The notes beneath the pieces were generated by a model, which worked only from the letters and a program-made list of their open reading frames with translations, had not been told where the DNA came from and did not search any database. DNA of 64,000 bases from positions 49,106,001 to 49,170,000 of the forward strand of contig CM059432.1 in NCBI GenBank assembly GCA_030390025.1, written 5' to 3'. Source of the DNA: Squalus acanthias (lineage: Eukaryota). The position numbers and the translations under genes are program-made. Shown here piece after piece: positions 1 through 64,000 of this stretch. Numbering within the stretch: the first letter of the stretch is position 1; each line of letters starts with the position of its first letter.

Positions 1-107
1 AAATAAATAAATGAGAGGTAATTTTGTTACTTCCAGTTCACAGAAGGAAGTCTTGCAATTACAATTGGAAAAATCATATGCTCAATTTTTTGATATGCAC
101 TGCTTGT

Positions 108-228
108 GGGTAATTTTGGATTTGGGTTATGGTGTAAAATAGACGATATCTCTCCCGATTATGTATAATGGGTTGCTGAATCGATATGACCTGTTTTATA
201 TTATCATCCATAGTCAAAATTACCCCCC
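108..228. mobile_element. Short degenerate MITE-like hairpin element
   Basis: GGGTAATTTTGGATTTGGG..TGTAAAATAGACGATATC is mirrored by GATATGACCTGTTTTATA..CCATAGTCAAAATTACCCCC. GGG/CCC termini resemble the Harbinger TIRs in this window. Confidence 0.5.
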
Positions 229-1276
229 TTTTGTGCAAGGCTCTCCATGGACGTGTGAAGTCAGAAAATTATTGGTATACTGCTGGCATCCACAGGCATC
301 TCGCTGGCAAAGAGGAGTTCAGTTTTAGGCTGCTGCATCACTGATAGTAGCCCTCAGGTAGGTCTTGGAGGGGGTAAACCGGGAGAGGGGTGAAGCAATC
401 GGTGGGGGGATGGGGGGCAACGATCGGGAGAGGGAGAGGACGATCATTAGGGGGCTGACAACTATCTTTGGTCCTACAGTGTGACTGGGAGGAGCCCTCC
501 TGCATCTCATGGCTCCACATTCAGGTAAGTATTTCTTTTTTAACTTACCTTTATGGCGGCAGCCTCCTGCGGTCCCTTTAAGGACTGCGTATAGACCACA
601 GTTTCCTGAATGCAGCTGGCCCAGCTAAAAGTCTCCTCTGTCTGCTAGTAGTAAGGGTCCTAAGTTAATGGATTTTGGCAGTCTGAATCCAGTTTCTAAT
701 GAGCATGTGACTAAGGCAGCAAACTGTCCTTGCATTACCATTCAAAAGTATTTAATTGGGTATAAAATGTTTTGGGACATACAGACATTATGAAAGATGT
801 TATATAAAAGTAAGTTCCGAGGAGGACTCCAACAAATTACAAGAAGACATTAATAAACTTGCAGAATTGGCATATAATTGGCAAATACATTTCAACACAG
901 ATAAGTATGAGGTATTACATTTTGGTAAGAAAAATAAGGAGGTCACATATTACTTGGAAAATAAGAATCTAAATGGGGTAGAGGAGCAATGAGATCTGGG
1001 AGTACAAATACACAAATCACTAAAAGTAGTGACGGAGGTTAATAAAGCCATACAAAAAACAAGCTTTAGGTTTATTTCTAAAGAGATTGAATTGAAAAGT
1101 AGGGAAGTTATGCTAAACTTGTACTAAACCTTGGTTAGACTACACTTGGAGTACTGTGTAACGTTCTGGTCATCATGTTATAAAAAGGATATCGAGGCAG
1201 TGGAGAGAGTGCAAAAATGATTTACAAGAATGATATCAGGAATGCGAGGTTATACCTATGAGGAAAGGATGAACAG

Positions 1277-1311
1277 GTTCTGATGAAGGGTCATCGACCT
1301 GAAACGTTAAC
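1277..1311 (+). ncRNA. Minimal type-I hammerhead ribozyme motif
   Basis: GTT-CTGATGA-A-GGGTC-ATC-GACCT-GAAA-CG-TT-AAC: conserved core, stem II, palindromic ACGT stem III, stem I GTT/AAC. Confidence 0.8.
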
Positions 1312-1378
1312 TCTGTTTCTCTCTCCACAGATGCTGCCTGACCTGCTGAGTATTTCCAGCATTTTCAGCTTTTATTTT
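1278..1378 (+). mobile_element. Penelope-like terminal repeat (pLTR) fragment, family 1
   Basis: Flanked by 9-bp direct repeat ATGAACAGG (1269-1277, 1379-1387). Homologous to 28229-28329, 28437-28567 and 54629-54682. Confidence 0.85.
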
Positions 1379-3016
1379 ATGAACAGGCTGAGTCTCTTTT
1401 CTCCTGAAAAGAGAAGGCTGAGGGGTGACCTAATAGAGGTCTTTAAAATTATGAAAGGTTTTGATAGAGTGGATACAGAGAGAATGTTTCCACTTGTGGG
1501 GAAGAGCAAAACTAGAAGCCATCAATATAAGATAGTCACCAAGAAATCCAATAGAGAATTCAGAAGAAACTTCTTTACCCAGAGAGTGGTGAGAATGTAG
1601 AACTCGCTACCACAGCGAGTAGTTGAGGTGAATAGTATAGATGCATTTAAGAGGAGGCTAAATAAGCAGATGAGGGAGAAGGGAATTGAGGGTTATGCTG
1701 ATAGAGTTAGATGAGAAAGGATGGTGGGAGGTGCGAGAGGAGCATAAACGCCGACATGGACTGGTTGGGCCAAATGGCCTGCTTCCGTGCCGCATATTCT
1801 ATGCAATTCTTTCTTCCTTTCTATTTCATACTAATTGGAAAACTCCTCAGTGAGATCGCAGAATGTCTGATGTGGGAAACGGGGAGAAAAAGTCATACTG
1901 GTGCAGTCAGGGGTGCTCTTATGAGGTTGGGGATGATGCATGTTGTTAGAGTAGAGCATCTGACTGTGCTATACGTGACTTGCCAGTACTTGGTGCTGAC
2001 ACTGGGTGGCTGAAATGAAAAGGTTCCATTCCCTAGATCTAATATCCCTCAGCTTGATGAGCACAAAATAAAAAGAAAAGAAAAATCCTTGGTACATTAG
2101 CACTGAACTGTTGCCCTGTAACACATCATATTACAGATAGAAAGTTATTATCTGTTGCTTTTTAACTTATTTCCTGTTAATTCACTAGCATATTATTGTT
2201 GGATAATAGACATCTAGGATTGTGTATGATTGTGTAGGATGACAACTGGGCATTTTAGTGATGACATCAAAAACACAAAGATAAAGTTAAGCCTATATCA
2301 GCATCACTTCCATCGCAAGATTAATTTTATGTTTGAAATATATTCCAGCCTCTATTGTATTGCATAAAGGTACAGTTCGAGGTCAGTTTTATTCTGTTTA
2401 CTGCACATTATTTGTTAGCTGGGAGCAGATGTCATGATAGATAGTGACTGATGGCAAGCTCCATCTACTGAATCATATGATTTGAACTGAAGTGTTATTG
2501 TGATTTGAGCTGAAGTAATGCCACATTTTATTTCACTGTTGTTACAGAGGAAGAACGCACCTTGCATACCTTGTATGTATTATAAGGCAACAGCTATTCA
2601 TATGACACTAAACTAAGCTGCAGCTTAAGTGGTCTATCACCAACATAGAGTCATAGGGGGAGAAATTCGGTATTGCCCCGTTTGGGGCACAATTATTGGC
2701 CGGGCGCAAAGTTTAGCACCTGGCGCAAATTATCGCCTCCAACTTCAAACTTGACTTCTATCGCCCCTGCAGGTGATTGGAGCGCTAAATTAGGTGCTAC
2801 ACACCTGTCTTAAGGCGCAAAGGCTGAGGAGCGAGGCGCTAACTTAGAGCGCGGGCGCAGCGCAGGTGATGTCAGTTAGCGATGGAACACAGACACACTG
2901 GCACTGGCCAGTTCTTAAAGGGGAGGGTCGATCTTGCTCTCCAGCCACACCCTGCTCATTGGAGCCTTGAATCTCGACCTGGAGAGACCTGTGATTACAT
3001 TTTCCAGCCAAGGACT

Positions 3017-4780
3017 ATGGAGAGGGTGAGAGAACGAGCTCAGTGCTTCAGCGAGTGGGCCTTGGAGGCTCTGGTTGGCGCGGTGGAGCGCAGAATATCT
3101 ATACTCTTCCTGAGAGTGGCAGGAGGCCTTTGCCGCGTGACTACAGAAGAGTGTGGAGGGAGGTGGCTCAGCACGTCTCCTCCAGGAGCATGGTGCCCAG
3201 GACCCATACTCAATGTCACAAAAAGTTCAACGACCTCACTTGGGTCGTCAGGGTGAGTGGATTTTTTTCAATACCTCTCCATCCCTCCATTTCAACCTCA
3301 CTCTATGGCCAGCGGGTCTTAAAACCCCAATGCCCAACACTCATCCAACACCTATGGCCCTCTCATGAAACACACACACACATTCCACACCTTGCATACA
3401 GTAAGGGCTATTCAACTATGGGAGGCACATCAGGCAAGACCATGGCTGTATATTTACTCAGACGCCGTCCTTTTTCTTACAGGCCAAGCTATCTCATAAC
3501 AGGAGACAGCAGCAATGGACGGGTGGAGGGCCGCCTCAGCTGCAACCCCTCAGCGATCTTGAGGCGTGCATCCACAGGATTGTGGCAAGCCAGGTGATCG
3601 GTCCTGTCGCCCCTGGAGAGGCCGACTCCGTTCGGGACAGCAATGGTAAGGTCATCAGCTTTCTCTCCTCTCTCATTCCACTTGTCGCTCACAACACCTG
3701 CCTTTGACACTTTCAATCCAACTTACTAAATCGCTGCACTCCTTCCTCCCTTACTGCCCCCCTGTCCTCACGCTAAAGCCACTCTTGTACCTCCCTGCTT
3801 TCAGATGGTGATTCACCAGCTGAGGAGGCGGGCCCGCAAGCTGCCAGTGGGAGTGAAGCTGCAGCCGAGGAGGAAGATGAAGCCAGAGCATCAGCGCCAC
3901 CCTCTCCCGAGGAAGCCCATGCCCACACTCGGACCACGTCTTCCCTGGAGGGGAGCAGGGGGGAAGGGTCTGATGAGGGTGAAGCTCCGGGACCCAGCGG
4001 ACTGCATCAACGCGATGTGGCTAGGGAAGCTCGGGGACCTTCTCCCCGGAGGGAGAGTAGGCCAGTGAGTCCTGCTGCACTGGATGCAGAGGAGGAGCGG
4101 CTCATCGCTGAAATGAACACCCAAGTGGTGGACATGCACACTGCGCTCATGGGTGCAGTGGGAAGGGTGCCCGAATGCATTGATGTACTGTCAAGGAGTG
4201 TGGAGCACTTCGCTGTAGCACAGGCGGATGCCACGCTAATGCTTAGTGCTGCAATTCAGTCACTGGCTGTCGTGATCCAATCTCAGACTGCTCTCATGCA
4301 GACTCAGATTGAGGTCACGCAAGCACTGACTGCTGCCATTCTCGCTGGTTCGGACACATTTCCCAGGGGCTCTCACGCGCCGCAGCAGGCCAGCAATCTG
4401 TGCTCCAGCAGATTGCACCGGATGCTGAGGTGCTGCCCCGTGGGAGTGCCAGTGTGTCGGTCGAGCAGGGAGTTGCTGTCCTCTCTCAAGATGACAGCAT
4501 TCCGGCTGCCACCACTGTCACTTCCCCATTGCACTTGCCACCACCTGTAGCCCAGACTGCTACCGCCCATGCAGAGTTGGTGCAGTCTGCAGCCAGGCCC
4601 TCTAGGCCCAGAGCTGGTCGAGGCCGTCCTTCAAGGGCATCTGTAGTCTCAGGTTCTGACAATCAGCAGCCTTCCACCAGCCTTGCTGCAGCCACTGGGG
4701 CCCCACTACGGAGGAGCAGTAGGGTGGGAAGGGGTAAAGTGCGCAAGGGAAGGAGATCACCCTCGAAGGGCAAAAAGTAG
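3017..4780 (+). pseudogene. Harbinger Myb/SANT-like DNA-binding gene, 3 exons (3017-3252, 3483-3645, 3805-4780), frameshifted
   Basis: MERVRERAQCFSEWALEALVGAV..VWREVAQHVSSRS..RTHTQCHKKFNDL; exon 2 AKLSHNRR..TGGG. GT-AG sites (AGG|GTGAGT, TTACAG|, ATG|GTAAG, TTTCAG|) are conserved in copy B. Confidence 0.8.
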
Positions 4781-5092
4781 GAGGTGTAACGAAATGTTGT
4801 TAAATTTTTTATTAAAGGCCGAGGTTCGTGTTCAAACTTTTGTTTAGTGTTTTGGACATTATCTCCAGGTTGTGAGAAACAGTAATGTGAATGAATGATT
4901 TTTTTGTGTTTGTTTCTATTAGTTTGTCATGAAGAAATGACACACACAGAGTTTGTAAAATAAAAAAGTTTTTGTATTCAAAATGTACAGGTTTGGCCTT
5001 TGGAATCATTGCTGCCTTGGCCGGCTTTGGGGTTGTGGGTTGCTTTCATTCATGTTGTTCTCCATGCCAGAAGCCATTTCCTCAGTAGGGGC

Positions 5093-6241
5093 CTAGAAGC
5101 GGCTTGTTATCAGCCGTTGACGGACGGCCCTTGCAGTTTCAACATTGTGGGCCTCCCTCCCACCTTGGTGCTGCTGCTGATCATCCTCCTCCTCTTCCTC
5201 CTCCTCCTCCGGTGGTGCTCCAAGGCCTGGTGGCATTGGCTGGGTCCTGAGGATTGCCAGGTTATGCAGCATGCAGCACACAACTATGAAGAGGGAGACT
5301 TGCTCAGGCGAGTACTGCAGGGCTCCTCCTGAGTAGTCCAGACAGTGGAACCGTTGCTTGAGCACGCCGATCGTCTGCTCAACGATGTTCCTGGTGGTGA
5401 GATGGCTCTCATTGTACGACAGCTCAGCAGGGGTGTTGGGGTTACGGAGCGGTGTCATCAGCCAGGTGCAGAGTGGATAACCTTTGTCCCCGAGGAGCCA
5501 ACCACTTGGCTGATGCGGTGCCTGGAAAAGTTCTGGCACAGCAGTCTGGCGCAGGATGAAAGCATCGTGGCTGCTGCCAGGATAGCGGGCATTGACAGCG
5601 AGTATCAGCTGTCTGTGGTCACAGACCAACTGGACATTTAAGGAGTGGAACCCCTTGTGGTTTCGGAAAACCTCTGCATTCTCATGCGGTGCCCGCAATG
5701 CCACACGCGTGCAGTCAATGGTGCCCTGCATCATGGGGAAGCCCGCTATCCTCGCAACGCCCAATGCGCGTTCATGCTATTTGGCCCGGGTCATCGGAAA
5801 AGAGATGTACTGGCGTCTCCTTTTATAGAGGGCATTTGTGACCTGACGGATACAGCAATGGTCAGCGAACTGGGAGATATTGGCGATGTCCCCAGTAGCT
5901 GCTTGAAAGGAGCCGGTGGCATAAAAGTTCAGAGCCACTGTGACCTTCACTGCCACCGACAGAGACGTCCTGGTCCTCAGTTGAGGCTGCAGATCTGGCT
6001 GCAGCAGGTGGCAGAGCTCAGTGATCACCTCCTTGCTGAAGCGCAGCCTGCGCAAACACTGCTCCTCAGACAAATTAATGTAGGAGAATTGTTCCCGGAA
6101 TACCCTGGGAGGGTAAGGTCTCCTGTGCAGAGGCCTGTTGGCCCTCCTCCGTCTGGCCATGATTGCCATTCTCTCTCTGCGTCTCTGTTGCCTCTGATTC
6201 TGCAGGCGCAGGACGATGCCCCGAATCAGTGCAGCCCCCAT
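5093..6241 (-). pseudogene. Harbinger (HARBI1-like) DDE transposase with one premature stop
   Basis: Motifs GTIDCTRV, SLNVQLVCD, YPGSSHDAFI, LLGDKGYP, RNIVEQTIGVLKQRF. ORFs 5777-6529 and 5093-5764 are in the same frame, split by TAG at 5779-5777. Confidence 0.9.
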
Positions 6242-8225
6242 TGTCTCTTGGCAATCGAAGTAATGAAGGTCAAATCCAAAAGTACCTTCAAAGTGATGCT
6301 CAGTAGCCAAAACTACTTCACACAGCGTTGACTCTATGCAGAAGTCTCTCTTTCTATCTCTCAGAATCTCTTTCTCTGTCAGAATGAGTGGTGCAAAAAT
6401 GTCTACCACAGAAAAAGCCAGGAAGAGGCCGCCTTTAAATAGCGCCCCCCCCCAGCCCCTCACCGACTGGGAAACGTTCCAGTCTCCCTGTCCTTGCTTG
6501 CGCCAGGCGGAAAGGAGGTGGGGCGCCACTCAATATCTGGGCCAGGGCGCCAACAGGGCGTTGCATGCTCGACTGATGTTACGATCTACGGCCGCAGGAG
6601 ATCGGGGCGGTAAACTGTTGCGACACCGTAAAAACTCTAGTCAATTTCGCGAGTTGCGCAAACATCACCGCGCACGGGCGCTAATTGCTTTGCGCCCCAT
6701 TAGCGCCCTTGCGCTAACAGGAGGCACAAGCCAATCGAATTTTTCCCCATAGAGTCATAACGGCACAGAAGGAGGCCATTCGGCTCAACGAGTCCGTGCC
6801 GGCTCTCTGTAGAGAAATCCAGTCAGACCCATTCCCCGCTCTATCCCCGTAGCCCTGCAAGTTAATTTCCCTCAAGTGCCTATCCAGTCTCCCCTTGAAA
6901 ACATTGAGTGTCTCTGCTTCCACCACTTCCGTCGGCAGCGAGTTCCAGGTCATCACCACACGCTGCGTAAAAAAGTTTTTCCTCACGTCCCCCCTGTATC
7001 TCTTGCCCAAAACCTTCAATCTGTGTCCCCTAGTCCTTGTACCATCAACTAGTGGGAACAGCCTTTCCCCGTCTAGCCTATCCAAACCCGTCATAATCTT
7101 GTACACCTCTATCAAATCACCCCTCAACCTCCTTTGCTCTAATGAAAACAAATCCAGCTTCTCCAACCTGTCCTTGTAGCTAAGATCCCCCATCCCCGGA
7201 ACCATTCTGGCAAATCTGCTCTGCACCCTCTCAAGGGCCTTCACATCCTTCCTAAAGTGTGGTGACCAGAACTGGATGCAATACTCCAGTTGTGGCCTAA
7301 CCAGCGCTTTATAAAGGTTCAGCATAACTTCTCTACTTTTGTACTCAGTACCTCTATTTATGAAGCCCAAGATCCCATATGCTTTGTTAACCAGTCTCTC
7401 AATATGTCCTGCCACCTTCAGGGATCTATGCACATTAACTCCCAGGTCCCTCTGTCCCTGTACACTCTTTAAAACTGTGCCATTAAGTGTATATTGCCTC
7501 TCCCTGTTCCTTCTGCCAAAATGCATCACCTCACACTTCTTTGTATTAAATTCCATCTGCCACTTGTCTGCCCATTCTGCTAGCCTTTCTATGTCCTGTT
7601 GCAGTCGATTGGTATCATCCTCAGTTTGCCACACCCCCAAGTTTGGTGTCATCGGCAAATTTAGAAATTCTACTCTGTATTCCAATATCCAGGTCATTTA
7701 TATCTATCAAAAAAAGCAGTGGCCCCAGCACTGACTCTTGGGAAACACCACTGTCTACCATCCTCCAGTCTGAAAAACAGCCATTTACCACAACTCGCTG
7801 TTTTCTGTCCTTAAGCCAATTCCTTGTCCAAGCTGCCACTGACCCAGCTATTCCATGAACCTCAATTTTGTTAAACAGCCTTCTATGTGGTACTTTGTCA
7901 AATGCCTTCCTAAAATCCATGTAGACAACATCCATTGCATTCCCTTCATCAATTCTCCCTGTTACTTCATCAAAAAATTCAATTTGTCAAACATGATCTG
8001 CCTTTTACAAATCCGTGTTGGCTCTCCTTAATTAGCTTAAACCTCTCCAAGTGCCCGTTAATTTTTTCCTTGATTTTTGTTTCTAAAACTTTACCCACCA
8101 CTGATGTTAAACTGACTGGCCTGTAGTTACTAGGATTGTCCTTACACACTTTCTTGAACAATGGTGTCACATTTGCCACTTTCCAATCCTCAGGCACCTC
8201 CCCCGCATCTAGGGAAGATTGGAAA

Positions 8226-9545
8226 ATCTACATCCTAGGGTACTTAAGGAAGTGGCCCTAGAAATAGTAGATACATTGCTGGTCATCTTCCAAAATTCTA
8301 TAGACTCTGGAACAGTTCCCATGGATTGGAGGGTAGCTAATGTAACCCCACTATTTAAAAAATGTGGTAGAGAGAAAACGGGGAATTATAAGCCTGACAT
8401 CGGTAGTGGAGAAAATGCTAGAGTCCATTATAAAAGATGTAATAGCAGAGCACTTGGAAAACAGTGACAGGATCGGATAAAGTCAACATGGATTTACAAA
8501 AGGTAAATCATGCTTGACTAATTTACTAGAATTTTTTGAGGATGTAACTGGTAGAATAGATAAGGGAGAACCAGTGGATGTGGTGTATTTGGACTTTCAG
8601 AAGGCTTTCGATAAGGTCCTGCATAAGAAATTAGCGTGCAAAGTTAAAGCACATGGGATTGGGGGTAAGGTACTGACTTGGATAGAAAACTGGTTGGCAG
8701 ACAAGAAGCAAAGAGTTGGAATAAACGGGTCTTTTTCTGAGTGGCAGGCAGTGACTAGTGGGGTACCGCAGGGATCGGTGCTAGGACCCCAGCTATTCAC
8801 AATATATATTAATGATCTAGACGAGGGAACTAGATGTAATATCTCCAAGTTTGCAGACGACACAAAGCTGGGTGGGCGTGTGTGCTGTGAGGAGGATGCA
8901 GAGAAATTCCAGTATGATTTGGACAGGTTGGGTGATTGGGCAGATGCATGGCAGATGCAATATAATGTGGATAAATGCGAGGTTATCCACTTTGGTGGCA
9001 AAAACAGGAAGGCAGATTATTATCTGAACGGCAATAGATTGGGAAAGGGGGAAGTGCAACGAGACCTGGGTGTCCTTGTGCACCAGTCGCTGAAGGTAAG
9101 CAATCAGGTGCAGCAGGCGGTTAAGAAGGCAAATGGTATGTTGGCCTACATAGCGAGAGGATTCGAGATCAGGAGCAAGGATGTCTTGCTGCAGTTGTAC
9201 AGGGCCTTGGTGAGACCACATCTTGAGTATTTTGTGCAGTTTTGGTCGCCTTATCTGAGGAAGGATGTTCTTGCCATGGAGGGACTGCAGCGAAGATTCA
9301 CCAGACTGATACCTGAGAGTGGTGAACCTGTGGAATTCTCTACCACAGAAGGCAGTTGAGGCCAATTCATTAAATATATTCAAGAAGGAGTTAGATATAT
9401 TTCTTAAGGCTAAGGGGATCAAGGGATATGGGGAGAAAGCAGGGACAGGGTACTGAATTTGGATGATCAGCCATGATCGCATTGAATGGCGGAGCAGGCT
9501 CGAGGGCCGAATGGCCTACTCCTGCTCCTATCTTCTATGTTTCTA
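8226..9545 (+). mobile_element. CR1 RT/3' fragment nested antisense in the larger CR1, with an internal deletion near 9313
   Basis: 281-aa ORF with [32 protein letters not shown]; tail TTCTATGTTTCTA. Confidence 0.92.
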
Positions 9546-10325
9546 CCTTTTCCACTTCTACTGATATTTTGTTAGCATCCACCTCCTTCGTAAACACCGA
9601 TACAATGTACTAATTGAGTATTCTAGCCTTGCCCTGCGCCTCTAAGCATATATCACCTTCTTTGTCCCTAATAGGCCCCACCTCGCCTCTTACTACCCGC
9701 TTACTATTTACATGCCGTTGAAGATTTTTGGGTTCCCTTTTATGTTAATTGCCATTCTACTCTCATATTCTCTCTGCCAATCTTATTTTCATCTTCACTT
9801 CCCCTCTCAACTTATTGTATTTGGTCTGGTTCTCCCTTGAAGAATTCACCTGACATGCATCATACATCCTCTTTTTTTGTTTCATTTTCTTCTCTATTTC
9901 CCTCGTCATACAAGGAGCCCTTGCTTTGGTTTCCTTACCCTTCCCTCTTGTTGGAATGTACTTAACCTGTACTTGGAACATCTCCTCCTTAAAGATCACC
10001 CATTGTTTCATTACACTTTTTCCTGTCAGTCTTTGGTTCCATTTTACCCTGGCTAGATCCTTTCTCATCCCATTGAAGTTAGCCCTATTCCAGTTTAGAA
10101 GTTCCACTCCAGATTGTTCCTTGCTCCTCTCCATTGCTAATCTAAATCTTATGATACGATGATCACTCGTACCCAAGTGTTCTCCCACAAACACTTGGTC
10201 GACCTGGCCCACCTCATTCCCCAGCACGAGATCCAGCAATGCCTTCTTCCTAGTTGGGCCAAGAACATACTGGTCAAGGAAATTCTCCTGAACACATTTC
10301 AGAAATTCCTCCCCCTGCTATGGCT

Positions 10326-10450
10326 ATATAAACTTGCAGGGCTACGGGGATAGAGCGGGGAATGGGACTGACTGGTTTGCTCTGCAGAGAGCCGGCGCAG
10401 ACTCGATGGGCTGAATGGCCTCCTTCTGTGCCGTTATGACTCTATGACTC
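10326..10450 (+). mobile_element. CR1 3'-end fragment, same subfamily as its host, inserted antisense
   Basis: Close reverse complement of about 6749-6865; tail TATGACTCTATGACTC. Confidence 0.85.
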
Positions 10451-10701
10451 CTTTCCCTTTACCCTAGCATTATCCAAATCGATATTTGGGTAATTAAAGT
10501 CCCCCAATATCACCACTCTATAGCTCTTGCATATCTCTGCATTTTCCCTGCAGATTTGCTCCTCTATCTCCCTCTGGCTATTTGGAGGCCTATAGAATAC
10601 TCTCAATAGCATGATCATACCCTTTTTGCTCCTCAACTTTTTAACCAAATGGATTCTGTCCTTGTCCCCTCAAGAACATCCTCCCTTTCCAACACTACAA
10701 T

Positions 10702-10969
10702 GGGCTGGATTTTGATACTGGGGCGGGTTGGGGTCGTGTCATCCACTTTTCGTGTTATCCACCCGACTGCAATTGGATGTGGGAGATTGATGCGATTTTC
10801 ACCTAATTGGGCAATTGAGTTCCAGCATGTGTGAACCCATGAACCAATTAGTGTTTTCAGTCTGAAAGTCGCCTCTGATGATGTCATCATTGCTGCTGCA
10901 TTGAATGTCTTCAGAGACTGCCTGGCCTTTGCTGTGAGAGGACCTGGATGCAAAATGAGTAGCAGCAGC

Positions 10970-11006
<37 letters not shown>

Positions 11007-11713
11007 AAGGCAAAATGAGCAGCAGCAGCCCTAGGTCTGCTCCCAGATATTTTTCCTCCTACTACTACTACTCCATTCTAATAGTTGACCTGCAGCTGAT
11101 AGTCAGCTTTTGAAATGTGTTACCGCCAGGTTTCACATTCGTGGTTCAGAACAGGCGTACTTCACATAGAACATGGGTTAAAATCACAAAGGCCTTTCAA
11201 AATGGAATTATACAGCCAATTTAGTGCTTGTTAAGGGCCTTAACAGCCTATCCCGCCTCTTAAAGGCGGGATGGAGTCAGGACCAGCAGACACGATTTAA
11301 TGAAAATTGCGTGGAGGCGGACTTGTGCCCACCCGCCAGTTTTCACAATTTTAACCCCCCACACGCCTCTAAACCCACCTCCACGGGTCACACAGAATCA
11401 CAACAGTGCAGATAGAGGCCATTTCGGCCCATCGAGCCTGCACCGACACATATCCCACCCTATCCCCGTAACCCCACGTATTTAATCCCCCCTAACACTA
11501 AGGGTCAATTTATCATAGCCAAATCAACCTAACCCACACATCTTTGGACTGTGGGAGGAAACCGGAGCACCCGGAGGAAACCCACGCAAACACAGGGAGA
11601 ATGTGCAAACTTCACACAGACAGTCACCCGTGGCCGGATTCGAACCCGGGTCCCTGGCGCTGTGAGGCAACAGTGCTAACCACTATGCCACCGGGTCAAT
11701 GAAAATCCAGCCC
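10702..11713. mobile_element. Non-autonomous Harbinger-type MITE inserted in the CR1 endonuclease region
   Basis: TIR GGGCTGGATTTT / AAAATCCAGCCC, TSD AAT on both sides. Host frame LLKEDI|VVLEREDV resumes across it. Internal (GA)n at 10972-11002. Confidence 0.9.
11391..11691 (-). mobile_element. tRNA-derived V-SINE (HE1-like)
   Basis: Minus-strand A box TGGCATAGTGG, B box GGTTCGAATCC, V-domain GGGTTTCCTCCGGGTGCTCCGGTTTCCTCCCACA, CR1-like tail; TSD CGGGTCA. Confidence 0.9.
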
Positions 11714-12098
11714 AATATCTTCCTTTAACAGCACTGCCACCACACCTCCTTTTTTTCCTTCCCTATCTTTTCTGAACACCTTGTACCCTTGAATATTAAG
11801 TGCCCAGTCCTCACCGTTTTTAAGCCACGTTTCTGTTATTGCCACAACATCATATTGCCACGCGGCTAATTGTGCTTGTAGCTCACCAACCTTACTCCCT
11901 GCACTTTGTGCATTTACGTACATGCATTCTAAACCCATTTTTGAATTTTTCGTAGTCTTTCTTAGTCTGCTCCTATCTAATATGGTACTACTTCTGCGTC
12001 TAGTACTACTTCTCTAGTACTATCCAACACACTCACTCTTTTATGCACCTTATTCCTCTTTTCTACTCCTATATGCTGGTGCCCATCCCCCTGCCAAG

Positions 12099-12632
12099 CT
12101 AGTTTAAACCTTCCCCAATAGCACTAGCAAACCTCCCCGCGAGAATATTGGTCCTGGCTCTGTTGAGGTTTAACGAGTCTGGCTTGTACAGGTCCCACCT
12201 TCCCCAGAAATGGTCCCAATGCCTCAGGAATCTAAAGCCCTCCCTCCTGCACCATCTCTCCAGCCATGCATTCATCTGTTCTATCCTCCTATTCCTGTAC
12301 TCACTAGCATGTGGCATCGGGAGTAATCCGGAGATTACTACCTTTGACGTCCTGCTTTTTCATCTCTCTCCTAGCTCCCTAAACTCTGCCTGCAGAACCC
12401 CATCCCTTTTTCTGCCTATGTCGTTGGTACCGATATAGACAATGACCTCTGGCTGTTCACCCTCCCCCCTCAGAGTGTCCTGCAGCCGCTCAGTGACATC
12501 CTTGACCCTGTCACCAGGGAGGCAACATACCATCCTGGAGTCACGTCTGTGGCTGCAGAAACGCCTGTCTGCTCCCCTATCGAATCCCCTACCACTATTG
12601 CTCTTCCATTCTTTTTCGTCCCCAATGCGCAT
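12099..12632 (-). pseudogene. CR1 ORF1 SGNH/GDSL esterase domain remnant
   Basis: VCCLPGDRVKDV, YIGTNDIGR, WDLYKPDSLNLN, located upstream of ORF2. Confidence 0.8.
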
Positions 12633-13009
12633 CTGACACTAATATGCATTCTGCTGAAATATACCTATTCTATATTCTTAATAATGTATTCTATGTATTC
12701 TTAATATTCCATATTATAAATGGTATATTAAAACTTAGTGGAAGGAGTATGGACATAATTGGGATGAGCAATGCCAGCACTCACAATTTTGTTAACAATT
12801 TTGTGATTTTTGCTCTATTTTAATGCCTGTGTTTTACTGGGACAGAGGCAATTTTTTTCTCTCTCTCTATTCCTTCCATCTCTGTGAATTGCACGTATTA
12901 AAACATTAGTCCAAAATCAATTGTTAACAACATTGTGAGCACCAGCAATACTGCGAAGTTGACAAAGCTAAAAAAGGAGCAAATGAATAGTAACCACTAA
13001 TATAGAGAA

Positions 13010-13400
13010 ATTGTAGAACGGTAGAGAATACCACACAGGAGGCGATGCCATGTAAATTAAGGGCTCTTCGTTACAAAGACAGGCCTAGAGAGGTGGCAAT
13101 TTTTAGTTTGAAAAAGTGTAGACTTCAAGGAGATATGATTGAGGTCTTTAAAATAATGAAGGTATGAAGCTTGGTTACAAGTTGATAGGCTACTTGAGCT
13201 AGATAAGTTAGGGAGGACCAGTCAACAGAAATATAAATTACAAAAGCATAGAACTAGGACAGGTATTAGGAGGTACTTCTTTTTGCAGTCATCGACCACT
13301 GGGAAAAGCTGCTGACATGTGTAGTGAGTGTGAATTCACTACACTCAAAAGGGAGCTGGACAAGTTTCTGAGTGACCAACATATCTACATCTAGAATGTA
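13010..13400 (+). mobile_element. Old, highly decayed CR1 3' fragment
   Basis: AGACTTCAAGGAGATATGATTGAGGTCTTTAAAATAATGAAGG (RLQGDMIEVFKIMK). Confidence 0.65.
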
Positions 13401-14979
13401 GGTGGGTCATTGGGCTTCCTGGTGCTCGTTTGATTGCCTTCAGGAGTCACGGAGAAATTTCCAAGAACTTTCCCTGTCATTTTTTGTCTGTTCATGTATG
13501 GAATTTCAAAATGCAATGGATTAGGTGCTGCATAGAAGACCTGTTGATAAAATATTTAAGAGGGCAGCATGGATGAAAAATTGATGAAAGGACAAAAAAC
13601 ACAGTGGGGTAGAAATTAGACCTTTATAGACATAGAACAGGTGCAATGAAGGCCTCTTTTGGGGAGTAACATCATGTGCCAGATCAGCACTAGTGGTACA
13701 GGTGCCATCATATTGCCATAGACAGCTACCCAGTCACCTCTATCAGAGCACTCCTACTCCTCCCAACTCCACATTCAAGTAAGGTACTTACCTTCTTTGT
13801 TGTAGGCAATTCCTAGGCTTGCTTTCCCTGACTGCAGCCAGCGATGACGCTGGCGCCCTCAGGCGAAACCAATCCTGGAGAGGGGACCTAGAACAGGCTT
13901 TAGGCCCCTTATTTGCACATGCAAGGGGCATAACATCTGCTTCAGGCATGGGTAAAGAATGCCTCTTATTTGTCCTTACCAAATATGGAGGATCACGCAC
14001 TTCCAGCTGGAAATGTGCGTACGCTTCCTGCCCATCATATTGGGGCCTGAGGAGTTTGAGTAGTGCCCGAGTAACTAGGCCAGTAATGCCTGGAGTTTCC
14101 TCCTTAGGCGCAACCCGGAAACTAGGTCCGAAAATGCGCCCACTTTGAAGATGTCAAATTACGTCCAAGTATCCTCCCAATCTCATTAGAGTATGCCCAC
14201 ATTTAAAAGGTCGTATATGGGGATAAATCAGTGTAAACAATCGAGGCCCACGGAAAGGGCAAACTCACACTGGTATATTTCTTCTTGGAGTCTTAAGATT
14301 TAAGTTTCAACTCATTTAAGCATCATTCATGCACATCAAGCACAGCATTTTTAAGAGCCTGCAATTGGGGAATTTTTTCAATTTTTAATGTGACTTATGC
14401 TTATTCCATAAAAAATACATTAAAAGAAACAGAAAATACAGAGCAGATCTCAGTGAGGATAAATTAAAAAAACTGCATTAAAAAAATCAGAAAAATGACT
14501 GTGTGTTGCCGAAAGACCTCCCAAACAATCAGAGTTGGAGGATGCTCGCATGTGAGTCAGGGGTGTGGCCAATTTTGTGTACGGAGATTCATTTGGACGA
14601 AGGGTTTGCCGAAAGTAAAATTCAAAATTACTCGTTTACGCCGAAAATTTGGCAATCAGTTAATCCACGACATTTGTTTGTGCCCAGAAACTCCAGGCTA
14701 ATATGCATCTCAGTAAATTCAAGTTATTTAGTTTTGGTGGTTCCCTGAGACATAGCAGATGATCCATTTCAATTTTGCAGTCCTACACACCTTAAGATGT
14801 TGGATAATATTTGGATTTTACGGTGCTCGCCGCTGCCCACAAAATTTTAGCGGGCTCTGTAACGTCGATTTCCCTTATTCCGACGTGACGTTCCATCTGG
14901 CGCCAACTATCGGGGATCTGTGGAATCCAGCAACAGTGATGTCATTAAGCAGGCTGAGCAGCCAATCACATTCACCAAT

Positions 14980-16258
14980 AGCCTGCTCACCAATGCTCAG
15001 TTTGCGTTCTGCCAGGACCACTCAGCTCCAGACCTCTTTACAGCCTTGGTCCAAAGATGGACAAAAGAGCTGAATTCTTGAGATGAGGTGAGAGTGAATG
15101 CCCTTGACATCAAGGCAGCATTTGACCAAATGTGGCATCAGGGAGCCCTAGTAAAACTGAAGTCAATGGGAATCAGGGGGAAAACTCTCCACTGGCTGGA
15201 GTCATACCTAGCACAAAGAAAGCTGATTGTGGTGGTTAGAGGTCAATTATCACAGCCCCAAGACATCGCTGCAGGAGTTCCTCAGGGCAGTGTCCTACGC
15301 CCAACCATCTTCAGCTACTTCATCAATGACCTTCCCTCCATCATAAGGTCAGGAGTAGGGATGTTCGCTGATGACTGCACAGTGTTCAGTTCCATACACA
15401 ACTCCTCAGTTAATGAAGCAGTCCATGCCTGCATGCAGCAAGACCTAGACAATATTCAGGCTTGGGCTAATAGGTGGCAAGTAACATTCGCGCCACACAA
15501 GTGCCAGGCAATGACTATCTCCAACAAACGAGTGTCTAATCACCGCCCCTTGACATTTAACGGCATTACCACAGCCAAATCCCCCACCATCAATATCCTG
15601 GGGGGTCACCATTGACCAGAAACTTAACTGGACCAGCCACATAAATACTGTGGCAACAAAAGCAGGTCAGAGGCTGGGTTCTCGGCGGTGAGTGTCTCAC
15701 CTCCTGACTCCCCAAAGCCTTTCCACCATCTACAAGGCACAAGTAAGGAGTGTGATGGAATACTCTCTACTTGCCTGGATGAGTGCAGCTCCAACAACAC
15801 TCAAGAAGCTCGACACCATCCAGGACAAAGCAGCCCACTTGATTGACATCCCATCCACCACCTTAAACATTCACTCCCTCCACCACTGGCGCACTGAGGC
15901 TGCAGTGTGTACCATCTACAAGATGCACTGCAGCAACTTGCCAAGGCTTCTTCAGCAGTACCTTCCAAAACCGCGACCTCTACCACCTAGAAGGACAAGG
16001 GCAGCAGGCGCATGGGAACACCACCACCTGCAAGTTCCCCTCCAAGTTACACACCATCCTGACTTAGAAGTATATCGTCGTTCCTTCATCGTCGCTGGAT
16101 CAAAATCCTGGAACTCCCTCTGTAATAGCACTGTGGGAGTACCTTCACCACACGGACTGCAGCGGTTCAAGAAGCGGCTCACCACCATCTTCTCAAGGGC
16201 AATTAGGGATGGGCAATAAATGCTGGCCTTGCCAGCGACGCCCACATCCCATGAACAA
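14980..16258 (+). mobile_element. Second LINE family (CR1 group, distinct from HER1-like), RT and 3' end
   Basis: ALDIKAAFDQMWH, GVPQGSVL, MFADDC, FIVAGSKSWNSL; 3' end AGGGATGGGCAATAAATGCTGGCCTTGCCAGCGACGCCCACATCCCATG. Confidence 0.9.
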
Positions 16259-16359
16259 ATACCGATGTCAGGCTTACCGGTCTGTAATTCCCCGCTTTCT
16301 CTCTACCACCCTTTTTGAATAGTGGGGTAACATTAGCTACCCTCCAATCCATGGGTACA

Positions 16360-17700
16360 GTTGTGTGCTCAGCGAATTGTTCCTCCTGCATCTCCAATCC
16401 TCGCTGCTGCGCAATGTTGTGCAGAGTGCAGCACACCACGATCATTCTGGAGACCCGGACTTGCGAGTACTGAAAGGCACCTCGTGATCTGTCCAAGCAC
16501 CTGAAGCGCATCTTGATCATGCTGATCTTTTGCTCAATGACACATCTGGTTGTCATATGGTTTTCGTAGTATTACTCTTGGGCTTCATTGGTTATGTTCC
16601 TCATGGGTGTCATCAGCCAAATTTGAAGGAGGTATCCCTTGTTTCCTAGCAGCCACCCCTTAAGTCTGCTTGCAGGTCCAAAGAGGTCAGGGAGCTTGGA
16701 CTGAAAGCAGCATGACAGCTACCCGGGAATTTGGCACACACCTGCATGAACCTTTACTTGTGGTTGCACACCAGCTGCATATTGATGGAATAGAATCCTT
16801 TGCAGTGCCTGCTCATTCTGCCTAGTTTCATCACAGGTGAAGTTGACATAATTGCTGGCCCTGGCAAACATCCCATCAGTGACCTGCCTTATGCATTTGT
16901 GTGCAGCCGACTAGAAGATCCTGGATATGTCTTTGGCAGAACCTTGGAAGGATCCGAAGGCAAAATTTGATTGCGGTGGTCACTTTCACAGCCACTGGTA
17001 ATACGTGCTCACCAGGTCCAGCAGGGAGCAGGTCTTCTTCTAGGAGGCTGCAGACCATCTGATGCAACAACCTCAGCCTCTGGAACCAGTGTTCTTCCGA
17101 GAGGTCAAGGAAGCTGAGCCTCTGCCTGTATACCCTGTTACACAGCTAGTGCCTCCTGCAATCTCGACCCCTCTGATGCTCCTCTTAATGCTGACCACCT
17201 AGATGCTCCACAGCATGCTGTTGCTGCTGCTAATGGTCACCTTGCTCCTCATCCGATGTCCAATCTAACGTAGCCACGGCGCCACCCATTCTGATCGAGT
17301 GTCAATACCTCCAAAATGCTGAAACTAGTCTCTCACCACAAGTACTCTCAACAAAGCCTTTCCAAGTGGTAGGCAAGAAAGCAGCTGTGAGCACTGAGGA
17401 TTTATTGGTGTTGTATGCCTGACTTTTAATGAGCCTCATGAATTACCGTTCTCTTCTCTCCTTGGTTTCGATGGCGAGTTTAAATACTGGTTAAATATCG
17501 CTGTAATTCAGTGATTTAAATATTCAAATCGGCAACCAGCCTCTCCGGAGGGGGTTAGGCGCACGCAGTCAAACGTGCCCGAGTTAAACCTGGAGGTCAG
17601 CGCGTTGGAGCTGGCTTCCGGACGTGATCACATTTTTGCCGACTTTAACCCCCCCCACTCATACCGAAAGCCATGTGCTCCTCCTTGTTAAAATTCTGAG
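16360..17700 (-). mobile_element. Decayed Harbinger transposase element
   Basis: VIEQKISMIKMRFRCLDRSRGAFQYS..VCCTLHNIA; LPVAVKVTTAI. Confidence 0.8.
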
Positions 17701-17929
17701 TCTGCAGAGTGTTGAGAGTTTGATTCGTGATTTCTGCAGCTGGGAACAGCATTTTGGAGTGACTTTTTTTTTCCTTTAGCATTCTGCTTACACAACCTTG
17801 GTCTTGCTTCTGACTGCTTCTGGGAGTCTTAGGCCACAGGGAAATTTTCACCCTGCCACCCCTCCACCCCCCTCCACCCCCCACAACGAGGGCTTTGCAG
17901 GAGCAGATATGGCATTTCCCAAGAGCATA

Positions 17930-18500
17930 CCATTGCATGCCATTTTCATGGAGGGGGAGGATGAACAGCACAGGATGAAGAAAAGGAGATTGAGGCAGCA
18001 CTTAAGGAGGATGCAACCCACAAGATATTGCCCCCACCCCCTAAAAAAATATGCAGACAACACAGGTCCTATGAAGGTCATAGAGAGGAGATGTGCATTA
18101 GAAGAGTGCGTTTCACCAAAGAGGCCATAGGGAAGCTATGTCACCTACTGAATGAGGACCTGCAGCCATGGTCACCTGCCTGCACTGCTCTGTCTGTGAT
18201 TATAAGAGTGACAACTGCACTCAACTTTTAAGACACAAGTTCATTTGAGAAAGCACAGGGGATCTCAGTAATATCAGCCAGGCTATAGTGCAAGCAGGCT
18301 TTTGTCAGATAACTGAAACACTTTACAGGATAGCTGGGGAGTTCATCCAGTTTGACAAGATAGATCATCCAGTTCACAGTGTTGCTGGTGTTCCCAAGAT
18401 CCAGGGTGCAATAGATGGCACCCACATTGATTTGCGAACTCCTGCAGACAATCCCTACAGCTTCCTCAACAGGAAGGGCTTCCACTCCCTGAATGTATAG
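17930..18500 (+). mobile_element. Decayed Harbinger transposase fragment
   Basis: RFTKEAIGKLCHLL..RVTTALNF; IQGAIDGTHI..NRKGFHSLNV. Confidence 0.85.
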
Positions 18501-19914
18501 ATTTGGGTTCATTTTAACCTTTGGCGAGTGGATCGGCTGCCCATTATACACCTCTCCCGATTTTCATTTCGAAAGACAAAAGGGTAGAAATCCCCATTCC
18601 ACGCTCGCCGACCCACAATTTTCCACCCATGCATTTTAATGCAGGAAAAAAATCATAGGCTGGCTAGCACCGAAGGAAATTTCTACCCTGTTGGATTTTT
18701 CCCTGTATGGGAAGGTCAATTGATAAAAATGACCCTGACATTGGAGAACAAGCTCCTGATAACAAAGAATGGAATCATTTGCTGGCGAGCTGCCTGGGGA
18801 CGCGCAGCTGGCATCTGCAGATCACTGGTGTAATTTAAATGAGGCATGAGGCCCAATATGGAGCAGGCACGGGCTGACCCATTCTGGTGAAGGGATCATT
18901 CCCTACGCCAAGTTTGCGCTATCCAATTTCATCTCCTCTTTCTCACCCATATTATGCTAACAAATGCTGTTGGCAACATTGGCTCGAACAATTCAGAAAA
19001 GACACGGCTACTGTAAAGCCATTTCTTAAAGAATGCAATTATAACTGACTCAGATCTGTTTCGGTGAATGCAGAATACTCCTCTTACATACTGAGATAAC
19101 ACTCTGTTTCTTTTTTATTGTTTCAGAGCACGGTGTGACAGATCTGCACTACTCAGAATGATATTCTCAATCAGAGAGAAGGTGGTTAGTTAGAGTGGCT
19201 TATTTCCTCAGAGAAATCAATTTACCTATTATGCTTTGACCTCACAGTAGCTCTGCTTCCTTCATGTGCAGCAGGCTTATTAAAGTTCAGTTACCATCTG
19301 AAAAGCTCAATACATGACTTATTTTTTTTTATATAAAATCAACTTTAACAGGTACCCGAGAGAGGGGCTAAACTTGAAAGTTTCCAATTTCTAAAAGAGC
19401 ACATAAATTTCAATAACGGTTCTAGCCTGCAAGACCTGCAGCTAGATAGAATATGATTTAACAGAAATAATCTATTTTGTCTTGTGTACACACACTCCTC
19501 TTTCTGACAGCTTGTTAAGACAGGTACAAGAACACACCATCATTTCAGAGTGAAATAATTGCCTTCATGTTGCACCACTAATGTCATTTCTAGCAGTCTC
19601 TGTACAGTGTTTTGAACCTAGTGCTTGAGCAGACTGAAGATTTGTTTAATTATAGGAGCAATGGTGGTGGGGCGCGGCGGGGGGCGGGGGAAGTGCTTAG
19701 ATTTACATTTGCACTATGGAAAGTCAGGAAAGGTGGGGGGGTGAATCTCTTTGCACTACATTTACACCATTTCTCCAGGGTTCTCGCAGATTGTCCGTCG
19801 AAGTTATGATGATCAGGAGAACCCCCATAGAAATTCAACCCCAAAGTCTGAGCATTGCTTATTAAGCAACCAGCTTTAGTGTTGGAAAAGAAAGATATTG
19901 CAAGTAGTCAAATC

Positions 19915-20560
19915 AGAATGTTACAGCACATTCGGCCTATTAAATCTGTGCCCGTGTTTATCTACGCGAGCCACATAGTCTAATCCCATTCTCCTTGTTG
20001 TTTACCATACAACTTAATATTTTTCTTTTTTAAGCAACTATCTAATTGTCTTTTAATGGACTCTACTTCAACAACAGTTTGTGACAGTGAATTCCAAATT
20101 CTAACCAACCTCTGTGTTTTTCTAACTTTCCCTTTAAATTTTTGTGATTATCTTAAATTGTGCTCTCTGATTACTGCCTCACTGACCAGTGGAAACAGTT
20201 CATCACCATTTACTTTTATCACAATCCTTAATAATCTTGAATACTTGTTATCCCTTAACCTTCTCAGCTCTAATGAAAAAAAACCTGAACCTCAAATCTC
20301 TCTTCATCCCTGGTAACAACCGAGTAAATCTGCGCTGCACCTTTTAAATCCTTCCTATAATGGAGTGCCTAAAAATGTTCACAATACTTCAACTAAAGCC
20401 TAACTAAGGTCTTATACAAGTTCAACGTTACTCCATTGATTTTGTATTCAATGCCTCTAGATACAAAACCATCTTTAACTACCAGTGCTTCCTCTGCTCT
20501 TGGACTTCATTTCTACACTGGACTTCACTTATAATCTATCTACCCATCTTGCTAGTCCTA
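19915..20560 (-). mobile_element. Old CR1 3' fragment
   Basis: Decayed similarity to the minus-strand CR1 3' ends elsewhere in the window. Confidence 0.6.
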
Positions 20561-22129
20561 CATTACAACAGTGACTACATTTTAAAAGTACTTAATTGGC
20601 TATAAAGCGCTTAGGGATGTCCTGAGATCATGAAAGGCAAGTCTTTCTTCTATTTATGTCCTCCTGAAATTTTATGGAATACTCATCACAATTTTCTATA
20701 CTACCATTTAAATTTGATCTAATCGCCCGATTCATCCCTGCCTTCACCACACTCCCTTTTTGTCTTTTCTGGAATGTTCTTCATTTGTATACTTTCTGTC
20801 TTCTGTTTTAATATTTCTCATTGCTACGGTTCTGTTTGCCATTTTTTCCTTACATTAATCTGGGAATGTACAGATAGAGTGTGTGGATTGAGTTAAGGGG
20901 AATGCTACAATACTGAGTGCCCTTAAAAGACTAACATTTTTTTTCAAAGAAAGTGAGGAGGAAATCTGCAGACTGTGTACAGAAATAATATGGCTGCAGT
21001 AAAGGGGGAGGTTAACTATTCAGAGATAGACTGCGAGAATACATCTGGGAAGGGTTTAAATGGGAAAGGATTCGTAGACTGTTTTCTGAATACCTAACAG
21101 GCCCTACAAGGAAAGATGCAGTGCAGGACTTGGTGCTGAAAAACAAACTGGAGCAGGTTAACATGAATATGAGAAAGGTTAGAGATGAGCAATCATAATA
21201 TAATTAATTTTAATGTTGCAATAAAAAAGGGGAAAAAAGTTGAAAAGAAAGTTCATTGATTGAAGAGCGCCTGGAAATCCCTCTCAGAAAGTTGCACAAA
21301 AATTGCTCAATCTGGACAGCGGGGGAGGAAAATGGAGTGGGACCCAGTCATCCCGCCCCTTTTACACTGCATGTGAATTTCTGGCTGACATAAGATGCAC
21401 CTGCCCCCATTTAAAGCAAATGATGATTATTTCCCACTAGTACTGCCCTCAACTTAACCCCATAAATTGCTGGGGTCAGGGGCTTTTACCAGTGCTTTGG
21501 GGGATTGAATTCAACAAATCTGGTCTTTTTGTATGAATAGAATAAATAAGTGGCCTTGATTATTATTTGTATGCTCCTTTGCTTATGTGTTTAGTTTTTA
21601 CCTCTTAACTTTTTTAAAGCTGAGGATACATATGAATATGGTTTAAAATGTAGCAGACTTGAAGTAGTGTGACAGGTTTAGCAGTAGTGGGCTTTTAAAG
21701 GGACTTGTGTGATTTGCAACAATTATGGAATTACGCTACTTTGGTACTGTTGGGGTCATTCTGGGTTTGGCAGTACTTGCGGAGAGAGGACATAGAGTTT
21801 GGTAAGACTGGAGGGGGAGCACTGTAGGGTATGGTTATTTGATGGCTCCTGAGGCTTGACAGTAGTGACGAGGGTCCCAGGGCTTGGCAGTGTTGTTGGA
21901 ATGGGTACAGGGGTTGGAGCTTTAGTGGAGGCACCAGTTTCTGTTAGTACTGGATGGAGAAGGTGCTGGACTATTTGGGCTGGTACCAGGTCTGGTTTAT
22001 ATAAGGATGGAGGGGAAATTACATAGTCCAGCTGCACTAGATGAAGTTCTTAGGGTCTGGAAGCTCTGTGGGTGGGGCTACATTGTCTGGGAGGAAGTGC
22101 TAGTATCTAGGAGCTTTGGGGTTTGGTAC

Positions 22130-23425
22130 TGGAACATAGGAACAGGAGTAGGCCATTTAGCCCCATCGAGCCTGTTCCGACAGTCAGTGAGACCATGGCT
22201 AATTTGTGGCCTAACTCCATATACCCGCTTTTGCCCCATATCCCTTAATACTTTTGGTTAACAAAAATCCATCAATTTCAGATTTAAAATTAACAATTAG
22301 CCTAGCATCAACTGCCATTTGCAGAAGAGAGTTCAAAAACATCCACCACCTTTTGCGTGTAGAAGTGTTTCTTAACATCACACCTGAAAGGCCTGGCTCT
22401 AATTATTGGGCTATGTCCCCAAGTCCTAGACTCCCCAACCAGTGGAAACAGTTTCTCTCTATCTACTCTATCAGTTCCCCTTAATACTGTGAAAACTTCG
22501 ATCAAATCACCCCTTAACCTTCTAAATTCCAGGGAATACAACTCTAGTTTGTGTAATCTCTCCTCGTAATTTAACCCTTGGAGTCCAAGTATCATTCAGG
22601 TAAATCTACGCTGCACTCCAGGTGTGGTTGAACCGGGGCTTTGTATAGCTGTAGTGTAACTTCTGCCCTCTTGTATTCTAGTCTCCTAGATATAAAGGCC
22701 AGCATTCCATTAGCCATTTTGATTATTTTCTGTACCTGTCCATGACATTTCAATGATCTATGTACATGGATCCCCCAAGTCTCTTTGGACCTCCACTGTT
22801 TTTAGCTTTTTACCATTTAGAAAGTACTCTGATCTATCATTTTTAGATCCAAAGTAGATGACTTCACACTTGCCTATATTGAAATCCATTTGCCAGTTTT
22901 GCCCATTCACTTAATCTATTAATATCGCTTTGTAATTTTATGCTTCCATCTACACTGCTTACAATGCTGCCTATCTTTGTGTCATTGGCAAACTTGGATA
23001 TGTGGCTCTCTATCCCATCATCTAAGTTGTTATTAAGTACAGTGAATAGTTGAAGCCCCAACACAGAACCCAGTGGGGCACCAATAGTCACATCTTGCCA
23101 ATTAGAGTACCTGCCCATCATCCCTATTTTCTGTCTCCTGCCGCTCAGCCAATTTCCTAACGAGGTCAATAAATTGCCTTCAATTGCATGAGCTTCAACT
23201 TTAGCAAACAATCTTTTATGAGGGACTTTATCGCGTGCCTTCTGGAAGTCCATATAAATAACATCCATAGATATTTCACTGTCCACTACTTTAGTCACAT
23301 CTTCAAAAAATTGAATCAGGTTCGTCAGGTATGACATACCCTTTACAAATCCATGCTGGTTCTCTCTGATCAGCTGAAAATTTTCAAGGTGTTCAGTCAC
23401 TCTATCCTTAATTATAGACTCTAGT
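22130..23425 (-). mobile_element. CR1 RT and 3' end fragment
   Basis: QHGFVKG..DVIYMDFQKA..SKFANDTKI; RRLRGDLIEV; tail GGAACATAGGAACAGGAGTAGGCC on the + strand. Confidence 0.9.
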
Positions 23426-24164
23426 AGTAATTATTCTTAATTATAGACTGGGGCATGTCTCAGGATCTGACAGTACCGGGTGATGGGGTGGGATTGAGTG
23501 TCTCAGGATCTGGTTCCCCACCTTTGGTGGGAGGGAAATGCTACGGTAGCTGTGCCAGCAATGTAGCGTGGGCGCTGGCACCAACTGAAGGTTTCTTTCA
23601 GCTTCCTACCTTGTCTAGTGTAATTGATCTCTCTGCAATCAACTACATTAGGCAAAGTAGTCCTTTAAAATTTAAATCCTCCCCAATGGCCCCACAGCAA
23701 CCCTAGGTGCCAGGAATTCATGGCATTCCTAATGCCCAGCACGGCTGTGCCAAATCGCAGGAAATACATTGCTTGGCATAGTTCCTGCTCCTTACAATAC
23801 GCCACCCATGCTCGGGTGGGCGCTTTGTACAACCAGCTCAGGTTACACTGATTTACCAGCATAATCAAAGTGGAAATTCAGCCCTTGATTCTATTTCTAA
23901 AGGCCAACAGGGCCAATACTAATTGAAGGGAAACTAAAATACAATGCAAATACTGTGCAGTTGAATTAGAAAATAATTCTGAACTAAAGCCTAGATATTA
24001 TGCTTTGTGATATTTGCGTACATTTGTATGACATTACAGAGATGTTGATTCTTTTAAAATGCTCTGTTAAAATAGTGGACAAAGTAATTAGTGTAGATTT
24101 TCCAAATTCTTGCACCTGGCATTAGGCCCATAATTTTTAAACGCATGCCCAAAGACATAGGTTT

Positions 24165-24290
24165 TAAGGCGCATTTTAAAGGAGGAGAGAGATAGAGAAG
24201 CGGAGAGGTTTAGGGAGGAAATTCCAAAACTTAGGGCCTAGAAAGCGGAAGGCAAATGAAAGGGCAAAGGAAATCGGGGATGCACAAGAG
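24165..24290 (-). mobile_element. Probable L2-type LINE 3' fragment
   Basis: Minus-strand peptide FAFRFLGPKFWNFLPKPLR, typical of an L2/CR1-group ORF2 C-terminus. Confidence 0.5.
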
Positions 24291-25967
24291 ATGCACAGTG
24301 TAACTCTCATCTTAAGCCTGACACTTAAGCCCAGCATTACACTGTGCAACACACTGACCTTTTTGCTTTGCTCAGCAGTTGGTCCCTTACCTATTCCCAT
24401 GCACCTAATATGTCATTTTCTATCAGCTCTGACTTTGCCATGACTATCAATAGCAAAGCATAAATGTAGACCAATGTAGAGCCCTGGGAGCTGCCATGGC
24501 TCCCTAAAAAAAGGCCCTGCTAAATGTAGTCCTGGCCCGGTAGCCCGTGCAAATCGGGCACAGGCCATATCACTACTACAATTGTCATCGCTGCATGCCA
24601 TTATGCTTGTATATTGAATTTAGGCCCTAGTGTTTCTAAAATATTAGCAAATGAATAGTGTCTGCCACCACCAGGATAACATGCAATTCAGTGTACCATG
24701 ATAAAATTACTTCAAATAACTGTTATTTTGTTACACTCCCATAATAAGAAATGTTTCTAACATTAAATACTGACATTACAAACTCAAGTCTGACTAGCTA
24801 ATTTTTAATTTTTATAATGGTGTCATCACAAGATTCTGTATACTTTTTCATGACCTCTCCTTTGTGATAGAATGTTAGCGTCTCAGCAACTTTGACAACT
24901 TCAACTGAAAAGAACTTTGACAAACAATTTACAGCACTAAATAAATTGAAATGTTATTCAGTTTATTGGTTCATTTTACCATGCAATCAGCTTCCCTTAT
25001 TTCTCTGCATTGGTTATTGTAATAGGTTCAGGTTTTACTCATCGAACCTAGATGCAAATAAAGCCATCTTTCATTGTTCCAGTCATTCACAATACACATT
25101 TTTGGTAAGAGAACCTCCAACTGTCTGAAAAATTGCTCAACTGTAAAGACAAGAATGAGATTCTCTATGACAAGATCCAATTTTCTTTCATTGTGCCTGC
25201 CATCAGTATTTTGGATTAATCTCTCTGCTTAATTGAATCTCCAGTTTCCTTTGCTGGTCTGCATACTATACAGCCTTTTAAAGCCCCTGAATCTGAACAA
25301 ATGCGGCTGGACATGAAACATACATTGCTTGTTAACTTCTGTACTGCCAGAACTCTGTTTACTTGCTTAGAAATGTTCAATGTCAGTCAATCAATTGGAT
25401 TTTGATTCAGACACGTTCCTTCCCACTTGGGTAACAGATTCTGAGAGGAACGGTCAGTTAGTCTTGCAGACCTCATTAAAACATGATAGAATAAAATATG
25501 TGCTGTTGTGCAACCGTGCTACAATTTTTTCTGAGTTTGTCTAAACATTAGCTCTTCAAGGTCTCCTGAAATCGAACCTCTTCTTAGCTGGAGTTGCTCT
25601 ACCAATGCTTTCAGCCCTAACTATGCCTTGCCTCCATTGAGTAGATATATGCTTTTGTGTTTCTATTACTGACAATAAGATAACTGCTACAGTTTCATTG
25701 TTACCTGTTTTCTCACGATTAAAAATAATTTGTCATATTTAAAGGAGTCAAGTGGTGTCTTTTAATTTAATTTTCATTTTTAACTGAGAGTATATTGTGA
25801 GCTGATTCCTCCAGTGGGTACAGAAAAATAGACTACAAATTGCTGTTTACAATCTTAGTGGGTGAATGTTTAACACGTTGATATGACAGTCTTGTTTCCA
25901 CATCCTTGCACAGTGGGACAGAACATACTCATGTATGGCGATGGTGGAGTCTGGAACATTGGCTGAT

Positions 25968-26399
25968 AGAAAGAAGAAAGATTTGCATTTTTATAGCACC
26001 TTTCATGGCCAATGAAGTACTGTTCAAGTGTAGTCACTGTTGTAATATGGAAAACGTGGCAGCCAATTTGCACACAGCAAGGTGCCACAAACAACAATGC
26101 GCTAATGACCAGATAACCTGTTTTAGTGATGTTGATTGAGGGATAAATATTGGCCAGGACACTGGGGAGAACTCCCCTGCTCTTCTTCAAAATAATGTCA
26201 TTGGCTCTTTTACGTCCATCTGAGAGTGCAGACGGGACCTCAGTTTAACATCTCATCCAGAAAACGGCACCTCCGACAGTGCAGCACTCCCTCAATACTG
26301 CACTGGTGTCAGGCTAGATTTTGTGCTCAAGTCTCTGGAGTGAGACTAGTTCCCACAACATTCTAACTCAGAGGCAAGATTGCTACCACTGAGCCAAGA
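25968..26399 (-). mobile_element. Deu-domain SINE (SacSINE1/AmnSINE1-like), full length
   Basis: tRNA-like head at about 26330-26399; Deu-type core (minus strand TGAGGGAGTGCTGCACTGTCGGAGGTGCCG..GGATGAGATGTTAAAC); tail ending TATAAAAATGCAAATCTTTC. Confidence 0.85.
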
Positions 26400-26404
26400 C
26401 ATAC

Positions 26405-26918
26405 CTGATAGGTATGATTCTGTGAGTATGACCATTGCTTGTCTGTGGGGCAGCTCTCCCAACTTTGGCACCAGTCACCAGATGTTAGTGAGAAGGACTT
26501 TTCAGGGTTGACTGGGCTGGTTGTGCCTTCATTGTTTTCTGATTTAATGCCTAGGTCGCAGCTGAAAGTGCTTCAGGTTTTATTCCAGTTATTCTTCTTT
26601 GTAGTGCTTGATACAACTGAATGGCTTGCTAGGGCTACTTCAGAGGGCAGTTATGAGCCAACCACAGAAGTGGGACTGGAGTCACATTATAGACCAGACC
26701 AGGTAAGGACAGCAGGTTTCCTTTCCTAAAGGGCATTAGTGAACCAATTGTTTTCTTTACGACAATCCGACAGCTTCATGGTCACTTTTACTGATGCTAA
26801 CTTTTTAATTCCAGATTCTTTTTTAATTAAATTCAAATTCTCAAACTCCCATGGTGAAATATGAACTCACGATCTCTGGATTATTAGTCCAGCCTTTGGA
26901 TTACTCGTCCAGTAACAT
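26405..26918 (-). mobile_element. 5' end of a LINE: tRNA-like head followed directly by the APE endonuclease start
   Basis: Minus strand translates KVLLTNIW*LVPKLGELPHR..VILTESYL; the upstream ~320 bp is homologous to 56078-56360. Confidence 0.7.
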
Positions 26919-28101
26919 ACAGCAATGTGATAATGACCAGATAACCTGTTTTAGTGATGTTGATTGAGGGATAAATATTGGCCAGGACACTGGGGAGAAC
27001 TCCCCTGCTCTTCTTCAAAATAGTGCCATGGGATCACTATACAAATACAGAAAGACAATTTTTTTTTTATTGTTTATGCTCTAAAAATGTGAAGTGAGTC
27101 TTCTTTAGTCACTGCCTCATAAAAAACTTCAGTATCTGCATACGTATGGAAACAATTCACACTGACAAATATCATTGCTATTTGACTATTTGATAATATC
27201 CCTGATTCCTTCACAGTCACAGCATGACAGTTCAAAGATGAAAGCATAATTTTGCAACAGAATAAAACAATTTGCCTGAGCCTACTTTTATTCATACTGT
27301 AATGCCATGTACATATGTTTCCCAGCACACATATACAATGACGTCTTCTATATAATTTAGCAATCTAAAATAAGTCTTCATAATTTCTGAGTGTACAATA
27401 TTCACACTGCCAAAATCATTAGCCTTTAGACCAATGTGAATGAGTTTCCACAGTGCACAAATTAAGCCTGTGTAGATCATCAGTAGCTATTTGTAGTAAG
27501 CCAATGAGGCATGGAACAAAATCACTGTTAACAATAGTTTAGCAGATGTATGATGAAATAACACAAAGCGACTGATTTTAGTATCTCTTTTGAAAATCAA
27601 ATAAAACACCTGGGTCCCTCTGGCTGATGAATTCTGACATTTAATTGATTGAGATGAATGTTCCTGCTGTAGTCCTTTATAGTGTGATCCTCCACGAAAT
27701 GAGAATTACAAACAAATAGAAAGAAACAAATTGCAATTATTATTGATTTCTAGACATAGCAAAACAAGGGAGATGAAAAATAGAACTAACATGGAATAGA
27801 TACTGTAATTGAAATGATTTTTGCAGGTCAGGTATACTATGTATTTTGGATCAACCCAGTATTTATCACTAAACATTTCACTAATGCAAAATTTTTCAAT
27901 GCAATATTGAAGTATAACTTAAGAGTTGAAATTGGTGAACCAGCAGCGATTCAAAGAGGCAGCCTTATATTACTTCAGGTTTTGCCCAACTACACTATAA
28001 CTTCAACCAATGTACAATAAAGTTTAAAAGATTCCCTAATAACAACAGAAAATACTAGAAAAACTCAGCAGACCAGGCAGCATCCGTGGAGAGAGAAACA
28101 G

Positions 28102-28138
28102 AGTTAACGTTTCAGGTCGAAGACCTTTCGTCAGAACT
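28102..28138 (-). ncRNA. Minimal hammerhead ribozyme motif (intact core)
   Basis: Minus strand AGTT-CTGACGA-A-AGGTC-TTC-GACCT-GAAA-CG-TT-AACT. Confidence 0.85.
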
Positions 28139-28228
28139 GGAAAAAAGCAGGAAATGGAACAGATTTTAAAGCAATGGAATAGATTTTAAATCTTGCTTTA
28201 AAATCTATTCCATTTCCTGCTTTTTTCC

Positions 28229-28265
28229 AGTTCTGACGAAAGGTCTTCGACCTGAAACATTAACT
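28229..28265 (+). ncRNA. Minimal hammerhead ribozyme motif with a CpG-type mutation in stem III
   Basis: AGTT-CTGACGA-A-AGGTC-TTC-GACCT-GAAA-CA-TT-AACT. Confidence 0.75.
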
Positions 28266-28436
28266 CTGTTTCTCTCTCCACAGATGCTGCCTGGCCTGCT
28301 GAGTTTTTCCAGCGTTTTCTGTTGTTATTTCGGATTTCCAGCATCCGCAGTATTTTGCTATTTTAAAAGATTCCCTGGTGGTTAAGCTTAATTTTCAACT
28401 TTTTAATGTTAATAGAGAGCCACTTGTGCTTTATAG

Positions 28437-28567
28437 GTTCTGACGAAAGGTTATTGACCTGAAACGTTAACTCTGTTTCTCTCTCCGCAGATGCTGCCTG
28501 ACCGGCTGAGTATTTCCAGCATTTTCTGTTTTTAGTTCAGATTTCCAGCATCCGCAGTATTTTGCTT
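28437..28567 (+). mobile_element. Solo Penelope pLTR fragment with hammerhead motif (28437-28471)
   Basis: GTT-CTGACGA-A-AGGTT-ATT-GACCT-GAAA-CG-TT-AAC; imperfect TSD TTGTGCTTTATAGG / TTGTGCTAAATAGG. Confidence 0.85.
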
Positions 28568-29499
28568 TTGTGCTAAATAGGACTGTTCGCCCAACATTAA
28601 AATTTGACTGCCATTTGGATGGCAGTGTGCAGAGCTCCACCCTTGCATGGTTGCACACTCCCTGACTAAAGAATGACACAGAACAATATAACTTGGGTCT
28701 CACACTATGAAACACAATTGTACCTTAAATCTTACTTAGTACACGCAGAGCAGACTTTACAGTCCTGGCACAAATTACTCATAATTAGTTGCTAAGAATC
28801 TATTTTTCAAAATTTGTTCAAATAATACATCAAATTTGCAGACAAAAATAGCTTTATTAAAATCGACAACACATAACAATAGTTCAACTGAATTCAGAGT
28901 GCACATACTTAACATAGAATATCCAAAGAATAATGAAGTCAAATAATTAAATCTAATTTGGGATGATTAGCTTATTCAACGCAAAGTTAAGCTGCAATGA
29001 AAATCCCCCTCCTATAAATATAATCTTCAAGAATATTCCAGTGTTCTTAAAGGTGTAGGCTATTAGGAGTATATTTCCCACCAACTGTTAAATGTGTTGA
29101 CAGTAGAGAATTGTGTTAAAAGGAGTGGCAAATTGGATAAAAAATAATGGCTATTTCTGCCCATATTCCTGCTATTCAGAATGTTCCACCTGCTCTAAGA
29201 AACATGTACCACCATTAATTGAAAAACAATCACTTGCTTGTTATTACCTATCCGAAGAAAAGCATTACGGTCTCCCACTGGAGGGAAATGAATGCGAACA
29301 GGAGTTTGTGATTACATGCTGAGCTGAAGTTACTACAATAGCAGAATGGGTAGATTTGGAAATATCAGCACAGTACAGACAGGATTCTTTGAGTCCCACA
29401 GAATGGGTACAGTGGCCCTTGTTGCTGTGTAATAGTGTGGAGATGGTGGCAGCAAAGAGTGAACTGAAAGCACAAAGTACCTAGAGACTCATCACTCAC

Positions 29500-29860
29500 A
29501 GAACAAACTACCCCAGGGAATGAATGAATTGAAAAAGAATCAGCTAGAAAACTGTGAAGAAGGTGTACCATCTGGTGAACAAGGATCTCAAGAGATATCC
29601 AGCTGTCCACAGTGGAGTACCAGTAGCACTGAAGCTTACCAGTGTACACCACTTTTCTGCCACAAGGTCCTTCCAGGCACCTGTAAGGGACATTGCAGTA
29701 GCTGTGCTGTTCAGCGGTCCATTAAGGACACAACTGAAGCCTTATTTCCCCATGCACCCAACTACATAAGTTTCAGTAACAATCAGTAACAGCAGTAGCA
29801 ACGGCAAATGCACTTTTCCGATGTTCACTTCCCCAAGGTACAGGGTATCATTTGTGCAAC
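29500..29860 (+). mobile_element. Very old Harbinger transposase fragment
   Basis: VYHLVNKDL..VPVALKLTSVHHFSATRSFQAPVRDI aligns by eye to LCHLLQPDL..LSVAVKVTVALNFYATGSFQAATGDI. Confidence 0.65.
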
Positions 29861-30269
29861 GGCCAAAAACCCTGTGATTTCTTCTGTCCACTACAAAATT
29901 AATCTTATTTCAATGGATCAGGCGCTGCAAATTTGTTGCTGAGACATAATTGGTGCTGTTCTGCACAGTGAACAACTGGCTTAATGATCTTGCTGTTTGT
30001 TTATACTAAATAGAAATCAGAGAAACATACAAAAACGATGGACAGGAAGAGACCAACTGGTCCTTTCGAGTCTGTCCCATGCAGTCATGCTGCAACTAGA
30101 CACCATGGCCTCCAAAACTCTACATCAACAAGCAGCCATCCTCTTGAAAGAAGCAAAATATCAGATTTTAAAAAACCATAGACCAATTCAGAGGGGAAAA
30201 AAGCTGGGAAATTCAATCCTGACCCTCGAAAATGATTGAAAACAAGGTCCAGAGTTGGTGTGTTGGGGA

Positions 30270-31870
30270 TGGGAGAGATGGTACTGGTGAAGAGCTCTTG
30301 GATCAGTTGCTCTTTGAGAGCTCTGGCAGCTAGGAGCACTGGTGGTCGATGCTGCTCCTGCTCTTCCTCCTCTTTGTGCTCTTCTTCCTTCTCCTCCTCC
30401 TCCACTTCCTGCTGCCTAGGTGGTGGCAAGAGCTGGTCCCTCAGTCTAGCGAAGTCATGCAGCACACGACCACAAATTTGGAAACATGGTCAGGGGTGTA
30501 CTGTAGAGCTCCCTCCAAACTGTCCAGGCAGTGGAAGTGTTGCTTGAGCACACCAATGGTCTGCTCAATTATATTTCAGGTATGGCTCTCATTGCAAGCA
30601 TGCTCTATGTCCGTGCCCGGGTTCCTGATAGTAATCATAAACCATGCTTGGAAGGGATTTCCCTTGTGACCCAATAGCCAACCTCTGACTTGATGGCTTG
30701 GTTAGAATAAAGGCGACAGAGGACTGGTGCAGGATGAATGCATCATGACTGCTACCAGGAAACTAGGCACAACCCTGCATGATGCACTGCCTGTGGTCAC
30801 AAACAAATGCATTCAGGGAGTGGTATCCCTTTTCTATTGAAAATGATGCCAGGCTGGGGAACATGCACGATAATGTGGGTGCAGTATATGGAACGTGGGG
30901 AAGCCTGCAATGTGGGCGAAGCCTAATGCTCTCTCATCCTGCTTCGCTCTGTCCATGGGGAATGTGATGTATATGTTCTTCCTGGTGTTGAGAGTCTCCG
31001 TCATCTCCCAGATACAGTGGTACACAGCAAACTGTGAGATGTCGCTGATGTCCCCTGCTGCAGACTGGAACGACCCCGTGGCATAAAAATTCAGGGTCAC
31101 AAGCAGTGTTGTCCGTGCTCAGATTTAGAGCTCCAGTTGTGGCTGCAGCAGGTGACATAGCTCAGTGACAGCTTCCTTGGTGAAGCACAGGCCCCTCACC
31201 CATTGCTCATCATTTAAATTGAGGTATGGGAAGTGCTACCTGAAGAAGTGCTGTGAGTATGGCCTCCTGCGCAGTGTCCTCCTTCTTTCTTCTCCCAGCT
31301 GCTCCTGCTCTCTCCTATTTTCTTCGTTGCTTCCCCTCCTCCTCCAACCCTAAAGGCAGAACTACCAGACCACCCATGACTGGAATAAACTGTTCCAAAG
31401 CAGACAAAATACTCCAGCACCAGCACAAAGTTGTTACCAGAACTCAGAATTCACTTGTGGAACACAGAAAATAACCAAAAAATGACCCCAAATTGAACTA
31501 GCAGCCTAAGAGGTCAAACTAGCATCTAACTTGTACGGAGGGGGTGTGACCTTTAATAACGCTTCTGCAGGGTCCTTGCTGACTGTTAGCGCCATGAGTT
31601 GCTGAGCAGGTTTATCACATGGCAAGCCAGGCGCTAGGACAGACCAGTTTCACAAAAGCGTCCTAATACAAGTGGAGGACTATTATTTATATATCTTAAT
31701 GAATTTTTGTGTGCTCTCAGCATGCTTCCTGGATGCCTACAAGTCGCTCAATACAATATAACGGGCGGCCGGCCACTTCCGGTGAGGGACAGGGCGCATG
31801 CGTCACTCACCAGATTGGACCCTTAGGCACCCATTTCTTGCCTGAAAAATGGTTGCGACACAATCTAATT
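30270..31870 (-). mobile_element. Decayed Harbinger element (transposase remnant and upstream region)
   Basis: LNFYATGSFQSAAGDISDISQFAV..FPMDRAKQDERALGFAHIAGFP; acidic C-terminus followed by ARALKEQLIQELF. Confidence 0.85.
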
Positions 31871-31924
31871 GCTATGCCAACCTGTTACATGAAGGGAGGG
31901 GGTGGTTGTAGAGAAGAAGACTTT

Positions 31925-32496
31925 TTTTTTATTCGTTTATGGGATCAGGGCGTCGCTGGCAATGCCAGCATTTATTGCCCATTCCTAGTTGCCCTTGAGA
32001 AGGCGGTGGTGAGCCGCCTTCTTGAACCGCTGCAGTCCGTGTGGTGATGGTACTCCCACAGTGCTGTTAGGGAGGGACTTCCAGGATTTTGACCCAGCGA
32101 CGATGAAGGATCGGCGATATACTTCTAAGTCAGGATGGTGTATGGCTTGGAGGGGAACTTGGAGGTGGTGGTTTTCCCATGCGCCTGCTGCCCTTGTCCT
32201 TCTAGGTGGAAGAGGTCGCGGGTTTGGGAGGTGCTGCCGAAGAAGCCTTGGTGAGTTGCTGCAGTGCATCTTGTAGATGGTACACACTGCAGTCACGGTA
32301 CGCCGATGGTGGAGGGAGTGAATGTTTAAGGTGGTGGATGGGATGCCAATCAAGCGGGCTGCTTTGTCCTGGATGGTGTCGAGCTTCTTGAGTGTTGTTG
32401 GAGCTGCACTCATCCAGGCAAGTGGAGAATATTCCATCACACTCCTGACTTGTGCCTTGTAGATGGTAGAAAGGCTTTGGGGAGTCAGGAGGTGAG
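31925..32496 (-). mobile_element. Second LINE family, 3' fragment
   Basis: 172-aa ORF almost the same as 15692-16219. Confidence 0.9.
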
Positions 32497-32712
32497 ATTG
32501 CATTTATATAGCACCTTTCACATCCACCAGTCGTCTCAAAGCGCTTTACAGCCAATGAAGTACTTTTTTTGAAGTGGAGTCACTGTTGTAATGTGGGAAA
32601 CGCGGCAGCCAATTTGTGCACAGCAAGGTCCCACAAACAGCAATGTGATAATGACCAGATAATCTGTTTTTGTTATGTAGGTTGTGGGATAAATATTGGC
32701 CAGGACAGAGGA
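32497..32712 (-). mobile_element. Deu-SINE 3' fragment
   Basis: Homologous to 25980-26160. Confidence 0.8.
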
Positions 32713-33261
32713 GAGAGGGAGAGCTGCAGTGTTGCAGGGTCATCTCTGGTTCCCCGAGATTTGAAGCGATGGGTGCTGTTGGGGCATAGGAGGGATATGT
32801 TCGAAAATTACATATATCTTGAGTCTCTTTGAGAAATACCACAGGACAACCACTAGCAATATATTTGAGCATATAATTTTGAAACAAACTTATGCTTTTA
32901 TGGCATCCCAAATTTGGAGATAGCTTTAATCGGTCTGTGCCTCTTATCTTTCAGTCCGTGATGTAGCTAAAATTTCAAGTTTTCAGACATTTGTGTTTCA
33001 AAATATAACCTCTGTTATCTCCTTCAACCAGACATAAACCAACAATGTTGATGCTTTCTAAAATACTGTATTAAGATAATGTAGTGAAAATCCCAGAATT
33101 TTGAACAAATAAAATTAGAATCTGTTTCAAGACGTATGATAAATGTAGTTATTTCACCTTAGCATCAGTTATACTATCCTATTGGACAGCAATGGATAAT
33201 GTTCTAAAGTACACAATAAATTGAGCGGGTCCCATTCATTCTCACACATTCAGCTTGACAT

Positions 33262-33695
33262 AGAAAGAAAGACTTGCATTTATATAGTGCCTTTCATGAC
33301 CTCAGGACGTCCAAAAGCGCTTTACAGCCAATGAAATACTTTTGAAGTGTAGTCACTGTTGTAATGTAGGAAACGCAGCAGCCAATTTGCACACAGCAAG
33401 CTCCCATAAACAGCAATGCGATAATGACCAGATAATCTGTTTTTTTGAGGGATAACTATTGGCCAGGACACCAGGGATAACTCCCCTGGTCTTCTTCAAA
33501 ATAGTGCCATGGGATCTCTTATGCCCACCTTAAAGAGCAGATGAGGCCTCGGTTTAATGTCTCATCCGAAAGACGACACCTCTGACAGTGCAGCACTCCC
33601 TCAGTACTGCACTGGAGTGTCAGCCTAGATTTTTGTGCTCAAGTCTCTGGAGTGGGACTTTACCCCACAACCTTCTGACTCAGAGGCGAGAGTCA
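33262..33695 (-). mobile_element. Deu-domain SINE (SacSINE1-like), near full length
   Basis: Colinear with 25968-26399. Confidence 0.85.
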
Positions 33696-34184
33696 GATCA
33701 TCATGAGAGTTTAAGTCAGCAAACCACTGTGTTCCCAATAAGGACATTGAGCTCTTCATTCAACATCAGTATCGGGCTAATGGCTACTGTAATCGGATTG
33801 TGAGCTCACTGTACAAGGTTAAAATGCAATGCTTCTTCCACCAATCAGTTTTAATGCTGTACTTCATCCCTGAATCTTGAATATGCAGCACCCTTGCTAA
33901 AATGTGGAAGGTATTGCTGTGCTATCAGCCTTTCTGAACATGGACCATTGTTTTAGTATGGCTTTCAGGATGAACAGTACTGTTAATTCCAGTTGTTGTC
34001 GACCCAATTTCAAGCATGACATTAATGATTGAGAGACATGATTTATTCTCTGCTCCACATTACTGTTTTTAGACTGTATTCACTCTATCCTGACTTTTAC
34101 TTTGCCTTCATCTCTATGATATGGTTTGGTTCATTTTATGTGGAGTTTTACTGAGTTACAGATTTTTTGCTGCATTTGCTGCAA

Positions 34185-34531
34185 AATTATGAAGGGTTTT
34201 GCAGGAGTAAATAAGGAGAAACTGTTTCCACTGGCAGGAGGCTCGGTAACCAGAGGACACAGATTTAAGGTAATTGGCAAAAGAACCAGGGGGGAGATGA
34301 GGATTTTTTTCACACAGCAAGTTGTTATGATCTGGAATGCGCTGCCTGAAAGGTTGGTGGAAGCAGATTCAATAGTAACTTTCAAAAGGGAATTGGATAA
34401 ATACTTGAAAAGGAAAAATTGCAGGGCTATGGGGGAAGAGCAGGGGTGTGGGACTAATTGGATAGCTGTTTCAAAGAGCCGGCGCAGGCACGATGGGCTG
34501 GATGGCCTCCTTCTGTGCTGTATGATTCTAC
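34185..34531 (+). mobile_element. CR1 3' end fragment
   Basis: KIMKGFAGVNKEKLFPLAGGSVTRGHRFK..WNALP; CR1 3' UTR. Confidence 0.9.
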
Positions 34532-35380
34532 GATTTGTCCTCATAACAGTTGCTCTAAATATAGGTCAAATTGAAATTTAAAAAGAATTGTTTTGTTTTA
34601 TCTAAATAACATCACAGAGTCAATACAAAGATAATTTGTTGGCAGGAAGAGCTTGCAGGTGGTGGGCAAGAAGGGACAGGACTGGTACAGCATGGCAACC
34701 AGCCAGCCTCGAAGCAACTGAACCCAGGTTTTAATATCAGACGGAGAAATAACACCGCCGAGGCAGTATGCTTTGTTAGTTAGATTAATGGAATAGATCA
34801 GACTGTTCTGTGTGTTTTTCAGTTCATTTGAAGCTTTGTTTTTCAGTAAGCAACTACTATTGTTATGTAGGACTATTGGTGTCTTGCTAGGGTGCAGATG
34901 GATACTTACTGCATGCATTTACGGAGCTATTAATGATTAAAATCCTTTAAAGGCATTTCATAAAACCCATGAGGGATTACAGTAATCAAGATAAAGAGAT
35001 GGCTTTTCTTGATCATCTGTTTTGCATAAAGTGAGCTTCCATTCCTTCCACACTATGTTGCATCAAAAAATTACTTAAACTCTGGTGGGTTAGATTAATT
35101 TCACAGTAGAGAAACTCCATAACAAATGTGATAAAAATCATACTGAAGAACTACAATTTTTTTTAAATCTAGTAATTTCCAGAAGACAAGGCATGTCATT
35201 AAATATATTAGAGTCACTAAATCATCTGCACCTCTAGTACCTTAGAAGTGGTGACAGTACTTAGCAGCTAGGTGACATAGTGAGGAACACTGGTAGTTCT
35301 ACATGCTTAGAGCCTGACATCTAATTAGTCTTCACACTCTTAAATTAAATAATGATTGTGTTGAGCTTATACCTCATTGC

Positions 35381-36155
35381 ATTGGATTTTGCCGTAGAAA
35401 TAATGGTGAGGCTAACAGCGCTCACTAACGTGTAAATCGGACAGCAACGTCCAGCGACCGCACATGCACAGCTAAATGTGTAAATCAGGAAGCTGCTGTC
35501 TGAGATGCCCTGATCCTCCCAAAGCTGCGTGATAATGGTATCTCGCCGAGAGACTCACCATTCAAATACATTGAACAGCGTGAAGTTGCTGTACTTAACT
35601 GATATATGCCCACTGAACTCGCCAGAAAAAGTTAAGATTTGTCCGTTCCAGTGAAATACCCTTTTATCAGCATGATAATTCTTAAATACTGCCAAACAAC
35701 CTCTCTGACACTGAAAATTAACTTTAACAAGTGTAGAGTCTCATTCCTTCAGATTTGAATTATTGTTGGAGATTTAAACAAATATAAAAATGTAAATACA
35801 TTTTTTTTTAACTTTTTCTTTCTGTCTCTTATCTCTGTTTAATCCAATCTTTCTTTCCCTCTCTTTATTTCGCTTTCTGTACCTGATTTGACATTGAATT
35901 AAATATTCTGACACTTCCTGGTTCAGACTCAGCGCTGCTCATTAACAATTGTTCAATCTGATTGGTTAAGGGGATACACAGTTGCTTGCTCTATTCACAC
36001 ATGTCCCAGACGCTCTGTAGAGCATCTGTTGCACTTTGTTGATAGTTGGCTGACTGGAACTTCCGAGTGAAAAAGCCCACAAAAAGTCTATGGGCAAGTG
36101 CATGTGTAACAAACGGCTGGTGTTGTCCATTTGCTGCTGAGAACAAAATCTGACA
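35381..36155. mobile_element. Old non-autonomous DNA-transposon-like element
   Basis: Degenerate termini GGATTTTGCCGTAG.. and ..GAGAACAAAATCTG; family not identifiable. Confidence 0.35.
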
Positions 36156-36184
36156 CAATGTGGTATCCATAAGTAAGACTATTG

Positions 36185-37325
36185 CCGAGATTTTATGAGG
36201 GGTCAGCGGGTGCGATCGGTGGCAGGTCAGGTGGGAAAGTGTTTTTTTCCCCCAGCAGGTTGGGACCCCACTGTGAACCCGCTGCAACGCACCTTTCCCC
36301 GATGTCGGGTCTGTCAACGCTGAGCAGACCCGACACGCAGCGGCGGGGGACCCAATTCAGGTAATTATGACCTTGTTTAGAGATCATTAAGAATACATTT
36401 GAGCTCACCTTTTGGTTTTACGTGCTTGCCCACGTGGTCCTCACTGCTCGGGGATCACGTCTGTTAAGCTGAGGCAGGAGTTCAGTGGCCAGTGAATCAG
36501 CTGTTGAGTTGACAGCTTCAAATGTAAAGTAAAAGCTCCCACCTTACAGAGATATCTTCCCTCAGCCACAAGCTCTTCCTCACTGCATTTCCACAACAGA
36601 TTCACCATACTGCAAGTCTTTACACAGTCTCCATCCAGTCTGACCTCATTACCTCTCTCACCATTGACAAATCGCTTCTGTCATCTCTACTTTACCTGCT
36701 ATCTATTCCATCAGCATGGGTGCCCTTGAAACTCTCTCACCTTAGTCCTCAGAATCCCACCACAATCAGCCCCAACACCAGCAGTACCAGGCACACCAGC
36801 AGCACCAACAACAACACCAACCTTCTCCACAATCAACTGATGCTGCACAGGACAAAGGGCATCAGCACCCGACCACATTGCTGCCCGGGAGGACAGAGAT
36901 GGCCTCACCATGGCCAAATTTACTTCACTTGACGCTGTGCACCCTGGCTGCCACATGATGCGCCTGTTGGCACCACCCCACACCAATACCATAAACCACC
37001 CCTACAATGCATAAGCCATTCGTTTCACACTCCTGACTGTTGCGTTATGTCTCACCATTCACTGCAACTCACAAAGCCACTTCCAAAGGTGCACTAAAAT
37101 CTATCCAAGAACGCAAAGTGTTGAAAATAAAGGTTTCAATGTTTGATACCACATTAACAGAAACTTTACATGAACATTGCATAAAACACCCAAGTGCCTA
37201 CTCTTGTGTGTTGCTAGTTGGTATGATTGCACTAGGATGAGGGTGAGTGTAAGAGGTGGCTAGTGGAATGTGATGTGATAATATAGACAGAGAGGGATGG
37301 GTGGAGGTCCAAGTTAAGTTGGTGT
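36185..37325. mobile_element. Probable deleted Harbinger derivative
   Basis: GC/CpG-rich subterminal-like block after GAGATTTT; an ATGGGTGCC start followed by a CAG/CAA-rich tract resembles the transposase N-termini in this window. Confidence 0.35.
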
Positions 37326-37326
37326 G

Positions 37327-38041
37327 AGAACATAACATAAGAACATAAGAAATAGGAGCAGGAGTAGGACATTTGGCCCTTCGAGCCTGCTCCGCCATTC
37401 AATAAGATCATGGCTGATCTTCTACCTCATCTCCACTTTTCTGCACTATCCCCATATCCCTTGATTCCCTTAATATTCAAAAATCTATCGATCTCTGTTT
37501 TGAATATACTCAACGACTGAGCCTTCACAGACCTCTGCGGTAGAGAATTCCAAAGATTCACCACCCTCTGAGTGAAGAAATTTCTCCTCATCTCAGCCCT
37601 AAATGGCCGACCCCTTATTCTAAGACTGTGACCCCTGGTTCTAGACTCCCTAGCCAGGGGAAACATCCTAACTGCATCTACTCTGTCAAGCCCTGTAAGA
37701 ATTGTGTATGTTTCAATGAGATCACCTCTCATTCTTCTCAACTCTAGAGAATATAGGCCTAGTCTATTGGGCTGGATTTTGTCTTGGGGTCGGGTTGGGG
37801 TCGTGTCATCCGCATTTCGTGTTCCCCCCCTCGACTCCAGATTAATGTGGATGAATGATGCAATTTTCACTTAATTGGGCAATTGAGTTCCAGCATGTGG
37901 GAACCCATGAACTAATTAGTGGTTTCAGTCTGAAAGTCGCCTCTGATGATGTCATGATTGCTGACTGCCTGGTCTCAGAGACTATCTGGCTGTTGGTGAG
38001 AGAGGACCTGCCTGGCTTTTGATGTGAGTGGACCTGGATGC

Positions 38042-38081
<40 letters not shown>

Positions 38082-39610
38082 TTTTTGCATCCAAGTCCTC
38101 TCACAGCAAAGTCCATGCAGTCTCTGAAGACATTCAATGCAGCAGCATCAGAGGCGACTTTCAGACCTAATACTACTACTACCTTCATCACATCTCCGTT
38201 GTAATAGTGGACCTGCAGCTGATAGTCAACTATCCACTTGTGCTCCCCGCCAGGTTTCACTGGAGTGTTTCACATCAGGTGTACTTCATGTCGGAAAAGG
38301 GTTAAACTAGCTAAAACGTTTCAAAATGGCATTACAGAGCCAATTTAGGGCTTGTTAAGGGCTTTAATGGCCTCTCCCGCCTCTTGGAAGCGGGACGGAG
38401 TCGGGAACCCCGCGACCGATTTTGTCAAAATTGCGTGGAGGTGGGATGGAGTCGGGACCCCCGACCCCGCAAATTTAACCCCCCACACGCCTCCAAACCC
38501 GACTCCACGGGTCATTCAAAATCCAGCCCTATCTCTCCTCATAGGACAATCCCCTTATCCCAGGAACCAGTCTGGTGAACCTTCGTTGAGCTCCCTCTAT
38601 GGCAAGTATATCCTTCCTTAGGTAAGGAGACCAAAACTGTACACAATACTCCAGGTGTGGTCTCACCAGGGCCCTATATAATTGCAGTAAGACGTCTTTA
38701 CTCTTATACTCAAATCCTCTTGTAATAAAGGCCAACATACCATTTGCTTTCCTAATTGCTTGCTGTACCTGCAATGTTAACTTTCAGTGATTTATGTACA
38801 AGGACACCCAGGTCCCTCTGAATACCAATATTTCCCAATCTCTCACCATTTAAAAAATACTCTACTTTTCTATTTTTCCTACCAAAGTGGAGAACTTCAC
38901 ATTTCTCCACATTATATTCCACTTGCCATGTTCTTGCCCACTCACTTAACCTGTCTATATCCTCTTGAAGCCTCTTTGCGTCCTCCTCACAACTTATATT
39001 CCCACCCAGCTTTGTATCATCAGCGAACTTGGATATATTACATTTGGTCCCCTCATCCAAATCATTGATGTAGATTGTGAATAGCTGAGGCCCAAGCACT
39101 GATCCTTGCGGTACCCCACTAGTTACAGCCTACCAACCCGAAAATGACCCGTTTATTCCTACTCTCTGTTTTCTGTCCGTTAACCAATCCTCAATCCATG
39201 CTAGTATATTACCCCCAATCCCATGAACCCTAATTTTGTTTAATAACCTCTTGTGCGGCACCTTATTGGATGCCTTCTGAAAATCCAAATGCACCACATC
39301 CACTGGTTCCCCCTTATCTATTTTGCGAGTTACAACCTCAAAAAACTCTAACAGATTCGTCAAGCACGATTTCCCTTTCATAAATCCGTGTTGACTCTGC
39401 CCAATCCTATTGTTATTTTCTAAGTGCCCTGTTACCACACCCTTAATAGTAGTTACAATCATTTTCCCTACTACTGATGTCAGGCTAACTGGTCTGTAGT
39501 TTTCCGTTTTCTCTCTCTCTCCTTTCTTAAATAGTGGGGTTACATTTATTACCTTCCAATCTGCGGGAACCGTTCCAGAATCTATGGAATTATGGAAAAT
39601 GACAACCAAT
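37327..39610 (-). mobile_element. CR1 RT and 3' end, interrupted by a MITE
   Basis: ORFs 39130-39609, 38752-39099 and 38529-38774 carry RT motifs; (AGAACATA)n tail. Confidence 0.92.
37769..38529. mobile_element. Harbinger-type MITE, same family as 10702-11713
   Basis: TIR GGGCTGGATTTT / AAAATCCAGCCC; shared internal sequence; (GA)n at 38047-38078. Confidence 0.9.
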
Positions 39611-40843
39611 GATTATCACTGTTTGCAGCACCTCTATGCTGTCGAACACTGACAGCACAAATGTTAAAATAAATTTGGACATGGTCCCTTTAAGGAAACC
39701 GGCTGATGACACGTCATCAAATGACATCACCAGACCCGCTTCCTCTAATTGGCCGGGAAATGCGCTGGGTGGGCTTCACAAGCCCAATCAAGGTAAATTC
39801 ATTTCACAAGGCGGGCTGGAGCCAGCTGTGGGGTCAGGACCCGCCACCGACATCACCCGCCACGGACCCACCAAGGTTAGCAAAATCGCGGCCAATAAGT
39901 TCAAAGCATGAACATTGACCACTCTCTACAACAGAGTAGAGGTGTTATTTTCATTCTCTTCACTTGCCAGAACTGAAAGCTGGAAGGGATGTATGATGGC
40001 ATTAACTCGTCTCAAAAAATAGAGTTGGATTAGTGTCTGGTTAACAATTGAACTGAAGGCCATAAGGAGTACTACAAAAAAGAATAATCATGAACCCTAT
40101 GGAACACTATGGCCACAATTTTGCTAACCTCGGCAGGAGGGAACAGAGAGATACTTTGCAAAATCTTTCCTTGTGATTGACTAAATTGGGTACAGTAAAT
40201 GTCAGGACAAATTGTGCAAGGTCTATGGAAGTAGTGAGCTCGATGGGCCAAACTGCATTTTCTTGTTAGATTCTTATGCCCTTATTAAATTTATTCCAAG
40301 GCCTTAAAACCTTTTAAGTGGGACTGTATTACACTTGTCTCCTTGGTTCTAAATATTAACCACAAAAACTATGGGGAATAGAGGAAAAGCTGGTAAACTC
40401 AGTTATTTCTACAGGTTCATATTAAAGCCTGAAAAATGAATTGTTCAAAAGCCTAATCCCAGCACTACAGATTTGATCAGTAAATCCATTGGGGGAAAAA
40501 TTGGGTGTCGCCCATTTTGAGGCGCTAATATCCCCAGGCGCAAATTTTAATGCCCGCTGCAAATTATCGCCGGCGACCGCGAAATTCGTTTCCAGCGCCC
40601 CTGGAAGTGATTGGAGCGCTAAATCAAGCGCTACACACCTCTCTTAGGGCACTAACATCGGGGAACGGGACGCTCCCTCAGAGCGCTACTGAAGCTCAGG
40701 CGATGTCAATTACTTTGTACTCAGACAGACTGGCACCATCCAGTTCTTAAAGGGGAGAGTCCATCATGCTGCACAGCCACAACCTGCTCACTGCAGCGTT
40801 TGACCTGGGCCTGCAAGGAGGTAAAAATCTTCAGCAAAGATTT

Positions 40844-42671
40844 ATGATGGATACTCAGAGGCCAAGGGAGAGAGCTCGCTGGTTTAGCAACCAGGCATTG
40901 GTGGCTCTGGTTGGCGCTGTGGAACGCCGACAGGTAGTGCTATTTCCAGACACTGGCAGGAGGCCATTGCCCCGAGAGTTTACAAGGGTGTGGAGGGAGG
41001 TTTCCCAGTACATTTCATCCAGGAGCCTGGTCCAAAGGACTTACACGCAGTGCCGCAAGAAGTTCAATGACCTCACTCGAGTGGTCAGGGTGAGTACATG
41101 CTTGAAAAACCTTTACATCCCACCATCTCAACCTCACTCTGTGCACAGATGGTGTAAATTGGCAAATCCCCAACACTCACCCAACAACTATGCCCATCTA
41201 ATAAAAGTCACATGCACATCCCACACCTTGCAGACATCAACGGCTATTCAACTATGGTAGGCACATTTGCCAAACACATGGCTGCACACTCACTTAGACG
41301 CTGTCTTTTTTCTTGCAGGCCAAGCTTTCACATAACCGGAGGGAGCAACAATGCACAGGAGAAGGACAGGTGGAGCTGTACCCCCTCACACAACTGGAGG
41401 AGCGAGTCCACAGACTTATTGCCAGTCGTGTCGTCGGCTCTGTGGCTGTTGGGAGAGGTCGACCCCCTTGGGGACAGCAACGGTATGTTCATCAGCTTTA
41501 TCTCCTCTCGCATACCACTTCCCCCTCACAACACCAGCCTTTTACACTTTCCATCTAACTATACTGTCTCCATTCCAACTCTTGTACCTTCCTGCTTTCA
41601 GATAGTGAGCCATCAGCTGACCAGCCTGTCCCTCAGCCTTCCAGTGGCAGCGACGCGGGAGAAGAGGAGGAAGACGAAGCTCACGCCTCACCGCCTGCGT
41701 CTCCCGAGGGCGAGACATCCGATACTGGGGCCACGCGTTCACTGGAGGGGAGCAGGGGGTTTGGATCTGACCATGGGTGAAGCTCCGGGACCCAGCGGGC
41801 TGCAGTAACACCATGGGGGAAGGGAGGCTCAGGGGCCATCTCCCCGGAGGGTGAGTGCGTGCACGAGTTCTGCTGCACAGGACTCAGATGAGGACCTCGA
41901 TATAGCGGCCATGAATACTCAGGCTATGACCATGCCTATGGAGCTCATCGGTGCAATGACAAGGGTGCCCGACAGCATGGATGCACTGGCTAGGAGCGTG
42001 GAGGAATCCACCGCCAGCACAGCTGTCATCTGTGCGCAAACCCTTGAACCCATCCTTGCCTCGATGCAGAGGATGGTTGACTTGCAGAGAGACCGTGGGG
42101 ACCCAGATCCCATGCCACGTGTAATGTGTGAGGTGCCAGCATCTATTGCAGAACAGGCTGAGGCAACGCAACGGCTTAGTGCTGCAATCAAGTCAATGGT
42201 TGCTGCCATCCAGTCTCGGACTGCTCTCATGCAGTCTCAGCTTGATGTCACGCAAGCCCTGACTGCTGACATCATCGCTGGGTCACCCACTGTCCACCGG
42301 GGATTTCATGGTGCCGCAGCAGGCCAGCAATCTGTGCTCGAGCAGATTGCTCCGGATGCTGAGGTTCTGTCCCGGGGGAGTGGCAGTGTGTTGGTCGAGC
42401 AGGAAGGTGCTGTCCTCTCTCAGGATGACAGCATTCCTGCTCCGCCATTGCACTTGCCGCCCATGCAGAGTTGATGCAGTCTGCAGCCGGGCCCTTCAGG
42501 CCCAGAGCTGGTCGAGGGCGTCCTTCAAGGCCATCTGCAGTCTCTGGATCCAACACTCAGCAGCCTTCCACCAGCTTTGCTGCAGCCACTGGGGCCACAT
42601 TACGGAGGAGCAGTGGGGTGGGAAGGGGGGAAGTGTGCAGGGGATGGAGATCATCCTCGAAGGGCGAATAA
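40844..42671 (+). pseudogene. Harbinger Myb/SANT-like gene, 3 exons (40844-41089, 41319-41482, 41602-42671), disrupted
   Basis: RERARWFSNQALVALVGAVERR..VWREVSQYISSRS..RTYTQCRKKFNDLTRVVR; splice sites at positions homologous to copy A. Confidence 0.8.
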
Positions 42672-42980
42672 CTAAAAATTCTCCAACAAATGGGGAGAAT
42701 GTTTGTCCCAAAGTTGGATGTTCATGTTAATATCTTGTTCACTCTGTTAACGCTTATCTTGATGTGGTAAGAACCAGTTTTGTTTGTTAATGAATTGTGT
42801 TTGTTTGTTATTGGTTGTGCTGAATAAATAAGACACAGTTTGTCAGAAAAATAAAGTTCTTTATTGAAACTTCACAACTTTGCTCATTTGACTCATTGGA
42901 GCTTTGCCCGGCAATAGGGGCTGCAGGATGGCTGTAATGATGTGCTTGTTCATCACAAAAGCCATCTTCTCTGTCATTCA

Positions 42981-44084
42981 TCAGAAGTGGCGTCTTATCA
43001 GGCGTTCACGAACAGCCCTTGCACAGGTAACATTGAGCGCCTCCCTCCCACGTTGTTGCTGCTCCTCCTCCTCCTGAGGTGGTGCACCAATCCCTGGTGG
43101 CAATGACTGGTTCCTCATAATTGCAAGGTCGTGAAGCATGCAGCACACAACAATGAAAACCGAAACTCGATCAGGGGAGTACTGCAGGGCTCCTCCAGAG
43201 TGGTCAAGACACCGGAACCGTTGCTTCAACACGTCGATCGTCTGCTCAATGAGGTTCCTGGTGGCACTATGGCTCTCACTGTATGCGAGCTCAGCAGGAA
43301 TGTTGGGGTTATGGAGCAGTGTCATCAGTCAGGTGCAGAGTGGATAACCCTTGTCCCCGAGGAGCCAGCCACGAGGTTGACGCGGTGATTGGAACAGGTC
43401 TGGGGCACCAGTCTGGCGCAGAATGAAAGCATCGTGGCTGCTGCCAGGATAGCGGGCATTGACAGCGAGGATGCGCTGTCTGTGGTCGCAAACCAACTGG
43501 ACGTTGAGAGAATGGAAGCCTTTGCGGTTGCGGAACACCTCTGCATTTTCATGAGGAGCCAGCAATGCCACATGCGTGCAGTCAATGGCGCCCTGAACCA
43601 TGGGGAAGCCCGCTATACTAATGAAGCCACATGCGTGTTCAGGCTGTTTGTCTTGGGTCATGGGGAAAGATATGTACTCCCTTCTCCTTTTGTAGAGAGC
43701 ATTTGTGACCTCCCAAATGCAACAATGGACTGCGAATTGGGAGATATTCACAATATCCCCAGTTGAAGCTTGGAAGGAGCTGCTGGCATAGAAATTGAGA
43801 GCCACCGTCACCTTCACTGCCACCGACAGAGACTTCCTGGTCCTGAGCTGAGGCTGGGGCTCTGGTTGCAGGTGGTGGCAGAGCTCTGTGACCACCTACT
43901 TGCTGAAGTGGAGCCTTCTGAAACACTGCTCCTCTGACAGATGAATGTAGGAGAATTGCACCCGGAATACCATGGGAGGGTAAGGTCTCCTCCCTCTGGC
44001 CACGTTTGCAACTCTTTCTCTGCGCCTCTGCTGCCTCTGAAGGTGAAGCTGGAGGACGACGCCCCGTGTTAGTACAGCCCCCAT
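42981..44084 (-). pseudogene. Harbinger transposase with two in-frame stops
   Basis: ORFs 43896-44084, 43329-43895 and 42981-43325 share one frame; GAIDCTHV, HDAFI, GDKGY, IEQTI. Confidence 0.9.
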
Positions 44085-45278
44085 TTAATCTTCTAAATGT
44101 GGTAGTAATAAAGCTGACAGAAATGGGAATCTGAAAAGTGTTGCCGAGGAACAAAACTCCTTGTAGGACAGCGTTAAATGTCTCCAGACGCCTATCGCCC
44201 TCTCAACCTGCGTATGCAAAATATTTTGCCGACAGGAAAAAGCAGGAAGCGCACAACTTTAAATAGCCCTCCCCCAGCTCCCAGCCGACTGCAAAATGTC
44301 CCCCTCTACCTATCGTTCCTAGCGGCAGGTGCTAAGGCAGGGGGCAAGAATCAAGTTCCGGTCCAGGGCACTACCGGGGGCGTTGCGCGCTTCGATGACA
44401 TCATGATCTCCGGGCGCAGGAGATCGTGGCGGTAGTGTTTAGCGCCACCGCAAAGCACCAGGTCAATTTCGCGGGCGGCGCTAAAATCACCACTCTCCGG
44501 CGGTAAGTCGTTTGCGCCCCCTGGAGGTGCTAACGGGAGGCACTAACCAACCAAATTTTCCCCCCTTTGTTTCTGAGAGAATTGCTTTATCTGTTCATCA
44601 GTTTGTAGTAAACCCTATAGATAAGTGGACATAGCGTGCTTTTATTCATTTCTTTTTTCACAGCATTACGAATTCCTAGGTTAGACAGAGAAAATGGCAG
44701 CAGCAAGAGCCCCAAACTGTCCTGAGCAATCGACCTACTTCACCATAACTTCTGTACCATTTAAATTTGACCTACTCTGGATTGCAGAGCAGAGATGGTT
44801 ACAGCTCATTTCAGATAGAGCAATCTACACAAGTTTCAGGAAGCAAATATTTTATTCTCTCCCTGGTCTAGACTTAAACCCAGGACCGTAATTGGCAACT
44901 AGAGTGTGGCAGAACATATTAATAAACAGGGAGGGAGGGTTGGTTGCTCATTAGTAACAGTCATGAAGATTACTTTGAAGTAATCATTTGGTCTCAAATT
45001 CTTTACATGATCAGAAAAAATGTTGAAATTAGGATATAAGAGAATTTCTTTTGCACAGCAATAATGATATTCATAACATTTAATAGGAACATAGGCATGA
45101 ACAGGGCCACAAGAGATCATTTCGGTCCATCTGGCTGGCCCCAGATTTCAAAAACAGAATTGAAATCCTTTGCCATATTAACTTCTGAAATATCTTATTC
45201 TAGTTCTGATCTGATGCACAATCCTTGAAAGGTTATATCCATATAATCTGTCTATACTACATTACACATATATTTCTG

Positions 45279-45436
45279 AGAAGTGGCACAACACCAGGTT
45301 ATAGTCCAACAGATTTATTTAATTTTACAAGCTTTCGGAGCTGTCGCTCCTTCGTCAGGTAAGTTAGCAATGAGAGAATCTCCCAGAATTCACAATTTAA
45401 ACCCAGACAAAATCTATTCACATTATTCGCTACAAC
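45279..45436 (-). mobile_element. Penelope pLTR family 2, inverted left arm, with hammerhead motif at 45325-45362
   Basis: Reverse complement of about 47614-47771 with about 2 mismatches by eye. Confidence 0.88.
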
Positions 45437-45486
45437 TTCCCAGGTGTTTTTTTTTTTTTTTAAAAGGCTAACACAAGAACACAAAG

Positions 45487-47442
45487 GTGACTCAACCGTG
45501 GATAACAGGGGAAATTAGAGACAGCATAAAATCCAAAGATAGGGCGTATAAAATAGCCAAAAAAAGCGCCAGAGCGGAAGATTGGGAACAGTTTAAGATA
45601 GAGCAAAGGAGGACAAAGGGCTTAATCAAGAGGGGCAAAATAGCTTACGAAAGCAAGCTGGCGGAAAATATAAAAACTAACTCCAAAAGCTTTTATAAGT
45701 ATATCAAGAGGAAAAGACTGGTGAAAACCAAAGTTGGCCCATTGCAGTCAGATACGGGGGAATATATAACGGGAAATAAAGAAATGGCAGACCAACAAAA
45801 TGCATACTTTGGGTCAGTCTTTACGAAGGAAGACACAAAAAACCTCCCTGGGATATCGGGAAAAATTGGGACATTTGCAAAGGAGGAACTGACGCAAGTC
45901 AATATCTCTAAGGATATGGTGTTAAGGAAGCTAAAGGGATTGAAGGCGGACAAATCCCCAGGGCCTGATAACATGCATCCTAGGGTGCTGAAGGAGGTGG
46001 CCCTAGAGATAGCGGATGCACTAAGTATGATTTTTCAGAATTCATTAGACTCGGGAACAGTGCCCATGGATTGGAGGGTAGCTAACGTTACCCCACTATT
46101 CAAAAAGGGGAGTAGGGAAAAAGCAGGTAATTACAGACCTGTAAGCCTTACATCAGTTGTGGGCAAAATGCTGGAGTCCATCATTAAGGATGAAATAGCG
46201 GAGCACTTAGCAAATGGGGACAGGATAGGACAGAGTCAACATGGATTTACAAAGGGTAAATCGTGCTTGACTAATCTATTGGAATTTTTTGAGGGAGTAA
46301 CTGGTAAAATAGATGGGGGAGAGCCAGTAGATGTGGTGTACCTGGACTTCCAAAAGGCCTTCGATAAGGTCCCACATAAAAGATTAGCAGGGAAAATTGA
46401 AGCTCATGGGATAAAGGGGAAAGTATTGACGTGGATAGAGAACTGGCTGTCAGATAGAAAACAGAGAGTTGGAATAAACGGCTCATTTTCTGAATGGCAG
46501 GCAGTAACAAGTGGGGTACCACAGGGATCTGTCCTGGGTCCCCAGCTGTTCACAATTTACATTAATGACCTGGATCAGGGAGTCGGATGCAGCATTTCCA
46601 AATTTGCAGACGACACTAAACTAGGAGGGGGGGTGGGCTCAGAGGAGGAGACCAGGAAGCTCCAGAGCGATTTGGACAGACTGGGTGATTGGGCGGATAA
46701 ATGGCAGATGCACTATAATGTGGACAAGTGCGAAGTTATCCACCTTGGGTGCAGGAACGGGAGGGCAAATTATTATTTAAATGGCAATAAATTGGGAGAG
46801 GGGGAAGTACAGAGAGACCTGGGTGTTCTTGTACACCAGTCACTGAAGGCGAGCATGCAGGTGCAACAGGCGATCAAGAAGGCAAACGGTATGCTGGCCT
46901 TCATAGCAAAAGGGTTGGAATACAGGAACAGGGATACCTTGCTGCAGCTGTACAGGGCACTGGTGAGACCACACCTCGAGTACTGTGTACAGTTTTGGTC
47001 GCCTCATCTGAGGAAAGATGTTCTTGCCATGGAGGGGGTGCAGCGGCGATTCACCAGGCTGATACCAGGAATGGCGGGATTGACCTATGAGGAGAGACTA
47101 TGTAGTTTAGGTATGTACACACTGGAGTTTAGAAGATTGAGAGGGGACCTCATAGAAGTGTATAAAATTCTGACAGGTCTAGACAGACTAGATGCAGAAG
47201 GGATGTTTCCCTTGGCGGGTGAGAACAGAACTAGAGGACATAATTTAAGGATAAGGGCTAAACCATTTAGGACAGAAATGAGGGGGAATTTCTTCACTCA
47301 GAGGGTGGTGAACCTGTGGAACTCATTGCCACAGAGGGCAGTGTACGCCAGCTCATTAAATATATTTAAGAGGGAATTAGATATATTTCTACAGGCAAAA
47401 GGGGTTAAGGGTTACGGAGAGAAGGCGGGGACGGGATACTGA
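45487..47442 (+). CDS. CR1 ORF2 reverse transcriptase, 5'-truncated (no APE), uninterrupted 651 codons
   Basis: [51 protein letters not shown]; 3' UTR and (CTATGTAT)n tail to about 47541. No native start; the ORF begins at a GTG. Confidence 0.9.
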   Translation: MTQPWITGEIRDSIKSKDRAYKIAKKSARAEDWEQFKIEQRRTKGLIKRGKIAYESKLAENIKTNSKSFYKYIKRKRLVKTKVGPLQSDTGEYITGNKEMADQQNAYFGSVFTKEDTKNLPGISGKIGTFAKEELTQVNISKDMVLRKLKGLKADKSPGPDNMHPRVLKEVALEIADALSMIFQNSLDSGTVPMDWRVANVTPLFKKGSREKAGNYRPVSLTSVVGKMLESIIKDEIAEHLANGDRIGQSQHGFTKGKSCLTNLLEFFEGVTGKIDGGEPVDVVYLDFQKAFDKVPHKRLAGKIEAHGIKGKVLTWIENWLSDRKQRVGINGSFSEWQAVTSGVPQGSVLGPQLFTIYINDLDQGVGCSISKFADDTKLGGGVGSEEETRKLQSDLDRLGDWADKWQMHYNVDKCEVIHLGCRNGRANYYLNGNKLGEGEVQRDLGVLVHQSLKASMQVQQAIKKANGMLAFIAKGLEYRNRDTLLQLYRALVRPHLEYCVQFWSPHLRKDVLAMEGVQRRFTRLIPGMAGLTYEERLCSLGMYTLEFRRLRGDLIEVYKILTGLDRLDAEGMFPLAGENRTRGHNLRIRAKPFRTEMRGNFFTQRVVNLWNSLPQRAVYASSLNIFKRELDIFLQAKGVKGYGEKAGTGY

Positions 47443-47541
47443 ATTGGAGGATCAGCCATGATCTCATTAAATGGCGGAGCAGGCTCGAAGGGCCGGATGG
47501 CCTACTCCTGCTCCTATCTTCTATGTATCTATGTATCTATG

Positions 47542-47815
47542 ATATGCAGCCAGCAGGTGGTTTGACACGTTGGACCTCCTGGGACACATCTCATTGTCTT
47601 GGCTGTGCTCTTTGTTGTAGCAAATAATGTGAATAGATTTTGTCTGGGTTTAAATTGTGAATTCTGGGAGATTCTCTCATTGCTAACTTACCTGACGAAG
47701 GAGCGACAGCTCCGAAAGCTTGTAAAATTAAATAAATCTGTTGGACTATAACCTGGTGTTGTGCGACTTCTCATTTTTGTCCACCCCAGTCCAACGCCGG
47801 CATCTCCACATCATG
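47542..47815 (+). mobile_element. Penelope pLTR family 2, right arm with ~40-bp tail
   Basis: Ends AATAAATCTGTTGGACTATAACCTGGTGTTGTG..CCCCAGTCCAACGCCGGCATCTCCACATCATG, followed by the TSD. Confidence 0.85.
47688..47725 (+). ncRNA. Minimal hammerhead ribozyme motif, family 2
   Basis: TTAC-CTGACGA-A-GGAGC-GACA-GCTCC-GAAA-GC-TT-GTAA. Confidence 0.85.
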
Positions 47816-47870
47816 ACATATATTTCTGCCAGTGCACAGAAAGAATTAAAGAAAAACTTGCATTTATATA

Positions 47871-48132
47871 CAGTAAACTCTTTCTTATCCGGAACCTACG
47901 GGACCAGGATGGTGCCGGTTGATGAAAAATTCTGGATAACAGAGAGGTATACCTACCAAGGCAATTTTTAACACAAACAAAAATAAAAACCACTGACTAA
48001 CTCGGCCACCGCGGGAGACCTGGACTCGGCAAAACGAGTGCTGGATGGATTCGGCAAGATTACCGGTTATCTATTTTGCCGGTTATTAAAGTATTCCGGA
48101 TGATTAAGTGCCATTTAAACAAGAGTTTACTG
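47871..48132. mobile_element. Tc1/mariner (pogo/Tigger-like) MITE inserted in a Deu-SINE fragment (47838-48342, minus strand)
   Basis: TIR CAGTAAACTCT / AGAGTTTACTG, TA TSD. Host SINE sequence TTGCATTTATA|TAGTGCCTTTCAC resumes across it. Confidence 0.85.
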
Positions 48133-49679
48133 TAGTGCCTTTCACAACCTTAGGACATCCCAAGGCGCTTTACGGCCAATTAAGTACTTTTTTGAAGTGT
48201 TTAATCTCGCTGTAGTCACTGTTGTCATGTAAGACACATGGCAGCCAATGCACGCACAGCAAGGTCCAACAAACAGCAGTGTGATAATGTCCAGATAATC
48301 TATTTTTAGGTGTTGGTTGAGGAATAAATAGTGGCCAGGACACCCCTATGTTAATAACTTCAGATCCATGACTAAATTAGTCTGAAAAACTGGAAAGAAT
48401 TTGCATTAGATCACAGGGGATTGATAACAATGATGTGATCAGTTAACACAGCACTGATAAACCCCTTGGCTATTCAGTAATTAGACATTCACTAAAATCT
48501 CTCATTCTGTTTCTTTCTTTTCAAATAAATTTAATTTCAATAACAAACAAAAAAGTATATGTAAATCAGGCACTGTATTTGTGATGTACTGCCATGTTCT
48601 GTTCTATAACATAATCACATTGTGCCAAGTGCTAGCATGAAAACAAAACTGATGACAAACTGCAGTGGACCTCCTTGCTGCTCAAGCAGTAGGACACAAC
48701 AAAAGCCTTTATTGGAAAATCCATCGCTCCAAAACGACTGCCTCTTAGCCGCTCTCACTGCATGCTCAATAAGCCTCAAAGTTACAACTGATGTTAGCAA
48801 TGTCTGCCACATACATATTAAGTTAGAATTTGCATATTTATTTCTTGTGCAGTGCAGGTGAGGAAAATATAATCCTACCACTTTATGCTTTGCAAAAAGC
48901 TTTTATTGCCACTGATGTAGAAAATTGAGAGCAGTTTTCATAAGGAATTGTGCATAAATGTAGTGCAATTAATTTCTTACCCTCTTAGACGCTACCTTTA
49001 ACCAGAAAGTGTTATTTGATTTGGTTGGAATAATTGCCTGTTTCTAGTGGTTGTACAGACGACAGCCTATAGGCATCTGCTTTAAGGAAAATAGTTCAGA
49101 TGCTAGTGAAGGCTGGAACCTATCTCCCATTTTTACCAAAGCTCCAGATCTTCTGCTTGTAAGACTTATTGAAATATTATACCTTCATATATCCTTAATT
49201 TCTGTCTTCATTGTTCATTGTAAATTAGGTCCCAGCACATTACCACCAGGTAGAATTTACTGATGATTCCTCTGTCCACTGAGTCCCTCCAGGCTTCCCA
49301 GGGAGTCTCTAGGTATTGCTGTTTGTTTACTTTTATCCTCTAATTCATATTAGCAGTTCACCATAAATGCAAGTTAATGAGTTATGTTCAAGCAAATTAC
49401 AATCTCATTTCCTTTTTATTTAGCTACATAGGCTATATTGATTTTGTGCCTCCAAAAATCAAAAGCAACACCTCTGCAACAAACACATGAAATTCCCGTT
49501 TGCTGTTTTAGTGAGTGTCTTAAACCAGTTTTGTTAAAATAGTGGACAAAGGAATTTCATATGAATGAGCTAACTCGCTTATTATTAATATCGCACACTG
49601 CTATTCTAGCCTTTTTTTCCCCTTCGTGTAATGAATATTTTGATAAATTCAGTTTACCACTTGTTGACTGTAGGTTCCA

Positions 49680-50055
49680 GTTGGACTCCAGCATTTAAAC
49701 ACATATTCTAGGCTGACACCTCAGTTTAGTGCTGAAGAAAACATTTTCCCTCTTTTGGATGAAATGTTAAACTGAGGTCCTAGCTGCCTGTTCAGGCAGA
49801 TGTTAGAAATTCCATGGCATTATTTGAAGAACAGTAGGGAGTTCTCAAAGTGTCCAAGCCAACATTATTCCTTCAACCAACACTGTCAAAACAGATTAAC
49901 TGGTCGTTCATTTCATTGCTGTTTGAAATATTTTTTTGCGTGCAAAGAGTTCCAAATTTGCCAACATGACAACAGATACTGCATTTCAAGGTAAGTCATT
50001 CAACGTGAAACGCTTTGAGATGTTTCTGAAATTTGTCAAGATGCTACATAAATGC
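49680..50055 (+). mobile_element. Old Deu-SINE
   Basis: CTAGGCTGACAC..GGATGAAATGTTAAACTGAGG..TACATAAATGCA, colinear with the reverse complement of 33262-33695. Confidence 0.65.
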
Positions 50056-50377
50056 ATATATATCAAAATCTGATAGACCCATTGTCAATATATTCCCTGC
50101 ACGATTTCTCCTGGTCTCAGTGACTGGTCCCAAGATAACAGTTATGCATGTACTTGATAATGTAGGACACAGTGTGAGTGGAAGAACATTAATTGATGAA
50201 GGTAATAAAGAAAAGTAAACAGAGAATACACCTTTTTGTAGCTTAATTTCTGCAAAAAATATGAGAAGTTACTATTTAACATAATCCTTTCATACCAGTC
50301 AGTTATTGTGATTATACTTTGTGATCAACAATTTTTTTGCCATTTTAAAAGGTCTGCGCGCTTTAATCATATCCGTC

Positions 50378-50725
50378 ATAAGAACGTAAGAATTAGGAGC
50401 AGGAGTAGGCCATACGGCCCCTCGAGCCTGCTCCGACATTCAATAAGATCATGGCTGATCATTGACCTCAACTCCACTTTTCTGCCCGATCTCCATATTC
50501 CTTGATTCCCCTAGAGTCCAAAAATCTATCTATCTCAGCCTTAAATATACTCAATGACTCAACATCCACAGCCCTCTGGGGTAGAGAATTTCAAAGATTT
50601 ACAACCCGCTGAGTGAAGAAATTCCTCATCATCTCAGTCTTAAATGGCCGATCCCTTATCCTAAGACTATGCCCCCTAGCTCTAGACACTCCAGCCAGGG
50701 GAAACAACCTCTCAGCATCTACCCA
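50378..50725 (-). mobile_element. CR1 3' end fragment
   Basis: Near copy of 37335-37680. Confidence 0.9.
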
Positions 50726-50934
50726 TGTCTATTGTGGTAGACTATAAGCTCAAGCATTGGTCTTCCCTTATTACTATGTCTATCCCAGCAGTTAAAATTT
50801 AAAGCCCAGAACCTGTGAATTGCAGAAGTGTAAGTCGGCTGTAATTCCAGAGGGAGTTGGGCCATAATTTTGGACGGAACCCATAGCCACAGGGTTTCCG
50901 CCCTATTGAGAAATTCAAATGAAATATGGGTGCT

Positions 50935-51659
50935 TGTTATGGGAATTTCAGGATATTGACCCCGTGGCAATGAAGGAACAGTGATATATGTTCAAGTGAG
51001 GATGGTGTGTGTCTTGCAGATGATGGTGTTCCCACCACAATGCTGCTCTTTTTCTTCTTGCTGGTGGAGGTTGAAGGGGATGGATATACTGTCGAGGTGA
51101 CCTTGGTGAGTTGTTGCTGTGCATCTTGTAGACATTACATAATGCAGCAACTGTGGATCAGTTACGAAGAAGGCTGATCAAGTAAACTGCTCTGTCTTCG
51201 ATGGTCTCGAATTTCTTGTGGCTGCATCCATTCCGACATGTGGTGAGTATTCAATTGCATTCCTGACCTGGGCTTTGTAGATTGTGGAGAGGCTTTGAGA
51301 GGTCAAGGAGTGAGCCACTCGTCACAGAGTACCCATCCTCTGCCCTGATCTTGCAGCCATGGTGTTAATATGCCTGGTCCAGTTATATTTCTGGTCTATA
51401 ATGTCCTCTAAAATGTTGATGGTGGGGGCTCAGTAATAGTGGTGCTGTTGAAGGTTAAAAGTAGTTGGCTGGGATTTCTCTTGTTTGAAATAGTCATTAC
51501 CTGCCAATTGTCAGGCGAAGCTGGATGTTTTCCAGGTTCTGCTGTAGACTGACATGGGCTGCATCATTACTGGATAAGTTGTGAATAGAGCTGAACACCG
51601 TGGAATCGTCAGTGAACAGCCCCACTCCTGACTTTATGAAGGAAGAAAGGTGATTGATG
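50935..51659 (-). mobile_element. Old copy of the second LINE family; continues at 54683-54820
   Basis: VGLFTDDSTVF peptide; the frame resumes after the Penelope insertion (GDPQGRVLGSTIF). Confidence 0.75.
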
Positions 51660-51679
51660 TGGACTGTGCCCCCCCCTTT

Positions 51680-53637
51680 CACTTGTCTTCAGAAATCTGG
51701 TTCCACCTGGACCCCTCCCTCTGGCCTCTTACCTTCTCTTGATCTTTTCATTGGGAACTGCTGGCGTGACATTCGCCATCTCAGTTTCTCTACTCCCCTC
51801 ACTCACTCTAACCTACCTCCCTCTGAACTTGCAGCACTCTGTTCTCTCAGGTCCAACCCTGACATTGTCATTAAACCTGCTGACAAGGGCAGCGTTGTTG
51901 TTGTTGGGCGAACAGACCTCTACCTTGCGGAGGCTGAACACCAATATCTGATACCTCCTCCTACCTACCCTGGACCTCGACCCCACCACCGAACATCAAG
52001 CCATTGTTTCCCAGACTGTCACTGACCTCATCTCCTCTGGAGATCTTCCCCTCCATGGCCTCCAACCACATAGTCCCCCAACCCTGCACAGCCCGCTTCT
52101 ACCTCCTTCCCAAGATCCACAAACAGGACTGGCCTGGTAAACCCATCGTTTCAGCCTGTTCTTGCCCCGTGGAACTTATTTCTTCCTATCTCAATTCTAT
52201 TTTTCTCCCCTTGTCCAGTCTCTTCTGACCTACATCCACGACTCTTCCGATGCCCTATGCCACTTTAACAGTTTCCAGTTTCCTGACACTAACCATCTCC
52301 TTTTCACCATGGATGTCCAATCCCTCTACACCTCCATCCCCCACCAGGAGAGCCTGCTGGCCCTCTGCTTCTTCCTTGAACGGAGGCCCAACCAGTCCTC
52401 ATCCTCCACCACCCTCCTCTGCCTGGCTAAACATGTTCTTACATTGAACAACTTCTCCTTTGACGCCACTCACTTCCTCCAAATAAAAGGTGTCACTATG
52501 GGAACCCGTATGGGTCCTAGCTATGCCTGCCTTTTTGTGGGATACATGGAACATTCTTTGTTCCAGTCCTACTCAAGTCCACTCCCTCACCTCTTTTTCC
52601 GGTACATTGATGACTGTATCAGTGCCGCTTCCTGCTCTTGCCTCCAACTGGAAAATTTCATCAACTTGTTTTCCAATTTCCACCCGTCCCTCGCCTTCAC
52701 ATGGTCAATCTCCAACTCTTCCCTTCCCTTCCTCGACTTCTCTATCTCCATTTCTGGGGATAGGCTTTCGACCAATATTTGCTATAAGCCCACCGACTCC
52801 CACAGCTAAAATGGTTACACTTCCTCCTACCCCGCTTCCTGTCAGGACTCTATTCCACTCCCAGTTTCTCCGTCACATCTGTTCTGACAATGCCACCTTC
52901 CACACCAGTGCTTCTGATATGTCTTCTTTTTTGTTCAACCGAGGATTCCCCTCCACCGTGGTTGACAGGGCCCTCGACCATATCCGTTCCATTTACCGCA
53001 CTTCTGCCCTTACCCCTTCCCCTCCCTCCCAGAACCACGATAGGATTCCCCTTGTCCTCACCTTCCACCCCACCAGCCTCCACATTCAATGGATCATCTT
53101 CCGCCATCTCCAGCACGATCCTACCACCAAACACATCTACCCCTCCCCTCCCCTTTCAGCATTCCGAAGGGACTGTTCCCTTTGCGATACCCAGGTCCAC
53201 TCTTCCATCATCCCCAATACCCGCTCCCCTTCCCACAGCACCTTCCCACGCAAGCACAGGAGATGCAACACCTGCCCTTTCACCTCCTCCCTTCCCACTG
53301 TCCAGGGCCCCAAACACACCTTCCAGGTGAAACAGCGATTTACTTGTACTGTATTTGCTGCTCATGATGCAGTCTCCTCTACATTGGGGAGACCAAACGC
53401 AGATTGGGTGATCTATTTGCTGAACATTTCCATTCAGTACGCAAGCCTGACTCTGAGCATCTGGTTGCTTACCATTTTAATTCTCCGTCCCACTCCCACT
53501 CTGACCTCTCTATCCTCGTCCTCATACACTGTTGTAATGAAGCTCAACGGAAGCATGAGGAACAGCACCTCATCTTTCGATTAGGCACTTTACAACCTTC
53601 CAGACGCAATATTGAGTTAAATAATTTCAGATCATAA
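51680..53637 (+). pseudogene. Penelope RT plus GIY-YIG endonuclease, frameshifted
   Basis: [71 protein letters not shown]; Cys linker RRCNTC. Confidence 0.92.
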
Positions 53638-53904
53638 CCATTGCTCCCATTTTTTCGGGCACCAGGAGCTGATAATGGTTCTGCTGTTGCCATTTGCAGC
53701 CCCTCTTGACCCATCTTTTGTTTCTTTACTTGTCCTATTACCATCCCCTTTTGCCTTGCACCATCATCCCTTTTGTCATTTAATCACGCTTGCCTTCCAC
53801 CCTATCACAGACCTTACCTCTTGTTCAAAAGCAAAATACTGCGGATGCTGGAAATCTGAAATAAAAACAGAAAATGCTGGAAATACTCAGCAGAAAACGC
53901 TGGA

Positions 53905-54628
53905 AATACCCATCCTCAATGATGGTGGAGCCCAGCACGTGAGTGCAAAAGACAAGGCTGAAGCGTTTACAACCAGCTTCAGCCAGAAATGCCGAGTGGA
54001 TGATCCATATCGGCCTCCTCCTGAGGTCCCCACCATCACAGAATCCAGTCTTCAGCCAATTTGATTCACTCCACGTGATATCAAGAAACGACTGAGCGCA
54101 CTGGATACAACAAAGGCTGTCGTGCTGAAGACTTGTGCTCCAGAACTAGCTACGTCTCTAGCCAAGCTGTTCCAGTACAGCTATAACACTGGCATCTATC
54201 CGACAATGTGGAAAACTGCCCAGGTATGTCCTGTCCACAAAAAGCAGGACAAATCCAATCCGGCCAATTACCGCCCCATCAGTCTATTCTCAATCATCAG
54301 CAAAGTGATGGAAGGTGTCATTGACAGTGCTATCAAGCGGCACTTACTCACCAATAACCTGCTCACTAATGCCCAGTTTGGGTTCCATCAGGACCACTCG
54401 GCTCCCGACCTCATTACAGCCTTGGTCCAAACATGGACAAAAGAGCTGAATTCCAGAGGTGAAGTGAGAGTGACTGCCCGTGACATCAAGGCAGCATTTG
54501 ACCGAGTGTGGCATCAAGGATGCCTAGTAAAATTGAAATCAATGGGAATCGGGGGAAAAGCTCTCCACAGGCTTGGACTGATAAGTGGCAGGTAACATTC
54601 GCGCCACACAAGTGCCAGGCAATGACTA
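53905..54628 (+). mobile_element. Second LINE family internal RT fragment within the Penelope 3' region
   Basis: KSNPANYRPISL, QFGFHQDHS, DIKAAFDRVWH. Confidence 0.88.
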
Positions 54629-56077
54629 TCTCTCTCAACAGATGCTGCCTTACCTGCTGAATATTTCCAGCATTTTTTTTTATGATTGATGCAGCAGCTG
54701 AAGATAGTTGAACCAAGGACTCTCCCCTGAGGATCTCCTGCAGCAATGTCTTGGGAAGACAATGACTGGCCTCTGACAACTACAATCATCTTCCTTTGTT
54801 TCAGTTATGACTGCAGCCACTACATAATTAAAACTCTGCACTAATTCTTTCAAACTCTGGACTAGTGCAGGCTTGGAATTTTTAAGTAACGCTATTCTGT
54901 TAATATATTGGACATTGGCTGCTGTTAGACATGGCCTCGCACTGAATTCGTTAGGAGAGGATTAGCTGTATGCAATTAGATTTTATTTTTGCTTTGCTGC
55001 AATGGTAGTTTATATCCCCTGGCACTTATGCAGCTGGATGGTTTGTGGCAGCTACTGCGACCAAAATATATTCTCACTGCCTCCAACTGTAGGGAGATAC
55101 CACAACGATTATGGAGAAGGGGTGGGCTAGCTTCTTATGAATTGTGCCACAGGATTTTCTCCAGAACGTTATCAAAAAAAAACAAGAATTGTTGCACCAA
55201 GAGATGATCTTATTAAGATGCAGTGTGAAAACAATTTCTTGTTGAAATATAAAGCTTGCCACCTACATCAAGCCCCTGTCTCTGGTGAACCCCTTCCAAT
55301 CCCATAGCAATCAAAAAACATTTGTTAAACCAGATGGTACTCTTTTGTCACTTACTGGCAAGCAGAGCTTGCATCTATTCTTCCTATTGTGCAGGCACAA
55401 AATGGCAGCTCAAGTCAAGCAAAAGTTCTGCCCTCATATCACTTCTTAATTAATAAAAATAGCACCAATACTGGAGTGAAGCATTGCATTTGTGGTGGGA
55501 ACACAATACAACATATCTGAAAATCTACAACAATGAACCGATACAGTTCTTTCTAGAAAGTTTTTCTTTAGGTTTCAGCTGTGTCCCACCTGAAACTGGT
55601 GAGAGAGGAAATTGGGACGTTGCCTGAGGACACAAGAGAATGAAGCAAATGAGCCCCTGCATGAAGTTAGTGCTGGTGGGGGTGGGGGGCTAACAGGAGA
55701 TGGCGGCACTGAGAGGAGGGGCAAGACTGAGGCTGGGAATTCCTTGTGGACTCTGGGGCACACTTCTGCTCTTCCTAGCCCACTACAAATCCTCAGAAAA
55801 GCTGACTGCCTCCAGGTCTGCCTGTGGGGTTTGGCCCTGTGTGGCCTCCTGAATTTTTTAGTTTAAGTGGTGTTGTGGCACCGATGGCGTAATGGGGCCA
55901 TGACTTTACAGTAGGCTCCCACCTGTCTGGGGCAGACAACCTTTTCGAGCCGTTTTGGGGTGAATTAAGATGGCGGGGGACAGCAAGGCATCAAGAACAC
56001 GGTGCAAACCCCACTGTCATTTTAACAACCTGCCTGCTCCGTTCACCCTGAGCAACCTGGGTTAAAATCTACCCCGT

Positions 56078-56445
56078 ATTCCAGAGGCCTAGATTAATAA
56101 TCCAGAGAATGTGAGTTCAAATCCCACCATGACAGTTTGAGAATTTGAATATAGTAAAGAAAATCTGGAAATAAAAACCTGCTATCAATAAATGTGACCA
56201 TGAAGCAGTTGGATTGTCATAAAAATGCAACTGGTTCACTTGCGTCCTTTAGGGAAGGAAGCCGTCCTTACCCGGTCTGGCTTATATGTGACGGCAGTTC
56301 CACAACAAAGTGATTGACTCTTAACTGCCCACTGATGTGACCTGGCAAGCCACTCAGCTGCGACGTCACCTTCTTAAGGCAACTAGGGATGGGCAATAAA
56401 TGCCGGCCTTGCCAATGATGCCCTTCATTCCAAGAATGAATTTTA
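56078..56445 (+). mobile_element. tRNA-headed bipartite SINE ending in the 3' end of the second LINE family
   Basis: B box GAGTTCAAATCCC; 3' AGGGATGGGCAATAAATGCCGGCCTTGCC matches 16205-16235. Confidence 0.8.
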
Positions 56446-56874
56446 AAAAACGATATGGATGAACAAAACATCTCTTACCTCAATCTGTTGGCATTTTCAG
56501 TAAACAAATTTATTTTTTATTGATTCATTCACGGGATGTTGGCATCGCTGGCAAGGCCAGAATTTATTGCCCATCTCTAGTTGCTCTAGAGAAGGTGATG
56601 GTGAGCCACCTTCTTGAACCGCAGGTGAAGATATTCCCACACTGCTGTTAGGGAGGGAGTTCCAGGATTTGGACCCAGCGACGATGAAGGAACAGCGATA
56701 TATTTCCAAGTTGGGATGGTGTGTGACTTAGAGGGTGTAATGTATTATCACATGGTTTATCACATGGTTTGGTATGAGCAGACTCAGTTCACTCTGGCCT
56801 AGTAAACAAGAACATGGACCAGCAACTCATCGTGTCTCTGTCCTTCATTTGTTCTACCCACATATATTACATTT

Positions 56875-56892
56875 TGGCGACGAGAATGGGAT
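56875..56892 (+). promoter_or_regulatory. Primer binding site, probably tRNA-Ser(GCU)
   Basis: TGGCGACGAGAATGGGAT is one mismatch from the complement of the vertebrate tRNA-Ser(GCU) 3' end as I recall it (ATCCCATCCTCGTCGCCA). Confidence 0.8.
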
Positions 56893-57125
56893 CCCAAAGC
56901 CATTTTATGGGATCATGGAAGGACACAGTGTTCAACCTTCGAGTGGAAAAGTTTAAGGTGAATTTGTGACACCTAAACTGTATTTTTGTGATGTTTTACT
57001 GTTAATGCTCATATAGAATCGTCTGTGCTTCTCCTTCGCGTGTATGTAAACACAGCAACAGTGGTGTTGATTCTCAAGTACACAGCAAGCATGCTGAGTC
57101 ATTGTTCGATGGGATTGGGACAATC

Positions 57126-57960
57126 ATGGTCACACCTACAGGATTCATCGGAAGCCTCGGCATGTATGACCGAGCTCGCGAACCATTCAGTTCTTACATT
57201 GAGCGGATGGAGATGTTTTTTAGGTCCAATAACATTGTGGAGACCGAGGTGCAGATGAGAATGTTCAAGCTCAAAATAAAGTAATTCATGAACGTAAAAA
57301 AGCAATTTTTCTTACGGAGATCGGGCCAGATATCTACGGAACGTTGACAAACCTACTCACGCCAGGGAAAGTGAAGGATGCGTCGTTTGAAGACATTGTC
57401 GAGAAACTTGAGGACCACTTTGACACAAAGCCCTTAGAAATAGCAGAGAGCTATACATTTGGCACCAGAAACCAAAAACAAAGTGAAACCATCAGTGAGT
57501 ACGTTGTAGCTCTTAAAAACCTCTCTTTGCATTGTAACTTCAGCATATTTTTGGATCGTGCGTTGAGAGATAAGTTTGTGTGTGGACTGATGGATGAGCG
57601 CACACAGTCCAAGTTACTGAACACTCCGAACCTAACATTTGACATAGCATGCAAAATTTCCCTATCTATGGAGATGTCGTCGAAGAATGCTAGGGAGCTC
57701 CGTCTAACTCAAGTGACTAGTGCAGCTGAGGTCTACAGTCCCAAAGCCACCGTCAAACCTAAAGTTGCGAGACCAAGTCAAAAGCATGTCGGTGAAAGTA
57801 GTTAAGTGAATTGTTATCACTGTAATGGAAATCACTCATCACAGTCCTGCCAATACAGAAATGCGAAGTGTTTTCATTGCCAGAAGCAAGGCCATATTTC
57901 AACAGCTTGCAGAGCTAGATCTAAAGTAGGAAGTAAGGACCATTCTAGTGGCAATGCAAA
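57126..57960 (+). pseudogene. Gypsy gag with two zinc knuckles
   Basis: FGTRNQKQSETISEYVVALK..LRDKFVCGL; CYHCNGNHSSQSC and CFHCQKQGHISTAC at about 57811-57910. Confidence 0.88.
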
Positions 57961-57999
57961 GCAGTGACAGCAAAAGGGAGGAGTTCACAATATTGAAGT

Positions 58000-60900
58000 G
58001 AATACACCTGATGTTGAAGAACTAGGCATCGACAGTATCTATGCCACTAGCGGCAACGCTAGCAGTTGTGAGAAAGACTTCCGTACAAAACTTCTGATCA
58101 ACGAGCAATATATTGATATGTGTATCGGCACGGTGGCGGACTGCTCTATCATGAGTAGGGACACATATGAGAGTAAGTTTAATCACATACCACTTACAAA
58201 GAGTACCGTAGAGTTAAAAACCTACTCCAGAGAAATCCCAGACACGTGGACAAATGGAATGTACAGTCCAACACAATGGCCAGTCAGTAAAGCTGCCTAT
58301 TATTGTAGCGGGCTATAACCTTGTGGGTAAAGACTGGTTGAGAAAGTTAAAACTAGACTGGGAAAACATCTTCAGTGTAGATGCTTCAAAGAAGCGACTC
58401 GATACAATGCTGAACAAGTATAAAAGCATGTTCTCAGACAGTTAGGAGGGCATCACTGGGTATGACATGCATATCCGCATTAAGTCCAATGTGAGTCCTG
58501 TCTATTGTAAGGCAAGGCCAGTCCCCTATGTGTTGAAAAGTCAGGTGGAAGAAGAGCTAGAGAAACAGAGAGAACGGAGTGCTAGTAAAAACTGACAAAA
58601 ATGAATGGGCTACCCCGATTGTGGTAGTGCCCAAAGCAGACAAAACTGTACGCTTGTGTGGTGATGACAAAGTTACTATCAACCAAACAGTTGACAATGA
58701 GCAGTACCCGTTACCTACATCGCAAGATTTGTATGCAGCACTCTTTGGGTCAAAGGTCTTCTCCAAGCTTGACGTGTCACACGCTTACACTAAGCTGAAT
58801 GTTGACAAAGAGTCAACAGTATCTCACTATCAACACACACAAGGGACTGTACTCATACACCAAGCTTCCCCAAAATCTTCTAGGCTACGATGGATAAGAT
58901 TTTGCAAGGAATTCCAAATTGCTTATGCAATCAAGGCGATGTGCTGATCGCAACAAGCAGCGAGGAAGAAAATCTAGAAGTGTTAGATATAGTGCTTCAA
59001 AGGTTCAATGCTCACAATGTAAAATTGAAAAGGAGCAAATGTGCTTTTGTGCAGCCTGAGGTTGTGTACCTTAGTCTGAAAGTTGATGCAAATGGCTTGC
59101 AACCAGTTAAGGAAAAGGTTGATGCTGTCATCAATGCTCCAAAGCCACAGAACGTGTCTGAGTTAAGATCTTTCCTTGGAATGGTCCAGTACTATGCACG
59201 TTTCTTACCTGAGTTAGCGACCATGCTAGCTCCATTGCACGAGCTCCTCAAGAAGGCTGTCCAGTGGAAGTAGCCGGAAGTGCAACAGGAAACTTACGAC
59301 GCTTGTAAGAGAAGTCTCTCTAGCGATGCTCTACTTGTGCACTACGACACAGAGCGTGAGCTTAAGTTAGCGTGTGATGCTTCTAGCTATGGTGTGGGAG
59401 CTGTCATAAGCCACATAATGGATGACGGCCAAGAGAAACCAAGCACGTTTGCATCGTGAACCCTCACAAAGAGCAAAAGATACTACGCACAAATTGAAAA
59501 GGAAGCACTCGCCATAGTGTTTGGAATCAAGAAATTTGAACAGTTCCTGATTGGCAGAAAATTTACCCTGTTAATCGATCACAAACCGCTCCTAGCAATA
59601 TTGGGGCCCAAATCTGCCATCTCTGCAATGGCCGCATCAAGAATGCAACATTGGGCAGTGTTGTTATCACAATATGGCTGCACGATTGAATATCGCACTT
59701 CAAAGCAGAAGGCAATTGCAGATGTCTTGTCCCGGTTGCCACTTGAGGACTCGTGTTGGGAGTAAAGGTGAGATTTTCACATAGCTGCAGTTGACAAAGA
59801 CTTTCCCATGAATGCAACTGAGATTGCAAATGAGACAGAAAAGGACTCAGTACTGAAAAGAGTGTATGAAAACACCCTGAATGGATGGACTGATCAGTGG
59901 ATGGACTGATCAGTGTATGGACACAGAGTTGAAACCATTCCATAACCGTCATACTGAATTGTCTTGTGAGCAAGGTTGTATCAAGTGGGGAAACAGAGTG
60001 GTGGTGCCTACTTCGTTAGAGATAAAATTCTGGCCGAACTTCATACTGAACCTCCAGGGATCGTCAGTATGAAATCAATTGCAAGAAGCTTTGTTTACTG
60101 GCCTGGATTGGACAGTAATCTTGAATCATTTGTCAGCAAATGCAGCGTTTACCAAAATTACAGAAACAAACCACCCAAAACTCCACTACAACCCTGGTCA
60201 TAGCCAAGTAGACCTTTTCAGAGAGTACATGTAGACCTCCGTAAGAAAGCAAATGATTATTTCCTGGTACTTGTAGATAGTCACTCAAAGTGGATTGAAG
60301 TGAAACACATGGGTTCAAATACTACAACTGAACGTACCATAGATGAGTTGAGGTCTATCTTTGCATGTCATGGCTTACCTGCAGAGCTTGTTTCTGACAA
60401 TGGCCCTCAGTTCCGTTCTGCTCTTTTCCAAGAGTTCATGAAATGGAACGGTACCAAACACACTCTCGTTCCACCATATCATCCAGCTTCAAATAGAGCA
60501 GCTGAAAGTTTAGTCAGAATAGTAAAAGAAGCTCTCAAGAAGCAAATGTTGCAGGGTTGTTCAGGACTCAGCATGAAGTTAAGTTTGGCAAATTTCTTGC
60601 TGAATTACAGAACTACTCCGCACACTACAACTGGATATACCCCAGCAGAACTCTTGATGAAGAGGAAATTGAGTCTTGTTCAACCAAATTTGGCCTCAAG
60701 AGTTGAACAGAAACAGTTGAGTCAGAAACGTTATTATGACAGCAATCATAATGAACGCAGTTTCAAACAAAACAAGTGTGTTCGTGTGCTCAGTCCCCCT
60801 GGAAAGTCGAGTTCACACAATTGGGATGTAGGAACCATAGTAGAGGTTGGTGGAACCAAAAGATATTTGGTTGAAATTGGTGACAACATCCGAAGTGTTC

Positions 60901-61157
60901 ATGAAGACCAAATGATCTCTGCTAGAGATGAACCAAGACGTGATCTTGAACCACTTGATCATGAACACATAGATGAGTTTGACTCCATTCAGACTTCAGA
61001 AACTGAAGTACCAGGTTCAAAAAAATCTGAGATAGAAACAGGAGCATCTTTGAGTTCGGAACCAAAACAAAACAGCCCGAAAATTGGTTCAACACCAAAA
61101 CTTTTTTTAAGGCAATCAGGAAGGCTCCGCAAACCTGTTAGTAAACTGAATTTGTAG
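58000..61157 (+). pseudogene. Gypsy pol (PR, RT, RNase H, integrase), disrupted
   Basis: WATPIVVVPK..VRLCGD, FSKLD, LRSFLGMVQYY, LACDASSYGVGAV, LVSDNGPQF, PPYHPASNRAAE. Confidence 0.92.
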
Positions 61158-61381
61158 TTCATTTGTAGGATTTGTAGTTCATTTAAAAGAAGAAAAGCCA
61201 GGAGTTTTTGTTATGTGGTACATGTAAAGCTGGGACCATAGTTTTGTTGTATTTGAGAGGAAATACGTCATTTTTTTAAGGGGAAAGCAGTGTAATGTAT
61301 TATCACATGGTTTGGTATGAGCATGCTCAGTTTGCTCTGACCTAGTAAACAAGCACATGGACTATCAACTCATCACGTCTC

Positions 61382-61690
61382 ACAGAATCACAGAATCCCC
61401 ACAGTGCAGATAGAGGCCATTTCGGCCCATTGAGCCTGCACCAACACATATCCCACCCTATCCCCGCAACCCCACGTATTTAATCCCCCCTAACACTAAG
61501 GGTCAATTTATCATAGCCAAATCAACCTAACCTGCACAGCTTTGGACTGTGGGAGGAAACTGGAGCACCCGGAGGAAACCCACACAGACACGGGGAGAAT
61601 GTGCAAACTCCACACAGACAGTCACCCGAGGCCGGATTCGAACCCGGGTCCCTGGCGTTGTGAGGCAACAGTGCTAACCACTATCCCACC
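61382..61690 (-). mobile_element. V-SINE (HE1-like) inserted in the 3' LTR
   Basis: Near copy of 11391-11691; approximate TSD CACGTCTC/CGTGTCTC. Confidence 0.9.
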
Positions 61691-64000
61691 GTGTCTCTGT
61701 CCTTCATTTGTTCTACCCACATATATTACAAAGGGGAATTTCAAGGAGGTGGTGTTCCCATGTGCCTGCTGCCCTTTTCCTTCTAGGTGGTAGAGTTTGA
61801 GGGTTTAGGAGGTGCTGTCGAAGAAGCCTTGGCAAGTTGCTGCAGTGCATCTTGTAGTTGATACACACTGCAGCCATGTTGCGCTGGTGGTGAAGGGAGT
61901 GAATGTTTAAGGTGGTAGATGGGGTGTCGATCAAGTGGGCTGCTTTGTCCTGGATGGTGTCGAGCTTCTTGAATGTTGCTGGAACCACACTCATTCAGGC
62001 AAGTGGAGAGTATTCCATCACACTCTTGACTTGTGCCTTGTAGGTGGTGTAAAGGCTTTGAGGAGTCAGGAGGTGAGCCACTCGCCACAGAATACCGAGC
62101 CTCTGACCTGCTCTTGTCACCACAGTATTTATGTGGCTGGTCCGGTTAAGTTTCTGGTCAATGGTGGCCCCCCCAGGATGTTGATGGTGTGGGATTCGAT
62201 GATGGTAATGCCATTGAATGTCAAGGGAAGGTGGTTACACTCTCTCTTGCTGGGAGATGGTCTTTGCCTGGCATTTGTGTGGTGCGAATGTTACTTGCCA
62301 CGTCATTATCTGAACACTGTGCAATCATCATTTCTGACCTTATGATGGAGGGAACTTCATTAGTGAAGCAGCTGAAGATGGTTGGGCCTAGGACACTGCC
62401 CTGAGGAACTCCTGCAGCGATGTCCTGGGGCTGAGATAATGGGCCTCCAACAACCACAACCATCTTCCTTTGAGCTAGGTATGACTCCAGCCAGTGGAGA
62501 GCTTTCCCCGTAATTCCCATTGACTTCAATTTTACCAGGGCTCCTTGGTGCCACACTCGGTCAAATGTAGCCTTGATGACAAGGGTAGTCACCCTCAACT
62601 CACCACTGGAATTCAGCTCTTTTGTCCTGGCTGAAGATGGTTGTGAACACTTCAGCCTTGTCTTTTGCACTCGCGTGATGGGCTGCACCATTGTTGGGGA
62701 TGGGGATGTTCATGGAGCCTCCTCCTGCTGTTAGTTGTTTATTTGTCCAACAACATTCACGACTGGATGTGACAGGACTTCAGAGCTTTGATCTGATCCG
62801 ATGGTTGTGGGATCACTTAGCCCTGTCTATAGCATGCTGCTTTTGCAGAATTCAAATAGCTTCTGTATTATTTTCATGTAAATAGACTTTATTCAATTAA
62901 ACATTTTTAAGACTTCTTCGTCAGATAGCCTATTTCCTATGTATGTTACATGCTTCCAATATACAGTATTATATAATAAATGTAATACAGTCTCGCAGAT
63001 ATTTTAGCTCATTTACCATTTCTTGTATGTTTTGGATATTTGGTAGATGACTGTATCTGACCGCAACTACTCCCATCTTTTACCAGCAGCCAGGCTTTGT
63101 GTTTCTGCTAAGGTATATTGCACAAAGCCGTTTCAGATGATATTATACTTTCAAATTAAAACCTTCAAAAGGAATTTAACCTCTAACCCTTTCAACTGCA
63201 AGCTTACAAAGCTATTTTTCTAGTCACTGGACCGTGCTGCCAGTTGCATTTTCTTATTATCAAATTTGAGAAATCTTTCATTTCTATTTAAACATGAGTG
63301 CTATAGGTTGTTGTGATATGGAAAATTTATTTTGTGCTTCAGAAACTCCACCAACTCCCCATGAATCAGCCAGTGCCACAGCCTGACTAAAGCCATCTAA
63401 TTTGCTCCGAGTGAAAGTATCTGAGTTGATGTGTAAGCGTGAAAAAGCAAGCTATGCAAGGGGATGAGATCGTGAGGTTTGTGCCACGTAAACACAAGGT
63501 CGGATGTTGCTTCTGTGGTCCTTTCCTCAGCTTTCTGCTTCTGATCATGAAAAACTCAATCTTGCAAAATGTTCATCTGCTGCTCCTCCAGCCTGCTACT
63601 GCAATCTTCAGCCATTCTAGGCTTTGCGAAGACCGTGCCTGCAATTTCCATTCCTTCCAGCATAGTATTTCCATGTTACACAGGAGTTGTGCTCAGCCGT
63701 CACTGCTTATTCAAATTAGCTGACCCCATGATTTTCTGCGGTGTCAGCGCTGGAGAGGGTCATCATATGGTCAGGAATTTCCTCAGGGCTGCTCCTGCTC
63801 TGCCACTGTAACTTCACCATAAGTGCAGCGGAAACCCCATTTACGCATACAATAGGTATTTCCGCTACACCTACCTATCTGCCTCCCACACTTACAGTGG
63901 CAAACGGCAGCACATATACCTAGAAATTCGACATCAGTAAACACCTGCCGATGCCACCATGGCCTGGTATTAATGGCCGCCAGAAATAATTGTACTGGCA

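Follow-up and report, generated by a model that had tools for sequence, protein, structure and literature searches.

The 64-kb stretch of Squalus acanthias DNA analysed here as a whole (the window) contains several compact hammerhead ribozyme motifs, raising the question of which elements carry them and whether they cut RNA. We confirmed six minimal type I hammerheads from two Penelope-like element (PLE) families, at the coordinates and on the strands given in a preliminary description of this DNA: 1277-1311 (+), 28102-28138 (-), 28229-28265 (+) and 28437-28471 (+) in family 1 (stem III ACGU), and 45325-45362 (-) and 47688-47725 (+) in family 2 (stem III AGCU). All six contain CUGAYGA-A-stem II-GAAA and fit the core CUGANGA...GAAA..UH, and a structure-based descriptor recovered exactly the same six from the window but none from 60 of 60 dinucleotide shuffles or from the reversed window. 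Rfam covariance models, proposed earlier as a check, gave ten matches in the window at E ≤ 5, none of them a hammerhead or other ribozyme and all hairpin-driven miRNA matches below threshold, an outcome to be expected, we infer, because the motifs lack helix III. Stems differ between the families and still pair as first described, with one G-U pair in stem II of the 28437 copy, and GUU or CUU is supported as the predicted cleavage triplet. The loopless palindromic stem III, originally ascribed to every copy, holds for five of the six motifs; the copy at 28229 reads ACAU instead of ACGU, so that its palindrome is broken.

On sequence grounds, these motifs are hammerheads in the pLTRs of two PLE families with RT and, at the C terminus, a GIY-YIG domain. 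The genomic copies examined have an ORF immediately upstream of each pLTR type, which bears out the proposed assignment to the minimal type I hammerhead of PLEs and contradicts an absence of RT-GIY-YIG linkage to the pLTRs. The motif sits 45-100 nt upstream of the insertion 3′ end and, in longer copies, downstream of a single ORF with RT and C-terminal GIY-YIG, the arrangement of EN+ PLEs. A full-length family 2 copy elsewhere in the genome (locus L061) is organised as pLTR-ORF-pLTR, and its 892-aa frame matches RVT_1 above the cut-off (E 2e-8) and carries DKG, YIDD, linker CX5CXXC and GIY-YIG/CCHH-type motifs, the GIY-YIG-type motif being recognised by pattern only. Measured between its hammerheads, a full family 2 unit is 3,046 nt long, and the start codon follows the predicted cut by 91 nt. 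Family 1 is represented by an RT remnant (E 2.5e-5) and a GIY-YIG match of 22.2 bits, just below the Pfam cut-off of 22.6. A linker CX2-5CXXC finger is present in both families, which are only 35% identical over 205 aa. Partial-tandem pLTRs, an inverted 5′ copy, a 30-40 bp tail and variable target duplications were also found, the full-length example being from family 2. Insertion 3′ ends fall at one of two points ~40 nt apart, with target duplications of 12-13 bp. Genomic copies are solo or in tail-outward inverted pairs and rarely tandem: the first 100 family 2 matches include 25 opposite-strand tail-outward pairs versus 2 same-strand, 1 true tandem, and 15 of 29 family 2 loci have an inverted arm ≤1.5 kb away, with a 12-13 bp duplication in 14 of those 15.

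The six window motifs correspond to four insertion events, with 28102/28229 and 45325/47688 forming the arms of single insertions that are each enclosed by one target-site duplication. The first event is a family 1 solo pLTR stub with a tail-less 3′ end (1278..1378, +; hammerhead 1277-1311, predicted cut 1308/1309), flanked by a 9-bp target-site duplication (1269-1277 / 1379-1387) and hosted by an old CR1-type LINE fragment. The second is a family 1 fold-back insertion assigned to neither strand (28038..28361; 15-bp target-site duplication 28023-28037 / 28362-28376), in which a tail-less inverted arm carries the hammerhead at 28102-28138 (-) and a tailed arm carries the ACAU copy at 28229-28265 (+). 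The third is a family 1 solo tailed pLTR stub (28437..28568, +; hammerhead 28437-28471) with an imperfect 13-bp duplication (11/13 letters match); the outer stem I base of both the 1277 and 28437 copies derives from the target-site duplication. The fourth belongs to family 2 and starts with a left part (45279..45485, -; left target-site duplication 45266-45278) made of a tail-less inverted arm (45277-45436; hammerhead 45325-45362, -) followed by a brief stretch, in sense orientation, of the element's 3′ region. A young 5′-truncated CR1-type LINE with a 656-aa open RT frame lies within this insertion (45486..47538, +), and no PLE adjoins other copies of it at 98.7-99.3% identity. It is followed by the right arm (47541..47815, +), a pLTR with the hammerhead at 47688-47725 (predicted cut 47721/47722) and a full tail that terminates at the start codon of the element (right target-site duplication 47816-47828). 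Farther along are a decayed family 1 coding remnant covering the RT and GIY-YIG region (51654..53634, +), with frameshifts and stops and its own hammerhead missing, and two family 1 pLTR tail remnants without a hammerhead (53826..53891, -; 54629-54682, +). Six motifs per 64 kb, compared to ~35 per Mb genome-wide, would give P=0.03 if independent; the window motifs are paired and not independent, and their density is therefore not unusual.

The expectation of very high abundance was upheld genome-wide, where a loose core pattern matched 107,681 times versus 251 for the control. A random sample yields an estimate of ~131,000 structured motifs (94,000-177,000), with a palindromic stem III in 39 of 43 structured matches. 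Copies aligned for covariation, as the preliminary description had called for, retain pairing in stems I and II and covary between families at most pairs. Covariation was also seen between subfamilies: among 41 tail-anchored family 2 copies, 28 have C-G and 11 have U-A at stem I pair 3, and none has C-A or U-G. This covarying pair represents a single phylogenetic event inherited by many copies. Remaining variation in family 2 copies is located at N7, H17, loop II and G-U wobbles. Core and palindrome are kept in 20 of the 30 copies from family 1 and in 29 of the 41 from family 2, and no selection on the core was detected in a small sample whose inclusion score leans toward conserved cores (mismatches 10/300 in core versus 25/600 in tail, p=0.59). 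Copies decay at the same pace as their flanks, and most are likely inert leftovers.

Copies this numerous turn insertion breakpoints into a genome-only test of cleavage in vivo, and a first pass of this test was positive for one family. We counted copies starting exactly at the predicted cut site against genome-wide control positions, of which family 2 had two and family 1 had one. Family 2 has 483 such copies versus 192 and 206 at the controls, giving conservative corrected ratios of 3.3 (2.2-4.7) and 1.9 (1.3-2.8). The same peak appears in an independent listing, two of five truncations in a random sample fall at the family 2 cut site, and 4 of 29 family 2 loci with this start are direct target-duplicated insertions beginning at the cut. 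Family 1 exhibits no clear excess, with 258 versus 152 raw copies and corrected ratios of 1.1-1.5 whose intervals include 1; these counts are confounded by deletions and apparent later insertions of another repeat, and 2-nt slippage copies dominate the first breakpoint listing. We tentatively read the AGCU insertions, which number in the tens of thousands, as a fossil record in which ~900-1,250 copies start at the cut because their template germline RNA self-cleaved, a reading to which we give a little under an even chance. If true, it would supply direct evidence, drawn from the genome, for in vivo cutting by a PLE minimal hammerhead, a matter that reviews call unresolved, and a sequence-only assay ranking active (AGCU) versus inactive (ACGU) ribozyme families. 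We found no description of breakpoint enrichment at the cut site in the PLE and hammerhead literature consulted, and the supplements of PMC4209133 and bioRxiv 10.64898/2026.07.22.740005 may hold such data.

A competing explanation, which we also place somewhat below even, is that the ribozyme never cuts in vivo and that the family 2 excess reflects either pausing of the RT, at the folded core or at the palindrome helix, or microhomology at inversion junctions. Microhomology between stem I strands does explain 8 of the 29 loci; however, the excess survives removal of stem I junctions even with the controls' own microhomology junctions kept, and non-inverted junctions also show an excess of ~3-fold (wide interval 1.4-7). 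The 6-nt palindrome ends right at the cut site, as pausing would have it, but a pause ahead of stem I would fall at +4, where the count is lower. The family 1 result fits a ribozyme that does not cut, as do reports of low or no monomer activity (PMC4209133) and of eight of nine inactive Xenopus dimers (bioRxiv 10.64898/2026.07.22.740005). Family 1 monomer and dimer predictions did not yield the active fold, the palindrome duplex has a predicted energy of only -1.7 to -2.5 kcal/mol, and in these models U17 could extend that duplex to a 6-bp helix that is likely inactive.

Self-cleavage of family 2 templates can be placed in a broader account that we consider very probable, in which the motifs are PLE-pLTR hammerheads in 5′-truncated solo or inverted stubs, only a small share of the element's own tandem transcripts is likely cut, and the stubs themselves are likely inert. 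The element's protein would nick both target strands and prime reverse transcription internally, at two positions downstream of the hammerhead; the two resulting arms, one with a tail and one without, would face opposite ways. Since the majority of copies extend across that hammerhead, most templates would have escaped cutting there. Cutting would need a dimer formed via the 4-nt palindrome, probably together with the element's protein, as reported for an anole PLE; the unit RNA would thereby be trimmed at its 5′ end, and RNA shortened in this way would yield, on reverse transcription, the family 2 copies that begin at the cut. Among RNA data, a raw-read run from another organism (X22) had 0 reads on the element and likewise 0 on a host exon, and contig runs X1 and X5 contain a closely similar element in a form, contigs, that cannot show ends or strand.

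The density of these motifs had also suggested that they could be very abundant in host intronic RNA. The probable setting of the window is a 5′ intron in a gene of the hnRNP C/RALY family, and this location, the genome-wide number of structured motifs, the fraction that keep core and palindrome, and the published finding that Xenopus introns are depleted of related elements (bioRxiv 10.64898/2026.07.22.740005) would all suit dispersed sense copies that, as cis or trans dimers, cut host pre-mRNA frequently enough to have an effect. We nonetheless regard this as improbable: about half of family 2 motifs belong to inverted pairs, which form long hairpins on folding, tandem partners are rare, and the core shows no sign of selection for or against. 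For the window copies the proposal is not supported, with the nearest identified gene on the minus strand, four of six motifs antisense to the likely host transcript and the two sense motifs both arms of inverted repeats. Nor is a dimer partner supported for these copies: just one pair, 28229/28437, lies close together on the same strand, and one of its members is the broken-palindrome copy, which is locked in a ~140 bp hairpin.

A new composite element at 45.3-47.8 kb, consisting of a LINE with ribozyme-bearing inverted ends, would account for the single target duplication around both arms and the CR1 and for the youth of both parts, but is very improbable and was rejected, because 29 further family 2 loci all lack the CR1 junction and PLE flanks are absent around six additional copies of this CR1 (98.7-100% identical); the CR1 also takes the place of ~7 nt in the PLE 3′ region, and its 5′ end shows an AAA microhomology. 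Non-LTR retrozymes are likewise a poor description, being tandem non-coding repeats with a hammerhead per unit, whereas the window contains stubs of autonomous PLEs, either solo or inverted; two 1.68-kb arrays examined proved to be duplicated satellite plus a truncated PLE coding end.

Comparison with known systems places the motifs in a published class. Metazoan PLE minimal hammerheads, including fish Xena, Poseidon and Neptune (PMC4209133), share the type I form with no helix III loop, palindromic 15.2-16.2 positions, the extra nucleotide between A9 and stem II, and a predominance of solo truncated copies with some opposite-strand pairs; they differ in that about half of family 1 copies have A-U, not G-C, at the first stem II pair in the register chosen here. 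Neptune/Nematis-type EN+ PLEs (PMC8557442) have the same C-terminal GIY-YIG with CCHH-type motif, the linker CX2-5CXXC finger common to Neptune and Nematis, partial tandems, an inverted 5′ copy and a 30-40 bp one-end tail. Anole Poseidon PAc (PMC11167929) likewise has two RT start sites that delimit the tail, with the hammerhead upstream of both, and the same both-strand insertion at AT-rich targets. Its start codon lies in stem II and its cut inside the ORF, in contrast to the cut upstream of the start codon here, and no reads ending at the cut site were found for PAc, for which cleavage was not needed in vitro, whereas family 2 exhibits a breakpoint excess. Non-LTR retrozymes of animals, reported from one cartilaginous fish, also bear hammerheads of type I that are related to PLE pLTRs (bioRxiv 10.64898/2026.07.22.740005). 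The window copies are ordinary stubs, in a genome with ~100,000 such motifs, more than 10 times the 4,000 of coelacanth and 9,000 of Xenopus counted with different descriptors in the paper that defined the class (PMC4209133).

All six minimal type I hammerheads of the preliminary description, at 1277(+), 28102(-), 28229(+), 28437(+), 45325(-) and 47688(+), were confirmed by sequence inspection, and a descriptor requiring the core, at least 4 bp in stem II and at least 3 bp in stem I matched exactly these six in the window, with no match in 60 shuffles or in the reversed window. An Rfam scan of the window returned no hammerhead match. The palindromic stem III ascribed to every motif is present except in the 28229 copy, which carries ACAU in place of the ACGU palindrome of family 1. 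The six motifs form four insertions, each with a target-site duplication at its bounds: 1278-1378, a fold-back at 28038-28361, 28437-28568, where the duplication is imperfect, and 45279-47815, whose inverted arms enclose a CR1 element. This CR1 (45486-47538) belongs to a very young family (~99% identity) found at 4 of the 119 random 10-kb loci, with members at L152, L157, L178 and L188. It is an ordinary young LINE, either a later arrival or one joined to the element as it inserted. The window also contains two related copies (2700-6530 and 40534-43895), each with transposase-like and Myb-like frames on opposite strands, which we take to be a Harbinger-type DNA transposon, and decayed gag/pol frames at 57233-61157(+), presumably LTR-retrotransposon-like.

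Searches of the 3.71-Gb genome, whose repeat content seems typical of a shark, bore out the assignment of the motifs to Penelope-like elements (PLEs), placing them in terminal repeats (pLTRs) with an RT-GIY-YIG frame upstream. The family 2 end, with an AGCU palindrome, has at least 40 copies that are 97-100% identical (40 of 443 candidates scored), and the RT-GIY-YIG frame terminates upstream of it. A complete family 2 pLTR-ORF-pLTR arrangement at locus L061 spans 3,046 nt from hammerhead to hammerhead and contains an 892-aa frame that starts 91 nt downstream of the predicted cut, exceeds the RVT_1 cut-off, and includes a CX5CXXC linker and GIY-YIG-type motifs. The L061 element (2541-7885, minus strand) is a young partial tandem with this ORF uninterrupted; sequencing-run contigs of two other organisms span most of its length and differ from it little, and family 2 is therefore common to several species. 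Family 1 ends follow a distinct PLE family, of which the window contains a decayed coding remnant (51654-53634) and whose protein shares 35% identity with that of family 2 over 205 aa.

The high abundance anticipated for these motifs was upheld genome-wide: a loose core pattern gave 107,681 matches versus 251 for its reversed control, and exact patterns gave 5,747 family 2 and 31,768 family 1 matches with none in controls. Across 119 random 10-kb loci on large contigs (120 drawn, one out of range), the descriptor found 43 matches, 42 from the two families, and none in reversed or shuffled controls, which extrapolates to ~131,000 motifs (94,000-177,000). PMC4209133 gives ~4,000 for coelacanth and ~9,000 for Xenopus, using a different descriptor. 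Covarying stems were likewise found: in a set of 41 tail-anchored family 2 copies, drawn from random loci and from the window with its flanks, one stem I position pairs as C-G (28 copies) or U-A (11), neither C-A nor U-G occurs, and remaining variation falls on N7, H17, loop II and wobble pairs. This covariation lies between subfamilies, a single event inherited by many copies. Core and palindrome both survive in 20 of the 30 copies of family 1 and in 29 of the 41 of family 2. Family 1 mismatches affect 10 of 300 core sites and 25 of 600 tail sites (p=0.59), so genomic family 1 copies show no sign of selection; constraint would fall on source elements rather than truncated stubs.

Were cleaved RNA reverse-transcribed from start sites 45-92 nt downstream, the copy would start exactly after H17. 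Among the first 100 of 529 truncated family 2 copies listed, scored by eye, 16 break at this site and 22 one base short of it, 10 of the latter being instances of a single recurring fold-back junction that the filter favours, and no other position exceeds 9. Genome-wide, copies whose tail is intact but which carry two mismatches immediately upstream of it numbered 483 at the site, versus 192 and 206 at the two control positions, -3 and +4. We inspected the first 30 loci at the site and 30 regions per control, skipping three tandem duplicates at -3 and treating paired arms as a single region at +4. A script assigned the 29 distinct loci at the site to stem I microhomology (8), small insertion (2), other inversion (10) or direct junction (9, of which 4 have a target duplication); indels made up 6 of 30 at -3 and 7 of 34 matches at +4. 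A conservative correction, which removes stem I junctions at the site only and assumes flank composition for the filter pass rate, leaves ratios of 3.3 (2.2-4.7) and 1.9 (1.3-2.8) over -3 and +4, or ~890 copies; when loci were classified by hand, the ratios were 3.6 and 2.5. The random sample has 5 truncations within the tested stretch, of which 2 fall at the site, alongside 30 intact copies. Two otherwise intact family 2 hammerheads have additional bases precisely at the predicted cut (3 in L264, 1 in L273), which may stem from reverse transcriptase jumping across a nick; similar small insertions occur at control positions.

Several points weigh against cleavage. Reverse transcriptase pausing at the core or 6-nt palindrome would yield the same family 2 signal, and the excess is measured over two control positions. 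In family 1, 258 versus 152 raw breaks at the site and one control correct to ratios of 1.1-1.5 with intervals including 1. PMC11167929 found no RNA ends at the cut in anole. If the family 2 excess does reflect cleavage, a small share of its RNA would be trimmed at the hammerhead and most templates would be copied through uncut; PMC11167929 and PMC4209133 suggest that cleavage may be low and dependent on a dimer or the element's protein.

The proposed effect on host intronic RNA fared less well. The nearest gene found, 23 kb left of the window on the minus strand, is represented by an hnRNP C/RALY-family first coding exon (L075:6776-7048; PDB RALY RRM, E 9e-41; acceptor and donor sites present) whose N-terminus we assume to be RALYL-like. 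The window is upstream of its acceptor and probably within its 5′ UTR intron, in which case only the 28102 and 45325 motifs are sense and the other four antisense. Each of these two is one arm of an inverted repeat; the plus strand at 28102 is predicted to fold into a ~140-bp hairpin, with similar pairing expected of the minus strand. The sole close same-strand pair in the window includes the broken-palindrome 28229 copy.

At L062 and L063, satellite sequence and a truncated family 1 PLE end are repeated together in 1.68-kb tandem arrays, which place same-strand hammerheads in series. Family 1 tails also recur in a fold-back whose hammerhead region is degenerate and whose flanking sequence is shared (L072:1450-1640, L079:8081-8225, L083:6955-7007), possibly a non-autonomous derivative. 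Similar GC-rich repeat ends adjoin family 1 stubs at TTAA in stem III/I (L353, L358, L360, L368, L374, L380 and L075:3054-3150), which suggests that another transposon inserts there; we take TTAA to be a Harbinger-like target.

For family 2, an inverted arm lies no more than 1.5 kb away at 15 of 29 loci, a 12-13 bp duplication accompanies 14 of these 15, and the first 100 exact matches include 25 tail-outward inverted pairs versus 2 same-strand pairs, one a true tandem. Among matches listed, 3′ ends form two groups ~40 nt apart. Such anatomy may arise by nicking of both target strands and internally primed reverse transcription, as PMC11167929 and PMC4209133 suggest. Both this anatomy and the hammerhead motif class are already published, and the main point of interest here is the family 2 breakpoint lead. 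The inverted copy plus tail described in PMC8557442 agrees with the insertions here, and the two reverse transcription start sites of PMC11167929 agree with the two 3′ end groups.

Follow-up and report, generated by a model that had tools for sequence, protein, structure and literature searches.

The window analysed here is a stretch of 64,000 nucleotides from Squalus acanthias (GCA_030390025.1 CM059432.1:49106001-49170000), in which positions 45266 to 47828 hold a composite of two retroelements, a Penelope-like element (PLE) with inverted arms and, inside its forward arm, a CR1 element. The features of the locus are as follows.

45266..45278, no strand: left copy of the 13-bp target-site duplication (TSD) that flanks the PLE insertion; the last 2 nt can equally be read as arm end
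45279..45436, minus strand: inverted PLE arm, 5'-truncated and tail-less, corresponding to reference positions 137-296
45325..45362, minus strand: minimal hammerhead-like motif of the inverted arm, by motif reading; core 45333-45358, predicted cut after 45329
45437..45485, plus strand: forward PLE arm, 5' portion, including a T15 tract at 45447-45461; the final 3 nt (AAA) are common with CR1
45483..47541, plus strand: young 5'-truncated CR1, corresponding to reference 2321-4379 of about 4380, which displaces 7 nt of the PLE
47541..47773, plus strand: second part of the forward PLE arm, complementary to the inverted arm over 47614-47773; G47541 is common with the CR1 tail
47688..47725, plus strand: minimal hammerhead-like motif of the forward arm, by motif reading; core 47692-47717, predicted cut after 47721
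47774..47815, plus strand: PLE 'tail' of 42 nt, found only at the right end of the insertion
47816..47828, no strand: right copy of the 13-bp TSD; its first 2 nt also match the PLE sequence that follows the tail

The 13-bp duplication ACATATATTTCTG, with copies at 45266-45278 and 47816-47828, encloses the whole composite exactly where an earlier note on this DNA had placed it, and the near-perfect inverted arms of about 160 bp which that note described are likewise real (45277-45436 and 47614-47773; 160 nt, 99% complementary, 2 mismatches). In other PLE copies, 7 nt separate the sequence of 45437-45485 from that at 47541, and the forward arm is therefore 45437-47815, split by the CR1. Identical 8 nt precede the 47541 point in 78 of 84 distinct PLE copies taken from the first 100 matches listed. 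The CR1 thus interrupts the forward arm in register, with 7 PLE nt missing and with microhomology of 3 nt on its 5' side and 1 nt on its 3' side. This observation redraws part of the earlier anatomy. The T15 tract and the reverse transcriptase (RT) frame do both exist between the arms, but the T15 and its neighbours are PLE sequence (45437-45485); the right arm, given before as 47614-47771, is complementary as described, but the forward arm really consists of 45437-45485 plus 47541-47815; and the suggestion that CR1 had landed in a Penelope spacer came close, except that the CR1 cuts the forward arm itself, at a point 49 nt from the inversion joint of the PLE arms.

Our genome searches, by exact match and by DNA similarity, cover the 3.71-Gb assembly. 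The left flank of the insertion is single-copy in it, and no second-haplotype contig for this flank was found there. Contigs from two samples, X2 and X5, extend from the left flank to 45306, that is 28 nt into the arm against a threshold of 31 nt, which only hints that both samples carry the PLE end at this site. Compared with the assembly, contigs of both samples also have an additional G after position 44928. X11 and X14 gave no coverage of the left flank. No contig spanning the PLE/CR1 junction on the 5' side was found in X2 (whole run), X5 (about 55 in 100 of it read), X8, or X12, a gap that carries no weight as to which allele these samples have. Just left of the composite, Myb/SANT and DDE_Tnp_4 matches face each other (40751-41257 on the plus strand and 43332-43895 on the minus strand), a pair which we take to be a likely Harbinger-type transposon. 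No host gene was found in the window; among the 20 of 42 frames scanned, the other long frames gave transposon domains or nothing.

The PLE partner is abundant, as a 20-mer of its arm has 5,078 exact matches in the assembly. Among the first 100 matches listed, neighbouring PLE copies were paired head-to-head in 21 cases, tail-to-tail in 1, and directly in 2; a TSD of 12-14 bp flanks 14 of 18 inverted pairs (L095-L113, with the tail-to-tail L098 excluded). This PLE family normally produces arms in head-to-head order within a duplication of 12-14 bp, and the insertion in the window has the inverted pLTR arrangement, the tail at one end, and a family-typical 13-bp TSD. With these inverted terminal repeats, the tail, and the minimal hammerhead, the family assignment as a PLE holds. 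Both ends of the insertion share 2 nt with the target. The host PLE is 99.3% identical to its nearest copies and belongs to the youngest class. A full-length relative (L094) carries a frame of 919 aa flanked by two terminal repeats (PF00078, E 2.3e-08), in which a GIY-YIG-like motif, VVY..YIG..R..E, is visible by eye; the frame gave no Pfam GIY-YIG match and no PDB match. The composite itself is without any PLE ORF, and the clade name Penelope/Poseidon is used for this PLE by resemblance only. Apparent breakpoint hot spots of the PLE at 47541 and 47577 were rejected as an effect of rare-word seeding, with 78 of the 84 listed copies being intact at 47541.

The sections of PMC8557442 and PMC3846280 available to us describe truncated, inverted copies that bear the tail at one end as normal for PLEs, and the tail has been attributed in part of PMC11167929 to two adjacent priming sites. 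As far as these excerpts go, the insertion in the window resembles the endonuclease-positive PLEs of the Penelope/Poseidon type in its inverted pLTRs with a tail (PMC8557442, PMC3846280, PMC11167929), whereas its tail is 42 nt against the described 30-40 nt, it lacks a PLE ORF, and its forward arm, unlike those described, is split by CR1. The excerpt of PMC11167929 also reports in vitro priming without homology, in contrast to the 2-nt target microhomology at both ends here.

The motif in the forward arm has, on the plus strand, a 4-bp stem I, the core, one extra nucleotide, a 5-bp stem II, and a palindromic AGCU replacing stem III. Both 47692-47721 and 45329-45358 fit the CUGANGA..GAAA..UH core with the extra nucleotide after A9, the G10.1-C11.1 pair, and the palindromic 15.2-16.2, when compared with the description in the accessible part of PMC4209133. 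The intact hammerhead cores on opposite strands that had been proposed for this locus, with cuts at 45329 and 47721, are therefore borne out by motif reading. Nothing in the window reached an Rfam gathering score, and no relevant Rfam match appeared at E up to 10; hence the label hammerhead rests on the motif reading; folds of the monomer did not yield the hammerhead fold. Part of PMC4209133 describes the minimal PLE hammerhead, in which a palindrome replaces stem III, as thought to act as a dimer and reports no cleavage by single minimal motifs, and a hammerhead motif of Anolis required protein according to part of PMC11167929. A transcript of the whole unit contains one sense motif, and in its predicted fold 156 of the 160 arm nt, motif included, are paired with the other arm. 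The long stem expected earlier for read-through RNA is thus predicted here as well, but because the motif would be sequestered by pairing with the other arm, self-cleavage of such an RNA is unlikely on this model. Elsewhere in the window, four hammerhead-like cores of another family lie at 1280-1304 and 28110-28464, three of which, one minus-strand and two plus-strand, fall inside a stretch of 360 nt.

The CR1 partner is equally a high-copy element, a CR1 25-mer having 7,881 exact matches in the assembly. The stop-free RT frame at 45472-47442 measures 656 aa from stop to stop (PF00078, E 1.3e-31) and comprises the last 652 codons of an ORF2 that is 988 aa long, with the first Met at aa 105. 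The earlier note had singled out this frame; the RT and its assignment to the CR1 family are sound, but the frame is open over the same stretch in 18 of 20 sister CR1 copies and therefore reflects youth rather than anything special. Youth had been claimed for both partners, and indeed the CR1 is 99.7% identical to its sister copies, next to the 99.3% of the PLE; it carries 3 private substitutions, where 17 other copies carry 0-5 each. The CR1 also has, as reported before, its own tail (an octamer tail, 47519-47541) and no target duplication. Full-length sisters are of about 4.38 kb and encode ORF1, of the esterase type, together with an APE-RT frame of 988 aa (in L151: PF13472, PF14529, PF03372, and PF00078). 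The copy in the window starts at reference 2321 of 4380, without the 5' end, ORF1, or endonuclease, and is not an autonomous copy. No in-frame fusion of the CR1 RT with the PLE was found, a stop lying just before 45472, and no similarity was found when the PLE and CR1 proteins were compared. Sequencing runs X11, X12, and X14, labelled as other or unnamed organisms, hold a near-identical CR1 over window 45483-47316 (12-13 differences per about 1.8 kb in X11 and X14), which could be due to close relatives, mixed samples, or transfer.

We surveyed CR1 ends at 50 loci retrieved with a CR1 motif; the anchor was present in 47, and both ends could be inspected in 29. Among these 29, 20 were without a duplication of at least 4 nt, 5 had one of 4-7 nt, and 4 lay in tandem arrays; 5' microhomologies were common among the CR1 copies examined. 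By our reading, eleven other CR1 copies nested in repeats had lost 0 to about 4 nt or had a short duplication; the copy in the window, with 7 nt missing, thus has the greatest loss of the 12 nested cases. According to the part of PMC4245944 seen, CR1 duplications peak at 3-5 bp with short target truncations as a listed class, and short target truncations with 5' microhomology are described for LINEs. The copy in the window agrees with CR1-clade LINEs in its octamer tail, its short or absent duplication, its 5' microhomology, and its 5' truncation, and differs in lying inside a PLE and in a target loss at the high end of the sample.

The reverse arrangement, PLE within CR1, was also observed. 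A sister PLE subfamily inserts repeatedly at one base in the RT region of young CR1, equivalent to window 46448. The junction at this site has 16 exact matches genome-wide against 592 of the subfamily's hammerhead motif, and not all 16 carry that exact motif. The insertions at this site (L164, L165, L224-L240, L249-L254) differ in internal structure and mostly have a 12-bp duplication. Older CR1s carry a PLE at about the matching site (L255, L259). Five insertions (L293, L299, L301, L305, L309) lie at a single target position of an older CR1-like repeat, some in one orientation and some in the other, and L310 and L314 have a second site in common; L349 is also involved in this set of recurrent sites. 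These shared-site insertions were seen among the first 30 matches listed of the sister PLE subfamily.

Three further loci join the 3' end of a young CR1 to a forward PLE arm, at or near the 5' joint of that arm. At L261:2295-2339, 45 nt of a young CR1 3' end lie exactly at the joint under a 12-bp duplication; this locus, fetched for another purpose, is one of 102 PLE joints screened, a non-random sample in which 5 are probably not single insertions and in which the gap is at most 20 nt at 94 joints. At L349:6169-6276, a CR1 3' end of 108 nt coincides exactly with the inversion joint of an insertion from another PLE subfamily, whose arms are 98.4% alike. At L269:3418-4391, a 974-nt CR1 is joined 6 nt from the insertion point in the window; about 12 nt of in-register PLE sequence precede it, and PLE colinearity then breaks. 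In all four cases, the window included, the CR1 has equal polarity, stands tail-first to the forward arm, and lies at most 49 nt from the 5' end of that arm. L269 and L349 were found via queries containing the CR1-tail/PLE junction, so that their position and polarity were selected and the nearness to the joint alone is independent. Only 16 of 84 PLE arms (copies from the first 100 listed) end at most 43 nt from the 47541 point, the next ending at 100 nt, which favours entry at the joint. Against it stands that no CR1 tail joined to a PLE was found among the 47 copies sampled by CR1 motif. Contigs of X2 and X5 show a joint of 47533 to 47577, which may be a further CR1-tail/PLE junction at another locus. 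At L097:5517-5786, two pieces fill the inversion joint: 59 nt of PLE sequence out of register, and foreign repeat DNA of about 210 nt with no source in the surrounding 10 kb.

The explanation we favour, with our confidence evenly divided over it, is a composite of a single locus in which CR1 was copied in by its own enzyme at an unfinished or fragile PLE joint. The PLE reverse transcriptase would have made the two arms by starting synthesis on both strands of the target, at points 13 bp from each other; a nick or break near the arm joint, likely while this was unfinished or under repair, would have left a free 3' end at 47541, on which CR1 cDNA may have been primed from the CR1 3' tail; and the cDNA would have been joined at the nearest AAA through the 3-nt microhomology, at the cost of 7 PLE nt. 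The PLE resumes in register on both sides and the CR1 ends resemble those of its family, as such an entry would have it. Because of L261, L349, and L269, we weight joint-directed entry up and chance nesting down. A parallel is found in the part of PMC1920257 on endonuclease-independent L1 insertion, where LINE cDNA likewise enters at a likely pre-existing break with target loss and no duplication; the element here is a CR1 whose 3' tail is intact, and the break that we propose is the integration joint of another retroelement. Taking the loci together, we lean slightly towards the view that PLE insertions, while their 5' joint is unfinished, recurrently receive copies of CR1 3' ends there, at roughly 1 joint in 100 sampled. 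From the sequence, the timing (integration, a later break in the palindrome loop, or chance) and the copying enzyme are not distinguishable, and the weights which we attach to this and the following readings are judgements, not computed values.

A later, ordinary target-primed reverse transcription of CR1 into the finished PLE, trimming 7 nt, is a possible origin that deserves to be taken seriously, though we hold it in some doubt. It predicts the in-register flanks that are seen, and the LINE truncations, the 5' microhomology, and the 3-5-bp CR1 duplications in the excerpt of PMC4245944 suit it. From the copy numbers, which are lower bounds, and a mean arm of 830 nt, about 9 such nestings would be expected genome-wide, which also speaks against joint entry. 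The relative age of the parts bears on this: the PLE arms have 3 minority differences in their 433 nt, and the CR1 has 3 private differences over 2,059 nt (p 0.07 by Fisher's test, or 0.21 when one CpG site is excluded), so that the evidence leans towards a PLE slightly older than its CR1. On the other hand, the loss of 7 nt tops the 12 nested cases, the host PLE is of the youngest class, and the three other joint cases are left unexplained by chance nesting.

It is unlikely, in our judgement, that template switching produced the locus, with the PLE reverse transcriptase leaving its own RNA at 47541, copying 2 kb of CR1 RNA starting from the tail, and returning 7 nt further on. A LINE RNA is expected, by cis-preference, to carry its own ORF2 protein, which stands against such capture of CR1 RNA. 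The equal polarity and tail-first joining in 4 of 4 cases, as well as the foreign DNA at the L097 joint, suit switching, and a single switch would be enough for L261 and L349, but the locus in the window requires two switches and a near-exact return; moreover, there is no clear PLE stop at 47541, where only 3 of 84 arms among the copies listed end within 1 nt. The proposal in the earlier note that Penelope termini captured a foreign RT RNA gains some support for capture at integration from the three loci, but needs this return within 7 nt. In Adineta vaga, according to the part of PMC3846280 consulted, PLE terminal repeats are known to enclose foreign sequence within a single duplication; what was captured there, with a whole pLTR on either side, is host genes or non-coding DNA, whereas the window holds the 3' portion of a LINE with its own tail inside a pLTR and, unlike them, PLE sequence in register on both sides.

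We regard as very improbable a mobile chimera, in which hammerhead-bounded PLE ends carry the CR1 RT and move as one unit. One duplication does enclose everything, both PLE ends are intact, and the RT frame is open, but a 26-mer of the left junction matches once in 3.71 Gb, and a 21-mer of the right junction has two matches, the other of which (L009) is without CR1 there. A DNA search, with the best 40 candidates scored, found no second locus across the joint and left junction, and the right junction was not found elsewhere among the best 40 candidates in a search that covered same-breakpoint hybrids. Both junctions are thus unique to this locus in the assembly, an outcome that the earlier note had itself named as telling against a mobile chimera, and the mobile ribozyme-bounded chimera suggested earlier is therefore unsupported. 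The three look-alike loci differ in breakpoints and PLE subfamily, and the first Met of the frame lies only at aa 105. Lacking the CR1 5' end, ORF1, and endonuclease as well as a PLE ORF, the composite is likely unable to move itself. A mis-assembly fusing a CR1 and a PLE copy, conceivable as both partners are high-copy repeats with sister copies >99% identical, is the least credible reading of all in view of the in-register flanks, the microhomologies, the family-typical duplication, the private CR1 substitutions, whose number (3) lies in the range of 17 other copies (0-5), and the single-copy left flank.

Both parts and their signatures are already known, as are foreign DNA between PLE ends (PMC3846280) and LINE insertion at breaks (PMC1920257), so far as the available parts of these papers describe them; a paper on PLE-CR1 hybrids or on CR1 ends at PLE joints was not found in the open-access literature, supplements excluded. 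The composite is real, a one-off at this locus, and likely a dead end, one among thousands of copies of each partner, and its value is that of a pointer. Both CR1 and the PLE are young and abundant enough for hybrids to be counted within one assembly. If CR1 tails do cluster at PLE joints, the joint would expose a free 3' end long enough for another reverse transcriptase to use. How the inverted structures of PLEs get closed is described as undefined in the relevant part of PMC8557442; if our reading is true, the integration intermediate of one retroelement primes the RNA of another, and CR1-PLE hybrids would be fossils of that undefined step in which the two PLE arms are joined.
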